This document shows, in pieces, positions 1 through 64,000 of a DNA stretch of 64,000 nucleotides. The stretch lies in the NCBI GenBank assembly GCA_038496445.1, contig JALMLS010000453.1, positions 186,001 through 250,000 on the forward strand, given 5' to 3'. Origin of the DNA: Trichosphaerium sp. ATCC 40318. Its lineage: Eukaryota > Protista > Tubulinea. Position 1 is the first letter of the stretch. Every line of letters begins with the position of its first letter. Made by a program: the position numbers and the translations under genes. The notes below the pieces were generated by a model. The model was not told the DNA's origin, searched no databases, and worked only from the letters and a program-made list of their open reading frames with translations.

Positions 1-360
1 TAAATCCTACTTTACGTACTCCTTACAACTTCAAGTACAACGCAGCGAAAATTGTCAAAATTCATCGAATTTTGATGGTACTCAATTTACGAAATCATCA
101 CATGAAGTCATTACTGGACAATTTACTGACACGAACGATTTACATCTGGTCACTGGGAAAACTATCAATATGATATGTTTACTTTTGAAGTTTCTGAAGG
201 AACGAGAATAAATGATGGTCTTCATTTACAATATCACGTGCACTGTGCGAAAAAAATGCGAAAATATGTAAAAGTAGTACGACAAATCCAATCATATGGT
301 ATTCGCCATGATAATGAAATTAAGTTTTACTATCAGAGTTTCAAACAAACAAACAAATAA
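1..360 (+). CDS. 3' end of an unidentified gene truncated by the window edge
   Basis: Open frame at 2-211 and ORF 175-360 ending in TAA; no recognisable domain. Confidence 0.3.
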
Positions 361-377
361 CTGCTTTGGTTTGTGAT

Positions 378-2886
378 ATGAGCGAGCCTGTTACGCTATC
401 TAAAGAGGACGAGCTTAGCTTGTTTCTCGAGAAATGTCAAATAAATAAGTCGTATGTACGTTCTACTAGGTTCACTAGTCACCATTACGCAATAGTGTTA
501 AAATAAGCGGTTAGGGAAAATTAAAAAGTGGTGATATCGTTGCTAGATTTCCAGAATGTCGCAATTTCCCTCGTTTAATATTCAAACAAGCAATTCCGTA
601 TGGTTGAAATTTTCTCGTACCGCAATACGCCATTTCCTTTAATTTACCTTCTAGCGTGAACTTACTTGTATCTCATGGTCATTTACGTGATCTAATACGA
701 TTTTCGTCAGACGACAAGTGGATTTACTTCCCAATAACAAATGGAGAGTTCAGATTATTGATTAAAATCAACAGGCTCAGTGGTGAGGTAATCAAGCCAT
801 CTTTGACAGCAATATATTTAATTTATCCAAAAAATCCCAACCTTCGCGACGTTGTCTTACGCCACATAGCTTGTTGTTGTACATGACTTGACATCTGATG
901 CTAATATTGGTTCTACTTCATTACACGCTATTGACGTCAACTATGGATACGTTGGTACTACGTAGTACAGAGTAGATACAGACTCACTATGTTTTTCAAA
1001 CATTTCAACTAAAAGTCGACTTGTTTGTAACTGCCGGCTGTTTCGTCTCACGTGCACTAGCGCTTATAACATCAAGGCGATTGGTGATACTCTCTGAAGA
1101 TAAGTCCGAGCACGTACCCTCATTTCTTTGTCCATCTTACTTATCGATAGAGTACTGTTCCATGAAGCTTTGGAGGGCGTGAATTCTCAAATAAACGGTG
1201 TCACGTTATGTAACACGGTAAAAAGGTTTTTATTTATGTTGCGGTTAATAGCGGTAATAGTAGTGTCTTAGGTATACCCACGTGTTCATTTAAAGGTTTT
1301 AAAACTCGTCTAGGGTATGAGATTTGTCCCAAAGAAGGAACAAATAAAATATCTCTTAGAAACATTCAAACCGTGGCATCACGTCATCAATCAGCTGCTA
1401 TATCATTTGGTAAGGTTTTAGATGTATTTGTATAGCATTATTTTGATCATTAAACTGACCTTTTGTGCGTTTAGGTGGTCCAAAGAATAGAAGTGTCGTA
1501 CGTTTGATGGGTTTTGGAGGGTGTATCTTTACTTGACTTAGAATATATGTCTAGACGGCTTTAAGCAGCCATGGATTGGTGAGCGCAAAGATGATGGTAC
1601 TTTAGTTGAAGATAAAGCAATGATGTTAGATTACACGGAGGTAAAACCTGTACGAAAGAAAAAAAAAGTTCTACAGTTTTCGTGTTTTTTTCAATTTCTG
1701 CTTTTTTGTTTTCCCTCCAATCCACTAGAATCTTGCGGTTTATTTCGCTGAAAAACTCAGTTCTTGTATTTCATGGTGGTAAAACTTTTAATGTTGTGTT
1801 TGATAGGATAGAGATATCAATTACTGGTCTATGATGTCATCATGGGACCCTACAGGAGATATGGTAGCAATTGGGTACGTAAATACTGTAAAAGAAAACG
1901 TGACAAGCTTTCTTTTTTTGAAACAAAAAAAACCTCACAAGTTTACCCGCCCTTCCCTTCTTACGTTTTTGTTTGCCAAATAGTTGCGAAAGTAGTGGTT
2001 ATCACGTGATAAGCAAAGCATTAAAAAAAATTATTCACACGTTGCCAAGCGGGCAAGTTCGCTGTTTAAAGTTTTCACCTAATCCAAACGTGCCGAGTAC
2101 GTTTATTTTATGTTCAATTTTTTGTTGAAACCAAAGTGTCGACATAATTGTACTCGTCAAATTGTCTTCCTCCTTAACCCTCGTAGTATTGGCATTACAA
2201 CACAATCAGTTGCGTATCGTAGAGACAGATAATTGGTCCTCTGTTAAACTTGACGGTGTAGTAAGCGAAGGACCGGGCGGCCACGCACGGAGGAGATTTA
2301 ATGTTAATTCTTTGACGTGGAATAGAGATGGAACAAAACTGTTAGTTGGTAAGCGAGATATCTCACTGTGTTTAATCTTTTTTCTTTTTTTTGTTCACTG
2401 CTTAGAAACACGTGTTATTGCTCATATTAAATATTTAACACGTGATAAACAAACCAGCATGTTTTTATTTATTTGTTAATGAACAGAAATATGCCATTTT
2501 AACTCTCGACTTTTTAGCGTTCTTGGGATGTATTGTTGAGTATAGCGTGCTTATAGGAGTACCCACATTGTGTGATATTTGCGTTACTTATGTAAGAAAG
2601 AATATAGAAGACGCTGAGAAGTATGGATGGCGGATGGATATTCTACCACCTGTACGAACAAAGAAAACACGCACTTTTTATTTGTTGTGATACAAAACGT
2701 TACTGTACTTTTACTGCACCCATATCATTTTTATTCTTATCCTGGTATTAGGATCTAGCTGAATCGTGTACATCCATAGTAAACAACAGTACTAACAGAG
2801 TGAGTTCAAAATCGTACAGACAGCCTGTTTTGTTCAAAACTTATTTAAAAAAAATTGTGAAATTCTGTTCCAATAAAAAGAACTGA
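378..2886 (+). CDS. Multi-exon beta-propeller (WD40-like) protein with C-terminal BC-box/SOCS-like box
   Basis: ATG at 378 (MSEPVTLSKEDELSLFLEKC). WD-like exons SSWDPTGDMVAIG and VNSLTWNRDGTKLLVG. C-terminal VPTLCDICVTYVRKN..MDILPP/DLAE matches BC-box plus cullin-box pattern. TGA at 2884-2886. Middle exons uncertain. Confidence 0.6.
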
Positions 2887-3279
2887 TCGTCAGATTGGTT
2901 TTATTCATGTCCAGATAAAAATAAGATATTCATGATAAATAAGATATTTTTATACATTGTGTCGGTTTTATTTCATAGTTATTATTTGTGTTTTTCGTGT
3001 AGTGTTACATTATGTACATATAAGTTTTTGTCCCAACGTTCAAAAAGATCGGAAGTTTAGTCCTGATGTTCGTTGTAGTATTCTCTTGTTTTACCCACCG
3101 TTTGTCCAGGCTCGGAATAACTCTAGCACGGCCCTTGCGCAAAGATGACGCACAAAATGAGCAGCCAATCATTTTTTTGCACTTTGAATTTTTACCGACG
3201 CAAGTCTAGCAGCATTTGATGTTGGCGCTTTGTACAAACTTATCAAGAATTGTTTGAGTCTAAGCTTTTATTTTCTAGT

Positions 3280-5231
3280 CTATTTATTGTTGTATTCCTT
3301 TCTTCGTGATGCTAACATATCTTCGATGCCCACTCTTGAATCTTCTACACCATATACATCGAGATATGCTGTTGCAAAAAAGCTGTCTTTTAGATGTGTA
3401 CAATAAACCATTAGACGATTACCATGTACACCACAACTAAATTGGGTAATACACGGAATATCTGGACAATAGAAATCAATTTGTTTCCATTTAAGTGTAT
3501 CTGTTCAGAAACAATGTTAGTTGTAAGAAAAAAATGAGAATTTTTTATGTGGTGGATCCATGGCTTGTTTTTCTGGTTTCTGGGCGTTTTTGCTTTTTTC
3601 AGTTATTAGAGGAGTAAACTTACCAAAGTTAAATCGATACAAATCTTTATATAGGTCTTTACTATTCCATCCACCAAGTATGTACCTGTTAAGGAAATCA
3701 AAAATGTCTCAATAACAAAAAATGTTTAACTATGCATATTTTTTACTTGTAATTGCGGTATCTTACCATTTACCGTCGTACATAAACGAACGCATACGGG
3801 ATCTTCCTGAAGGTGCTATACCGTTCATCTTTACTATTTTCCACATGTATTTTCCTACCACTACTTTAGTGACAAGAAACGCTCCAGAGTAATCCCAAAA
3901 AAACCCAACCTCTCAAGAATTATTTTTGTTTTTTTCTGTTTTTTCTTTTTCATCGAAAATACTCACCTGATTTACTCAGATCCATAGACCACATATCACC
4001 AAAATACTCTCTTGCATTAGTACCACCGAACAAGAATATTTTATCTTTTCTAACAACCATACAGCTCCCTGTACAATGTAAGCTTTTTGAACACTTACCA
4101 TGGTGGAAATGTTTTTCTTCATTTTTTGGTAGCCGTACCACAACGTTGGCAAGGAGTTATTCCTTCAGGTGTTATAGATGTAAATGTGTTTGATTCAAAA
4201 TCATATAAACTAAGATCAGAAAAGAATTGTGGACCGTGTCCGTTCCATCCACCAAAAATAAACATTTTATCATTATAAAGAGCTGCTGCGTATGCGGATC
4301 TTGGAGAGGGAACGTCTCCTTTTGCAGTTTTAACGGATATACCATGTGTAGGAGAATCCAAATCAATCACTGATATATGATCGAGGTAGCTCAAGGATGA
4401 AATGCCGCCAAAAGACCACATTTTACCCTATGTGAAAAAAATAAGAAAACTCCGCCGGTTTAAGTCACTTCGTACCTGATAGACAATAGGTGTATTCTCT
4501 GCTACAATTATCCTTGGATGAATATGTATTATGTGCGTTTCCCATTCACACTGAGGTCTTAATAATCGCCACTCATTTTTCTCTAGACAGTGATTAGTTT
4601 GTAAGTTCAAAAAAAAAAAAACCCCATGAGAAATTGTTCATCAAAATATCACAATATCAATCTTACCGATAGAGTATTTGTACAAGTCACTATGCGTGCT
4701 ACCAATACGGGTCTCACTAGCCAATTTTGTACCTCCATATAAATAAAAACAACCTTTGTAAACCACTAGAAAGAGTAAGAAGATATTTGAAAAAAATGAC
4801 TAAGGCACAATACTATCCGTTTAAGTTGCGGCTTAAAAAAAACTGTATTCAGGTGCTGGTAAATAAAATAATACCTCCTGCCGCGTTTACAAGTTCCCTT
4901 GGGAAGTTCTTTGGCGTTTTACGCTGACTAAATACAGTTCGCGCCTTTTCTCCAATTGTACTATCTAAACAGAACGATACGCTCTTACGCTTCCATATAA
5001 ACGGTGTAGTAAACATTTCATACAACTTCTTGTTTACACGCAGAAGTCTCACCATAGACTTGATATCAAGTATCCTTAGCATTGTTTAATAAGAATTTTG
5101 TACCCGTACTCTTAATTTACGTACTTTAAAATTTTATGCTGCAATTCATCAGGTACATCCTATAGCTACAATAAACGAACTGACAATGTAATGAAATATC
5201 GTACAGAAAACCCGGAAAGCGATGCCTCCAT
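3280..5231 (-). CDS. F-box + Kelch-repeat protein
   Basis: Spliced MEASLSGFS/DVPDELQHKILK/..LDIKSMVRLLRVNKKLYEMFTTPFIWK (F-box). Kelch blades PSPRSAYAAALYNDKMFIFGGWNG..FFSDL, DKIFLFGGTN..YFGDMW, YILGGWNSKDLYKDLYRF. Confidence 0.85.
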
Positions 5232-5939
5232 AATGCCTAAAACGAATACAATACTTTCTTTTTTTAGAAATAGATTGACTCTTAACACAACATTTCATGT
5301 GCTCATTGTCTACAAAGCAATAGCCCCTTTGGGGTGTTTGTCGAGCAATGTAGCCTAACGTTTTTCATTATGCGCGTACTGGAATTCGTACTGCACTTAA
5401 CACAAAATGATATGTTTGCGTTCTTCTCATTTTATTCTTGGTTTGTACATAATTCTCATGTTCTATTTCTATACAATACTAAATGAAGGGTGCCAAGCCT
5501 AGTTGCAATCATGCTTCGAAGAATTGTACTTTTGCACAACATCTCTTTACACGGCTTTGAGGCTAATAGTTGTATAAAGTTGAAAGTACACGGAAACATG
5601 GTTTGAGAAAGTGCCAGTACCTATTAGTAGTTGTACAATACAAGATTGTAGGGACTCTTTTCAATTTAAGCTGCGGCTTGGCCTGCCAATAGTGAAATAT
5701 TTCAAATATTTGTCCTGTGGTGGAAGCAAATGGAGGAAAAGTCAACCGTGGTATCAAATGTTGGACACAAAACTTAAAAAAACCAGTCTCACTCGTTAAA
5801 CAGATCGTCTAAACATAACTTGTTGTGATATAGTTCTACATGATGAGCCAAAGGTAAGCCTACAGATTGAAGTTAAACCCACTATTTTATTCCTACAAGA
5901 CTTCTGACGAAAACGGTTGAGTACATTCTAAAAGCTATA

Positions 5940-6440
5940 TTAAACTGTTTTCTTGTCTCTTCTCGTTCTGAGTCTAGACTGTATTGCTAGTACTTCAACC
6001 TTCAGTTTACCAACTTTATACCATTCTTTGTACTCTCCAGCAAGAACGCCATCAATGTAGTTACACTTCTTCTTTAGTTTACCATTCTCGTACCACTCCT
6101 TGAACTCTCCATGTAAATTTCCTTGGACGTAATAGCACTCCTGAATAAGTATACCATTTCGAAGCCATTTTTTGAACACTCCACTAGGTTGGCCATGTAT
6201 CCAGTACTCTTGTTGTAATATTCGTGTAACTCTATTGCGATAACTGCATCTCAACCATTTGCCATGTTTTTTCAAGTCAGCATCAAATCTAGTGGTCATT
6301 GCTGTGTGCTTTGAAAGAAGAGGCCAGGTTAAATGTAGTTTGTTATCCAAGTCGAAAATACAAAGGTGTAGCTCAAAAGGAAGACGTAATAGGTGGGGAA
6401 GATATGGTATTGATGATTTATCTGTTTGGTTTGTCATCAT
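5940..6440 (-). CDS. F-box + MORN-variant (MORN_2/YwqK-type) repeat protein, paralog 1
   Basis: LLRLPFELHLCIFDLD..WPLLSK..TTRFDADLKKHGKW followed by about 24-aa repeats such as GNLHGEFKEWYENGKLK. Confidence 0.8.
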   Translation of the reverse strand: MMTNQTDKSSIPYLPHLLRLPFELHLCIFDLDNKLHLTWPLLSKHTAMTTRFDADLKKHGKWLRCSYRNRVTRILQQEYWIHGQPSGVFKKWLRNGILIQECYYVQGNLHGEFKEWYENGKLKKKCNYIDGVLAGEYKEWYKVGKLKVEVLAIQSRLRTRRDKKTV

Positions 6441-6760
6441 TAGATGTGGTGCCTTTTTGTTTAGTATCAAATTGATTAGAGCTTCGTTTGACTACAAAAT
6501 AGGCTGTCTTCTGTAAAAATATTGCGCAAAAAGCCTGTGAGTAGCGCATTTTCTTCGAAGGAGAACGTGTGACAAAGGGTACGCAATAATGTAAACCCCA
6601 TTGACAGCTTGTTTTAATGACAATTGTATCACGTGCACAATAAGTCAAGGTACTTTAAGTCGAGCATAACTTTGCACCTAAAAAGTCTGCAAAATGCAAC
6701 AAAAGTGTCTGAGCGTATTAAATACTGTACAATAGCACACAATAGACCTGGATCGAAAAC

Positions 6761-7072
6761 ATGACTACTATTGGAGTACCATTTAATCGAGTCAAAAACA
6801 TGCCAGATGACTGCTACTTCAACGATCTAATATTAATGAAGCAAACTTGCCCTCTGTTATTACTTGACTTTCTTCAACGTCTCCCTGACGCAGCGTCAGG
6901 ATTTTTATTGTTGGTGTGGTAAATGATTATGGCAGCATATTACTTACTGTTTCTCTTTCGTTACAAACTAAAATTGTTTTTTTTTTGAAATTGTTAGAAC
7001 CTATCTTTTCTCAATCCTACTACTAATTCGCAATTCTCTAGACAAGGATTGGGAGGAAGACATCAATGTCTA
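6761..7072 (+). CDS. Possible small spliced hypothetical protein
   Basis: ATG at 6761 (MTTIGVPFNRVKNMPDDCYFNDLILMKQ..), a T-rich intron-like stretch, then a short terminal exon; no homology recognised. Confidence 0.25.
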
Positions 7073-7895
7073 GTGACCCTAAAGCAACCGTTTATGTTGT
7101 TTTTACTAGCCAAAACAGCATACAAGTTACATTTGTTTATATAATAAAAGGTTGTCCATTCCAAATTTTTGTTTTTCGATAAGTTTAGATTGGACTTGAA
7201 ATGGGGGAAGTGGGTTTTGTTCTTGTTCGTCGCTTGTCATTGTTAATCAAGTTGCTACTTTGCTGTTATGTTTGGTATGCCAATAGAGTAGAGTCGGGTT
7301 GTTCCACCCTGTTCAAACACGTGAAATAATCTATATTCATTCATAAAGTACATCTTAGGTGCCCGAACTGATCACTGTAACCTTTTTATCAGAATGGTTA
7401 ACGCAACGTGATATCTAGTAAGTACAACTGACTAGTCTTTGAGCTTAGGCATCTTGAATAAAAAGGCTCATTTAATAAAGGCAGAGTTTAATCAAAATAC
7501 AGCTTTTTTTTTTGTGCAGTCCAACAACCCAAAGTACTTTTGTGTGCTTTGCTCACATGAACGACTTCAAAAACCACAACCAAATCAGTGTAATGATAAA
7601 CAGGTTGTAAATTTTACCTTCGCAGATTTTCACGCCTAGGCATTGGCCTTTTAAAAGAAAAAGTTTAGAACTCAGGTTTTTGAAAACTAGATTTTTTTTG
7701 CAGGTTTGTAGTAAGTTCTAAACTCTCACGTTATTTACTTCCTGAAGCAATAATATACCTCCTGGGACGGTACAATCATATCATAAAGGCCCGAATCCTA
7801 AACATACGAGAAGAATACGTCAGCAATTAAATGAATACAAGTCCATCAACCCGAACAAATAATAGACACAGTTTCTACAAACCGCAACGCACAAC

Positions 7896-8543
7896 ATGTC
7901 CACAACCTCTCTAATACTTCTCTCAATAATATTTGCTGTAGTATTTCAATCAACAGCTCAAAATCCGCAACCACAGCGAGCGCTGACGATCTTTGTAAGC
8001 TTGACGTCGCCCACAGCAACAGAATCAAACTGGCAAAGACTCATGAACAGTATCGCTCAAAAAATTGATAAAGAAGCGGAATACGGAACGCTTATTTCTC
8101 TAAACATCGTTTGTGATACGATAAACAGAGAAGGAAGCTTTCAAAATGAAGAATACAACGAACTTACAAAGCCAGCCATTCTTGCCCACTTTGCCAATGC
8201 TCGTTATGTAGGCTGTGGTATGGATCTTGAAATTGAAGGTGCACTTGAGTACACTTTACAGAACTCCCCTCCTGGTGTAGATCATGTTTTAGCTATCATA
8301 AGTGGTGTTTTCAACGAGCCTCATGATGTTCATCATCTCGCTCCAGCTGTTCATGCACATGGGATAAGGGTTGTTGTTATTGGTGTAGGAGATGGGCTCA
8401 AGTGGCAGAATGGTAACCCAAAAGGATGTGTTTGTCAAGACAAAGTATTGGGATGCTTGATGTTAAATCCAGTAACAGATTTCAGTTGCGAAAGAGGCTA
8501 TAGAATAGCAACAAAATCAGGTAACACCTGGTGGTGGTATTAA
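7896..8543 (+). CDS. Secreted protein with degenerate von Willebrand A-like fold
   Basis: 215-aa ORF with hydrophobic signal peptide. VLAIISG..AVHAHGIRVVVIGVG resembles the vWA C-terminal strands; no DxSxS MIDAS. Confidence 0.55.
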   Translation: MSTTSLILLSIIFAVVFQSTAQNPQPQRALTIFVSLTSPTATESNWQRLMNSIAQKIDKEAEYGTLISLNIVCDTINREGSFQNEEYNELTKPAILAHFANARYVGCGMDLEIEGALEYTLQNSPPGVDHVLAIISGVFNEPHDVHHLAPAVHAHGIRVVVIGVGDGLKWQNGNPKGCVCQDKVLGCLMLNPVTDFSCERGYRIATKSGNTWWWY

Positions 8544-9275
8544 TAACATTGGAAACTTCTGTAGAATTAAAAAAAAAACAAGTTTATTTGTATCGGTTTA
8601 ATCAATTCTTGAACGTTAGAAGTATGGTTTGTTTTGATGATTACAACGCAAATATTGTAACTACCTCAGTACCGTGTGGTTTTTCTACTAGTATCACACT
8701 CACTTTACTAATATACCTTCGCTGTATCAATGATAGCATTACATAGAGGGAGTAGTTTTGGCAATTTTCTCATTTGTTACGTACACGGACCAATACAGTA
8801 AGAAGGCACAAACCAATCGATTTTAATTGGGCAGTGTCAAAGTTATCAAAGAAAAGCAAAAAGTAGACTAAATGTTATGCTCGTGTAACACGCAAATAAC
8901 AGTATCGTATCTGATTGTTGGAAATAATCTGATCACGTGTTGTTTCAAAACACTCTTACACAATTTTCTTGAGTACATCATATTCATTGTGAGATGCCTA
9001 TAGCCGTTGTTCTCCTCTAGATTGTTGATTTTTACAATGACTTAAGCTTATTGCACTAACTGTACAGATTGATTTTTTGTTATTCATTCGCAAAATGATA
9101 CAATCACTCATGGCAGAAGAATATACTAAAAATGTGCGTTGTTTCAAAGTTCAGCAAAGAATATTAGTTGCTGATTGAAAACTGTTCATAAAAAAAAAAG
9201 TTAATCAGTCAACCAATCAATCATTTTACTCATTTATTTCGGGAAACAACACAAGCAACAATACGTCTTTAAGCG

Positions 9276-10080
9276 ATGGAATACTATACACAAGTATCAT
9301 ATCATGAGGAACAAGAAACCACGACATCCAATTATGAAGAGCTTTTGAGTTACTACTCTGAAAAGGTATTTCGTGATATCCCAGGAAATGCTAATTACAC
9401 ATCTATGAGTACGTTGCCTAGTAATTCAATCTTTATCCAGATTGTAATACTCGTATTGATAGGTTCAGAGGACTACTATATATGCTTTTTAACAATGAAA
9501 GTGATAGTCCACTTTTTTAGAGAGGAACTCGAGAGAAAAAAAAATAACGTTCAAGAGAAGCGTATGTTTCATAACCCACTTTTTGTTTTCAATCAATCAA
9601 AATATTTCAAGCTGATTTTTTCTTGTAGCTCACGGATACCAGATACATCACATGTGCGCACATATAGGCATCTTCGACAAAGTTGTAAGGCATGTGAAGG
9701 ATCTAGAAAAAGCAATATCACAGAATGGGGGAAAAGCGTGTAGCTTCTCTGTTCGTGACAATATCAGACATTACACCCGAAATAGATGGCACTACCTCCG
9801 TGAATCTTACAGATGCAGTTTTGGACCTGATACTGTACCTCTCTTGTTTACAGCAGATCAATTTATTGCTGTAGCCGGATTGCTCCCTGCAAGAACTTGG
9901 TACAAGATATTATGTGATATTACAGTGGAGAATAAGTACAGCATTGGCTACTTTGTGCCAATGGCATGCGAAGATATCAGCGCTAATAAAGAACCAAATA
10001 AGACCATCCTCCATCTGCGATCTAAGGCCTTTGCACATCATAACTTGAAATATAGCTCAGCCAAGACTGAGAACATGTAG
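9276..10080 (+). CDS. Hypothetical protein (3 exons)
   Basis: ORFs 9276-9743 and 9652-10080 join through two short GT-AG introns. Confidence 0.6.
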
Positions 10081-10788
10081 TTATTTCAATATGACATGAC
10101 AAGAATGTACAAGTTTATGTTTTGTAACAATAAAAACCAAGGCAATAAGAGAGTCGTTGTTGGTGTACTGTCACAGATCTGTCTATTCTGTTCAAAAGTC
10201 TAACCTGTAAGTCATATATCAGGAAACCATTAGTAATCTGACATCAGTTTGTTAGCTAGTAGCTACTCGAATTATGAGAGTGGAGCAAGCAAATTGTGCA
10301 AGCAGTGATCACTAATTGGCGAGAAAGAATGGGTATAGCCATGTGATCCGCCATGCCTTTACATAGGAAATATTTGAGTATGGGCTTCAACTAAGGCCTG
10401 TACTCCTTGCAGATTGAGCTAGTATACACGTCAACTGTCTTGTGGCTTTTTGGGTAGCATCAAATTTAACGAAATTTCATCAGCTGGTACAATTTTCCGT
10501 AAAAAGGTCTTAGAAGGTCAGCGTCCACAGAATTCGTTTGTTGATGTTGTACGTGTTGGGTGATGTCCAAGTTTGCTAGTAAGGTATGTACTTGCCGTAA
10601 TTTACATAAACAGCCTCAAACAACCCTTTTTGCTGTAAATTTTGAACGTATACGCAATTTAGGCGTACTCTCGTGCTTAAAAAGTCGTTTTGAAAGCTTA
10701 TAGCTTCGAATTCATTTATTTAATGTCTCACGACTTTTTACTTGTGCTTTCAGCCAAAACTAAGTTTGAACTCATTCATGTTTAGCAA

Positions 10789-11568
10789 ATGAATAAAAGA
10801 ACGATTACAAACGCATGCTCCCTTACATTGCTCTCACTTCCTTGTGAACTTCAACAGTACATAAGCACTTTTGATGTTGAGGCATTCACAAAGTTCCACA
10901 CTCTTTCAAAAAGAGCAGCAGTCAATACACACTTCGATGAAGGATTAAAGAGGAAAGGAAAATGGATAAGATGGTACAAAAGTGGAAAAGTAAAAGGTCA
11001 TATCTATACAACAGGACTATCTAGAATTTGGTATGAGAGTGGAAACCTAAGGGCACAATATATGAATGTTGAAGGTAAGGTGAATGGCGAGTTCAAGTGT
11101 TGGTATGAGAATGGAAATCTTAAGGAACAAACTTATTGGGGTAATGGTAAACAAAATGGTGAAACAAAGAAATGGTTTGAGGGTGGACAACTTGATGTAC
11201 AGGCCATGATGATTGATGGTGAGCAAAATGGTGTACAAAAAGAGTGGTACAAAAACGGACAGCTTAAGGAACAGAGCATGTGGGTTGATGGTAAGATACA
11301 TGGTGAACTCAAAAGATGGTATGAAAATGGACAACTCATGCAACAAAGCATGTGGGTAGATAACAAAAAAACCGGTGAATCTAAAGAGTGGTATGAAGGT
11401 GGACAACTTAAGAGACAGAGCATGTGGGTTGATAATAAAATACATGGTGAATATAAAAGATGGTTTAAAAATGGGCAACTTATGGAACTCAGTATGTGGG
11501 TTAATGGTAAACAAGATGGTGTACACACGGTATGGTTTGAAAATGGACAAATACTCAAATTAGCCTGA
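10789..11568 (+). CDS. F-box + MORN-variant repeat protein, paralog 2 (intronless)
   Basis: LLSLPCELQQYISTFD..LSKRAAVNTHFDEGLKRKGKW followed by about seven 24-aa repeats W[YF]ENGQL.EQSMWVDGK..GE.K. Confidence 0.9.
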   Translation: MNKRTITNACSLTLLSLPCELQQYISTFDVEAFTKFHTLSKRAAVNTHFDEGLKRKGKWIRWYKSGKVKGHIYTTGLSRIWYESGNLRAQYMNVEGKVNGEFKCWYENGNLKEQTYWGNGKQNGETKKWFEGGQLDVQAMMIDGEQNGVQKEWYKNGQLKEQSMWVDGKIHGELKRWYENGQLMQQSMWVDNKKTGESKEWYEGGQLKRQSMWVDNKIHGEYKRWFKNGQLMELSMWVNGKQDGVHTVWFENGQILKLA

Positions 11569-11596
11569 CAATAGTTAGCTTACAACCCTGCTGATA

Positions 11597-11674
11597 ATAA
11601 ATGTTGTAGTTGAAGTCAACATGCCAAAAAGAGTGCTGTATTACATTTAACAATAAATGTTGTAGCTGAAGTCA
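11597..11674 (+). repeat. Direct repeat of about 22 bp duplicating an AATAAA signal
   Basis: AATAAATGTTGTAGTTGAAGTCA and AATAAATGTTGTAGCTGAAGTCA, in the 3' flank of the MORN gene. Confidence 0.7.
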
Positions 11675-11938
11675 TTTTTGTTCTATTTAAAAGAACTGTG
11701 TCCGTTGTTTGCGCAAGTGAAATACCAAGAAAACGCTAGGTAAAGCCAAAACATCACGTGACTTGCTTCTTTTTTGTAGCTTTTAATTAGTATTGTAGAT
11801 GTTGACCGAAAATTATTTTACAGTTCGTGCACGTGGTAATACTTTTTGTGAACTTTGCAGCCTCAACAGACTTGTCTTGACTTTGGTATTACTAATACCT
11901 TATGTTGTAACCAAATAGCTCTAGAAGGATAAGATTTA

Positions 11939-13462
11939 ATGGACACCTTAGTTGATGATTGTTTAAAACAAGTTCTGTCTTATTTAACGATTGTTGAACA
12001 GCTTTCGTTTGGAATTACGTGTAGGAGACACAATACGCTCTCTAGATGCGATTTTATATGGTATCCGCACTATAAACGTAAGTTTCCTACAAAAAAACCT
12101 GTTGTTGTAAATATTCACGATTCATTTCTTCGCAGCCTCTCGTACGTCTATACATCTACGTTTCCAAACTTACAAATAAACGTTAACGCCAATTGACATT
12201 TTAAAGGAATCAATGGAATGGTCAATGGGCGCAATTACTCGGTGCTGATCCTGCTATCGTGGTACATCGCGTAGCGAAGCCAATGAAAGATATACAGTGT
12301 ATGAATAACTTACAGCCTCTACAATCAAGCTTTACAGTGTCAGTAAAGTACGTCTAGCATCATTAGCATGGACTGACGCTATTAACTTACAAACTAAGCG
12401 TCTTGACGTTGATATTTTGCTCAAGTTATACAAAGCAAGTTTTATTAAATACTACAGGCTGTTTGTACATTTATATCAATTGGAATTCACGTCGCTTTAA
12501 GTTTTACGCCCAACCGGTCAATGTCTTGTTGTACAAGATAACAGTAAGTTTTTTTTTTGTTGGTTTATCTTCTTTTTTTCTTCGTTCTTAAACACTTCTT
12601 TTAGCATGCCATAGAAGAAGGCTTTGGGGTTCCTGATATCAGAAACTTTATGAATTCATTACATTTATATGATAGGCGTAATATTCTTGGTGTTCTTAAT
12701 GTAGTAAGAGGAGATGTAAGTCTGACAGTTTTTTTAATTTGTTTTTCTTGTTTTTTTCTTACACGTTCTTTGTTGGTTAACATCCCCTTTTAGATTACAA
12801 AGATTCCAATATTTGCTGTTGTAAATCCTTGTGCAGATGTTTTAATGCCTGTCACGATGGTTAGTAGCGCGATACATAGATCTGCAGGACCAGGACTTAT
12901 GCGCGAGCTTATGAATACAGAAGAATTGCCATTTAGAATTACAGGAGAATGCTTGATGACTACAGGTTTGTTTTAGCTCATTTATTTCATCTAACATCGT
13001 TTTATAGGTCACAAATTACCAGCAAAACACATAATACATGTTTGCGGACCACATATTGCTGATGAACCGTTTAATGAAGAAAACACTGAACTATCTCTTG
13101 AAACATGTTTAGATGGATTATATAATTTTTGCTCAAATAATCAAATCCGTGAGGTAGCGCTACCCCTCATTGGAACAGTAGGTATGACTACTTTTAGTAT
13201 ATATGTATTTATCTATTATTACTCATTTTTGTAATTAGGAGGAGGATATGGTGAGTTAGCGGTGACATTGGCAGTAGACTATACTTTTTGGTGGCTTTCA
13301 AAAAATCCAAAGGTTTTTGACAAGATTGTTTTTGTTTGCTTCGATAAGGAGTACCATGATGCAATGAAGAGAGCAGTTTACACGCTATTTGATCCTGATG
13401 ATGAATCACTTGCTATATTCAATATGGATGAATATGAACGACGAGATATGATGGAGTTGTAG
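11939..13462 (+). CDS. F-box + macrodomain (MacroD/GDAP2-like) fusion protein
   Basis: Exon 1 F-box MDTLVDDCLKQVLSYLTIVEQLSFGITCRRHNTLSRCDFIWYPHY. Later exons VVRGD/ITKIPIFAVVNP..SSAIHRSAGPGL..GECLMTTG/HKLPAKHIIHVCGP..IREVALPLIGTVG/GGYG..FDKIVFVCFD form a complete macro fold. Confidence 0.85.
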
Positions 13463-13947
13463 TTTTTTTTTGTAACAGTTTTTTGTGCATTGGCACATAT
13501 ATGAGCATAACGCCAAGCTGCTAGTTGTGGAAATAAAAGATGTTAGTTATGAAATGAAGTTCTGTACATTAGGCAAACAATATTGACACGCTCAATTAGG
13601 CACTGTGCCGATTTTGCTTTAACGATAAGACTAAGTCAATTTGTCAACCCTATTGACCGCCAGCAGACCAAGTCCAGCAGAACCAGTAGCAACTCAACAG
13701 GATTAATACCAGTAAAACCAGCGAGTCCAAAGCGACAGTTCAGTGTCACCAGCATTTGTTTCAATACATACTTGAACAGAATACAATTTGGAACGCGGGA
13801 ATCAACAATCCAAATAGAAATTGTGCAACAGACAAAACAACTTTAGAATGGCTTATAAATTGTCTATTTATTTAAGTAACATATTGAAGTGGTTACTATC
13901 CATAATATTGAATACCCATTGCTTCAACAGCTTCTTTTGTAAGTTTG

Positions 13948-15058
13948 CTAGTTTTCAATTCCTGCAACTTGTTTTACAGATTTTAAGTGCTTCAAGCAAC
14001 CATTTGTAATCTGTGGACAGTAATGCACGGTGAGGCGCTCAAGGTTTACCAATGTCTTAAAACCCAAGTCTGTTATCTTAGAGCAACCATACAAATAAAG
14101 GTATTTGACATTGGTCAATGATTTGATTCCATCATCTGTTACATATCTTCCTTGTCTGATATGGACAGTATGTACATCACCAAGTTGTTTGAGCCATGAG
14201 TCTGCTGGAAAAGAAAGCCTAATTTCATGAACATCTTTGAGTGCTTTGATTCCTTCAACTGTAATATAACCACAACTCTCTAGTTTAATTGTGTGTACAC
14301 CAACAAGACTTTGGAGTGCGTCATCTGTCACTGCAGTCCAAGAAAGGTTAATAGTATGAACGCCAGCAAGTGCTCTAAATCCTTTATCGCTCACTTTAGT
14401 ATAGCTCAAGTCAATTGTATGAACTCCAGCAAGTGCTTTCACTCCGTTATCTGTTACAGAGGTCTGAGAAAGTTGAATAGTATGAACGCCAGCAAGTGCT
14501 ACCACTCCTTCATCTGTCACTGATGTGCGAGAAAGGTCAATACTATGAACACCTTTGAGTGCTTTCACTCCTTCATCTGTCACTGACGATTCAGAAAGGT
14601 CAATTGTATGAACTCCGGCCAAATATATCATTGCTTTGTCTGTAATTTGTCGACAACCCCTCAAGGCAAGTTTATGGACTCCTGTAAATTGTTCCACAAT
14701 CTTGTCAGAGGGAAACCCGAAAGTTGTATTTTCTACTAAATCGATTCTTGTGTGTTTCATAATTCCACAATGCTTTACAACTTGTCTCACTTGATTTTCT
14801 GTTGTTATACGTATACTATGGTATCCAACAATGTCATGAACGATAGAAGAAAGGATATGACATGTTTGAGAAGCCGTAAATCGATCTTTGGTTGTATGAG
14901 TTAAAATAATCGCTAGAATCTCAGTAGGCATGTCCAGTAGTGTTGTTTGAGTTCTACAAATTATTTTAGAACGATACAATCAACAAAAACGTTTACCTTT
15001 GATTTAATGTATCATACGCCAAATCAAACGGTTTTTTATTACCTTCTGTGCGATCCAT
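13948..15058 (-). CDS. F-box + 21/22-aa leucine-rich repeat protein, paralog 1
   Basis: Exon 1 from ATG 15058 (MDRTEGNKKPFDLAYDTLNQ), a short phase-2 intron, then LLDMPTEILAIIL (F-box) and about 10 repeats LAGVHTIDLSxTxVTDxGVKA. Confidence 0.9.
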
Positions 15059-15237
15059 GGTGGCACGTGTACTTTTCATAATTGATTTATGTTGACTAAC
15101 GAAAAATACTTAGGCCACTAAAACGTGATTTTGGTGAATACCATGCTGGCGTTAGAATATCAATTAGCTCAAACCAATTTGCTGACAAGAGCTGCAACCA
15201 TATGTTTTATTGATGTTTTGATATGACAATTTTGTTA

Positions 15238-15954
15238 CTAGCCTTTAAGTGGGAATCGTGTTACTTGTGTTTCTTCTTGCGAGTTGTCAATAAAAATCAA
15301 TGATTTGATGACACATGTCCAATTAAAATCTTTGACACACAAATCAGTTACTATTTTGCCTAGCGTCTCTGGCTTTAGTTTATAATCTCCAAAAGATTGA
15401 GCTATAGTTATATGAGGCGTCCATCTATCTATAAGTCAATATTAGAAAAAAATAGGAAAAAAACTCTAAAGAATATGAAGCTGTTTGTCAATGTGCTGAT
15501 GATTGAAAAACTCTGTTCAAAAAGTCTCTTTTGGTTACCTGATTTGTAGTAAACACTAGGCTCACAGTTTATCGTTTTTCCTCTTGTGGCATTAGTGATA
15601 CGTTCGTGAAGGGATGAAAGAGCTGGTGATCTGATGCACGAGAGGAATAATATTAGGTAATCTCCTGGAAATATACCAAGACCTGAAAGAGACATTGGAA
15701 ATGGTGTTGTTGTGTCAGCAATCGTCGCTAGTGCTTTTTTAACCGCATCAGTGTCGTAAGCATCTGCAAGTTCAAAAGAGAAGTGTGGGAGTGCCTTAAA
15801 GTCATTATCGCCTCATTATAGTTGTTTTCATTACCTTTTTGTCTAAAATACCGCCAACACCGTATTTTTCCTTCATAGTCTTCATTAGAGCGAGTACTCG
15901 TTGTGTATGTTCTTCATCTAGTTCGGCGCCAATGACACAAGGTGCCTTTGCCAT
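15238..15954 (-). CDS. 2H phosphoesterase (2'-5' RNA ligase/LigT-like superfamily)
   Basis: Three exons; two HxS/T motifs, LPHFSF and WTPHITI, separated by PFPMSLSGLGIFPG. Confidence 0.8.
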
Positions 15955-16602
15955 TTTTTGAATGAATTTGATTTGAAAAATCGCAGGCTAATTAAGCCAG
16001 ATTCATAATCAAAGAAAGATGCTAGTCAGTTCACAATTTAGCGCCTACCAAGCCGTGACTATCCCGTATGTTTTATTTAAAGCACGTGATTACTCTATCA
16101 ATAAAAATCACCGTCCGGACATTTACATCGAACTCACGGGTTTTGATAGCAGGTTTCTTACAAGTAAGTATGCATATGCCTTCTGGAAATCAAGATATTT
16201 GAGTTCTAGCCGCTTCTGTAAAGTTCACCTTCTGTAAGTTCTAACTGGAACTGTTCGACATGTCTCATTGAATAAGGCTATCGAGGTGAAGTACAAAAGA
16301 CTGTACAGCTTTGATGTATGATTTATTGTTAGCTTAGCAATACCCACGTAAATGTTACGTTTGACAGTCAACTTTCTTAATGATATTCGCAGTGAAACTA
16401 CTGAATTTAAGCACTTTCACCAATTCCAAACTATTTTAAAGGCAGGCCAGAAATTGCGTGTATTTTGTATAATTTTGCTGCAATGCAGACAATACCATTT
16501 AGGGCATTGCTTTTACCCTCATCTGTTATAGAGTTTCAACATTGTAAATTTATACAGTCTACATTTGCTGCTCATTCTTTAAAGCCATCTGTTACATTTG
16601 TA

Positions 16603-17364
16603 TTATACGTCAATCTTGTGTACACCTGCTAATGCCGCAATACCCTCGTCTGTTATTGATTCACAATCATACAATTTGATTGTATGTACACCTGCCAACG
16701 CCTTCAATCCTTTGTCTGTTACACGTGTATATGATAAATCAATCTCATGTACTCCTGCTAGCGCCTGTATACCCTCATCTGTTATTGATTCACACCACTC
16801 TAAGTTGATTGTATGCACGCCTGCCAACGCTTTCAATCCTTCATCTGTTATTACTGAGCATTGAGACAAGTTAATTGTATGTACGCCTTTCAACGCCTTT
16901 AGACCTTCATCCGTTACATCGCAGCAAGTCAACTCTATAGCATGAACACCCGCCACTGCCTTGATACCTTCATCGCTTATTGGGCAATAATTCAAATAAA
17001 TAGTGTGTACTCCTGCCAATGCTTTCAATCCTTCATCTGATACATACGTGTGTGATAGATTAATTTCATGTACACCTGCAAGTTCCTTTATACCCACATC
17101 GGTTATTAAGAAACACCCACGTGAGTTAATAGCTGTATTCTTCAGCAATGGACTACCTGAAAGTGCTTTCGCTTGAGCGTCATTTCTAACATTAATGCGA
17201 CCATATCCAACATGGGTATGAACAATATCTCGCAAAAAGTGACATGTTTGGGCTGAACGGAGTGTATACTTCCCTTGTTTCAGGATATGCACTATTAATT
17301 CAATTGGTAGCGCAACAAGGTTCCGTTTGTCTTGATTTGTATTTTCTCTATATTTTTTTTCCAT
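16603..17364 (-). CDS. F-box + 21/22-aa LRR protein, paralog 2 (intronless)
   Basis: LVALPIELIVHIL..SAQTCHFLRDIVHTHVGY followed by repeats LAGVHTINLxxCxxITDEGLKA. Confidence 0.9.
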   Translation of the reverse strand: MEKKYRENTNQDKRNLVALPIELIVHILKQGKYTLRSAQTCHFLRDIVHTHVGYGRINVRNDAQAKALSGSPLLKNTAINSRGCFLITDVGIKELAGVHEINLSHTYVSDEGLKALAGVHTIYLNYCPISDEGIKAVAGVHAIELTCCDVTDEGLKALKGVHTINLSQCSVITDEGLKALAGVHTINLEWCESITDEGIQALAGVHEIDLSYTRVTDKGLKALAGVHTIKLYDCESITDEGIAALAGVHKIDV

Positions 17365-17727
17365 GTTGAAAATAATCGCTTTGATTCACCCACAAGAATA
17401 CACTGTACAGTAACTGAACGCTTCGTAGACACCCTTAGTTATTACGTTTTCTTTAATATACTGTTGATTTTGTTCTATAACCTAGCTAGGGTATAGGACG
17501 AGTTGTTACAGGTACGAAGTAAGGAAATTCTGGTTTTATTAATTTTATCTTACAATTAAGTGACGCTTGTGAGTATTCGTGTACGACAATTTTAAAACGA
17601 CAACTTGAAAGGTAGTGGTATTAACTGTTTGTTGACACAGCTTGGACTTCCTGAAAAAAGGTTCGAACTTAACGTTGTTTTAGGCGAAAGGCTGACGTTA
17701 GATTTTTCTTTTAACCATACCTATACG

Positions 17728-18421
17728 ATGTCAACATCTGTTAGAATGCGCTCGGTAAAACTAGTAGTAGTTGGAGACTGTTCTGTAGGGAAAACAGCAA
17801 TGTTGATGGCATATTCCATTAATGGTCCTCCAGGAGGCGCCAAATTACCTAACGTATACTCTCTTGTTTCAATTGTTTTTTTACTCACATTTCTATTCTA
17901 GCTATTTGACGACGATTACGGCTCATGTATTTTGGTGGATGGTATTCCAGTTGATCTTAAATTATGGGATACTGCAGGTGAAGGCGATTACGATAAAGTA
18001 AGACCTATAACGTACCCGGGTACAAACATATTTTTGGTGTGCTTCTCAGTTGATTCTCCATCATCCTTTGAAAGTGTAAAAGAAAAGGTAAACAGAATTT
18101 TTTTGTGAAGACATGTGAACCTTGTACTGATTTTTGTGTAATATAAGTGGATTCCAGAAATTTCTACACACTTACATATTGGTTGGTACTAAGGTAGATC
18201 TCAGAGATGCTTCAGATACTATAAATACTCTAGACGCAAAGAACAAAAGTCTAACAGAAGAACATGGAAATAAAATGGCAAAAAGTATTGGTGCTGTTAA
18301 ATATATTGAATGTTCATCTGTTTCCATGGTCGGTATCAAAAATGTTTTTCTAGAATCAATACGTACTGCTTTATTACCGAAACCTGTCAAGAAGAATATA
18401 GAATATTGCACTCTCATGTAG
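17728..18421 (+). pseudogene. Atypical Rho/Rac-family GTPase with an apparent frameshift in exon 3
   Basis: VKLVVVGDCSVGKT, LWDTAGE, YILVGTKVDLR, YIECSS and CAAX CTLM. Exon 3 starts WIPEISTH and hits TAA; YILVGTK lies in another frame from about 18172. Confidence 0.7.
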
Positions 18422-18689
18422 AACTACAATACAAACACAACGTTCAGCTTGCTTATCACCAAATTGTAAAAACTTGGCAAGGCCAACTGCAGTTTAAAAC
18501 AAACTAATATATAAGTTGTGTGCTATGTTCACGTGCTATTGTACTACAGTGATTCGGTTACTTAGTAAACGTAGTACTAGGATTGTGGAAATACATAAAT
18601 AATAAGAATAAGTACAATAAACACTATTTAAAGCGAATACCTGACAATTTGTTTAAAGTTGAATTCATTTCTAATTTTGAAAAGAGCAT

Positions 18690-19358
18690 TCAATTGTTTT
18701 GTTTAGCAATGCCATTCTCATATATTATCTGCCTGCGTAGGAATCCGTTACCATAGCTACAATACTCACCATGCATCTTACCATTAGCATAGGTACACGT
18801 TTCTTTTAGTTGACCATTTTTATACCATAACTTATACTCACCATTTAATTTACCTTTCGAAAAAAAGTAATCTGCCATTAACGATCCACTTTCATACCAG
18901 TACCTTATCTGACCTTCTCTCTTACCATTTCTATAATTGCATTGATAGTACAGCTTACCAATCGCATACCAGCTCTGGAACTCTCCCTCTAATTCACCAT
19001 TGAGGTAGTTAGATTTTATGCTCAAACTACCATTTGCATGCCATTTCCTGTAAGTTCCATTTAAGGCACCATCATCAAATGAACATTGTAGAAGTAATCT
19101 ACCACCCTTCCTTTTCTCCCATCTGCCTTGTTTATTCATCTTTTCGTTAAATCTTGTGGCCAACGCCGCTTCTTTGTTCAGTAACGGAAAAATAATATAA
19201 AACACGTGGTCTAGATCTATCATGTCGAGGACTATCTCCATTGGTATTCGCAGCAACCAGTTAGCCTTCTTTTTACGCTTCTTAGACTAATTTTTTTATT
19301 AGGGCCTGTTTTAGTAGTGATAAAGTTAACGTACTCGTTTGTGTTTACGTTCTGCCAT
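18690..19358 (-). CDS. F-box + MORN-variant repeat protein, paralog 3
   Basis: Micro-exon MAERKHKR with GTACGT donor, then LLRIPMEIVLDMIDLD..FPLLNKEAALATRFNEKMNKQGRW and MORN repeats. Confidence 0.85.
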
Positions 19359-20603
19359 AGTCGCGGTCTACTTAAATGAACAATATGGCAATAAAAGGGT
19401 TGACTATGTAGAATCTTCTAGCGCCAAGCTGCAAGAGTTACAGAACATGTATAAATGATTAATAACATCACGCGTTGCCACAAAAAACATGAGCTCACTT
19501 TCTTTTTTCCAAATTTAGTGATTCACTACATTCCGTGACCAAGTGCTACGTTCGCCATACTATACTTTACCTTCTAAAGGAAGCGTGTAAAGTTCGGCGT
19601 GTGATTTAGCCTCAGGACCTTGGTTTACCAAAAAGTTGCCAACTGTAACATTATGCGAGGTAACCGAAGTTTAATGTAATATCAAGCAACCTACTAAATT
19701 GGAGAATTCATTGGTATCGTTTTGGCCTCATTTGTGATCAGATTAGAAATGACAGGCACTTTTTTTTCACTTATTGTACTTTCTCAATTCTAAAATCACG
19801 TGACGAAAACATAAGAGACACTTCAAGGCATAAACGAATAACTTGTAAAAAAGTAATATTCAAATCAACTCAAACGCGTAGAATTGAACCGTACCGCGTA
19901 TGACATTATATTACGCGAACTTAAAGACTAACCTAGAAGAAAAAAATTACCACGTGCTCAAAAAAGAGATTTTGAAAGAAAATCTTTCAAACCAGAAAAA
20001 AAAACTAGATAACGAATATATCTTGCAACAAGAATACATATGTTCACGGACATAGAATACTACCAAGTAATGACAGAAAATGCAGACATTTCGAACAAAA
20101 CGAACCAAGTCTTTTATATGAACTATTTGCGCAATAAATGCAAAAATACTAGTACGTCTCTCCTGATTGATATTGATTTGTTTTAGAAAAATCTCACACT
20201 GACGTCACTTACGAACAGCTTTTTTTCAGGCGGAGATTTCCCCACGACATTTTCTGACCCGAAAGCGTATTGGGTTAGTTAAAAAACGCATAGTAGTGTA
20301 CTAACGGGTGCAATAGTGCGATTTTCGTGCTTTTACTTAACTACGTTGAAATAAATCACATTAAAGGCTTTAAACCGCCAACCGGTGCGTCAAACGAGCA
20401 AAAGAAAAGCTCAGTTTTTATTTTTGTTCATGTAATCTTTGCGTGACCACAAAACGGTCTGACCTTCATAATAGATGCGTTGACCTCATTTTGAACAACA
20501 TTGGGCTATTTCTCATACCATCAAGGCATAATAGCATTAATTTGTACGACGAGCACACAGTCAGCGAGAATAAGCGACAAACGACCATAAAGATAAAAAA
20601 CAA

Positions 20604-23600
20604 ATGACTTACACAACAATCGCAAAGATAAGCGCCATACTAGCTATTTCCTATGCTATCTACCTTGGTGTGATGACAGGCGATCAAACGAACACTCCTC
20701 AAGAACAACCCTTCGACTATGTAATAGGTAAGAACGCTACGACATAACAACGCCAAAAACAACTCTCATGTTATAATTTAATCAAAACAACCTTATTTGT
20801 AATCAATTTCATTCTGACATCTTACAGTTGGTGCTGGCACTGCTGGAAGCATCGTAGCAGCAAGATTAGCTGAGCAAGGTCACTCTGTTCAGGTTCTCGA
20901 AGCAGGACAGGCGTCACAAGGTAAATTTAAAAATCCGAACGGGAATTTACAAAACACAGTTCTACGCTTGGTTGAGCTCTTTTTGGGCCTAATCGACCGT
21001 AATAATTATCTAATCAGTATTTAGCAATTTTGGGTGGAGAGTTATGGGCTCTAGAGGCACCAAAGTGTTCAGGTATGCTATTTACGGATTTGTTCAGAAT
21101 TTATTTTTTTGCGCTTTTCGAACATTCAGGGAACGGTATCCCCCTAAAATAATTCCTAGTTTAAAAGTGACTTTCTAAAATACCGTGTAAATTCTATTTA
21201 AATGCATACACTATCCATGTACTTTTTGAATCACGTGATCCGTTCGAGTTTGTTCGAAAGTTTTTTTTTGCATCGAACAAGCTGCTTTATATAACTACAG
21301 GTCTTATCAGCTCGTTCTATATAGCAAAGTTGTTCTTGAAAAAGAGAGAATAGTTTAGATATTATAGTTTTCTTCTCTAAGACTTAAATATAGGACTATC
21401 AGGTTTATTAACACAGTTTGATGTACCAAGCTTCTATCACGTATTTCTGGAAAACTCGGAGGTGTTAGAAAAGTTTTTCTGGAAAGGAGAGGTAAATGTA
21501 CGCAAAACCTCGCGTAAGGATATTGCTGGAAAGCTAGCAGGTGGTAGCGCAGCAATTAATGGTATGTGAATCAATAAGTCTGGGATTTTTTTGTAAACCT
21601 CCAAGGAGGTAGACATGACGTCCTTAGCGAGGATTACAAAAAATCGCCCCACAAACTAGAATCTTTACACAAATACTTTTGTGTTCTCACTTTGTACCAC
21701 TGTGTTCACTCTTTCTTTTTTAATAGCGATGTGGTTTATACGTGGAGTACCATCTGATTTTGATGAATACTTCCCTGATACATGGAAGTGGGATGATGTT
21801 TTACCTTACTACCAAAAAATTGAAAATTACACCGATATAAGTGCTGAAAGTAACTCTTACCGTGGAGGTTCTGGAAGAATTCAAGGTACCCTTTATACAT
21901 CACATAAATTTGAGTCACAATGTAGAAGATTCACTATGTGGTGGCATTACAAGCTTTACAAAGTTTGGGATTTTAATCTTTTCTCTTCGTGTATAGTGTA
22001 CTTTACTTACGTTTTTTACCAAGTTATGACGCCCCCACTTCAATTGAATATAAATGACCATTTTTCTGTGTACATTGAAGCTTTCTCAAAGCTTGGGGTA
22101 CCATTTATGAAGGATGTGAATGCACCAGATAGGTACAACTATTAAGGGTTTTTTTTTTTTTTTGCTACAAGAAATCAAGTCTTTACATTCTTGGTTAACC
22201 ATCTACTTGTACGGTTATTTACATGTGTATCAATTAGGTATGGCGTGGGTTATTATCAGTCTAATATTGCCGATGGAGTTCGCAGATCTTCTGCTTTTTC
22301 GTATCTACCTATCGGGCTAGAAACGGGTAATCTTGAGGTTCATTTCAATGCGCAAGCTACTAGAATAGAGTTGGACAGTAACAATCAAGCAAGAGGTGTA
22401 TTTTATAGGCAAGGAAATGAAGAGAAACATATTGCAGCAAAGAAAGTTATCTTATCAGCTGGGACTCTAAATACACCAAAACTACTCATGTTATCTGGTA
22501 TTGGTAACCCTGAGACGTTAAAGAAGATAAATGTACCAATGAAAATCGAAAGTATAGGTAACTACACGCTCATCTACACGCGTAAAAAATCGCTAAATTT
22601 CTCGTGTTTTTTTTTGTAGGTGTTGGTAATCAACTCAATGATCATCTTGGATTTAGTATGTCGTTCGAATACAATGAATTGGCTCCTAAAGATCCGAGTT
22701 CACTCTACAATTTTCCAGATGCCTTTAACGAGTACTCAAACTCATGTAGTGGTCCTCTTAGTATCAGAGACAGTACGTTAAGCGCGTTTTGAGTTTTTCT
22801 TTTTGTATTTTGCGTGTACAATGGTTCAAGTTGTAATGCTGATTATCCTTTGCTAAAAACGGGTTTAACTGTTGGTTTTGACTTTCACTTACCTGTTGCT
22901 TAGATAAACTCTTTGCTACTCTATCTAGCCACGGCAATACATCTCGCCCTAATATTTACCTTAATCTTTGTCCGTCTGGCGTACAAGGTGATCAACAAAC
23001 TTATTATATTGGAGTTAATCTGGGACTATCTACAACAAGAGTACGTGATTTATAAACACATCATGCCATCCAACCCTTTAGTTATCATCAACGGCTTTTT
23101 TACCTTTGCTTACCAAATATTGACTTGGAATTTTTAGGGCTACCTTGAACTAAACACATCACATCCTTTTGACGAGCTTCGTGTTAAATTCACAGATATT
23201 ACTGATGAAGATATTAACAACTTAGTTTGGGGCGTTGAATTCATGCGCAATTTTTCAAAAACAGAGCCTCTGGCTTCTATTACTGCTGGAGAACTCATAC
23301 CAGGTCCAGAATATACAGGACCAGCTCTAAGAGAGTGGATAATGGATAATATAATGTCAAATACTCATTTTGCTTCTGGAGCACCTATGGGCGCTGATGA
23401 TGATCCAAAAGCAGTTGTTGATGCTAAATTACGCGTCAAGGGTGCTCGAAATCTATATATTGCTGATGCCTCGGTTTTACCAATGTACGATTTTATTTTC
23501 TTTTTTTTTTCTGCTTTTATTGCTTTCTCGTTTGCTTACTTGTTGATTTTTTAGTTCAACGCATGGTAATATACAAGCTACTGTTTACATGGTTGGTGAA

Positions 23601-23673
23601 AGAGCTGCAGAGCTTATAGCAAAAGACAAACAGTTCTGTTCACAGCCTTTGTGTCCAAAAAAAAAAATTATTG
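20604..23673 (+). CDS. GMC (glucose-methanol-choline) oxidoreductase with N-terminal signal/anchor
   Basis: FDYVI/VGAGTAGSIVAARLAE..VLEAG, GKLAGGSAAIN, VILSAGTLNTPKLLMLSGIG, VGNQLNDH, THFASGAPMG..VVDAKLRVKGARNLYIADASVLP, GNIQATVYMVGERAAELI. Confidence 0.92.
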
Positions 23674-23742
23674 ACAAAACCTTTAAAAATTGTAAACAAT
23701 AAATGTACATTGCTTTCTCAACAAACTACAACAAAAACTTTT

Positions 23743-25216
23743 ATGGAAGCAAGTGTCAATACAAATTTGCAACGCTTGAAAAAGGCGTGTTTAAGGCAGT
23801 GTATTAGAGGACATTTAAGTCATTTAGGTTTGCCATGCGTCAAGTTAAAAAGCGCGTAGTCGTTGGTGCTTATACAATGTGCAATGAGGTTCAATCATCT
23901 GTACTTCCAAACGCTACAGCGAATGTCATGTACTTCCCAGGTAATTAATTGTTCTCATTCGCCACCTCATGTTGTGTCTAGGCGACATACAGAACTTTGA
24001 AGCCGAAATGAAGGATTTTACCGAATATAGCCTTGAAAAAACTGTACGCACATCAAAGTAGTATAAAACATCACCTATCTCACTGACATTGCACAGGTTA
24101 GTATTCTAGAGACAAAATTCCCTCTGTGTAATATTTTCGCTGTCAGGTGCGTTCAGCTGTTCCTCACCACGACCTAATTAACCTACAAGGTCTTTGCGAA
24201 TGCTAGACGCAAACGCACAATACGACAACTTCCTAATGCCCGGCAGGTGCGTTAAAACCATGTTAATCGCTTAAAAACTAACGATCAACGTAGATGTATA
24301 TACCACATGTCTAAATTATTAACTGACGTTCACCAAGCAGCAAGCAAAGGTTTGAAAATTTCGGCATTTTGCCTAGTCTCAAGCTTATTCCTTAATGTTT
24401 ACATTAGATCTTGGTGTACCATTTGATCCTACGTTACCTATAATTTTATTAGGTTTTAGTAAAGGCACGTGACTACAAAAAATAAGAGTGAGAAATGTCA
24501 AATTCTCATAAATCCACAAAAGTTTTCGCTAACGTGTTTTTACGAACCAGGTGTATTACTTCTTAATCTTTTACTTGCTGAATATGGTACTCTACATTGT
24601 AAAGACGCAAAAGAAGTTCTTGATTGGCAACAATTAAACAATGGTACCGCGATACATACTATCCAGATATTGTCTTGTCTATTTTTAACTGATTTCTTTG
24701 TAGGAATCAAATTACCTTTTTATGAGCGCTCTATGATGGTGGCATCACTTGGCATGAGAATAGAATCTCTAACAAAGCACAGAAGTGAAATAATGAAATT
24801 TATGGAGAGAGTAAAGGAGATATATTGGCTGGACGGACATAGAGTACGGAATCGATATTTTTTGAAAAACAGAAAAAAATTCTCTGCTTACAAACTCTTT
24901 TGATTACTTGTTTACAACCACCTAGTTTCCTTCATCTGATAAAACAATTCCTCCTTTCTGTAGACTATTAAAAAATTCTGTTAAAATCTATATCTATGGC
25001 ACACCACACCTCATGGACGACCGCGGAAGAACTTTCACTAAGTCAGAATGTGAACTTTTTCAAACTCATTTAACAGATCATGAAATGCCGTTTATATACA
25101 AACTATACTTAGAAGGAGAACGTAAAGACCTCAAAACACATCTAAAAATAATTAAAGTCTTCGAAGCAAATCAAGAAAAAGAAGATAAAGAAAGTACTTC
25201 TAAAACTGTACAATAA
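23743..25216 (+). CDS. Multi-exon hypothetical protein
   Basis: ATG at 23743, a series of short GT-AG introns, and a last exon matching ORF 25013-25216. Confidence 0.5.
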
Positions 25217-25374
25217 TTAATTAAAATAAACCACATAGTAAAAAGACGAAAAGTTGCAAACTTCACAAATAACATACGCAATTCACTGATTGTTGAGTGT
25301 AAGTTTCGAAAAACCGTTGCAAACCACTACTGAGCAGCTTAACCATCTGTCTTCGAGTTACAAAAATGATTTAT

Positions 25375-25792
25375 TAGACTGTTCGCTATGTTGAATGCTA
25401 ATAGAAAGTTCTGTACAAAAGAATACAAAAGTTGCTTGCGAGATAAGATCCTATCACAGAAAACTGACTCGATTTGGTTTTTTTTAGCGTTTTTGTCGTT
25501 TCGTTTTTATCACACGTGTATATTCGTTTTCTAGCTTCGTATACCATATCTACATATCTTTTTCGCACATATCAAGAGCTGTTCTTAACTTTTCTCTTAT
25601 AAGAGCCTTGTATTTTGTTTGTGAAGCAGTTGCAAGTTTTATACTTGCTTTAATAACCGATTTGGCTTCCATATCGTCCTTACTCGCTTCTTTTAGCACT
25701 AGGAATTTCTTGTAGATAAGGGTCACATCGCAAACGCTTGCTAAGCGCTCTGGTGTTGTACATGTAATATAATCTCCTTCTTGAGTTGTCAT
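25375..25792 (-). CDS. Small hypothetical helical protein
   Basis: ORF 25550-25792 with a probable short downstream exon. Confidence 0.4.
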
Positions 25793-26137
25793 AGCTGTTG
25801 TTTTCCACTTAAATACGTTAAGTCATAGACGAGTCAATCAGCAGTGTTGAAGGGCTAGAAGATTTAAACTTTCTAGATCATAGCGACACCAAGAGCAGTT
25901 AGTCCTCAGTGCATGAACAATGTATAAAATAACTTGATTTCACCATTGTTTCAAGGATTTGTTTTTTAGGCGAAGTCACGTGCAACTAAAGTGTCACAAC
26001 AAATTCACGTAAACAATTTTGCTTACTTCAAGCTATTATGAGTGTACTTTCGACAGAATGTTGCACCAAAACACACCTTGATACAATAATAACACACTCA
26101 ACGTGGTCAAAACATGCATGTGATTTGTATTTTATTT

Positions 26138-26804
26138 ATAATATACATTAAACAAAGGCATTTCTCGTCATTGTAGAGAGCGTCAAGCGTTATTAAGGGA
26201 CCTTCAAAACTATCAATAATCATCGCCATACTTCGCTTCTTAATCGGTCTGGTTCTGATCTAAATATAACGATCCCACGTGTCAGTATTATGGAAGGCAA
26301 AAAACAAAAAAGAAAAAAAATTGTTTACCCTACTTCTGACCATAAACATTTGAAATAGTGCTTGAAACAGTCCCATGTACTTTCTTTACCATCGGTATAC
26401 GATTGTACAATGTCTTCCAAGTGATAATCGCATCTGAGGGTATGTCAGGATTTTGTACTAGTATTATTATATCGCCTAGTTTAGCGATTTTTAGTGTACC
26501 TGTGGCGTTGTCTCGGGTGTGTGGGTCTTTGTTGAAGTCTTCTGTAAGATCTAAAGAAAACACTTGTCAGAAGGCATGTGACGTTGGCAACTGAGGTTTT
26601 ACATAAACTCTGGGTCGTAATATTTGACATATTGCTGATTGCAGCCATTTTTTGCATAAAACGGTGATTTTTCATATTCAGGTGTTCGATTAGACCTGTA
26701 CAGGCCATCCTCCATGGTAGTAGGCCCTAAACAATTAGTTAATTAACAAAACATCCCTTATTATGACCTTCGCTATCCTGGGTATCCATTTCTTGCGATT
26801 GCAT
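26138..26804 (-). CDS. Multi-exon hypothetical protein
   Basis: Exons overlapping ORFs 26330-26563 and 26481-26708, plus a terminal exon IRTRPIKKRSMAMIIDSFEGPLITLDALYNDEKCLCLMYII. Confidence 0.45.
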
Positions 26805-26876
26805 GGTGCTTTGCGCTAAAAGAAATGTTAGGCATGACTACAGTTGAAATACTCATTCTAGCTCAATTAAACAAGC

Positions 26877-27248
26877 ATGGCCTTTGGTACGCATACAGTG
26901 GAATTGTATACAAGTGAATTCACAGTCGACAAGGTTTAACGCCAAAAGAACTAAAGAACCTACGCTTGGGAGATCATTTCCCACGCGTAGAGCCTGATTG
27001 TAAAGTATTCGCAGCGCAATTTTTCCACTGTTTCTCAAAAGGCAGTAAAATGATTGATCCAAGGGTACGACAACACAATACACGCGCGTAGTAGGCGTAT
27101 TCTGATGTTTTGACAGGATGTTTCAGCTGGCGCCACTGGTTTGGCACAATGCAGAGATTTAATGAAAGAATACGATGAGTGTACCCTCAAAGCTTTAGAT
27201 GCAAGAGCAGCAATACGACGGGCAATCCTAGGAGAAGACGAAGACTAA
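26877..27248 (+). CDS. Small twin-CX9C protein (mitochondrial intermembrane-space type)
   Basis: Three exons give MAFG/LTPKELKNLRLGDHFPRVEPDCKVFAAQFFHCFSKGSKMIDPR/DVSAGATGLAQCRDLMKEYDECTLKALD..; two exact CX9C motifs. Absent from the ORF track. Confidence 0.75.
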
Positions 27249-28215
27249 AAATATTCTTTTAACCACCAACCATAAACACCCTTTTGCAGATATTTTTACG
27301 TTTAAAACAGTGTCGCTAACTGTCTTTTTTATTATAATAAATGACACTTTACATCTTTACAAAAATCTACAATCTACAACAAACACGTCCTAACGCTATT
27401 GTTCCAACCAAAACAGCCCAATAACCCAATGTTTTATAATGAGTTACGTAGGCGTTTTTGGTTTACGCGTAGTGTTGGTCATCAAAACTCCTAACATCAT
27501 TTTTCACGATAGTTTCGCCTTTAATACGTACCAAAAGCTTTGTTTAATTTCTAGATAACTAAACGTGTGCTCTGTCGGGTTTTTGAAAAACTTCTTGAGA
27601 GGGTGCTTACACGTCAAACACTTGGGTCATCGAGAGGGTTTGAAGTTGTAAAACGTATGTCGTTGATTTTGACAACAACGTGTACTTTTTGTACAGTTCA
27701 AAAGGTATGGTTGGTAGAGAGGAGTGGTCGCCGCAGGGTTGTGGTCAGGATTATTGGTTCGAAAGTCGGATCGGTAGGATAGGTTAACGTCGAGCGAAAA
27801 GAGTCGCAAATGTCAAACTGTGGTCAAAGGAAAGGGCATGAGGTTGGGGTTGGTGGGTACTCGGTCGATTTTAATGGTTGTTTGCTATTATTTTCGGTCG
27901 AAAGCGATCGTTATGTCGCGTGTCGCTAGTTGCATCGTTATTTTATTTTTTGAAAGAAAGAAAGCCCGCGAGCGTTTGTTGTGGTTGAACAAAAGGCGAG
28001 TTAACTAATTACGCATGTTAAGTATAGATCTGTTTAATAGAAAGTTTTTTTTTTTTCGTTTACGGTTTTTTTCAAAAAAAAGCTCAACAGTTACCTTCAT
28101 AGCATTAAAGAGTATCTGAGAGCGCTAATGGTACCAAAAATAAAAGGGTGGGTGGATTGGTATGGGAGGAATCGTTGATCCAAAGGGGCAATCACCAAGC
28201 TAAAAAGATTTTTTT

Positions 28216-29816
28216 TTAATTCTTTCGCTTTTCGTCGTCATCATCATCGTCGTCATCGTCTCTATCACGAGAGTCATCATCACGTTTTTCAAAATTTTCC
28301 TCCTTTGGAACTTCATCATCATGTTCCTATCACCATAATGTTAGTCATAAAAAGGAAGTCATTTCGAAAAGACAACAGACATGAAATATATTTTCAAAAA
28401 AAATGCACTTAAGTACCTCCATGGCTTCATCATTCTCATCCTCACCAGTTTTTATCTTTTTAGATGGACGCTCATCACGTTCATCATCATCACCTTCTTC
28501 ATCACTAGCTTTACGTTTCTCACCACTACATAGCGTCAGAAACTCAGAAGACTCAAAAGGTTTTTTTTGAAAATTTCAATCTAAAAACCATACCGGTCTG
28601 TAGAGTCTTCGTCATCAGAGTCACGATCTCTTCTTCTACTACGCCTCTTTGAAGAGCGTTCTTCCTCAGAGTCGGAACGATCATCATCTTTACGATCTCT
28701 CCTTGGAGAGTCATCGCGACTTCTACTATCTTCATCATCTTTACGATCACGTTTTTTATCACGCTTATCATCATCACGATCCTTTTTATCTTTATCATCA
28801 CGATCACGTTTTCTATCACGCCTATCATCATCACGATCCCTGCGATCCCTGTCACGGGACCTATCACGATCACGGTCACGGTCTCTTCTATCACGACGCC
28901 TGTCTCTTCTGTCTCTATCATCACGACGGTCTCTGTAACGCCTGTCATCACGATCTCTGTCACGCCTTCTGTCACTATCTCTACGATCTCTATCACGAGA
29001 CCTATCACGAGACCTGCGATCCCTATCACGAGACCTATCGCGGTCACGAGATCTATCCCTTAACAAACAAAGTGAGTTTCCAGTTTTACCTTTGAAAAAA
29101 AGTTTTTCGGTTTTATTGCGTTGGAGAGTCAGAAATCGTTTTTATAATCAATAAAATCAGGGGATCGGACGAAAATTCATCATAAGGCGCGTTCTTAGCG
29201 CTATTGAAAACAAAAAACTTTTGAACCAAAAAAATGTAAAAGGGATAAAATTAGTACCTTCTGTATCTTCGATCGCGGTCTCTGGATCTAGATCTTGAAC
29301 GTCTCCTTAGAAAAGCTGTTACACTTTACATTTGATCGAATAACAAAAAAAAAGATTTAGCCAATTGGCGAAACAGCCTTCTAAGGTACGTACCTTCTGT
29401 CTCTATCACGATCGTAGCGCCAACCAGACCTTGGGTTATGTTTTGCCCACTAATGGACAAAGTTACAACTAGAACAAGTACTAGAACGTGAATTGAACGT
29501 GCCTGTAAATTTATACGCTGGCTATTAAATTCCAGGTCTTGAGAATAGCGGTAAGCGTCCTCTGCGTCGCGGTCGTCTGCGTACTCAACAAAACCGTATC
29601 TAAACGCGAGCATAAGTATTTAAAACGTCGTAATTTAATCAAGCTACACCAACGTTACTTGTTTCAACATTCGTACCCTCTTGACATACCACCAGGTGTT
29701 GGAATGTCACATCTGACGAGGTCTCCATAATGCTTGAATTTTCGTTTCAAATCCTTGGAGGTAACACTTTTGGGTAAATTACCAACGAACAAGGCCTTCG
29801 AGCGCCCTCTCGACAT
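28216..29816 (-). CDS. SR-like RNA-binding protein (RRM + RS/RD dipeptide domain)
   Basis: RNP2 LFVGNL, RNP1 RG/YGFVEY, DRDAEDA, RINLQ/WAK, then a long RD/RS tract (ORF 28581-29066) and an acidic tail. Confidence 0.9.
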
Positions 29817-30029
29817 GCTTGTACCTCTTCTTTGCTGAAGTAATGTGAACCCAAAAATACTCCACAATTGAAATCGATTGAAATTACAAATACGCGGAGC
29901 TAGACGACTTAGTACAGCCAAAAACATCCAAACTCAATCCCTCACACGTACGATGGCATTGTCACCATAATAACTGGCTAACTTTGTGCGTGTTAAATAA
30001 AGGTGCAACAATCATACATAAAAACCTCC

Positions 30030-33000
30030 ATGAATAAGGCGGATATTTGCCCGGTTTGCACTAAGCGAGTGTACTTTATTGAGAAGGTACAAAAAATGTC
30101 AATAATTGCTAACGAACTATCCAATCACACAAAACACATGAAGAACTCTTTTATGGCTCAACTACTAGGTTTCAAACTTGGTGGTAGAGCAAAACCGGCC
30201 CAAAACCTCCCCAAAACCTTTTTCTATCTTACCATTCGCTGACAATATCAACAGTGCTATTATTTCCACAACCGTTAATTGTCAAAACTACAAAATTGCC
30301 CCAATTCCTTCCGATTGTTTAAAATAAGCAATTACACGCTCTATCTAACATTTTACTGCTATAGTTAGTGGTTGATAACAAAGTATTCCACAAGCGATGT
30401 TTCGTTTGCTCAAAATGTAACGCTTCCCTCAATTTATCCAATTATGAGGTTCTAGAGGGCGCACATGTTTGTAGATCTTGTTTTAGAGATGGCGTGTCCC
30501 ACGCCGCAGGCATAGTAGGGGTATGTCACTAACAATGTTACTAGTAAAGCTAGTACTTCCAAAAGCAGATTTTTTTTTCTATTTTTCCGAAAAGAAAATC
30601 TCGATTAACCATAGCGCTTCTTTTTATCCTTTTTAATACATTATTTAGGCAGGATCACTACCTGGCCCACCACCCGCAGTTGCAAAAGGTACATGAAAAG
30701 CTAATTTTACAATTTTCGTACATTCTGTATCTATGTTATTGCCTCACAACGCTTTTGGTTGCTATAAAACCCTGTATACGCGTATTTTCGGGGTTTTTTG
30801 GTACTAAACCTTAATAGCCCCTGCAACGGTACAACAGCGTGAAGTAGTGAAGAGCTCCGAACCCGCTTTTACAATAAGAGGTCGTGGTGAACCTAAGAAG
30901 CTTTGTATGCCAAGTGCCGTCACAAACTTGCTTGGCGGAGGTGCAAACACAACCCCGGCACCTGCTTCATCATCAGGACCTCCACGAGCTTCAGCAGGAT
31001 ATAATTCCGGAAATAGAGGTTAAAACGCTCTTTTTATTGCATGCAGTCGTACTCACAGCATTATTTTAGCGCCTGCGCCTTCTGGTAACAAGGTAAATAT
31101 ACCTTCGGGGTTTGCGGCAAAGTTCGGCGCTACTAGAAATACGGGAAGTGTCGCTGCTGCGCCTCCACCAATTCAGACAAACACTGCGCCTCCTCCACCT
31201 ATACATACAAATAAGGCAGCTCCCTTACCTATTGCTACAAACAAAGTACCTGCACAACCACGTGCTGCTGCTGAAGCACCTCCACCGCCACCTCCAGTGA
31301 GAGTACGTATTAGAACCCTACTTTACCGTTTGATGTTAACGCTTTGTGTAGGATTTTCCAAGTCCTCACTCGAACAGTCCACGAGGAAGTAATGTAGATG
31401 TTGGAGGTAATAATACTATCATTTTTCTGTTTTCTTTTACTGTTATTTCTCCTTGTTTGCTTGACAGTTTGTTAACTGTTGTAGGTTCTAATGTGCCTAT
31501 AAATATTAATGTACAAGTGAATAATCCATCTTCTGCAAAGAAACGTAAAAAAAAGAGAACGAAAGCAGTTAAAGATGCTTCATCTCCTCCAAAACGAGCA
31601 AGCTCAGGAAAAAAGAAGAGACGTGAGTCCAAAGCAGCTGAAGTCAAGAAGTCGGCATCTACAAAGAAGAGAAGCTCGAGCAAGGCTGGCAAAAAGCCTA
31701 AGAAGTCTGAAAAGGCACCTAAAAGAAAAGGTATGGCATTTGTTTATTTCGTAAGTCAGCCCGTTTAATCGCAATTTAGAATCTTCTCCTGCTAGGAAGA
31801 AGCCTAAGAAGAAACCTAAAGCACCAGAACCAGTTATTGTTTCAGACCCAAAGGTATGTTTAGTACCAACCTAAAAGAGTGTTCTTATTGTTCTATTAGG
31901 ATGCTGAGCGCATTAGAAAACTCGAGTCTCAGCTGGCTGATGCCGAAGCTGAGAGGAAGAGGATGAAGGCAGAGAAGGGTAAATTAGCCAAGAAGACAAA
32001 TGCGCTTGAAGGAGATGCTGCAAAACTAGAACAACAAAAACAAAACCTTGAGAAAAAGAATCAGAAACTTAAACAGAAAAAGACAAAAGCAGCAGCTATA
32101 CTTCCGTTTAGTGCTCCATATGATGCACAAACACTAAAGCTTGCCATGAAGGGACTGAACGTTGAACACAAACGTTTGACAGACGTACTGGCGAACAGGT
32201 AATGTCTTTTTTTTTTGGACAAGGAGTGAAAACTGTTTGTTTAACTACTGAGTAGGAGTGAAGTACAGAAAAAGAAAATCAAAGAAATATTTCAACAAGA
32301 CTATAAAAAGGATCTTATCAAGTACATCAAAGGAAAAACAAACTTTGCTTATCAGACTCTTATGGTATCCATCGGTGCGTTGCTTTTTCTTGTTTTTTTT
32401 ATAATCTTTGATCCACACAATGTTGCTAACAGATTTTCTTTCTAGTGCGTACCAGAATGGATATGATTGCTACATACTTGCATGGTTGTATTAATGCTAC
32501 ACCTACAACTGATGATGGTATTATTGATTGTTTGACTACAATGACAAATGGAGAAATAGCTAAACTAAAGAAAGCTTATGATGCTCTATATGCTGATGGC
32601 AAAGGAGCCAATAAACTCGAAAGGTACTTGAACTGTTTCAAATAAAACATAGCTATGAACTCTTTTCTTGCTTTGGAGTTCAAGTTGCTAAGTACTATTA
32701 AAAGGGATCTACGAAGGAATACATCAAGTAACTTTAAAGAAATTGTTACAATTCTTATTCAAGGAAAGCGCCTTGAAGGTGTTAATGAAGCTCAAGTGAA
32801 TAAGGATTGCCAAGCAATATACAAGGCTGTACGTTTGTTATTACTAATACGATTTACCGGTGCTTACAATTAGTTTTAGAGCGAAGCTCGTATTCTTACA
32901 ACAGCACACAGCACATTTATTGATATTTTCTCTCATCGCTCTGCTGAGCATATGCAAGCTGTTGCAGAGGCTTACCAAGGATGGTATGTTGTCTCTTAAA

Positions 33001-33423
33001 TAGTTTACTATACATATAGTTAACACTGCTTGTGTAGGTATGACACACCGCTTACAAAGATTCTAACAAAGTCAATGAGCTTTTCATACAAAACAATGCT
33101 TAAAGCATTAAGTACGTTTTTTGTTTCTACCTTATCTGTAATCTCATAATTTTCCATAATTAATGCTTGTTTTAGTGCGTGATAAATATGAGTATTTCGC
33201 TAGAAGATTGAATAAGTGTTTATCAGCTATACCTATGGAAGACAATGCTATTATTCATGGCATTCTCACTTTTAAACCAAAAGAACGAAAAGCGCTTGAT
33301 AGTAGATACAAAGAGTACTTTGGTAAATCATTAACTGATGCTATAAAGGAGAAAGTATCAGGAAACTATAGATATGGTTTGGTTACTCTAATGAACAGTC
33401 AGATCCCAAAAACGCCAAAATAG
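30030..33423 (+). CDS. LIM domain + Pro/Lys-rich linker + coiled coil + annexin core
   Basis: CPVCTKRVYFIEK/LVVDNKVFHKRCFVCSKCNASL..VCRSCF (LIM). Annexin repeats DAQTLKLAMKG..LTDVLANR/SEVQKKKIKEIFQQDYKKDL, LIQGKRLEG..DCQAIYKA, YFARRLNKCL..YKEYFGKSLTDAIKEKVSGNYRYGLVTL. Confidence 0.85.
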
Positions 33424-33629
33424 AAAAAAGCAAAAACAAATAAGGAAAAAAGTACAAAAAATGTTCCCTTTTTTCTACCTCGTGGTTGTACAATAAAGCA
33501 AAATTGCTATGTAGTGGCCTGTTGATTAACTTTACACAATGTAAAGTAGTTGTAGGGAAGCACACGTGGTATCCACTGGATACTGAAGTCAGCGAAAGTC
33601 GTTTGGTATTCTGAAAGTGCGCTAAACTA

Positions 33630-34874
33630 ATGCAGTCAATAGCGCCTGAATCTGTTTTCTTATGGCTATACTATGAAGTGCGATATTGGTTATGGTATTC
33701 TAAGCCTTCTAGGCGTATTTTACGAACGCCACCTTACAACCAAGACCAATCACCTCTTCATCTTCTCCCCGATGAAATATGCGTTATAATATTCGTTTTT
33801 CTTCCAGACACAGACCGCTGGAGTATTACCCGTACTAGTCTATCTCTACTTCATATTATCCAAAATTACGTTGGATACAAATCGTACCATCATTTGAACA
33901 CACGTGATTTTACATCAAAACCATGTAAAGCAGTCTTAAAAAATTCTTACATTACACTATACTCAAACAGAAATATCAAGCAGTACGAAGGTGCAAGGCA
34001 TATAAATCTTACTCGTTGCAAGTATATTACAAATGAAATGGCTTCTCTATTTTCAGGTGTACATACTATACGTCTCGTTGAAACAAACGTATCAGATGTT
34101 GGTCTTTCTTTTCTTTCTGGTGTTCATACAATTGACTTATTTGGTTGTCAGAATATATCTGATACTGGCTTGAAATACCTCTCTGGAGTACATTCTATTA
34201 TTTTATCGCATACTCCTATTAGTGATGAGGGGATAAAGGAGCTTTCTGGTGTTAAATACATTGATCTTTACCAATGTAGAAAAGTAACAGATGAAGGCAT
34301 CAAATGTTTAAAAGGTGTTCAAAGTATATTCTTACAGGGAACTCAAGTATCTGATATCGGATTACACGCGTTATCTGGAGTACGTTCAATATATTTAAGA
34401 AGTACTAACATTACGGACGATGGATTAAAAGCACTATCAGGTGTACACACGATTGACGTAAGTCATACCTCAGTTTCAGATGTTGGCATTAAGTATCTTT
34501 CAGGCGTTCATGCCATTAACCTCTCACAAACTAATGTGACTGATGAAAGTCTTAAAGCGCTCACTGGTGTGCATACTATATGTATTAGAGAGAATAGAAA
34601 CATAACAGACGCTGGTTTGAAGTCGCTTTCAGGAGCCAAGATAGTTGATTTGTATGGCTGTAGTGTTTCCGATGAAGGTGTGAAGTGTTTGTCTGGTGTT
34701 ACGGATATTAATCTTGGTAATACTTCCGTAACTGATAAAGGCGTTAGTTCATTGATAGGTGTACGTACTATAGGATTAATGGATTGTACGGAATGTAGTG
34801 TTGAGATTATAGAAGCACTTGTTGATGCTTCTGCACGTGTAATTATGTACAATGACCTAAATCTATGGTATTGA
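33630..34874 (+). CDS. F-box + 21/22-aa LRR protein, paralog 3 (intronless)
   Basis: LHLLPDEICVIIFVFL..YVGY followed by about 12 repeats LSGVHTIDLxxTxVSDxGLKY. Confidence 0.9.
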   Translation: MQSIAPESVFLWLYYEVRYWLWYSKPSRRILRTPPYNQDQSPLHLLPDEICVIIFVFLPDTDRWSITRTSLSLLHIIQNYVGYKSYHHLNTRDFTSKPCKAVLKNSYITLYSNRNIKQYEGARHINLTRCKYITNEMASLFSGVHTIRLVETNVSDVGLSFLSGVHTIDLFGCQNISDTGLKYLSGVHSIILSHTPISDEGIKELSGVKYIDLYQCRKVTDEGIKCLKGVQSIFLQGTQVSDIGLHALSGVRSIYLRSTNITDDGLKALSGVHTIDVSHTSVSDVGIKYLSGVHAINLSQTNVTDESLKALTGVHTICIRENRNITDAGLKSLSGAKIVDLYGCSVSDEGVKCLSGVTDINLGNTSVTDKGVSSLIGVRTIGLMDCTECSVEIIEALVDASARVIMYNDLNLWY

Positions 34875-35095
34875 AATTAACTTGTGTAAAATTAATAGCA
34901 ACTATTAACTCAGTTTATTACACGAACATATTAAAAGACTACTTTGCCTTTTTAAGATACTACAACAAAGATGTGAGCAGAATAAGCTTCTAAGGAAGTT
35001 TGAGAAAGGCTTCGTGAATACTGTAGGAATCACAGTTGAGTTCACTGTACGTGTGACCAAGTCCAGCTAATTGTTTTTTATTTACAATGTCGAAC

Positions 35096-35668
35096 TTATG
35101 TTTCTTTATAAAAATGTTTGTAAGCATAGATAAGCTCATACTTCCATAACATCTCCCTATTTGGATCATCTGAAATATCAACTATTTTACTTCCAATTAC
35201 AGTTCGACCATCACCAACAATAACTCCACCAATAACACTAAGACGCATGCCTTGACAAGGAATAAGAATTTTCCAAAAAAACAAGAAATCCTAAATTTTC
35301 TAGAGCCGTTTTCTTTATTTCCACTGTAGTTCTGGTACCTTCACTGATTTTGACGCCTTTAACAAGCGCTTTTGATACTTCTACGACTATTTGTGCTGTG
35401 CCATCATCAAGGATAACGTGCTTTTCATCAGCCCAACTCGAAACCACGCCCTATGCATGGTATACGTTAGTTTGTACTTAATAGAAGCGTTTTAGTGCCT
35501 GTATCCACACTTTAGAGAACGAAATACTACGCCAGCTGTATTTACGATTCACAACGTTGCTGGTAGCTGCTGTTATGTCAATGATGCGTAATTTTGGTAC
35601 CTAATAACCCGTTATTCTTAGCGAAGTTGTGACACGCATTCAATACGTACAGGTTGTTGTAATGACAT
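35096..35668 (-). CDS. RMI2: RecQ-mediated genome instability protein 2 (OB fold)
   Basis: Spliced MSLQQP/VPKLRI..FSKVWIQ/GVV..VILDDGTA../MRLSVIG..KIVDISDDPNREMLWKYEL matches the RMI2 motifs VWxQG, LDDGT and KxxDLS..RExxW. Confidence 0.75.
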
Positions 35669-35794
35669 TCAGTTGACGAAGCAGTGCTCGTTTGGGCGGT
35701 GGGTGAGCATAATAGTAGTAAAGAATGTCGTTTACTGCCAAGCCGTTAAAAATCTTGCCAAAGACGCTTGTTTCGGTTCGTAAGCATCTACACC

Positions 35795-36942
35795 ATGTTA
35801 AAGAAATTAGTAGCGGAAATACCACTTTTATCGATTGATGCAGGCCCTCGAGACAGTGAATGGATAAAACGCGTTGAACAGGAACTATCAGCGCTAATAG
35901 CAGTACAAAACGTTTTGTAAATCGTTTTTTTGAACCAAAAACCCTTCAGAATACGTTTTTTCGACAAACATGCTTTGTAGTACGTAGAATTAAATAAAAA
36001 GAATGAATCAGATTGGTTTCGTATAGATTGTAACGATGACGGCACTAAATGGACTGGAACTTGCTGGTACGTATTACCAATATCAACATTAAACTATTAT
36101 GGAGCGTATTGGTTGCTAACATTGGTAATAATATCCGAAACCTTACCGAGATTTTTCGAGTTAGAGTTGAAAACTCGCGAGTTTTTACCTTTTTTAGGTT
36201 TGTCCATGACTTTAAAAAATATACCTTCACCGTAGACTTTGAAGTACGTTATATACAATTATTGAGTGACATGAAACAGTTGACTTGTTTTGATCAATTT
36301 TGGGTTTACCGAATTGTAGATTCCTGTATCATACCCTAGTACTGCGCCAGAGATTGAGTTAAGAGAGTTGGACGTACGGGGAAAACAAAAAATCTGCCAT
36401 TTGTTCAGAAAAAACGCCAAAAAGAAGGAAAATAAGAATTGCCTGAGCCCGGGCAAACATGTTTCTTTTTTTCCCTCAGAATATATTTACTCAAGAGCGC
36501 AGAATTCCTGCATGCAATATATAGTTAAATTACTGACATACGTACTCGATCGTAGGGGTACACATCGAAAATGTATCGTGGTGGAAAGATTTGCTTGACT
36601 GATCATTTCTACCCTCTATGGGCAAGGAATGCGCCCAAGTTTGGTATTGGTCATTGTCTAGCGCTTGGTGTACGTAGTTTTTTTTTCTTCCGAAGCGAGC
36701 TTGACCAAGGGTGTTATTGCTTGCTAGGATGACATGAAGACTTTTTCTTTTTGTTTTTTTTTAGACCTTATCTCCGCTCGTCGACTGTCGACTTAAAAGG
36801 GAAGCGGGTATTTACGGCCAAAAAAAGACAGAATGATAGCTTCATTTCTTTAGTTTTAATCCACTATTAGCTAGCTCCATGGCTTGCTACAGAGATTCCT
36901 AGACTTGCTGACAAGAATAAACTAACTAAGTTTATAAAATAA
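35795..36942 (+). CDS. UFC1: Ufm1-conjugating enzyme 1
   Basis: [44 protein letters not shown]/../[66 protein letters not shown]. Confidence 0.97.
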
Positions 36943-37039
36943 GGGAGTTTTCCTTGAACTTTTTTGGAATTGTATTGTAAATGAGAGCTCGCTTTCAACT
37001 ATCATAAAAGTACTATACATAAGAGAATACAGTATATTG

Positions 37040-38300
37040 ACTTTTCAAGTGATTTTTCTTCATTGGCATTATCGGGGCTCCGGATTCCGGAAGTAACTTT
37101 TCTATTAATTATTTCCTCTTTTATTTTACAATGCACTCACTCGGTGATTTCCCTGTTTACTATTTATATACTCCACCTTATTTTATTCTAACACGCTAGT
37201 ACACTTGTGTGTATACTGTCTATTGAAAATATCTTGTCTATATCTTCCATCAAAAGCACTGGTTCGTGTATTTTTTGAACTGGTTCGCCTGTACTGCTAC
37301 AACTGTCACTATCAAATGAATCGCTGTAGGAGCAAACAGGGTATTGCATATGCAACGACTGAGGCAAGTATCTCCAATAATCATCGTAATCTGTATTGTT
37401 TATGTCTTGTGGAATATTTATGGGAACGTCTGTACAAAGTTTTCGTTTTGATTTTTTTGTTGTTGCTTCATTTGAAGCGTACTTTCTCTTTGTTCCTACT
37501 GTGAGTTATTATAAACCGCAACGGAGGTTTTGCTTTAATGTACCTTTAGCGTTTCTAGTTATGACCTTTAAAGAGTTATATAGTGTTATAAGGAGTGATA
37601 AGTCGTCGTTTTGTGGACCATTTAGAGAACGGTCTTTTTTTCTAGTTGTGGAATTGTTCCGTGCAGAAGAAGCAATAACTGTTTGATATATATCCATACA
37701 TTTACTCAATTCCTTCTTTGCTTTTTCAAATAGATCAAGAGCTGTCATACTGTTGGGGAAATAGTACGTTGTCTCGTAATGCGTAATAACGCAACGAAAC
37801 TTGGGGCCATTTCCAAAAAAGGAACTGTACGAAAAAGTATAGAATTCACCTAATCTCTGAGGATTAGAAAAAAACCCATAAAAGGCATAGTAGCGCACTC
37901 TAGTAAAAGAGACTTCTTGCATACTGCTCGAGGTATTGGTCTTCTTAGAGCCCCATAAAGTTTTTTTTCGTAAACCTTCCTAAACAAACTTTTTTTTTTG
38001 AGGTTTCCTGTTGTGCAATGAAAACAGTAATAACATCAAGTAGTATTGAGATAGCAGATTTCGGAAAAACCAAGATTATTTCCTTTAGTCCCAAACCCCT
38101 TTTGGCAAAGCTGGCGGACCAAAAACCTTTAAAAACTGATGTTTTTGCGTTTGGGAAAAGGAGAAAAAGATGCGTGAAAGTTTTTAAATCAACACAGTCT
38201 TCAAAAAAAGAACTTTTCTCCGGGTTGCTTTCTAGTAGGTATGTATGCGTTTAAGTATTGAGTTGTGAGTGCTGTACCCTTTTCTGAAGCATTTTAACAT
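37040..38300 (-). CDS. Multi-exon hypothetical protein (boundaries uncertain)
   Basis: ORF 37509-37922 with flanking splice signals; no domain recognised. Confidence 0.35.
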
Positions 38301-38794
38301 GCCTTCTATAGTTTTTACGCACATTATGCTGAGAATTCTTCAAAAAGTGATTTTCATTCAAGGAAATATTGAGTACCTCAACACTGCCCGATAGCCCCGT
38401 AAAGATTTTTGATTGCCAAAATGGCTTAACTATAACCCTTCAACTACGTACATCACTGAGTTATGAATTTGAATGACTCCTCAACGACGTAAAAGAGCAT
38501 TTGACACTACGACAATTTTTTTTGCAAGTTGCAACAAGATGAAATAAGTTTCAAACACTCTATCTCTTAGATATGCATGTAATAGCGCTCTCCATAGAGT
38601 TTTGGGTAAATTAAACAATATATCGGGTATTTTAACTTGCAAAAAGGTTTTACGTAGCTACATAAATTCACTAGGAAGAAATAAACAATGTTTATGGGTT
38701 GCTATGCGCTTCTGGTTTTTAAATTTTATTAAGTCAGAAATGGTTGCCTTATGGCTTCTTGTTAGGCGAACCAAAACTTCATAATCCAGCCGAC

Positions 38795-40564
38795 ATGTCA
38801 CAACAGCAACATAGCGATAATTTTATTGGTTCTTTTTGTATTCCAGATGTACTTGCGACTGTTTTTTCGTTTCTAGACTATGATGATCTTTGTTGCTGTA
38901 CAGCGGTTAATACGATGTGGAGATCGCTTGCGATGCGTAATGGGTTCGTTTAGCGCCGTTTGAAATGTTGTTTAAATAATTAATTTAAAAACTAGCGTGT
39001 GGAAGCATCAATACGCTCAGTACTTTGGTCCAGCCCCTAAAAATGATATGTGTTGGTATGAGAGGTTTCAGAAGACTTATGCATTTGTAGACGGACTTTT
39101 ATCAAAAGGCATGTATTATTCTCTTATACGCTAAGCTAACATGTCAACAGGCCTGTGGAATTCGAAATATTTTGCTATTCGCACACGAGGTACATTCTAA
39201 CGCCTCAAACCGCTTTATTTAAGCTTATACTTTCGTAGGAGATGTTTTTGGAGAAGAAAATAACGTTGTCCACATTGTCAAATTTGCTCCAAGTGTCACC
39301 AAGCACATAGCTTATAAAACGTCTGCAGTACGTTAAAATAGTATTGAATCTCTTCAAAGAAACTAACAGTAATATCAAGGCATTTTGGTGTGAGAAATTG
39401 GGATTAGAAGATAATATTTTTTCACTGGTACGGTTTTCGTCATTTACGGAAAATTCGTAATGTGGCCTTCTCTCGGGCTAAAACGACGAAAGTATGCGAT
39501 TAATCTATACTCACAGCTCCTAGGAAGTGCCAGGACGAAAACCAGTGTTACCATGTTTCGGCATAGACGTACGCAAGCGGTTCTTTTAACTTTTTATTGA
39601 TTGGTTTTTATGTCTTGACATTAATGTTGTTTTTAGCGTGTTGCTGTTGATTTCTCAAAAAAAGAACTTTTAAGGAGAAATACAAGATTAAAGAGAAGTG
39701 TACAATTAGGTAATATTACTTTTGGATTTCCTTATTGTTGTTTGCACAAATGTAATAATTAGCTTACTTTTTTTTTTCTTGTTTAGATTGCTTTTCTATG
39801 ACAAAAATGAGCTATACGCGAGGCAAAGTCCGTGGTAAGAAGACCACATATTATGTAAATGGAGGATTTCCTAGAAAAGATACACGAAGGCTGCCAGTGG
39901 TATCTGTTTCAAAGGTATGCTGAAGAAGTATTATTTCTTCTTGTTGTACTAACTGTTTTTCAGAAAACGTTGACTGAAATGCAACTCTGCACTGATGAAA
40001 TCAGGGCTCGTAACCTCAGGTTACAGCAGATTATGGTTCGTATTGAACAAGGTGCAGATCACAAAATGATACGTATGACGTTACATGGTTCAATTGCAAA
40101 GTAAGAGCTTTTTCTCTTTTTTTTTTCTCTTTGAATCGTTTTTTTTTCTGATTATTTTTGCCCTTTTAGGATTCCACAAATATATAAAGAGTATGTCATG
40201 GGTGACAAAAATATAAAACATACAAAGAGTAGAAAAGCGCTTGTGAAGCAATTAAAGATTCATCTGGATTTATGCGAAAAGAGTAAGTTAAAAAAGAGCA
40301 CTGAATTTTTTTTTTGTTTTATGTTTTTCTATCTCTTCCTTTAATGTTTTCATGATAAAAAACGCTTTTGTACGCGAAAATAATAGTAGTCTTACTACGG
40401 CTAAAGTTGTTTTCAAATGAGAGTTTGTAATTTTCTCAGTATTTTCTTATTTTTGAGCGACGTGTTGACTTTTTTCAGGTATTCCCTTGATTGATGATAA
40501 AAAAAAGAGGAGAGATTTATCCAAATTATTTAATGTAATGGTAAAAACACTGCCAAAAACATAA
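38795..40564 (+). CDS. F-box protein with unrecognised C-terminal region
   Basis: IPDVLATVFSFLDYDDLCCCTAVNTMWRSLAMR../VWKHQY..WYERF; many short exons to TAA near 40564. Confidence 0.75.
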
Positions 40565-40705
40565 AAACAAAATAGACAGAAAGTCAAGCGCAGGGCCGCC
40601 GTTTTTGATGTAGAACAAAAAAATAATAAAAAGGAGAACGTGTATTTTAATGTTAATTGAGTATTTATATCTACACTTTGATTTTTTTGCTGTCTTTTGT
40701 TAGTT

Positions 40706-43700
40706 CATAAGCTATCGCTATTGTGTTCGTATTTTGACTTGTCAATGACGACTTCAATAAACGCAGGGGTTATGGATTGCTCCCAAAGTCAACTTTTTTT
40801 TTTCGGTTTTAAAACACCTGAGCTTGACGCTTTACTAGCAGTCGCTTGCCTACACATAGTTAGAACTCTAGTTATGTTCAAAAATATTATCTTTGTTCGT
40901 ACGTAGACGTAGGGATCTTTTCTTTATGTTATCAGGTACACTTCGTATACCAGGACCATCTGGAGGAGGTGAATAACCACGTGAGTTTTGTGCAAATGTT
41001 CCAGAATGCATCATTGAAATTGCGTCGTCTAACCATCCTTTGGCATCGTCCGAGTCACCAGAATCCTATAAAGTACATGTGAGAAAGTAGGGTATGCATA
41101 TAAAACAAGGCGTACCTTAGGTGGCACTGAAGTGCTCGTCATGTTGCCTCCTGTATTGTTTCCGATTTTTCTGAGAAGTCTCTTTTCAATAAGCATCGAA
41201 CGTCTCTCTGATCTCTTCTTTTTCAACAATTTACGACGTTCATTGGCATCTCTAGCCCGCTATGTATTTAAATTAACAAAAATATTGTAACAATAGAAGC
41301 AGTACCAAGAGCATGGTTAACATATCTGTAAACACAGTAAAAAAAGTTTCTGATGTTGTATTTGCCGGTTCTAAAGGAGATCAGTTTTCTACCCGATGTT
41401 CCTTCACATACCTGCGTATTTTTTTAATAGCTCCTCTAAAGTCTCCTTAAGCGTTTGAACCTTCTTCACAACACGATTAACCTTCTTTTGTGTCCTCGTG
41501 TGAAAAACCTGAAAAAAAGTTGAGAAGCCTTAATTTTTTTTTCATAGAATTTTTTGGGCAAACCTCAAGTGCGTCCTTGAACTTTTGGTCTGTTTCTTGA
41601 TTCTTTAGCTCATTACCTATCATATCATTTCCAACCTAATTATCAAGTTAAAAACTCTAAAAAATTAACTGATGTTCACCTTTAGTCTATTGACTTTTTT
41701 AACACATTCATTCAAATCAATTCGAACAGCTGATTTTACTGGATTGAGCTCTTCCTGTAACTTATCCAGTATGTTTTTTTCAGTCAACATCTTAACAATA
41801 AAGTTTGCCAGAGTCATACCGCCATCAGTAGTTGATCTAACATCATCCAATTTTGCTAAAGAAGAAAGCTAGAAAATCCACAAAATTAGCGAAATCTCAC
41901 ACAAAATTTACAAGTTTTCATTTTTCTGCATGCCTTGAATCCATAGCAACCTCCTCTACTTCCTTGTCCATTCATATAGTTTCCAACAGCCAGAACTGTC
42001 TATCGACAGAATAATATAAGTACATTTTAAAGAGGAAAGTTGATATGAAGCTTATTTTTTGAGAGTTGTTAAAGTTCGTACTTCTAGTGTTGTTGCAAGT
42101 GCTGTACTCGTTTTTATCGCCTTTAGAGCATCTCCAAGTTCCGTCATATCTCGTTTCACCGATTCAACCTAAGAAAAGGTATGCATTAGGGAACGAGCAC
42201 ATTATCTTTTGTACCTTGTCTTCAAAACTTAATTGATATAGCATTGAGTTTACTCTCGGTCCACATCGTTTTATATTAGTCAACTACTAAGTGTCAGCTT
42301 CAACGGATAAGCAAACTTATACCTGAAGTAAAAATTGTTCAGCTGGACCAAGCTTGTCCTTATTTCCATCAAACTCTAATAAGTTTTGTCTCTACAATCA
42401 ACAATGATTAGACGAGCGAGCACGATTCAAAAGTTTTTACCTCCTCAGGAGTTGGTAAGTTATCTTTTATTGCCTCGAGTTTTTCTACGTCTAGTAGTGT
42501 TGTATTGAATTCAGAGAGGGCTTTTTCGATGTTCTCAGGATCCATTTTTAAGCCACGAAGCATAATCTCTAGCGATGATACTTAGCTTTTTTTTTTGCCA
42601 TTATCTTTTGATTATCACGTGACGTACGTATATTATTAGCTCTTCTCATATCGATAAGCTCTGATATAGATTTCTTCCTCTTCTTAGGCATTGGCTTTGG
42701 GTTTGCTGCGAATAGTAAGCGATAATGGTGAAAACTCAAGTCTCGTTACCTTTTTGTGCTGTTGGTACTGTTTTTGGTGCTTCTGGTGATTTTGGTGCTA
42801 TTTTAGGTTTCTAACGGCTACATTAAATACACAATAAACCTATTTGTTGTACATACAGAAACACCAAATAGTGTATGAAGTGAATCAACATCCAACTCAA
42901 TCTAGATTTTTTTGTTAGTATTTTACAAATGTTTTCTTGCAAGCAGTACGTACTTTATCATCGTCTAGGTCATCCCAAACAGTTCCTTTAATATTAGAAT
43001 CTTTGATTTTCATCCACATCACGTTCCTCATCTTTACTGGAGGGTTTTTCTTCTCTTTAGGAGGAACAGCTACACAGAAAAGTAAAACGACGTATAGCGT
43101 TTGTAAATACAAGTCTTTAAACATACCTGGCGCAGTATTTGCTGATCCTGGAGGCGGTGGTGGAGGCGGTACACTGGCGTCTGGAGGTGGCGGAGGTGGC
43201 GGAGCTGAAGTTTCGGTTGGAGGCGCAGGAGGCGTATCTTCAGTTAATTCAGATTTTTCTTCATTCTCTTTTGGTTTTTCAGGTTCTTTTTCTATTTCTT
43301 GTGATGAAGGCTCATCTGGAAGAGAAGGTTTTTCAAGTTCTTTTTGTCTATACTGTGACTTCTTTGGAGTTGTTTTGGGTTGTTCTTTGTCTACTGCATT
43401 GTCTTGTTTGCTTTCTTTGATTTCTTTGGACTTACGCTTCACAGCCTTCACAGGAGGTACTAGCATGCCTGTGTCATCTTCTTCTGAGTCAGAAAAATCG
43501 GCACAACTCATTTCATAATCTGAATGAGACATGTCGGATATTGACATTTCTGATTGAATTATAGCGATTGTTTCTTCATCAGAGTCATCAATGATAGGTT
43601 TTTTAGGTTCTGTGCTGTTCACTGGAGACAACTTCATCTTTGGTACACTTCCACTCGCTTGCGTAAGTCAGAAAAAAAGCGGAACAAAACACGAAAAATC

Positions 43701-45633
43701 AGAATACCTTTGCCAACGAGCAATCCTCTCTTGGATACTTGTTTTATTTTTGGACGAGTCAATGCATCTTTTAGATATCCTTAGAGGTATTTGAGTGTAT
43801 TTAGAAGTACCTAGGCGCCTTTTAAGGGCTGCATTTTCTTCACTCAGATCGAGAACTTTTTCTTCAAGACCTTCGATTACTGTTACAAGTTCGCCAACTT
43901 CTTGACTAATATTCGTTATTACAAAGTAAAAATACTGGAAACCATACTCATCAGATGTTATAAATATAGTATGATCTCCATCAATAGACCTAAATAAATC
44001 ATAAGAACGTAAATAACCGAAAGAATTAGGTTGACACATACAGTGCTTCTTCAAAAACAGCAATTTGAGTACCAAGTTTTGATTCGGCTTTATGAACTTC
44101 CTTTAGTTGCTAGAGAGCCATCGTTAAGATTATGGTTACAATCAAGCACTTACTTTAATGACAGATAGTATTTTGAGTCTTAAAAAGTGACCACGAAGTG
44201 TCATCCGGTCATCTTGTACGCCAGTTTTTCCAATCAATGCATTTATAAACAACATACTGTTAACCTATTTTACCTCATAAGTCATGTATCCCAAACAAAA
44301 TTGTCATCACCTGTAGCCTCTTATTATGTGATCTCAAATTACTAACCAATTCGTGATATCGTCTTCGCCAAAGTTGGACAAGCTCACTTAAAAACATAGT
44401 TAAAGACTTAACAGACTTAAAGAATGAATGAAAAGTTTCTTCTTTTTCGGACCTGTGAGCGTCTTTTGATACGAATGTGATAGCTGCAAGACTCTCAAGT
44501 ACATGTGATTTCGTTTTTATATTGACACAATCTGTAGCAAGTGTCAAGTATTTGAGTAATTTAGGTATCATTGAAATCATCATGAATCCTTCTTCCTATT
44601 TTTTTTCACTTCGTTATCTTCATTGGTTCTTTGAACTCTTTAAACAATACTTACAACATTCAATATTGCTCTCATCGCGCGACAGCATTCTGCAATAGAC
44701 TCTGAGTTTACTCCTTTCCTTGATAACGGCAATTGTCAAAGAGCGATGCTGTAAAACAATTAACGTACTTTCGTTTATTCAATTGATGTTTGAAAATGCT
44801 GCACAAAGCGTAATGTCCATTGCAGCGTAAGAATTCAGCCACCCATGTTGTAGGAGCCGAAGCTATCATTAATCGTATGTTACGCAAAAAATCAACTTTG
44901 GGACTTGTCCCTGCATATTAGTTAAGCAAACAAACCAGCACGTGACCCCTTTTGTAGTACCCATTCGTTTTATTTTTTTAACTACTTCCATAGCTGGTTG
45001 TTCTTGACCTCTTTCTTTGTATTGGCCTTATCAAACGATTAGAAGGCGTTAAAGCGTGCAAGAAAGGGTACGTACAGATAAGTAACCATTTGCGTTTTGG
45101 TGCCCATGATTTGTAAGAGTCGTCTTTTAGTCCAAGAGTTGGCTAACAGTATTAGAAAAAAACATTTCTTTGCATTTTGAAGCGTAATTAATCACGTGAT
45201 TTCGGTTACTAAATTCAAAACTGATAAAGCATGTAATAAAGTATAAAATCACATGCGTATCACGTGAGTACTGCGTGCCCAAATACCCAAATCACCCAAA
45301 AAAACCACAAAGCAAAAAAAAAAAAAAAACAAACAAAAACGTTACCACTATCTTTTTCTCGAACTGTTTGTTGACTTCCTTCTCGCTAGGCATATCTGGT
45401 AAATTTGCAGGATCAACCGAAATACCAACGCTTTGCTTCCAATCATCGCTGTTAGATGTCTTACCGCTATTAGGTCATCAGAAAAGCTTTTCATCCAAAT
45501 GTTATAAATAAAACAAAAAAACGTGACACGTTGGTTTGACACTAGACACGTACGGTAATGAAGCCCCTAAACTTCTTCTCCAAAAAGATTTTCTCCTCCT
45601 TACGGTTCTATCTGGTTTCAAAGTGGCCGCCAT
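40706..45633 (-). CDS. Diaphanous-related formin (GBD/FH3-FH1-FH2-DAD)
   Basis: MPSEKEVNKQFE (GBD), polyproline FH1, PPVKMRNVMWMKI..GTVWDD, LIDMRRANNI, GNYMNG..RGGCYGFK/LSSLAKL (FH2), LDDAISMMHSGTF (DAD-like). 3' end approximate. Confidence 0.92.
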
Positions 45634-45749
45634 TTTCGTTCAAACGACGGCTAACAATTTTTTTTAATCGCAACACAGAAATTAACAAAGTCAACGTTTG
45701 TACACCACAGGTTCATTTAACACTACACAAAACTGTTTACAACGCTGTA

Positions 45750-46858
45750 ATGCAAAGGAGGAAAGCCAATGATGAAGACAAATGGTAAACACAGTTCGTT
45801 TAAAATAGCATCATAGAATTTGCCTAATGTATGCGTTTAGCATACTACATAGGCTCCCTGTAGAACTTCACAGCGTTATTTGTTGTTTTGATCCTACAAT
45901 ATACGTACAATGGACAGAACTCTCCAAAAGGTACACCATCGCGCGATATATATCTCCAAAACGCGTCAATCATCGAAACAAGGATGATACAACCAAAATA
46001 GTTTTTACGTCAACGTACTTACGCTTACGCTGTAGATTAGCATATTCTTCAGGTAGATTTGATCGTAAATTCAATAAACATGGTCGTTGGATGGCTTGGT
46101 ATGCAAATAGAAAAATTCGAAAAAAAGCAAATTTCAAAAATGGAAATTTGGAGAAAAAATACGAATCTTGGTTTCAGAGTGGACAACTTGAGTGCTTATG
46201 CTTCTATAAGCATAACAAGAAGAGTGGTAAATACTTGACATTCTTTGAAGATGGTAATCGTCATATTGAAGCTTTTTATAAGGCAGACTTACCAGCAAGA
46301 GAATATAAGGTTTGGCATAATAGGGCTTTCGGTTGTAAGTCTGCTTATGTTTTAGAGAGACATGAGAGCTATGAAAATGGTGAAATGGTTGGTGATTGGG
46401 TTTACTCGTACTTTGGGTTTCAAGGTAAGGTAAAGATGGAGGTGTATAGAGCAGCAAAACGATCAGAAACTAGTCATAGGATAAGTTGGTATGTTTTTTT
46501 TTTTTGAAGGTTCCCGTTTCTTAACTATAGCATACCCCGTACTTGCTTAATCTATGTTATATACACTGTATTGATATCAAATACAAAGTATAATAAGCAA
46601 GTATGGGATATGTTATGAGTGGTGGTGCCGAAAGAACTTAAAAAGGTTTTTTCCTTCCAAAGTTTTTTCATACCGATTTGCAATGTGCATGTAGTGTATC
46701 ATAACTGTTATGGTAGGTACAAATCTGGACAAATGCAGAGTAGAGAATACTCTAGAAATGGCTACTTACATGGTGAAAGTACATTTTGGGATAAAAAGGG
46801 AATAGTTAGACGTGTAAAATTTTACAATGAAAAACAAAAAAAAACAGGTTACTTTTAG
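45750..46858 (+). CDS. F-box + MORN-variant repeat protein, paralog 4 (several introns)
   Basis: MQRRKANDEDK/ILHRLPVELHSVICCFD..WTELSK/..RFDRKFNKHGRW, MORN repeats, last exon YKSGQMQSREYSRNGYLHGESTFWDKKG. Confidence 0.8.
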
Positions 46859-47219
46859 GTAAACAACCTAAACGTTACTGTCTTTGGAACCGGTGTTGTA
46901 AGTTAATGCACGAAAAGTATTTTTAATAACTTGTGATTGCATACTCTTGTGGACGCTTTCAGAAGCTTGTAACTTAGTTATAGCTTTACAAGTTATTTTT
47001 TGTAAATAAACAGAATATCTCTTATCAATTTAATGGTCCAATTACTTGAGTCGGTTTCCCTCATTGTCCAGATTGAAGCTTTCATAGAAGACCTTCTAAT
47101 CCAGTCACTTAATTGACTAATAGTCAAGATTGAGGCATAGGCAGTTTAGGTCTATTTATTTGAGTAGATATGTTATACAAGAATTTTTATGCATCTTCTT
47201 CTTGTTTTATGTTACAACC

Positions 47220-48266
47220 TTAAAGCTTCAGTACTTTAACACCACCAAGTGTAATGAGCCAATCTATGTTTGCATTTGTATTTGATAGATCAATGGAGTA
47301 TGTACTTGAAAGGCTTTTCATACATGATCCAGTAATACTTGTACACCCTGAAAGATTGATTGTGTGTACTTCACTCATACCCAAAGCTGAAACGCCCATG
47401 TTTGTCACTGATGTACCACTTAAATTAATGCTATGAACGCCGGCCAAAGCTGATATACCTTTATCAGTTACTGAGGTACCACTCAAATCTATTGTATGCA
47501 CACCAGCAAGTGAACATACACCTTCATCTGTTACACCCATACAAAAACTGAGATTAATGGTATGAACGCCTGAAAGCGATTTTATACCTTTGTCTGTTAC
47601 ATAGGTAGAACTCAAGTCAATGGTGTGAATACCTGCGAGAGATTTTACGCCTTCATCTGTTATTAAACGACATTCTTGTAGATACATTGTCTTTACTCCA
47701 GATAGCACGTGAAGTACATCATCTGTAACACATGAGTATGGTAACCCTACATGAGGTATTCCAGAAAGGGCTTTAAAACCTACGTTTGTCACACCTGAAA
47801 CTTGTAGTAAATAAATATAGTCGAGGTCTTTCACAAGTGGGAAAATGCCTTCATCCGTGATGCCTGAACAATACCATATACTCAAATGACGAACACCACG
47901 TACACTCCTTAGTCCTGAGTCCGTTATGTTTTCATTCTGCCAAAGTACAAGTTGATGAACACCAGAAAGATAAGCTAGATCTTTGTCTGTTGCTTCTGGA
48001 AACGATATAAATGATATTTGTGTATTTGAGAGTAGAGGGCTACCACTTAGACGATGGCAATCGTCAGTTGACCGAATATCGATAAAATTGTATCCTATGT
48101 GATGGTGGATAACGTCAGCTAATACTTTACAGCTCTGAGCGACCCGGTATCTATCAGATACATCAACAAACGCCAGTAAATGGGCGATTATCTCCAGTGG
48201 TATATCGAGCAGCTCAATATCGTCTAATTCTGTCGGTATTTGATAATCAGAGATGAGTTCAGTCAT
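47220..48266 (-). CDS. F-box + 21/22-aa LRR protein, paralog 4 (intronless)
   Basis: LLDIPLEIIAHLLAFV..VAQSCKVLADVIHHHIGY followed by repeats LAGVHTIDLSGTSVTDKGISA. Confidence 0.9.
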   Translation of the reverse strand: MTELISDYQIPTELDDIELLDIPLEIIAHLLAFVDVSDRYRVAQSCKVLADVIHHHIGYNFIDIRSTDDCHRLSGSPLLSNTQISFISFPEATDKDLAYLSGVHQLVLWQNENITDSGLRSVRGVRHLSIWYCSGITDEGIFPLVKDLDYIYLLQVSGVTNVGFKALSGIPHVGLPYSCVTDDVLHVLSGVKTMYLQECRLITDEGVKSLAGIHTIDLSSTYVTDKGIKSLSGVHTINLSFCMGVTDEGVCSLAGVHTIDLSGTSVTDKGISALAGVHSINLSGTSVTNMGVSALGMSEVHTINLSGCTSITGSCMKSLSSTYSIDLSNTNANIDWLITLGGVKVLKL

Positions 48267-48597
48267 AACGTTTGAAGGTTGTTGTGACACACGTGCAAAA
48301 AATGTAACCGATTATTTTTGACTTTATTTCTGAGCACATCGATACTTTCGAGTGACACTACTTTCGTCGTGTTTGACCGCGAGAGCTAAACAACAGAAGT
48401 AATTTTAATTGCAACCGAATAACACAACTGTCATCATCTGAAACGACATTTTACAGCGCAGTTCATCATTGTAACAAAACACAGTACGTTGTACACAACA
48501 GCTTTTTTCTAAATTAGATGCCTTAAGTAGCAAGCGAGGAAGGCTAATATTCTTTGCATCATAATATAGAGGTTATTTAGAAGTAGGAATTCACCAC

Positions 48598-49683
48598 TTA
48601 CAATACACGCCCATATTTATTGGTTCGTTTTCTTTGCTCAATTAAATTTCCATTTTCATCCCACTGATAGCGATCTCCTTTTTTTCTACCATGGACATAC
48701 TTACCCTGCTCTTTTAATTTACCATTAACATGCCACACCTTGAATTGTCCATGTTTTTTATCATGTAAATAGTTACAGTGTTCTTGCAATTTTCCATTCT
48801 TATACCAGCTCTTGAACTCTCCTTGTGCTACATTATTAACGAAATAATGCTTTAGACACATAACTCCGTTCTCATACCATTCCTTACTTTCACCATGACG
48901 TTTATCATCAACCCACATACACTGTTTCTTAAGTTGTCCACCTTCATACTTGGCATACCAATGTTTTTCTTCTCCGTCCATTTTACCGTTAATGTAAACA
49001 TACTGTTTAAGTAATTGACCACTTCCATGGCACCAATATTGACATAACCCATGTTGTACACCATTAGAATACTCCTCTGTTTTATCTAATCTACCTTTTA
49101 TCCAGCTCTTACATACTCCGTCTAGTTTATCGTTTCTATACATGTACTGTAGAGCTAAAAGACCTTTCGTATATTGTCTCAGGGGACCATTCTTTAACCC
49201 TAGAGAATAAACTTCGCTATGAACTAAAGAACCATTGTAAGAATACAAGGTCCATTTTCCTTCTTTTTTCCCATTCTTGTAAGCTCCTTCAATTTCTTTT
49301 ACACCATCTTCAAACCATGTCCTGTATTCACCATGAAGCTTATTATCTTTATAATATGATAGCACATGTTGTCTTCCATTTGGGTGATATTTTTTTGAAA
49401 GTTCCTTCTTCCCGCAATTCCAGTACTCTCGTTGTAGTATAACCTTTCTATCGCTATATTGAATCCATTTGCCGTGTTTATTGAGGTTGTTATCAAAACG
49501 TGTAGTTAAAGCAGCCTTAAGACATAATAAAGGCCATTTAACCGATAGCCACACGTCCAGTTCGATAATATCAAGTTGAATCTCTACGGGGAGGTCTGTA
49601 AGTACAAATCGCTCTTCGAACCCCTAAAAAGAAGCTCAGAAGCATAAAATAGTTCATCACAAAACCTCGTTGGTTCTGTCCAT
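48598..49683 (-). CDS. F-box + MORN-variant repeat protein, paralog 5
   Basis: Micro-exon MDRTNE, intron, then LTDLPVEIQLDIIELD..WPLLCLKAALTTRFDNNLNKHGKW and about 10 MORN repeats. Confidence 0.88.
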
Positions 49684-50448
49684 CGTGCTGAATAGATACC
49701 GTATCTATGTTTCCTTCAGAGAAAATTCCACTTTTTACGTTAAGTAGCACCGATCTTTAAGTTTTTAAAATCATATTCTACCAATCATGAGCTGTTTTGT
49801 ATGCAACAAAGTACGTGCAAAACCTCCTTCAAACATAATGCTATCCATAATTATAAAACTAACAACTATTGCTGTTTGAGAAAGATAGTTGTAACAATAA
49901 ATAACAGGAGAAGGGTGCTTGGAAAACTCAAGGAGATTAAGTGTGTTTATTTAGGTTAATTACAGTTGACCGGCGTGAGCCAGTCCGTACATTACAAATA
50001 AATATCCACTATGGCATGGTGCGTTTGAAAGCTAGTAATGTCCTGTCACCTCCGAAAATAAATTAGTGAAAACCAACGTAAAAGACAAGCGTTTAAACAA
50101 TATCCACGGACAAAAAAACAAAATACGTTGATACGATGAACGCTCAAAATAGAGAAACAGATTTGTCAGCGATTCTGTCTCGGGCAATTTCGATTTCCCC
50201 TTTTTGTTTGCCTGAATGGCAAACTAGGTTTGTGATTGTAAGATAATCAAATGTTTCTTTGCAATGGAAATCTTTGTATGGTGCTGAAGCAGAAATACAT
50301 GCGTGTGGTAATGGTTTATCCATCTGCCGCGCGTGTATAGCACAAACTACATGCTACAAAAACTGAAAAGTTTTTCATTGATACTGATTTATTGTGATAT
50401 TAAGAGCCAGCTAGTCTGTCTGTTCTACAAGTTACATTCCGTGTGTGC

Positions 50449-53400
50449 TCAATTTGGACTTACAACAACATTTTGATTTCTAGCAGTAATAGAAGGTCCA
50501 TCTGGTCTTTTTGGACCTCCCATCACGTTAACACCATCTCTAGTAGAAGCATCTTCTTGCTTGGTATCACTTGACATTGTTACACCTGGAGAAGTATTCG
50601 ATTGAGGTGTATCAGAAGTCTAAACAAGAATATGTAAGAACAAATCATAGCACAAGCCAAAAAAAATGAAATTAAAGGGAATGTATAACTCTCTTCTTCC
50701 TTCTACGTACATGAACATCTTGTTTCTTTGTTGCATAAACTACTCCACCAATTGCAGCAGCTACAACAGCAATACCGACAACAGATCCTACAGCGATACC
50801 GGCAATAGCGCCAGCACCAAGACCACCAGAGGCAGCGGCTGCACCAGCACCACCAACTGCAGTAACAGCTACAGCTGGAGTTGCAGCAGCAACAGGTACA
50901 GACGACACCGCAACTAGTCAAAAAGTTAGTTGTCGTTTACTGTAAATAAAATAGTGTTCACTTACTTGATGAAGGAACAATACCACTTGCAGAAGCAATG
51001 TTTGAGCCAGATGTGATGATGTTTTGTAAATTCGAAACAATTGATATTGAAGATACACTCTTAGTACCAACAACAGTCACTGAAACAGCTGTTGTTGCAC
51101 CTGCAGCAGCTTGTCTTTTTGATGAAGTACATCCAGAGCCAACCAAGGTCATATCTGAAAGTTGATCTTCTGTGATACCAAGCATTGTAATGAGACGTTC
51201 TCGCACAAATACTTCTGATGGACAACCGGAAATAACAAACTCAAGTTTTGACTCTGTAAGGAGTAAAACGTCCTTAAAGAAAGCAGAACCTTGACCACAT
51301 AATCCAACACCACCGCCATCTGGGCTGATAGTAAATGTGTAATCATAGACCTTTACAAAGAAACATTAGATGACAATTTGGGTTTGTTATATAGCATACG
51401 AAGTTAGTTCCAGCGATAGTAGTTTGGGTTCGTGTCCCGCCAGCAGCTTCCACTGACATTGTAATATCTTTCCACTCGCCTACTGCCCAATCTACAGTTT
51501 GGTAATCCAATGCACCCTATGAAACAGTTACACTTCTCAAACCCGTCTTTCTACTTTTTTTCGTACACGTCGACCCCAGTAGTATGTTTGACCAACTCTC
51601 ATTTGGGTACTGCTCTCAGGTTCAATGTACAACATCAGTATAGCGTCTGGGAATTGTGTATTACCCATACTACAAAGATAAATCAATAAACAAAGCCTGT
51701 TAGTCAGCACTTACCCATATCCAATAGCAGCAAAAGTGGTTTCATCGCTTCTTAGAACAGATACAGCAATAGTCATGGTACCACCAGGAAGGATTTCTTC
51801 AGTACTACGAATTTAAAGTTAGAACATTGAACAACTGCTGAAACATCTAAAAGCTAAAACGTACCCTTCCCATCGGATGCAATGTGGACTTGGTGCGTTT
51901 ACTAAATCAATAGAATTCTGGGTAGAGGCTTCTTGAAATATTCTTGAAAAAAATAAATAAGAACACACGTGATTTTGTAAACAAGTATTGCTTAAAAAAC
52001 CCAAACCATGTTAGTTACCTCCAATTGGCATCTGATCCTATTTTAAACGTTTTAAAAGATGGTTTCTCATTGATAGGTTTTGGGTTGCAGTCTATTCCAT
52101 CTCCTTCGTATCCAGTTACGCATTTACATTGTGGAGTTGATCCAGATAGATCGCATGTCGCTTGAGCATGACATCCTTGACATGTGACACATTGGAAGTT
52201 TGAACACATTTCACCACTTACACAATCACCACAAACATGTCCAGGACATTCAGTAACGCCACCACACTCAATGTTTCTTGTTGTACAAAGTTCATCACAT
52301 TCTGCGGGTGTGAGTGGATCAGGTGGTCTAAATACAGTTTTAGTATTAATCGAACTACACTTTTGGATCATACGGTGTAACACAAAGATTATTTTCACAT
52401 TCTTGGCCTGCCTGGCAATTTCCGCAATCGAGAGTAGTTCCACATCCGTCATTAAGCATACCACAAGCTCCAGAACAAGTATTGGATGGAATACACTCAC
52501 AACGACCTGTACAAAAATTAGTACTTCTTTACCTCACATAACAAGAAAAGAACATTGGCTATAAAAGAATGTTGTCTACCTTCAGAAGAGCACGTGTTTG
52601 GACCACTACAAGATCCACAAGAAATATCTTCACATCCATCAAAAGCAGAACCACAATTCTGTCCTCGTTCTGTACATACATTTGGATTACGGGTATTTGT
52701 GCATTCAAAGTCTATTCATTATTAGAATGAAATGCTATCTAGCTGTTGTAGTATTTTTGTTACTTACTACACTGGTCTACAGCAAATGGTCTTGCGTTGT
52801 AATTTTGGAATCGAGTGAATGCGCAATACATGAGGTGTCTGTCACCACATTGACGTTGGCTACATGCCATTTTGGTCTGGCTGTCAGAAACAATGATCCT
52901 TGCAAATAAAAATGTTAGATTCAAAATGAAAAAAAAGAAGATGGCTGTTTGAGGCTTTGTACGTACTTGTATCGCCATATGTAGTAATTTGCATTACCAT
53001 CAGATGTATCAATTACATCAGTTTCGCAAGTCCATAAATGTTTTTTCTCTATTATCGTGGCAAGTTCATCAGCAATGTTAAACTCACTATTACCATTTTC
53101 GTTTATATCGCCACCAATTGAAGGACGTTTCAGGCTTTCGGTGCAAGTGGTCAGGTATTCGTTAACTTGGGAAAGTAAATCTGTGTCCCATTCAACCGCA
53201 TTAAGACCATATAAAGCTCTACAAAAAGGTGTTAATAAAAATAAGATTTTAAGGGACTAAAATCACTTTGAGTACCTTTCATCATTTACAACTTGAAGAA
53301 TATCTTGAGGAAATCCAGGTATAACCTCACACTTATCATTTCTACATTGACTTCCTGAAGCACAAGTACCACAACCGTCGCTGTTACCGCAAGCGTCTGG

Positions 53401-55525
53401 ACCACATTCTTTGGTACCACATTGTTGATCACATGGAACACATTGTCCATTCTTACATTCGTTAAGGCCTTGACAGACTCCACATGACCTTCCAACACAG
53501 TTACTCGGACCACATTCTGTTGTTCCACAAGAAACAGTGCATCCTGAGTCAAAATCGACAAGGCAATTAATTGAACTGATATGAGCACAAGCTGCAGTTC
53601 TACTATTTTGGGAGAAGCGATCATAGTCTGTCGAACTAAACAAAAAGTTAGCTCAAAAAAACCCAAGAACTTTTTTCGGGTTTGGAAAAAGAGAACGTAC
53701 TCTCTGTTGTTTACACTTGGAAACATGATACCTATAATATATTGGTACGAAAGGTTGATTGTCTAAGGTAAATCCTAAATAGCTTACCTCCATTAGTGTC
53801 ATCATGTGAGCAATCGAAGTTGTGACCAGTTTCATGACCAACAACACGATGAGCTGAATGTCGACTATTCAAGTGATTGGAAATACCTGAACCAACATTC
53901 TAGCACTATGTTACCAGTGAAACAAACTTGGTTTGCATACCGTTCTACATATGGTACCGACCCAAGCGAGTCCAATAGTACCAGGAGATGGATAACAATT
54001 TGTCATGAGATGAAGAAGACCTGCATCAGGTTTGTTGTCTTGTTTCCATGCCGAGACTTGATCCAGTTTTGTTTCGATACCAGGACAACTGTTACCGAGT
54101 GTATTCCAATCTGGACCGCCAGGTGATTCGTTGATTTGAAGGGATTCAATTGTGAGATGAACATTCTATATTACACATTAGGACTAGTAATACAACTTGA
54201 AGGACAAAATCAAAACATGAGTGAAGAAAATAGCTTCAAAAAGCGTACAAATTCTCTTTCGTAGTACACGTTCATATCCATCCATACTAAAGTTGAAATG
54301 AACTTTAACACAACGACACAAAAACACAAAAAGTTACCTTGTTCAATGTAGTCTGTCGCTTGTTGTGCTCCACCCACCACTGCAACAAACCCAGCATCTG
54401 TAACAACAGCCTAATTTAACTTTAACTACCTAAAACTAGTCAAGGGGTTACTTACCTGCATTAATTGTTTATTTGTTTGAGGACAAGGAGATGGCGCTGC
54501 AGATACCAGAGCTGGAACTATTGATTGGTCTTCAATGCTCCTGACGAGAAACCAATAAGTACCGCAAGTTGTTACGTTTGGTGTAAATTACCTTTTAGGC
54601 ATAACACTATGTTTATGTTCTCCAGTGCCGCATAAATGTTCACGTGTGTCTGGATCCATCATGCTTTCTCTAAAAAACAAAGTTAGCATTGGTTGGTTGG
54701 GTTATAAATAGTCAGTACCTGATGAGTACATATTTCCCTTCAGCAAGCTTTTCTACATGTCTCTTGCTCATAAAAGACTTGTGGCTAAGAAAACGGGTAA
54801 ATTTTTAATTCGAGCGACGAAAACTCAATTTGAGTTTGTATTATCACGTGACGAAAACGGATAAGAAACAAAACCACATACATGCGAAAAGTCACGTGAG
54901 AATTCATTTTTGAATACAAAAAATGCAGAAAGTTAAAAGCACGTGACAATGCAAAAATTGGCGTACTTGGAAGCAAGGTCAAATACAACTCTATCGCCAT
55001 TAATGACAAAAGCACCTGAGAAGGTACCATCCTCATGAGCGATAAAACGGAGATCTTGGTGATTGCTTCCAATACCCTTGTATCCATTTCTGGGTGGAGG
55101 GTAACTCGTAATTGTTCCATTGACTTGTACTTCAATCTAAAATACATCGTTTTAGGCAGAAAAAAGCTTTACGAGCGCTACCACCAACTTACCTCTGCAT
55201 CAGGACCAAAAACAGAATAAGATCTGACTCGGAATACTTTCTTTTCATTGTTTGCTTTATGGATTACGAAACGTCTTTCAATACCACCACTGCGCTTGGA
55301 GAAGCGCGCTGGAGAAAGTTCCACTAGAATAAATTTGTAAGTATCAAAGTTTTGTAAAAGTGCTTGTGGAGTTCTAAGTCGTTTTTACTTGTAAACAACA
55401 CGCATGTAGAAAAGTTTTAGCGTACTTTTGTAAGCAACATCATAATCATTCACTCTATCCCAGTACGCCTGTTCGTAACATGAAACAGATATTACAACAA
55501 GGCACAAAGCCAGGAGTTTCAACAT
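50449..55525 (-). CDS. Type I membrane reprolysin/ADAM-like (M12B) metalloprotease with Cys-rich repeats, CAP-like, EGF-like and SEA-like regions
   Basis: Signal peptide MLKLLALCLVVISVSC; prodomain HLCGT (Cys switch); GTIGLAWVGTIC; zinc motif HETGHNFDCSHD; Met-turn GIMFP; CGxDxCG..CGxC repeats; VVNDE/RALYGLNAVEWD (CAP-like); EGF CHAQATC..CKCVTGYEGDGIDC; TM GAIAGIAVGSVVGIAVVAAAIGGVVY. Confidence 0.85.
54844..54946. promoter_or_regulatory. Cluster of three CACGTG E-box palindromes inside a long intron
   Basis: ATCACGTGAC (54843), GTCACGTGAG (54891) and GCACGTGAC (54939), about 48 bp apart. Confidence 0.5.
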
Positions 55526-56242
55526 TGTTGAAGAGATACTTGTGCTGTTTTGTGTTGGAATAATTAATGTATTGTTCACAAGTCCAGGAACTAGCGTCGC
55601 TACCAAAGTGTGTACATATCACTGAGCGCCGTCATGGCATTTTCTTATTACTATCGCGAGCATATAAGAAATTCGCCTGTAAATAGCTTGGGTTGCGAAT
55701 ATGTTATCGTCGAATATTTTTTGTTTAAAACACTGTATGAAAGCGATACAAGGCCAATAAATAAGTTGTCTGAAGTAGCTTTCTTTATATCGCTGTATTT
55801 GCGACATTGCCTCTTGTGGCCATATAATCATAAGTATACTGTTGATAGAACATTGTTTGATATTCCTTTTCCACTCACAATATATATTCTGCTTTCTGTG
55901 GTCTCTGTACGCGCGAATTGAGTTATTCTGTAATAACGCTAAAAACCTGCCAAATCATTTATGGAATCTCTTGGCCTTACAGGCGCATGTTCTGTTTTTT
56001 CTGAAATCACGTGCGCAATGTATAGTGCAGCGCACTTCGGCAGGCGAATCTGATGGTTGGAAAAACGCGAAATTGGCCGAAAGTGTAAATAAATAACCTC
56101 ATTTTTTGCGCGTAGACTTGTACAACTTTGCTATCGTATCCTACATTAAATTAGAAAGCTTGTGTGGGCTTTTAACAAAATGGTAGTTCGACAAAGGAAA
56201 AAAATACGGTAATAAGTAGTCGCTATAATAATAAGTAGTACC

Positions 56243-56800
56243 ATGCCTGTAAAGAGGCGCCAAAAGGGTTTTTTAGGATCACGTGACAAACATCAGGTAT
56301 TTTTTTTTTTTTACACAAAGTAAGCCGTTATGGCATTGTTCTTTGTGACTTGTAGAGCTCCAAGTTGGCTGAGAAGCGAGTGGTAACCACCTTGACAAAA
56401 AAAGTTAGTTCGAGGTTAAAAACACTCAGGAGATACTATTTGTAGTTCCGTTTTGGAAGCTGGGCAAAAGCAAACTCTAACGTAGTCTATTTTGAAGGCC
56501 TTTAGACAAAAATTTTGGTGTTTGTAAAGAGTTTTAGCCAAATACGCGAACGTACGTGTGGACATCATAATAGTCGTTGTCTCTTATCGCAGTCGGCCTG
56601 TAAGACGTAACAAGCTACCAATAGTTTCCTACAATAAGATATTAAGCCAAGAGTGTGGAGTGTTGAATGAGAAGAAGGAGAAGCTGTTTTTGTAAGTAAT
56701 ATTAACCACAAAATAAAAAGTACACACAACTTGTAACGACTAGCGTGCTAGCTTTTATACTAATATAACGTACGCCCAGGTCACAGGCATAGACGAAGGT
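56243..56800 (+). CDS. Possible small spliced gene, or 5' exons of the downstream kinase
   Basis: MPVKRRQKGFLGSRDKHQ with a GT donor and further short exon-like segments; no reliable full model. Confidence 0.25.
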
Positions 56801-57399
56801 ACGTTTTACCATTTAAAACGCACAACTAACAAAAAAGAAAATGCCATACATACAAACTTCATCTAATGAAGTACGGAGATGTGTTGATTTGTTGGGTGAA
56901 TTAGCTTTGTTTAAATCGCTGTATTTACGACACAGCCGTCTTATATACGTACAATATGGTGGAACCTTATACGACACAATCTATTGTTGTGCTATACCAT
57001 TGTTTTCCAGAATACTTAGCGTTGTCCGAATTTCGTTTTAAGTTGGCAAAACAATCACGTGATTTTTTTTTCGAAATCAATAACAAAGCTCGCACATCCG
57101 CAAATACATGGCGAAAGCAATCAAGCTAAATGTTGCTGTCATAATTATTGAATACCAAGACCGAAGCTACGTGAACTGAGCATGATTCGCCAGCCTCATG
57201 CGACTTTATTAATGAATACAGTTTCTCTTTCTTTGATTTTATACAAGGGCATGATTGTCTTTGCATAGCTGTAGGTAGACGTCCTTATATGACAGCCATG
57301 ACGCTACTTACACTAAACATGTATTTTTAGGTGCTAATATAGTGCACATACCAACTACCCTGTGACAAAAAGAGGCAAACGTAGAACTGCTTCGAACGC

Positions 57400-60053
57400 T
57401 GTTTATTTTGTGCTATTGGCTCACTAGTCAACACGTTAAGAAACTGAAAACCTGGGAGATATCTTCTTCATCCCCAACGGTGTCATACATGATTAAAAAC
57501 GTTCAGAAACTGCCTGTTATATTAGGGAAAATTCTTCTTGATTTCAGAAAAGAAGAAGTTCGGAAAGTACACGACACTGGCGGTTCACAATACAACGTAT
57601 TTCCTTCACTACTATCACTGTAATAATTTAAAATATAACTATATTAAGTAAGAGCGGCGGTTAGTGTACAAGGTTATTAGGTTTAGACACAGCATGGCGT
57701 ACGTTATCTTTTTTCTAGTAGTAAATTCTATTTTGTCACTACACAGCGCTTTCCTGTTGATATTTGTCGGTGTTTACGGCTATAACAAACTAAAATAACG
57801 TTTTTAGGGAGGAAAAAATAGATATCACATGTTTATTCACGTGCGACGCCGCGGAAGGAGTAGGTGAGCGTCTTTTTTGTATTGGGAGTTTTTTTTTTCC
57901 CCGTTAAAATTATTTGTCGATTTCTCTATCACGTGATTATATATCGAGATGCGATCCCTAGATCTCGATCTTTGGCTATTTTTATGTGTATTTAAGGTTA
58001 TTATTCTAGATTTCTCAAAGGACTCCGCGATACCATTGCCTTGTTATTATTCTTCACTTCGTGACAAGTTAAAAGAATTGGGCGAATGTAGAAGAAATAA
58101 AATTATAAAGTGTATTGATTATAAAGACGTTGATGATGAGTTTGTGCGTATAGACCACGAGAAAGGTAAGTAAATATGTTCGAATTGTTAAATTTAGTGT
58201 GTTATTCATGTTCGATGTAGATTGGGAGAACGCTTTGAAGCACATACAAAGGAACAAAATGACAATCTATTTAAAGATTTCTTATGATCTCATTCCCCAA
58301 AAGTTCTTGGATTTACAATCAGACTTGAATATTATACCGTATTCTGATTTCTCGGGTATAACAAGTATAAATGAAGGAGCATATGGAGCAGTTTATAAGG
58401 CGCAAAATATTACAGGTAAGGACTGAAAACGTTGTCAACTTTTAACCGAAAAAAAAAAAGGTGATGATGTTGCAATGAAGAAGGTGAAGCAAGCTTTTTC
58501 GCTTAAATCTGATGAATTAAATAAAGCACAAAAAGACCTCTTCGAAGAGCTTAAAATACACAGGTAAGATGATATAGGTTTCCATATAAACAAATTACTT
58601 TTTTTTTTCTTTATCGCTAATTTTAAAAGTAAGCTAGATGATCCAAACATAGTCAGATTCATCGGTGTCAGTATGAGCGATGGTATATTACATATAATTA
58701 ATGAGTATATGGAACATGGATGTCTTTCTGCGTTCCTTGAGAAGCATAGAAGGGACCTCTGTCCTACAATGTCTATACATGTAGGTTTTGGTTTTTTTTT
58801 CGTAGCTAAACAACTTTGTCACGTGCAAATTTTTCTTTTTAGATAGCCACAGAGATTGCAAAAGGGATGAAGTACCTCCACCTGCGAAATTCCCAAATTT
58901 TACATAGAGGTACGAGTACAAATGATTGAATCACTACAATCTTTTTTGACATATTTCCAGATTTGAATTCTGGTAATGTGCTTCTGGCAGGACCAATAGA
59001 ACATTTGAGGGTATGTATTTCAGACTTTGGTTTATCTAGAGTATTACAGAATACAACTACAAGCAATTGGTATGCACTAAAAAACCTGACTTAAGGAAGA
59101 TGTTCGAACTAGTTTTATTTAATACTTTCTTTATTCAATGACGCTTGTAGGTATTCTAAGTCTCGTTGTCATGAAGGATATATGCCTCCTGAGATTGTGA
59201 ATTACAAAAGCGGCACAGACGTACCGTATAACAGTAGTGGTGATGTCTACGCTTACGGTATTTTAATGTATGAAATATGGACTGGAGAAGCACCTTGGGC
59301 ACGTGTAACAACCTCCGAATGGCAGAAAAAGGTACCATATAAACTTGATTATATGCTAGCTGATGCGCTAAATTTGAGGTTGCGAGTGGAGATCAATTTG
59401 ATGATCCTAAAAACGCACCTGTTTGGTGGAATCGATTGACAAGGAATTGCATACAACAATTAAAAAAAGGTGGGAACTTTTGGTTTAAAAAATTAAATGA
59501 TGCACTAACGTGTCTTATTAAGGACGGCACAGGCCTGCCTTCAAAGAGATAGTGTCGGTTTTAGAGCCTATTAACAAGGCGTTTCCTTCGTCTATTGCGT
59601 ACAAAGTTTGGGATAACTTCAAAGAAGGAAAGAACAAAGTGTTTGTTTTGTATGTCGCTTTTAAGCTAAGTCATCAAGTTCTTTGTTGACGCTTTATTTA
59701 GCATTCTAATGGAAGGTAAACAACAATACAACTTATACTTTCAACAAATGAATACGGTTAAAAAACTGACCGTTGAAAGTATACGAATAGGTAAGTGCAA
59801 AGAAAGCAAAGCTGTGACTTTTCCCATTTTTTTCTGGAATAATCTTTAACTCTTTATGAAGGTAAAGAGTCTCATATCAACATTACAGCAACTTGTGAAA
59901 ATAAAAGGTATCAGCTATCTTCTTTTTTTTGTAATTTTAAAGTAAGAGCTAACACATCCGCATAGTTCAGTATTTAAAGGAAAGGATTTGAAGAGGCCAG
60001 CAAGATGGGTAAAATATCTTAATGTATTAGCCAAAAATAAAATTAAACGCTAA
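57400..60053 (+). CDS. TKL-group protein kinase with N-terminal PB1-like and C-terminal PH-like domains
   Basis: IDYKDVDDEFVRI (PB1 acidic motif); INEGAYGAVYKA, VAMKK, LDDPNIVRFIG, IAKGMKYLH..ILHR/DLNSGNVLL, ISDFGLSR, YMPPE, DVYAYGILMYEIWTGEAPW, RPAFKEIV; tail ..RWVKYLN. Start uncertain. Confidence 0.85.
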
Positions 60054-60517
60054 CACACATGCCCAACAGTATTATTGTAGTAACAACAGTCTTGTCTTTA
60101 TTTTGGTGTAATGGCAGTTCCCTTTTGGCATTGTCGGTTAGACTCTTTTTGAAAAACTGATGAGTGAAATCCACCCATTTAGGTCAAGGTTATTGAATTA
60201 AGATGTACTAAAATCTTCGTACTGTTAATGTGATTGAAAACAAAAAAAAAATGCTTTTGTTTGATAATGTACGTTAATCGTCAGCGATCAGATAGTTATT
60301 TTGGATGTAATCGCTCCTTACACTTATTAGGATAAGGTAACTAGAAGATGAGTTGAGGCCTATTTTCTCAAATTGGTCATTGCTGTAGTTAATGTTGAAC
60401 GCTGTTTGAGCCAGTTTTAGCTTTTATGCATTAGAATATCCAAAAGATGACCCCAGGCCTTGTTATTGTTAAACTTTTGTTGCAATAAATCTAATATATT
60501 ATTTGATATACATTTCT

Positions 60518-61670
60518 CTATGATTGGTCTGTTAACTCTGTGTCTGGTTCAGATGAATTCCAGTCTTGCGATGCAAGTTCGTATGAATTTCCATCTTCCT
60601 TTTTCCTCATCTTTCTGGCAATCTAAAATGTAGTTAGAATACACTCAATTTTACCACTAAAATACAGTAAAAAGCATAACTCATATTACAAACGGCATAG
60701 TTAATTTCAGAAAGAAGAACGAATGCAAACATTTTCGGATCGTTAACGATAAAAAAAATCATAAAGAACTCTTTGCTTACAGCATAGATTATCATAGCAA
60801 GAGCAATTCCGAGAGCAATACCCATAACGCCTGTAAGTATTATAACTATAACCCATATACTTATCCCATTCGCTGATGGCTGGGTGCCTTCAGAGCAAAT
60901 TTTATAATTCTCCTAAGTTGCTATGTTATTTGTAGGTAAGTCGTAAAAAAACTTCTAAAAACAGCGTAGCATTGCGCGTGTTAACGACTTGCCATTATAA
61001 TGCACCCTGGTCTATCTACCGTGCTAGGAATAGCAGGGGATTTATGCGTAATACAAGTGATCTCTTCAGCCTAAAACAAACATTTAAACTACGCACGTGC
61101 CTGTAAAACCTAGAATCACGTGACAAATTCAAAAAACGAAACGGTATCGAAAAAAAAAAAAGTATCGGTTTACCGTAGTGTCTATCGTCTTTCCTATTAC
61201 TACTGCATCGTATACGCCCAAATACGATAAAGAGTAAACTCCAGAAGCTCCTGTAGCATAAAACAGTATTTTTTGTCCTTTCGTAACGGCATTTAGACAA
61301 TCACCGCTACCAACGCCATGAGAAGAGAACCCAGATACCTAACACAATCCAAAAACAAATTAACATAAGCACTAAATTAAAACATACACGCACAGTTATT
61401 TCTTCGGCTGTACATCCTTTGTAAAGCTCTACGACGGATAATAAAGCAGTTGCTTCGAATCGACTTGATGTATTTACGGAAACAACCGTTGCTAAGCCAA
61501 TAACTGTCGCTTTGTTTACGCGATCCTTTGTGGTATAATGAGGCGCTAGTAATGCTATCACAAACGAGGAAAAACATTGTAGTTCTGCTAAGGACAATGT
61601 ACATACCGTTATGAGGAGGTCTACAAGATAATACATAAGCAACCAATAACAAGATACCAAAGGCACGCAT
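60518..61670 (-). CDS. Type I membrane protein with NtA (agrin N-terminal)/TIMP-like OB-fold ectodomain
   Basis: MRAFGILLLVAYVLS|CRPPHN/ALLAPHYTTKDRVNKATVIGLATVVSV..ATALLSVVELYKGC..IT/VSGFSSHGVGSGDCLNAVTKGQKILFYA..; TM IWVIVIILTGVMGIALGIALAMIIYA; short tail with YEL. Confidence 0.7.
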
Positions 61671-63039
61671 TCGAAGGATTTGTGGTTCTTTTTCGTTGTA
61701 GTCTATTCTAGTCTCACGAGCAAGAAAAATACCTATGATGTGCGAAGCTTCTAATATCCTTACAGTCCCACGCTAAACCAAAACCCAGTGTTGGTCCAAT
61801 ACTGAGTATCAACTACGACCACCCTTTCCTATCTAACACTTCTACAAAAATTACCTACATGCCCAAACCAGATATGCACTTTCCAGCAAGTCCGCTTCAC
61901 AATTTGTGTAGGAATTGAAATTTCCTAATCTAGCGTCAATAAAGTATCGAAGAATACAGTCAACAAACTTACAGAATTTTATCCTAAATCGGATAGATAA
62001 TCGTTGTTGCCTCTGGTAGTGTTAAAGGGCGGTCTTGGCTTGATTATCAATTACTGCAATAACAATCACAATTTATGAATGTTATCCAGCCGTTATCACC
62101 TAGTGGTTGCAGCGATAAAAAAGAACGACTGAGTTTAGAAGTATTAAAAAAAGTTGAAGTATAGATATTTGCAATACGCTTACTATAAACGCGGAGGAAC
62201 CAATTGAAGAACTAGTGTTATCATGCTGAGAAAATTACATAGAAGCCAAGATAGTGGCACACTCGAAAAGCAGTTCAATACTGTAACAGATCAAAAAGCT
62301 AACATACAAAAAACCCTGAAGTAGAGTATGGAATCAACGGGGCTAGAGGCTTACTACCAATGCGCTTTTATTCTAGGATCGCCTATCCTTATCAATGGCA
62401 CTACTAGAGCAACTGTCCTAATCATTGAGTATTGATCGCTGCTAACGTGACATTATTTCAACTTGTAAAACCAGAAAATCAGAAAAGCAATTTACCTCTA
62501 TAATCTCTCCTTTTAACTGTAACAAAACTTGTTAACCTCTTTGATATCGAACATGTATCTACTCACATTGATAGTATTTTCAAATGAAACGCGATGAAAG
62601 TAAACCAGCTAACTTGAAGTTTTATTTTATCTTTTTTTCGAGTAGTTCGCGCGAACTTGGTTTCTCCAAGTTCATCTTAAGAAATTGCGTTTAGATACTT
62701 ATCTGATCCATTGATAACTTTAGTGTCTTTTTATCACTTTCACTAGATTTCTCGTCATTTTATTTTAACCAATACACAAAAATGAGATCACAAAAGTTTC
62801 CTGCTTTCTTGCTAGAATTTGAACTGTATCGACTTGCCTACTTTTAGAAGCCAATTCAAGAGCTACGGTACTTCCGTTATATTGTGAGGTGAAACCACAT
62901 TAAACTGGGTACACTAAAAAAGCTGGTGAATTTTTGTCTGTTTTCAGTATGCCTACACTCTAGAGAATACAATTTAACTAACAAATTCTATAGCCCTAGC
63001 ATCGCAGTACTATGAACCAGCAACGTTTTACCTCAAAGT

Positions 63040-63122
63040 TTTTACGACAAACAAAACAGACTCACGTGCCAAATTGAGATTTTACGACAAACAAAACAGA
63101 GACTCACATGCCAATTGAATTT
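63040..63122 (+). repeat. Tandem duplication of about 40 bp containing an E-box
   Basis: TTTTACGACAAACAAAACAGACTCACGTGCCAAATTGA followed by TTTTACGACAAACAAAACAGAGACTCACATGCCAATTGA. Confidence 0.85.
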
Positions 63123-63589
63123 TTGCGCACGTGATTATTTCGGAAAACATTAGCTTCCATCATTGAACTACTTGTAGCTTTAAACGTATTTTCGGGTTAT
63201 CTCAGTTCGTATTTATATCCGTAGTACTTCACATTCTTGTGAGTGGAAAAGGGAATATCAAACAATCTTGTATCAATAGGATATATATTGATTATAGGCA
63301 ATAAGAGACGGTGTTGCAAATACAGCGGTTTAAACAAAGCTAAGTCACCCAACAAAGTAACACTTTTCTTTTCGTCTAAAATTACCTCTGGAGCCTTTTT
63401 AGGTGTTCTTCTAATCGCAGTTAGTTAAGGCAAATTCTATGCCTGCTCGCTGTTTTAACGAAACCGTCAAAACATCGTTCATTGCTGATTGTATGTGTGC
63501 TGTTTGCGCTAGCTCGCTAGCTCTTGAAGCATCGTGAACTTTTTTTATTATTATAATAGCACAACACCAGCATCTCATCTCGTTCAAAA

Positions 63590-64000
63590 ATGTTGAGACT
63601 CTTGGCTTTTTGTCTTGTTGTGGTATTGGTTTCCTGTTACGAGCAGGCATACTGGGATAGAGTCAATGATTATGACGTTGCCTTTAAAAGTACGTTTCGA
63701 GTTATATTTAGGCATTGTATTTGCTTTTTTATTCCAGAAAAACCATTTATTTTATTGCAAGATAAGTTTCACGTACAAGCTGTTGTATTTAACATCATCC
63801 TCTAGTGGATCTATCTCCAGCACGCTTCTCGAAGCGCAGTGGTGGTATTGAAAGACGTTTCGTAATCCATAAAGCGAACAATGAAAAGAAAGTATTCCGA
63901 GTCAGATCTTATTCTGTGTTTGGTACTGGTGCCGAGGTAAGTTCTCGTGATAGCATCTTGCTCGAAAAAGCTTTTCCATTTTAGCTACAATTTCTCTTTA
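63590..64000 (+). CDS. 5' end of a close paralog of the metalloprotease at 50449-55525 (inverted orientation, truncated by the window)
   Basis: MLRLLAFCLVVVLVSCYEQAYWDRVNDYDVAFK/..SPARFSKRSGGIERRFVIHKANNEKKVFRVRSYSVFG; same intron positions and near-identical exon DNA to the reverse complement of 55190-55525. Confidence 0.9.

Follow-up and report, generated by a model that had tools for sequence, protein, structure and literature searches.

Locus and gene content

Does one stretch of the Trichosphaerium sp. ATCC 40318 genome hold a set of substrate receptors for SCF ubiquitin ligases, and do the genes belong to the host or to its viruses? In the 64,000-nucleotide stretch analysed here (the window), an initial annotation had counted 12 F-box genes and one BC/SOCS-box gene within 0-50 kb. 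The genes are where it had placed them, but the domain calls turned out to be uneven (Table 1). The locus is probably a gene-dense nuclear stretch with at least two old, lineage-restricted families of SCF substrate receptors and three singletons.

The window is eukaryotic nuclear DNA with 36.8% GC, uniform composition along its length, GT-AG introns of 48-228 nt and ordinary host genes throughout, and a phagotrophic protist is a plausible source. For the published Trichosphaerium sp. ATCC 40318 genome, Tekle et al. (2023, PMC10521059) give a GC content of 37.7% and an average intron length of 75 bp. The cluster genes are interspersed with genes for Rho, GMC oxidoreductase, annexin, UFC1, formin and SR proteins; several other loci in the window have no Pfam match, and there is no Skp1 gene within it. 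We inventoried about 26 loci in 0-50 kb, of which the 12 F-box candidates make up about 46%, so that the earlier "about half" was a fair description. In plants or nematodes, F-box genes are about 2.6% of all genes. At that share about 0.7 would be expected here, and by Poisson arithmetic at least seven is far beyond chance. A search of the six-frame translation of the window with family-specific HMMs returned exactly five MORN-type and four LRR-type N-termini and no others; the two types alternate, as had been claimed, in a loose sense only.

The gene at 378-2687, proposed to join WD40 repeats to a BC box, fared worse. Its eight exon-sized open reading frames gave a sole signal, ANAPC4_WD40 at E=0.02, and no relevant match in the PDB, and its exon 2439-2687 gave no match at all in Pfam or the PDB, SOCS box included. 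The BC-box pattern itself carries no weight, because there are 81 six-frame matches to it in the window, which is chance level; positions 2562-2594 are one of them. Nowhere in the window is the pattern followed by LPxP.

Table 1. Cluster genes and the claimed WD40/BC-box gene, in order along the window
Feature	Position	Strand	Evidence and remarks
Multi-exon gene, claimed WD40 + BC box	378-2687	+	unconfirmed, left out of the cluster count
F-box-Kelch	3283-5159	-	F-box-like 18.3 bits; Kelch_1 2.7e-11; 5' ATG exon not located
MORN1	5940-6440	-	MORN_2 2.1e-12; family N-terminal HMM 86 bits
MORN2	10789-11568	+	single exon, ATG to stop; MORN_2 2.3e-33; N-terminal HMM 69.8 bits
F-box exon + macro exons	11939-13462	+	F-box 20.8 bits (cut-off 20.5); macro 1.1e-08
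LRR1	13948-14979	-	F-box 21.5 bits (cut-off 20.5); LRR_6 2.3e-17; repeats of 21-22 aa
LRR2	16603-17364	-	single exon; F-box-like 14.8 bits; LRR_6 7e-30
MORN3	18690-19286	-	MORN_2 2.4e-14; N-terminal HMM 71.8 bits; 5' ATG exon not located
LRR4	33630-34874	+	single exon; F-box-like 17.7 bits; LRR_6 3.6e-22
F-box exon, partner domain unassigned	38795-38950	+	F-box-like 28.9 bits (cut-off 24.3); F-box 23.8 bits
MORN4	45536-46858	+	expressed; four introns, one within the F-box-like domain
LRR3	47220-48266	-	F-box-like 20.6 bits; F-box 18.9 bits; LRR_6 7.4e-14
MORN5	48598-49623	-	MORN_2 7.1e-18; 5' ATG exon not located

F-box-LRR genes

All four F-box-LRR assignments were supported. Their Pfam scores for the F-box run from 14.8 to 21.5 bits, with LRR1 alone passing the curated cut-off, and their LRR_6 E-values from 7e-30 to 7e-14. 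Among 12 members of the family, nine match the Pfam model F-box-like (best E 2e-5) and seven the model F-box (best E 5.5e-6). When the N-terminal profile was searched against the PDB, all seven matches were F-box proteins, including FBXW7 (E=0.003), FBXO31, Legionella AnkB and FBH1. The AlphaFold model of LRR2 (pLDDT 85.6, with the F-box region itself low at 33-66) found FBXL2-SKP1 as its best fold match in the PDB (8e-11) and FBXL17 as its third, with KDM2B and Skp2 lower. These genes place an RNI/CC-type LRR solenoid directly after the F-box, which is what defines the FBXL subfamily. Three of the four read as single exons. LRR4 is isolated, with an annexin gene on one side and UFC1 on the other.

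The shared plan of the window genes and the FBXL proteins (Skp2, FBXL2, FBXL17, KDM2B), an F-box and then an RNI-like LRR solenoid, goes with clear differences. The FBXL repeat unit is roughly 26 aa and that of the window genes 21-22 aa; identity is only 11-21%; and the window F-boxes lie near or below the Pfam cut-offs and are followed by a conserved "VGY" linker. Within the unit, variation is concentrated at positions 4, 6, 9 and 11 and absent from the scaffold positions. The order of N-terminal F-box, conserved linker and a variable number of LRRs recurs in the NEX1-type proteins of Parachlamydiaceae, which belong, with other F-box, BTB or U-box proteins carrying LRRs, to very large and dynamic families in amoeba-associated microbes (PMC4209131). 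Legionella AnkB and LegL1 were also among the PDB matches of the window LRR searches. However, the Parachlamydiaceae and Legionella proteins are secreted bacterial effectors, whereas the window genes are intron-bearing and eukaryotic.

Singleton F-box genes

The F-box-Kelch assignment also stood. The F-box score of this gene covers only the second half of the domain (profile positions 15-45). The first half, with the first helix, can be seen in an upstream mini-exon: "VPDELQHKILK" is encoded by 35 nt at 5125-5159, separated from exon 4852-5074 by a 50-nt GT-AG intron that can be read directly from the sequence. The Kelch exons include 4122-4427 and probably 3283-3504.

The gene reported as F-box-macro has both domains, an F-box exon at 11939-12143 and macro exons at 12605-12715, 12794-12965 and 13008-13462, but their fusion depends on a predicted splice. 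GT-AG sites and reading frames would allow the F-box exon to be joined in frame, through 12207-12342, to the macro exons. Alternatively, these may be two genes; the macro part has a possible ATG of its own. The F-box exon listed without a partner domain scores above the Pfam cut-off, in line with the F-box call of the initial annotation, and the downstream open reading frame 39859-40101 has no Pfam match.

MORN genes and their N-terminal domain

All five MORN genes match the MORN_2/YwqK-type repeat (PF07661) strongly. MORN2 has some nine MORN_2 units, each 24 aa long, with a repeat period of 72 nt. Full-length searches returned mostly bacterial YwqK-like proteins at 22-38% identity; those listed lack an F-box domain and do not figure among the 54 public relatives, out of 1.84 billion representatives, in which the N-terminal domain of the window genes is conserved. 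In every case this domain stands at the N-terminus, with MORN_2 repeats almost always behind it, and the 20 relatives that we looked up come only from MMETSP, JGI and ENA data. Expression evidence is confined to MORN4: a transcript-derived public protein, P0247, maps exactly, two residues excepted, onto its exons 45536-45553, 45678-45782, 45842-45931, 46037-46492 and 46721-46855.

The five genes had been called F-box-MORN. The repeat matches are strong, but the Pfam F-box models matched neither the five window genes nor any of 53 family members at E<=1. Moreover, three PDB profile searches with the MORN N-terminus returned no F-box, and a word search on the domain found nothing. Aligned to the LRR-type F-box with hhalign, it matched over helix 1 only, about 18 columns, with a probability of 15-36%. 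The initial annotation had itself named failure against F-box profiles as grounds for abandoning its proposal, and at the sequence level the N-terminal motifs of the five MORN genes do fail.

AlphaFold modelled the N-terminal 58 aa of MORN5 as a three-helix bundle (pLDDT 86.5); the helices span residues 9-18, 20-28 and 31-37 and follow directly on an "LP" motif. The pattern LPxE[ILV]xxx[ILVMF] has six matches in the six-frame translation of the window, all six within MORN-class N-termini. In a Foldseek search of the PDB with this model (E<=10), 12 of 12 matches were F-boxes from Skp1 complexes, among them MAX2/D3-ASK1, Skp2-Skp1 and 8grf, at rmsd 1.7-4.1 over 35-45 columns; the matches are weak (E 1.7-7.2), and none is significant alone. 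The LPxE motif may also bias AlphaFold towards a fold that it knows well.

The domain could instead be a helical cap or an oligomerisation module particular to this family and unrelated to cullin-RING ligases, which would leave seven F-box genes rather than 12. We regard this as a real possibility, if on balance an improbable one. It agrees with the negative profile and word searches, with the short hhalign match and with fold matches that are individually non-significant, and the family has replaced the tryptophan behind the canonical F-box "CK/SK" and has a conserved "TRFD...KHGKW" extension of its own. However, every fold match is an F-box, the domain occupies the same N-terminal position in the same F-box-then-repeats architecture, and the LPxE motif and helix spacing agree with an F-box. 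On the predicted fold, the MORN-class N-terminus appears to be a cryptic F-box, carried by a whole family annotated as "MORN repeat" only. Should this be borne out by Skp1 binding, many amoeba "MORN" genes, and possibly those of giant viruses, would be ubiquitin-ligase receptors.

Putative receptor function and age of the families

In the SCF mechanism that these architectures suggest, Skp1 would be bound by the three-helix F-box at the N-terminus and the ubiquitination target by the repeats at the C-terminus. These repeats would form an RNI/FBXL-like LRR solenoid of 21-22-aa units, an array of MORN_2 beta-hairpins or a Kelch propeller. The idea of a diversified receptor set is supported for seven genes, and it is plausible, from the predicted fold, for the five MORN genes, whose F-box identity we infer from the model. 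Skp1 binding and ubiquitination are predicted for the cluster products. The genes may take part in conflict with viruses or parasites, or in immunity as the initial annotation had proposed.

The window copies are ancient paralogs rather than recent tandem duplicates. They are 22-51% identical in amino acid sequence and do not cluster on the tree, which is star-like with a median terminal branch length of 1.41; paralogs so diverged and so scattered are not recent tandem arrays, and at this identity they are too diverged for dN/dS. Lineage-specific F-box expansions are well known, and the locus is a clear, well-resolved example of this kind that introduces no new principle or system. Like the nematode and plant expansions, for which positive selection is documented, it groups many F-box genes whose C-terminal recognition domains vary. 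In contrast to them, its recognition domains are of other types and its paralogs are far more diverged.

This age would suit housekeeping SCF adaptors that multiplied by ordinary birth and death, with tasks in the cell cycle, in development or in switching between life-cycle stages and none in pathogen conflict. Old, deeply diverged paralogs that were not recently amplified fit such a history, as does the finding that, for several window genes, MMETSP and JGI data contain closer relatives than the window does: P0139, which carries PF00646, is the closest relative of LRR3 (49% identity), and LRR1 and MORN1 are 45% and 49% identical to P0121 and P0251, respectively. With closer relatives outside the window, these look like long-retained lineages. 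We nevertheless hold the housekeeping explanation to be rather unlikely. The sharing of genes with giant viruses (see below) hints at conflict, and so does the broader association of F-box expansions with microbes of amoebae (PMC4209131); within the LRR unit, the variable positions also sit where ligand contacts are expected. None of these points is decisive. Under birth and death, the clustering would be a relic of ancient local duplication.

Kinship with giant viruses and origin of the genes

The LRR family is related to F-box/LRR proteins of Klosneuvirinae and Tupanvirus, with a likeness in sequence and fold beyond the generic LRR level. The best BFVD matches of the LRR2 model were proteins of Hyperionvirus (34-41% identity), Tupanvirus soda lake (F-box, 39%) and Barrevirus (F-box, 33%), in alignments of about 200-280 columns (E between 7e-18 and 2e-15); Catovirus and Harvfovirus proteins also matched. 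Several of these viral relatives bear F-box names. The viral proteins have the same architecture and are apparently of the same family, whereas the window genes lie in a host chromosome, among host genes and with host composition. This viral kinship of the LRR family, at 33-41% identity, had been missed by the initial annotation.

Also missed was that F-box and MORN expansions had already been published for this organism. In the marine amoeba genome, 1,581 genes were called viral, with F-box and MORN the commonest domains and best hits in Indivirus, Harvfovirus, Hyperionvirus, Catovirus, Tupanvirus and Pacmanvirus, and the F-box and MORN expansions were interpreted as viral gene transfer (PMC10521059). 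The window agrees with what was described for those "giant-virus-derived" Trichosphaerium genes; the paper does not mention ubiquitin, and neither the F-box-like N-terminus of the MORN genes nor the gene clustering was found there (PMC10521059).

By composition and introns, the cluster genes look native. Their GC is 0.375 and their GC3 0.311, against 0.375 and 0.307 for neighbouring genes. Spliceosomal introns interrupt MORN4, one of them inside the F-box-like domain; such introns are shown for MORN4 only, three of the four LRR genes reading as single exons. No viral hallmark genes were present in the open reading frames scanned in the window. The hallmark motif of the MORN N-terminus had no match in IMG/VR, IMG/VR scans found no close relatives, and none of the 20 relatives of the domain looked up was viral. 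An endogenous giant-virus element is not supported, given the uniform composition, the introns, the ordinary host genes identified as neighbours and the lack of hallmark genes in the reading frames scanned.

A related explanation is that the genes are individual insertions derived from Mimiviridae-like giant viruses, domesticated or carried as neutral passengers, and not a receptor arsenal evolved by the host. The viral matches of LRR2, with E down to 7e-18, are as close as the window paralogs are to one another, and the names of the viruses coincide with those published for the "viral" F-box and MORN genes (PMC10521059). We consider such an origin unlikely: the genes match their host neighbours in composition, contain spliceosomal introns and are scattered singly among ordinary host genes with no hallmark genes in the scanned reading frames, and neither the IMG/VR motif search nor the 20 relatives looked up yielded a viral relative of the MORN N-terminus. 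Moreover, best-hit similarity gives no direction, so that viruses taking up host genes would explain it just as well. Insertion concerns where the genes came from and is compatible with function as SCF receptors.

Exchange of F-box, LRR and MORN genes among amoebae, their bacteria and their giant viruses is known, and the families described here belong to a gene pool common to amoebae and Mimiviridae-type giant viruses. With native composition, introns and dispersed ancient paralogy on record for this locus, best-hit calls of "viral origin" should be checked by a rooted test of the direction of transfer. A more ambitious interpretation, which we think quite unlikely, would make the MORN_2 genes an unrecognised class of SCF receptors, confined to one amoebozoan-like lineage and with an F-box too diverged for current sequence profiles; with the virus-shared F-box-LRR genes they would form chromosomal islands in an arms race with giant viruses over the ubiquitin system. 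Host receptors would there be set against viral mimics of the same F-box-LRR family.

F-box calls across the locus

The initial annotation reported 12 F-box genes and a WD40/BC-box gene in about 50 kb and read them as an adaptor arsenal. All of the listed genes were found in their places (see table), and the 12 candidates do amount to about half of the genes, our own inventory of 0-50 kb giving ~26 loci. A search of all six-frame ORFs with two family N-terminal HMMs returned exactly five MORN-type and four LRR-type N-termini, and no more. The strength of the domain calls differs between gene classes. The reading as an adaptor arsenal is thus partly supported: it is backed for the genes with F-box profile matches and plausible, on a predicted fold, for the MORN genes, which were negative in the sequence tests. 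The immune role that was proposed along with it found neither support nor contradiction in these results. The locus is best read as clustered genes for SCF substrate receptors, drawn from families that are old and lineage-restricted. Going by family membership, the F-box would dock on Skp1 and the repeat domain would recruit the target. Comparable F-box expansions occur in plants and nematodes. Others have been described in Parachlamydiaceae (PMC4209131) and in giant viruses (PMC5753266), and because of these four parallels the locus fits a known kind of expansion.

The gene at 378-2687 had been assigned a WD40 domain and a BC/SOCS box, an assignment that drew no support from Pfam, the PDB or motif statistics and that we rejected: there was no WD40 or SOCS-box profile match beyond one at E = 0.02, there was no relevant PDB match, and the BC-box pattern has 81 occurrences in the six-frame translation.

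Features of the window, with coordinates counted within it
Feature	Position	Strand	Remarks
MORN1	5940-6440	-	MORN_2-repeat gene
MORN2	10789-11568	+	MORN_2-repeat gene
MORN3	18690-19286	-	MORN_2-repeat gene
MORN4	45536-46858	+	MORN_2-repeat gene
MORN5	48598-49623	-	MORN_2-repeat gene
LRR1	13948-14979	-	F-box and LRR_6 gene
LRR2	16603-17364	-	F-box and LRR_6 gene
LRR3	47220-48266	-	F-box and LRR_6 gene
LRR4	33630-34874	+	F-box and LRR_6 gene
Kelch gene	3283-5159	-	first F-box helix in mini-exon 5125-5159
Macro-adjacent F-box exon	11939-12143	+
Macro (ADP-ribose-binding) domain gene	12605-13462	+	directly downstream of the F-box exon
Unknown-partner F-box exon	38795-38950	+
2H phosphoesterase/2',5'-RNA-ligase-superfamily exon	15432-15812	-	between LRR1 and LRR2
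Rho/Ras-family GTPase gene	17728-18420	+	two introns, ~48 and ~60 nt
Arginine-rich RD/RS low-complexity tract, downstream of an RRM exon	28584-29141, 29667-29933	-	tract of ~185 aa
Reprolysin/M12B-like metalloprotease exon	53914-54165	-	Cys-rich and EGF_3 exons come next, at 53266-53652 and 52018-52533
TKL-type kinase gene	58.1-59.4 kb		between the inverted-repeat arms
Inverted-repeat arms	55186-55870, 63248-63943		three collinear blocks
Small ORFs of the arms	55388-55618, 63560-63802	-, +	signal-peptide-like start

Exons of the Kelch, F-box-macro and MORN4 genes were searched singly. The unknown-partner gene scored 28.9 bits against F-box-like and the macro-adjacent gene 20.8 bits against F-box. 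In the Kelch gene the Pfam F-box profile matched over its second half alone, and the first F-box helix (VPDELQHKILK) is encoded separately, by a mini-exon of 35 nt behind a 50-nt intron. For the macro-adjacent exon, in-frame GT-AG splices make a fusion to the macro domain possible, and the two spliced together would constitute an F-box-macro receptor. A candidate ATG is also present at the macro part itself, which would be a stand-alone macro protein if the exons belong to separate genes. We know of no description of an F-box-macro combination.

The LRR genes

All four LRR genes match LRR_6 strongly in Pfam. Their F-box or F-box-like matches are weak (21.5, 20.6, 17.7 and 14.8 bits), and just one of the four reaches the curated cut-off. 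Within the family as a whole, public relatives included, F-box-like is matched by 9 of 12 members and F-box by 7 of 12. Moreover, a profile of the four N-termini retrieved seven PDB sequences, every one an F-box protein (FBXW7, FBXO31, Legionella AnkB and FBH1). At the level of the family, this sequence evidence for a predicted F-box is convincing. In the model of LRR2 the pLDDT is 85.6, but low over the F-box, and the best PDB fold match is FBXL2-SKP1.

The repeat unit of these genes is 21-22 aa, from a 63/66-nt DNA period at 14282-14647, 16594-17105 and 47418-47662, and is shorter than typical FBXL repeats. Units from different LRR genes share 61-74% DNA identity with a reference unit. The scaffold positions of the unit are invariant, with variability concentrated at positions 4, 6, 9 and 11, which fall on the beta strand or follow it.

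The N-terminal domain of the MORN genes

MORN_2 (PF07661) is matched by all five MORN genes, whose N-termini share the consensus LLxLPxELxxxIxxxDxxxxxxWPLLSKxxAxxTRFDxxLxKHGKW. An exhaustive profile search with this domain found 54 proteins, of which 24 reached E<=1e-10, and in 53 of the 54 the domain lies near the N-terminus. Among 53 sequences that were scanned (49 public relatives and four window N-terminal segments), 43 also match MORN_2. The 20 relatives looked up all trace to MMETSP transcriptomes, JGI data or ENA assemblies, and not one of the 20 is named as viral or bacterial. Those from MMETSP belong to a few transcriptomes that are numbered similarly. Two relatives, P0288 and P0297, are on ENA metagenome-assembled contigs of 11 and 14 kb. 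Another, P0247, is the spliced product of MORN4, an exact match save two residues; MORN4 is therefore expressed, and the mapping places four introns in it, one within the N-terminal domain.

The initial annotation had these N-termini as F-boxes. Pfam F-box models match none of the five window genes at E<=1 and none of the 53 scanned sequences. Profile searches of the PDB with three MORN alignments returned no F-box, only a spurious match to ribosomal L5, or MORN-like repeats, and a word search with residues 1-62 of MORN5 gave no match. When MORN-type and LRR-type N-termini were compared with hhalign, the alignment was weak and confined to the LPxE helix (helix 1), at a probability of 15-36%. 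Structure prediction points the opposite way from these sequence tests. The AlphaFold model built on the 53-sequence alignment is confident (pLDDT 86.5) and has three helices straight after the LP motif, and Foldseek against the PDB returned 12 matches, all 12 to F-box proteins of Skp1 complexes (MAX2/D3-ASK1, Skp2-Skp1 and 8grf), with individually weak E-values of 1.7-7.2. The domain is thus probably a cryptic F-box on the predicted fold, a reading that we favor with some reserve, and we leave it out of the established F-boxes. Unproven as it is, this cryptic F-box would be what is most novel about the locus.

Age of the families

Identity between paralogs within the window is 22-41% for the MORN genes and 33-51% for the LRR genes. 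Some have a public relative nearer than any neighbor in the window: LRR3 with P0139 (49%), LRR1 with P0121 (45%) and MORN1 with P0251 (49%). The quick tree built by maximum likelihood from 51 MORN-family proteins has a star-like shape, a median terminal branch length of 1.41 and low support, the sole strongly supported fork joining MORN4 and P0247; the five window copies cluster on it no more than shuffled labels do. From the paralog divergence, the star-like tree and the nearer public relatives, the islands are not recent tandem arrays, and an origin by tandem duplication was rejected on the scatter of the five MORN copies over this quick, low-support tree. At 22-51% protein identity synonymous sites are saturated, so that dN/dS between window paralogs is meaningless.

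Relationship to giant viruses

Trichosphaerium sp. ATCC 40318 is a marine amoeba whose genome has a GC content of 37.7% and introns averaging 75 bp, and 1,581 of its genes have been attributed to giant viruses, F-box and MORN being the commonest domains among them (PMC10521059). The window shows this published pattern and would fit that organism or a relative. Against a viral structure library, the best matches of the LRR2 model were proteins of Hyperionvirus, Tupanvirus soda lake, Barrevirus and Catovirus, the same giant-virus names as in that study. The top matches are 33-41% identical to LRR2, a degree of similarity also seen between paralogs in the window, and several of the matches are named F-box proteins. 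At least one of these families is common to the window and Mimiviridae-type viruses.

That the family genes are a recent viral insertion is nonetheless argued against on several grounds. Their GC and GC3 equal those of neighboring genes, they contain introns, and host genes are interspersed among them. Limited scans of IMG/VR viral contigs with the single proteins MORN5, LRR2 and MORN2 found no relatives, and the MORN N-terminal hallmark motif had no match in IMG/VR. A further motif, AGVHTIDL, occurs at 22 IMG/VR loci; these were dismissed as chance matches, since by tblastn none of the 22 encodes a relative.

Gene neighborhood

The window is eukaryotic nuclear DNA. Its GC is 36.8% overall and even (34-41% per 2-kb window), and GT-AG introns of 48-228 nt split its genes into short exons, with borders read directly in the Rho-family GTPase gene and introns confirmed by the public spliced product on MORN4. 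Pfam searches of exon-sized ORFs placed ordinary host genes across it (Ras/Rho GTPase, GMC oxidoreductase, RRM/SR protein, annexin, UFC1, formin, 2H phosphoesterase, ADAM-like protease and TKL-type kinase). The window yielded no tRNA genes in a tRNA scan and no Rfam families in an Rfam scan.

The metalloprotease, Cys-rich and EGF_3 exons look like a gene for an ADAM-like secreted protease. The RRM exon with its downstream RD/RS tract suggests an SR-type splicing factor; the tract carries long spurious ORFs on both strands. In the GTPase, the P-loop region is followed by an unusual insertion, SINGPPGGAKLP. Near the end of the window, an inverted repeat whose blocks are 75-94% complementary encloses ~7.4 kb, and its arms each code a similar small ORF. 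Two readings fit this arrangement: a segmental duplication in inverted orientation, or an element bounded by long terminal inverted repeats.

Follow-up and report, generated by a model that had tools for sequence, protein, structure and literature searches.

An apparently orphan, expressed gene for a predicted type I membrane protein between inverted reprolysin-like paralogues in Trichosphaerium, compared with TIMP-type inhibitors

Introduction

TIMPs inhibit metzincins, and their mature chain begins with Cys1, the alpha-amino group of which is free. They fold as an OB barrel of five strands, with the inhibitory ridge at the N-terminus, and carry disulfides 1-70, 3-99, and 13-124. The NTR module has six conserved cysteines and a YLLLG-type motif and in most cases does not inhibit proteases; the NTR modules of netrins, sFRPs, and complement C3/4/5 are binding modules, as is the NtA domain of agrin, which binds laminin. 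Membrane-bound inhibition of metzincins is represented in animals by RECK, a large, multidomain, GPI-anchored inhibitor of MMPs and ADAM10. The origin of TIMPs themselves has been placed within animals by two surveys.

Here, we describe a gene in a 64,000-nucleotide stretch (the window) of contig JALMLS010000453.1 from Trichosphaerium sp. ATCC 40318. A first-pass annotation had read this gene as a membrane-tethered inhibitor of TIMP/NtA fold, linked to the two ADAM-like metalloproteases that flank it. On present evidence the candidate is an expressed orphan surface protein, and the balance leans against the inhibitor interpretation.

Results

Organization of the locus

The two divergent, paralogous reprolysin-type genes that had been placed on either side of the spacer are indeed there, with start codons at 55525 (minus strand) and 63590 (plus strand), inverted arms, and Pfam matches. 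These genes, P1 and P2, form a head-to-head inverted duplication within a four-copy cluster (P1 to P4). The features of the locus other than the candidate are as follows.

50672 to 55525, minus strand: reprolysin-like gene P1 (ORF list, exon Pfam matches, C58:239941-240192)
55186 to 55870, unstranded: left arm of the inverted duplication (repeat pairs I1 to I3), extending over the 5' exons of P1 plus some 340 nt upstream of them
57949 to 60069, plus strand: traced extent of a protein kinase gene (PK_Tyr_Ser-Thr type), with at least 10 GT-AG joints in transcript contigs
63248 to 63943, unstranded: right arm of the inverted duplication (repeat pairs I1 to I3), covering the P2 upstream region and 5' exons
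63590 to 64000, plus strand: 5' part of reprolysin-like gene P2, which runs past the window to about L003:5577

P1 is a multi-exon gene whose product has a signal peptide, Cys-rich and EGF_3 segments, a stalk rich in Ser and Thr, and a transmembrane (TM) segment. Its zinc-motif exon (approximately 53732-53872) reads HETGHNFDCSHD and matches Reprolysin_5, Reprolysin_2, and Reprolysin_4 in Pfam; where metzincins have Gly, it has Asp. The corresponding motifs of P2 (HETGHNFGCPHD) and P3 (HEIGHNFGCNHD) are each a complete HExxHxxGxxHD, and P2 to P4, all on the same contig, score 51 to 55 bits (52.5 bits for P2) against a Pfam cut-off of 27.

The arms of the duplication are 75 to 94% complementary and end at 55870 and 63248, which places the candidate in unique DNA between them. 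The candidate lies head-to-head with P2 at a distance of 1.9 kb and is convergent with the kinase gene. The 8-kb spacer had been described as holding the candidate gene, which is present, but it is not the sole gene there: the kinase gene (PF07714, 30.8 bits, above the cut-off of 23.1) is also spliced and expressed. A conserved block upstream of the proteases was considered as an RNA gene and rejected, as both Rfam and ARAGORN returned no RNA gene for it.

Gene model and expression of the candidate

The proposal that pieces scattered over the ORF list splice into one gene is borne out by transcript contigs from four runs in three studies, which give a spliced and expressed gene of six exons on the minus strand (61670-60518). 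Each junction was placed within the stated cut ambiguity of the transcript joints and then checked against the sequence. The coding sequence has 696 nt (231 codons, TAG stop), all exon phases are compatible, and the introns are GT-AG with the exception of intron 4, which is GC-AG. Both proposed ends of the coding sequence and the proposed junction (EEIT|VSGF) agree exactly with the transcripts, and the motif string quoted in the first-pass annotation is found in exons 2 and 3. The exons are as follows.

61607 to 61670, minus strand: exon 1, ATG at 61670, joint 61545/61607 in contigs of runs X1, X3, and X4; carries the signal peptide
61394 to 61545, minus strand: exon 2 (transcript joints and translation), 50 in-frame residues, PHYTTKDRVNK ... 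ELYKGCTAEEIT, including Cys51 and an NTS sequon
61174 to 61338, minus strand: exon 3 (transcript joints and translation), 55 residues, VSGF...GDCLNAVTKGQKILFYATG..., containing Cys71
60993 to 61070, minus strand: exon 4, joint 60911/60992 (2-nt ambiguity) in all four runs, flanking dinucleotides read; encodes Cys118 and Cys135 and is followed by the GC-AG intron
60781 to 60912, minus strand: exon 5 (transcript joints, translation, P0001), Cys144, short stalk, and TM helix with many G/A-xxx-G/A motifs
60518 to 60622, minus strand: exon 6 (transcript joints, translation, P0001), stop-transfer RKMRKK, acidic 34-aa tail, and TAG stop; 3' UTR to about 60480

The MMETSP protein P0001 matches the model at 100% from mid-exon 3 through the stop, and exons 3 to 6 are thus independently confirmed.

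In the encoded protein of 231 aa, a signal peptide precedes an ectodomain of 154 aa, which has six cysteines (mature positions 1, 51, 71, 118, 135, and 144) and a single NTS sequon; a TM helix and short tail follow. The N-terminus of the protein reads MRAFGILLLVAYVLS|CRPPHN, Val and Ser occupying positions -3 and -1 of the predicted cleavage site after Ser15. The site was assigned by eye with the -3/-1 rule, by which VLS|C is favoured, so Cys as the first mature residue, as had been proposed, is plausible. The mature start CRPP is without the TIMP CxC, a point that the first-pass annotation had itself made, and the next cysteine after Cys1 is residue 51. A hydrophobic segment some 30 residues long precedes the RKMRKK cluster and the tail. 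Overall, the exon translations and P0001 describe a type I single-pass protein with a signal-type N-terminus, one TM helix, and a cytosolic-side basic cluster, in support of the signal peptide and TM anchor previously assigned. Pfam searches with the candidate exons and P0001 returned only TM-type echoes (Glycophorin_A and Syndecan), weak and below cut-off.

Relatives of the candidate

Judging from sequence searches, the candidate is an orphan, and its genome contains no paralogue. When exons 2 and 3 were searched against that genome, the gene itself was the only match, and exon 2 has no Pfam, PDB, or own-genome relative. A phmmer search with exon 3 against 1.84 billion representatives recovered P0001, a fragment of the same protein, and one unrelated repeat protein. 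Neither P0001 nor the open frame surrounding exon 2 brought up a new relative in word searches, and a metagenome DNA pattern search and a related-locus search from P0001 were equally empty; no record encoding P0001 at the DNA level was found, and atlas feature searches with the candidate gave scores under 0.9 or no usable match. The candidate and the 5' end or prodomain of the proteases have '..SC' and 'DRVN' in common; an origin as a copy of that region was rejected after DNA alignment showed no real similarity.

Comparison with TIMP, NTR, and NtA sequences

At the sequence level, the proposed membership in the TIMP, NTR, or NtA families failed in Pfam, PDB sequence searches, and hhalign alike. 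Comparisons were run exon by exon. The Pfam TIMP, NTR, and NtA models did not match the candidate exons at E values up to 1. In genome searches, the TIMP HMM (PF00965, E up to 10) did not include the candidate locus among its matches, and the sole match of the NtA HMM (PF03146) lies elsewhere (C13, E = 2.9). The NTR HMM (PF01759) also gave no match at the candidate, in a genome search that had no positive control and carries low weight. PDB sequence searches with the candidate returned nothing relevant and no NtA chain at E values up to 10.

The same genome provides a positive control in the form of at least 15 canonical N-TIMP-like genes (e.g., L004-L018), which have CxC...C13, SAAC, and EYLIAG. 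Exons of this family, comparable in size to those of the candidate, match Pfam TIMP in 11 of 14 cases, and the family profile ranks TIMP-2, TIMP-1, and TIMP-3 top in the PDB, with the alignment starting from residue 1. Aligned by hhalign to the family profiles A1 (exon 1) and A2 (exon 3), the candidate obtained probabilities of 0.3% and 0.1%, respectively, and a paralogue search from the family (E up to 10) did not recover it. The candidate has neither CxC at residues 1 to 3 nor Cys13; Cys71 alone lies at an equivalent position. A word search with exon 3 of a TIMP-like paralogue found no full-length family proteins.

Reprolysin-like matches in the genome number about 30, although some genes account for several of them. 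We found no canonical N-TIMP-like locus within 64 kb of any listed reprolysin-like locus; the canonical loci either sit on different contigs or are separated from the listed reprolysin-like loci by over 90 kb. Adjacency to a protease is therefore no mark of an inhibitor in this genome. The predicted mature Cys1 is likewise not distinctive in this organism, since in the flanking proteases (..VS|CYEQ) and in the TIMP-like family, too, the residue following the signal peptide reads as Cys.

Discussion

Interpretation of the candidate

We favor, at roughly even confidence, the reading that the candidate is a lineage-restricted type I surface glycoprotein for binding or recognition and not a dedicated TIMP-type inhibitor, its adjacency to the proteases being a duplication by-product. 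The signal peptide would be cut after Ser15, and the ectodomain may form a small beta-rich domain with three disulfides atop a short stalk. The TM helix, rich in small-xxx-small motifs, could mediate lateral association, and the acidic tail would be oriented to the cytosol. Its place beside the ADAM-like cluster is most likely a consequence of an inverted duplication that enclosed a unique 7.4-kb segment with the kinase and the candidate.

A tethered TIMP-like inhibitor, in which the free amino group and the carbonyl of Cys1, exposed by signal cleavage, chelate the catalytic zinc of the flanking ADAM-like proteases, Arg2 occupies S1', and a Cys1-Cys71 disulfide holds the ridge, strikes us as improbable. 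The predicted Cys1, P-x-H, Cys71 spacing, YKG, and domain of about 125 aa all recall TIMPs, but Cys3 and Cys13 are missing, the intron positions are unlike those of the N-TIMP-like family, and HMMs and profiles that detect true family exons of similar size give no support. A genome that clearly uses N-TIMP-type proteins makes a diverged offshoot conceivable, and the candidate lies head-to-head with a protease whose zinc motif, like that of P3, is complete. However, no canonical TIMP-like gene is found near a listed protease, the adjoining P1 has Asp for Gly, and a candidate without homologues can show no conserved linkage. The stalk from Cys144 to the membrane would be only about 10 residues (about 30 after a domain of about 125 aa), whereas the protease catalytic domain stands above Cys-rich, EGF, and Ser/Thr-rich segments, so inhibition in cis would be awkward. 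We accordingly give little credence to the candidate as a true metzincin inhibitor, and its more specific form, an extremely diverged membrane-tethered N-TIMP/NtA-type OB domain that retains the Cys1-Cys71 clamp alone and blocks the adjoining ADAM-like sheddases, also has a low probability in our view.

The fold of the ectodomain is a separate matter, and an OB/NTR-like fold is a tentative possibility that falls somewhat short of even. That such a fold would serve as a membrane-anchored NTR/NtA-like binding module, without inhibition, we consider rather unlikely: it draws on the same pattern-level features as the inhibitor reading and the missing CxC ridge suits a non-inhibitory module, but the NtA and NTR HMMs miss the locus and PDB sequences offer no match. 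A role for the candidate as a substrate of the sheddase-like proteases, or as their partner in the membrane, through stalk cleavage or GxxxG-type TM association and not active-site inhibition, is highly improbable. The abundance of small-xxx-small motifs in the TM helices of candidate and proteases alike, the short, exposed stalk, and the adjacent genes would suit this relationship, yet gene adjacency in eukaryotes is a weak sign of shared function, and protease transcripts are barely assembled in the candidate-bearing runs, where contigs cannot show absence.

Significance

If the inhibitor reading were true, the candidate would be the first TIMP-type inhibitor with a membrane anchor, and its gene would be linked to those of its proteases, in a unicellular eukaryote. 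A cell-surface, genomically linked inhibitor of metzincins in a protist would also fall beyond the animals to which TIMPs are usually assigned, with a bearing on the origin of surface-proteolysis control before, or outside, animals. The more solid lead is the co-occurrence in this protist of the canonical N-TIMP-like genes and the reprolysin-like matches, and the N-TIMP-like family, not the candidate gene, is where protease-inhibitor pairing would best be sought in this organism.

Comparison with known systems

Like the TIMP N-domain (MEROPS I35, PF00965), the candidate is secretory, and its predicted mature chain starts with Cys. Its C-R-P-P-H resembles the TIMP C-x-C-x-P-x-H, with P-x-H within the first five residues; Cys71 is at the position of TIMP Cys70/72, YKG follows a hydrophobic strand as in TIMP-1 (where the alignment shows ...KMYK), and the Cys1-Cys118 span, about 120 aa, matches N-TIMP and NtA domains in length. 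In contrast to TIMPs, it has no EYLIAG-type motif in addition to the absent Cys3, Cys13, and HMM or profile match, residue 2 is Arg where TIMPs have Ser or Thr, and a TM anchor and cytoplasmic tail are present instead of a C-terminal TIMP domain. The N-TIMP-like family of the same organism has the signal-peptide-then-Cys start and places its second key Cys at a similar distance from Cys1, whereas its CxC, C13, ..SAACG.., EYLI(P/A)G, and ..SCDM.GFC.. and its Cys-rich secreted tail ending in CTEGC..CCG.C.P are absent from the candidate. The introns would differ as well, with a phase-0 intron before VSGF in the candidate, whereas the family is interrupted by a phase-2 intron after ..VTG and by a further one ahead of EYLIPG.

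The hydrophobic strand, YKG, G-F, C-x-N-x-V, and K-I-L-F, for which the first-pass annotation had proposed a parallel with the agrin NtA pattern, are present in the candidate; NtA and NTR modules, however, belong to large proteins that are secreted, whereas the candidate is a small TM protein. RECK would be alike, as a membrane-bound inhibitor of cell-surface metzincins, only if the inhibitor reading holds; it is unrelated to the candidate in sequence, and it is held by a GPI anchor where the candidate has a TM anchor.

A spliced gene between two divergent protease paralogues

The candidate gene within the spacer is real and spliced. Transcript contigs from four public runs (three studies) have five joints over positions 60480-61694 of the window, which is G000:C58:186001-250000; each junction was settled within the ambiguity of the joint cut, after which the phases were checked. 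The resulting model has six exons and a closed reading frame of 231 codons, and it reproduces exactly the CDS ends and EEIT|VSGF junction of the first-pass annotation. Four introns are GT-AG, and the fourth in order is GC-AG.

Exons and noncanonical intron of the candidate gene (transcript contigs)
61670-61607, minus strand, exon 1
61545-61394, minus strand, exon 2
61338-61174, minus strand, exon 3
61070-60993, minus strand, exon 4
60913-60992, minus strand, intron 4, GC-AG, donor G|GCAAGT, joint in 4 of 4 runs
60912-60781, minus strand, exon 5
60622-60518, minus strand, exon 6

Database searches turned up a single relative of the candidate, P0001, a 144-aa protein of the marine microbial eukaryote transcriptome project (MMETSP). 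It begins with eight frame-shifted residues and then matches our model without a difference, from the middle of exon 3 through the stop. The frameshift, at 61270-61285 (minus strand), implies an A-run of 7 in the MMETSP transcript versus 6 in the genome, which is why the database entry holds only a truncated product; transcript contigs of the four other runs contain no such insertion or deletion.

As the first-pass annotation had described, the flanking genes are divergent reprolysin-like paralogues, P1 and P2. They are head-to-head and have inverted-repeat arms, which extend to 55870 on the P1 side and 63248 on the P2 side, leaving between them a unique 7.4-kb segment that the candidate shares with a convergent (tail-to-tail) kinase gene.

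Features surrounding the candidate
55525 to 50672, minus strand, P1, reprolysin-like protease
53732-53872, minus strand, zinc-motif exon of P1, HETGHNFDCSHD, Asp replacing the conserved metzincin Gly
~57949-60069, plus strand, PK_Tyr_Ser-Thr-type kinase gene, spliced and expressed, at least 10 introns of 45-81 nt
63590 onward, plus strand, P2, reprolysin-like paralogue of P1

P2 lies in tandem with two further paralogues, P3 and P4, on the contig of the window, and all three score over the Reprolysin_5 cutoff; genome-wide, about 30 matches to this model are spread over more than 20 contigs. By sequence reading, the zinc motifs of P2 and P3 (HETGHNFGCPHD and HEIGHNFGCNHD) follow HE(T/I)GHNFGC(P/N)HD and keep the Gly. 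The Asp in P1 may mean weaker or altered activity of that protease.

A block of about 260 nt (56800-57060, plus strand) lies 1.3 kb upstream of P1 and recurs at 77 to 89% identity upstream of P2, P3, and a reprolysin-like gene on contig C26 (G000:C26:333328-333571; C58:249301-249363; C58:256502-256557). It matches no Rfam family and contains no tRNA; a conserved promoter element is one possible reading, the relic of a lost protease copy another.

The candidate protein and its possible function

The candidate has a signal-type N terminus whose best -3/-1 cleavage site, judged by eye, is VLS|C, so that the predicted mature chain begins CRPPHN and its ectodomain covers residues 16-169 of the model. 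Cysteines fall at mature positions 1, 51, 71, 118, 135, and 144, there is one sequon (NTS), and alternating hydrophobic and polar stretches suggest beta-strands. Next come a hydrophobic helix about 30 residues long with many G/A-xxx-G/A motifs, then RKMRKK, and an acidic tail of 34 residues. The only Pfam hits to the protein are subthreshold transmembrane echoes of Glycophorin_A and Syndecan.

The likeness to TIMP, NTR, and NtA domains proposed in the first-pass annotation drew no support at the sequence level. The Pfam TIMP, NTR, and NtA models match neither the candidate exons nor the locus, and in the PDB the sequences of exon 2, exon 3, and P0001 retrieved no TIMP, NtA, or NTR chain at E values up to 10. 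Exon 3 found no relative other than P0001 among 1.84 billion representatives, word searches with P0001 and exon 2 and searches of metagenomes added none, and exons 2 and 3 searched against the 70-Mb eukaryotic genome (642 contigs) found only the gene itself. Neither a cDNA locus nor a homologue free of introns turned up. The genome does encode an N-TIMP-like family, which served as a positive control for exon-sized queries; aligned with hhalign, its exon 1 profile reached a probability of 0.3% against candidate exon 2, over only eight columns near ELYKG, and its exon 3 profile reached 0.1% against candidate exon 3. Intron positions and phases also appear to differ between this family and the candidate.

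Some features favor the first proposal, that the candidate is a metzincin inhibitor. The predicted mature chain starts with Cys, a P-x-H follows at residues 3 to 5 (residues 5 to 7 in TIMPs), Cys71 is spaced as TIMP Cys70/72 is, a hydrophobic strand precedes YKG, Cys1 to Cys118 is the length of an N-TIMP domain, and the gene is head-to-head with P2. All of these are short and were picked after the fact. Cys1 does not set the candidate apart in this organism, since the proteases and the TIMP-like family are likewise read as having Cys just behind the signal peptide. Among the loci listed, the canonical TIMP-like genes are on other contigs than the reprolysin-like genes or more than 90 kb from them, so in this genome adjacency does not mark out pairs of inhibitor and protease. 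Every sequence-based test that could be run disfavors the inhibitor interpretation, and we regard it as improbable. That the ectodomain adopts a putative OB/NTR-like fold, whatever its function, is a tentative reading with somewhat less than an even chance of being right. An orphan surface protein whose genomic position is coincidental is a reading to which we give an even chance.

A canonical N-TIMP-like family in the same genome

The Pfam TIMP HMM matches three loci in the genome, none of them the candidate's, each encoding a signal peptide and, behind it, CxC...FC.(A/S)(D/E)AVLRV. A paralogue search gave 16 matches, 15 of them clear.

N-TIMP-like loci L004-L018 (genome:contig:position)
G000:C10:325302-325529
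C137:147567-147776
C26:428848-429036
C177:79455
C190:68431
C122:147051
C181:90909
C203:2694
C32:411837
C219:77369
C16:507574
C13:482288
C13:489958
C62:36829
C40:271809

In this protist the family has at least 15 members, with the N-domain over three exons: the first reads CxC..C13..AVLRV..FLAEV..K.P..IVTG, the second ..NSAACGVDFEVGK (containing the ..SAACG.. motif), and the third EYLI(P/A)G....V.SCDM.GFCNVP. A Cys-rich secreted tail ending in CTEGC..CCG.C.P follows. One member, L008 (G000:C190:68431-68610 plus a downstream exon), has PCVPRS in place of CxC and so is without Cys1, and it is also without the SAAC Cys (..VGSAFDF..); this paired loss would fit a Cys1-Cys70-type disulfide.

Judged from its sequence, the family carries a plain N-TIMP signature. 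TIMP is its best Pfam match, hit by 11 of 14 first exons, and the family profile searched against the PDB places TIMP-2, TIMP-1, and TIMP-3 at the top, aligned from residue 1, with E values of 0.02 to 0.2 that are marginal but consistent. Because the origin of TIMPs has been placed within animals (PMC10755359, PMC4860685), this canonical family is a more valuable lead than the candidate.
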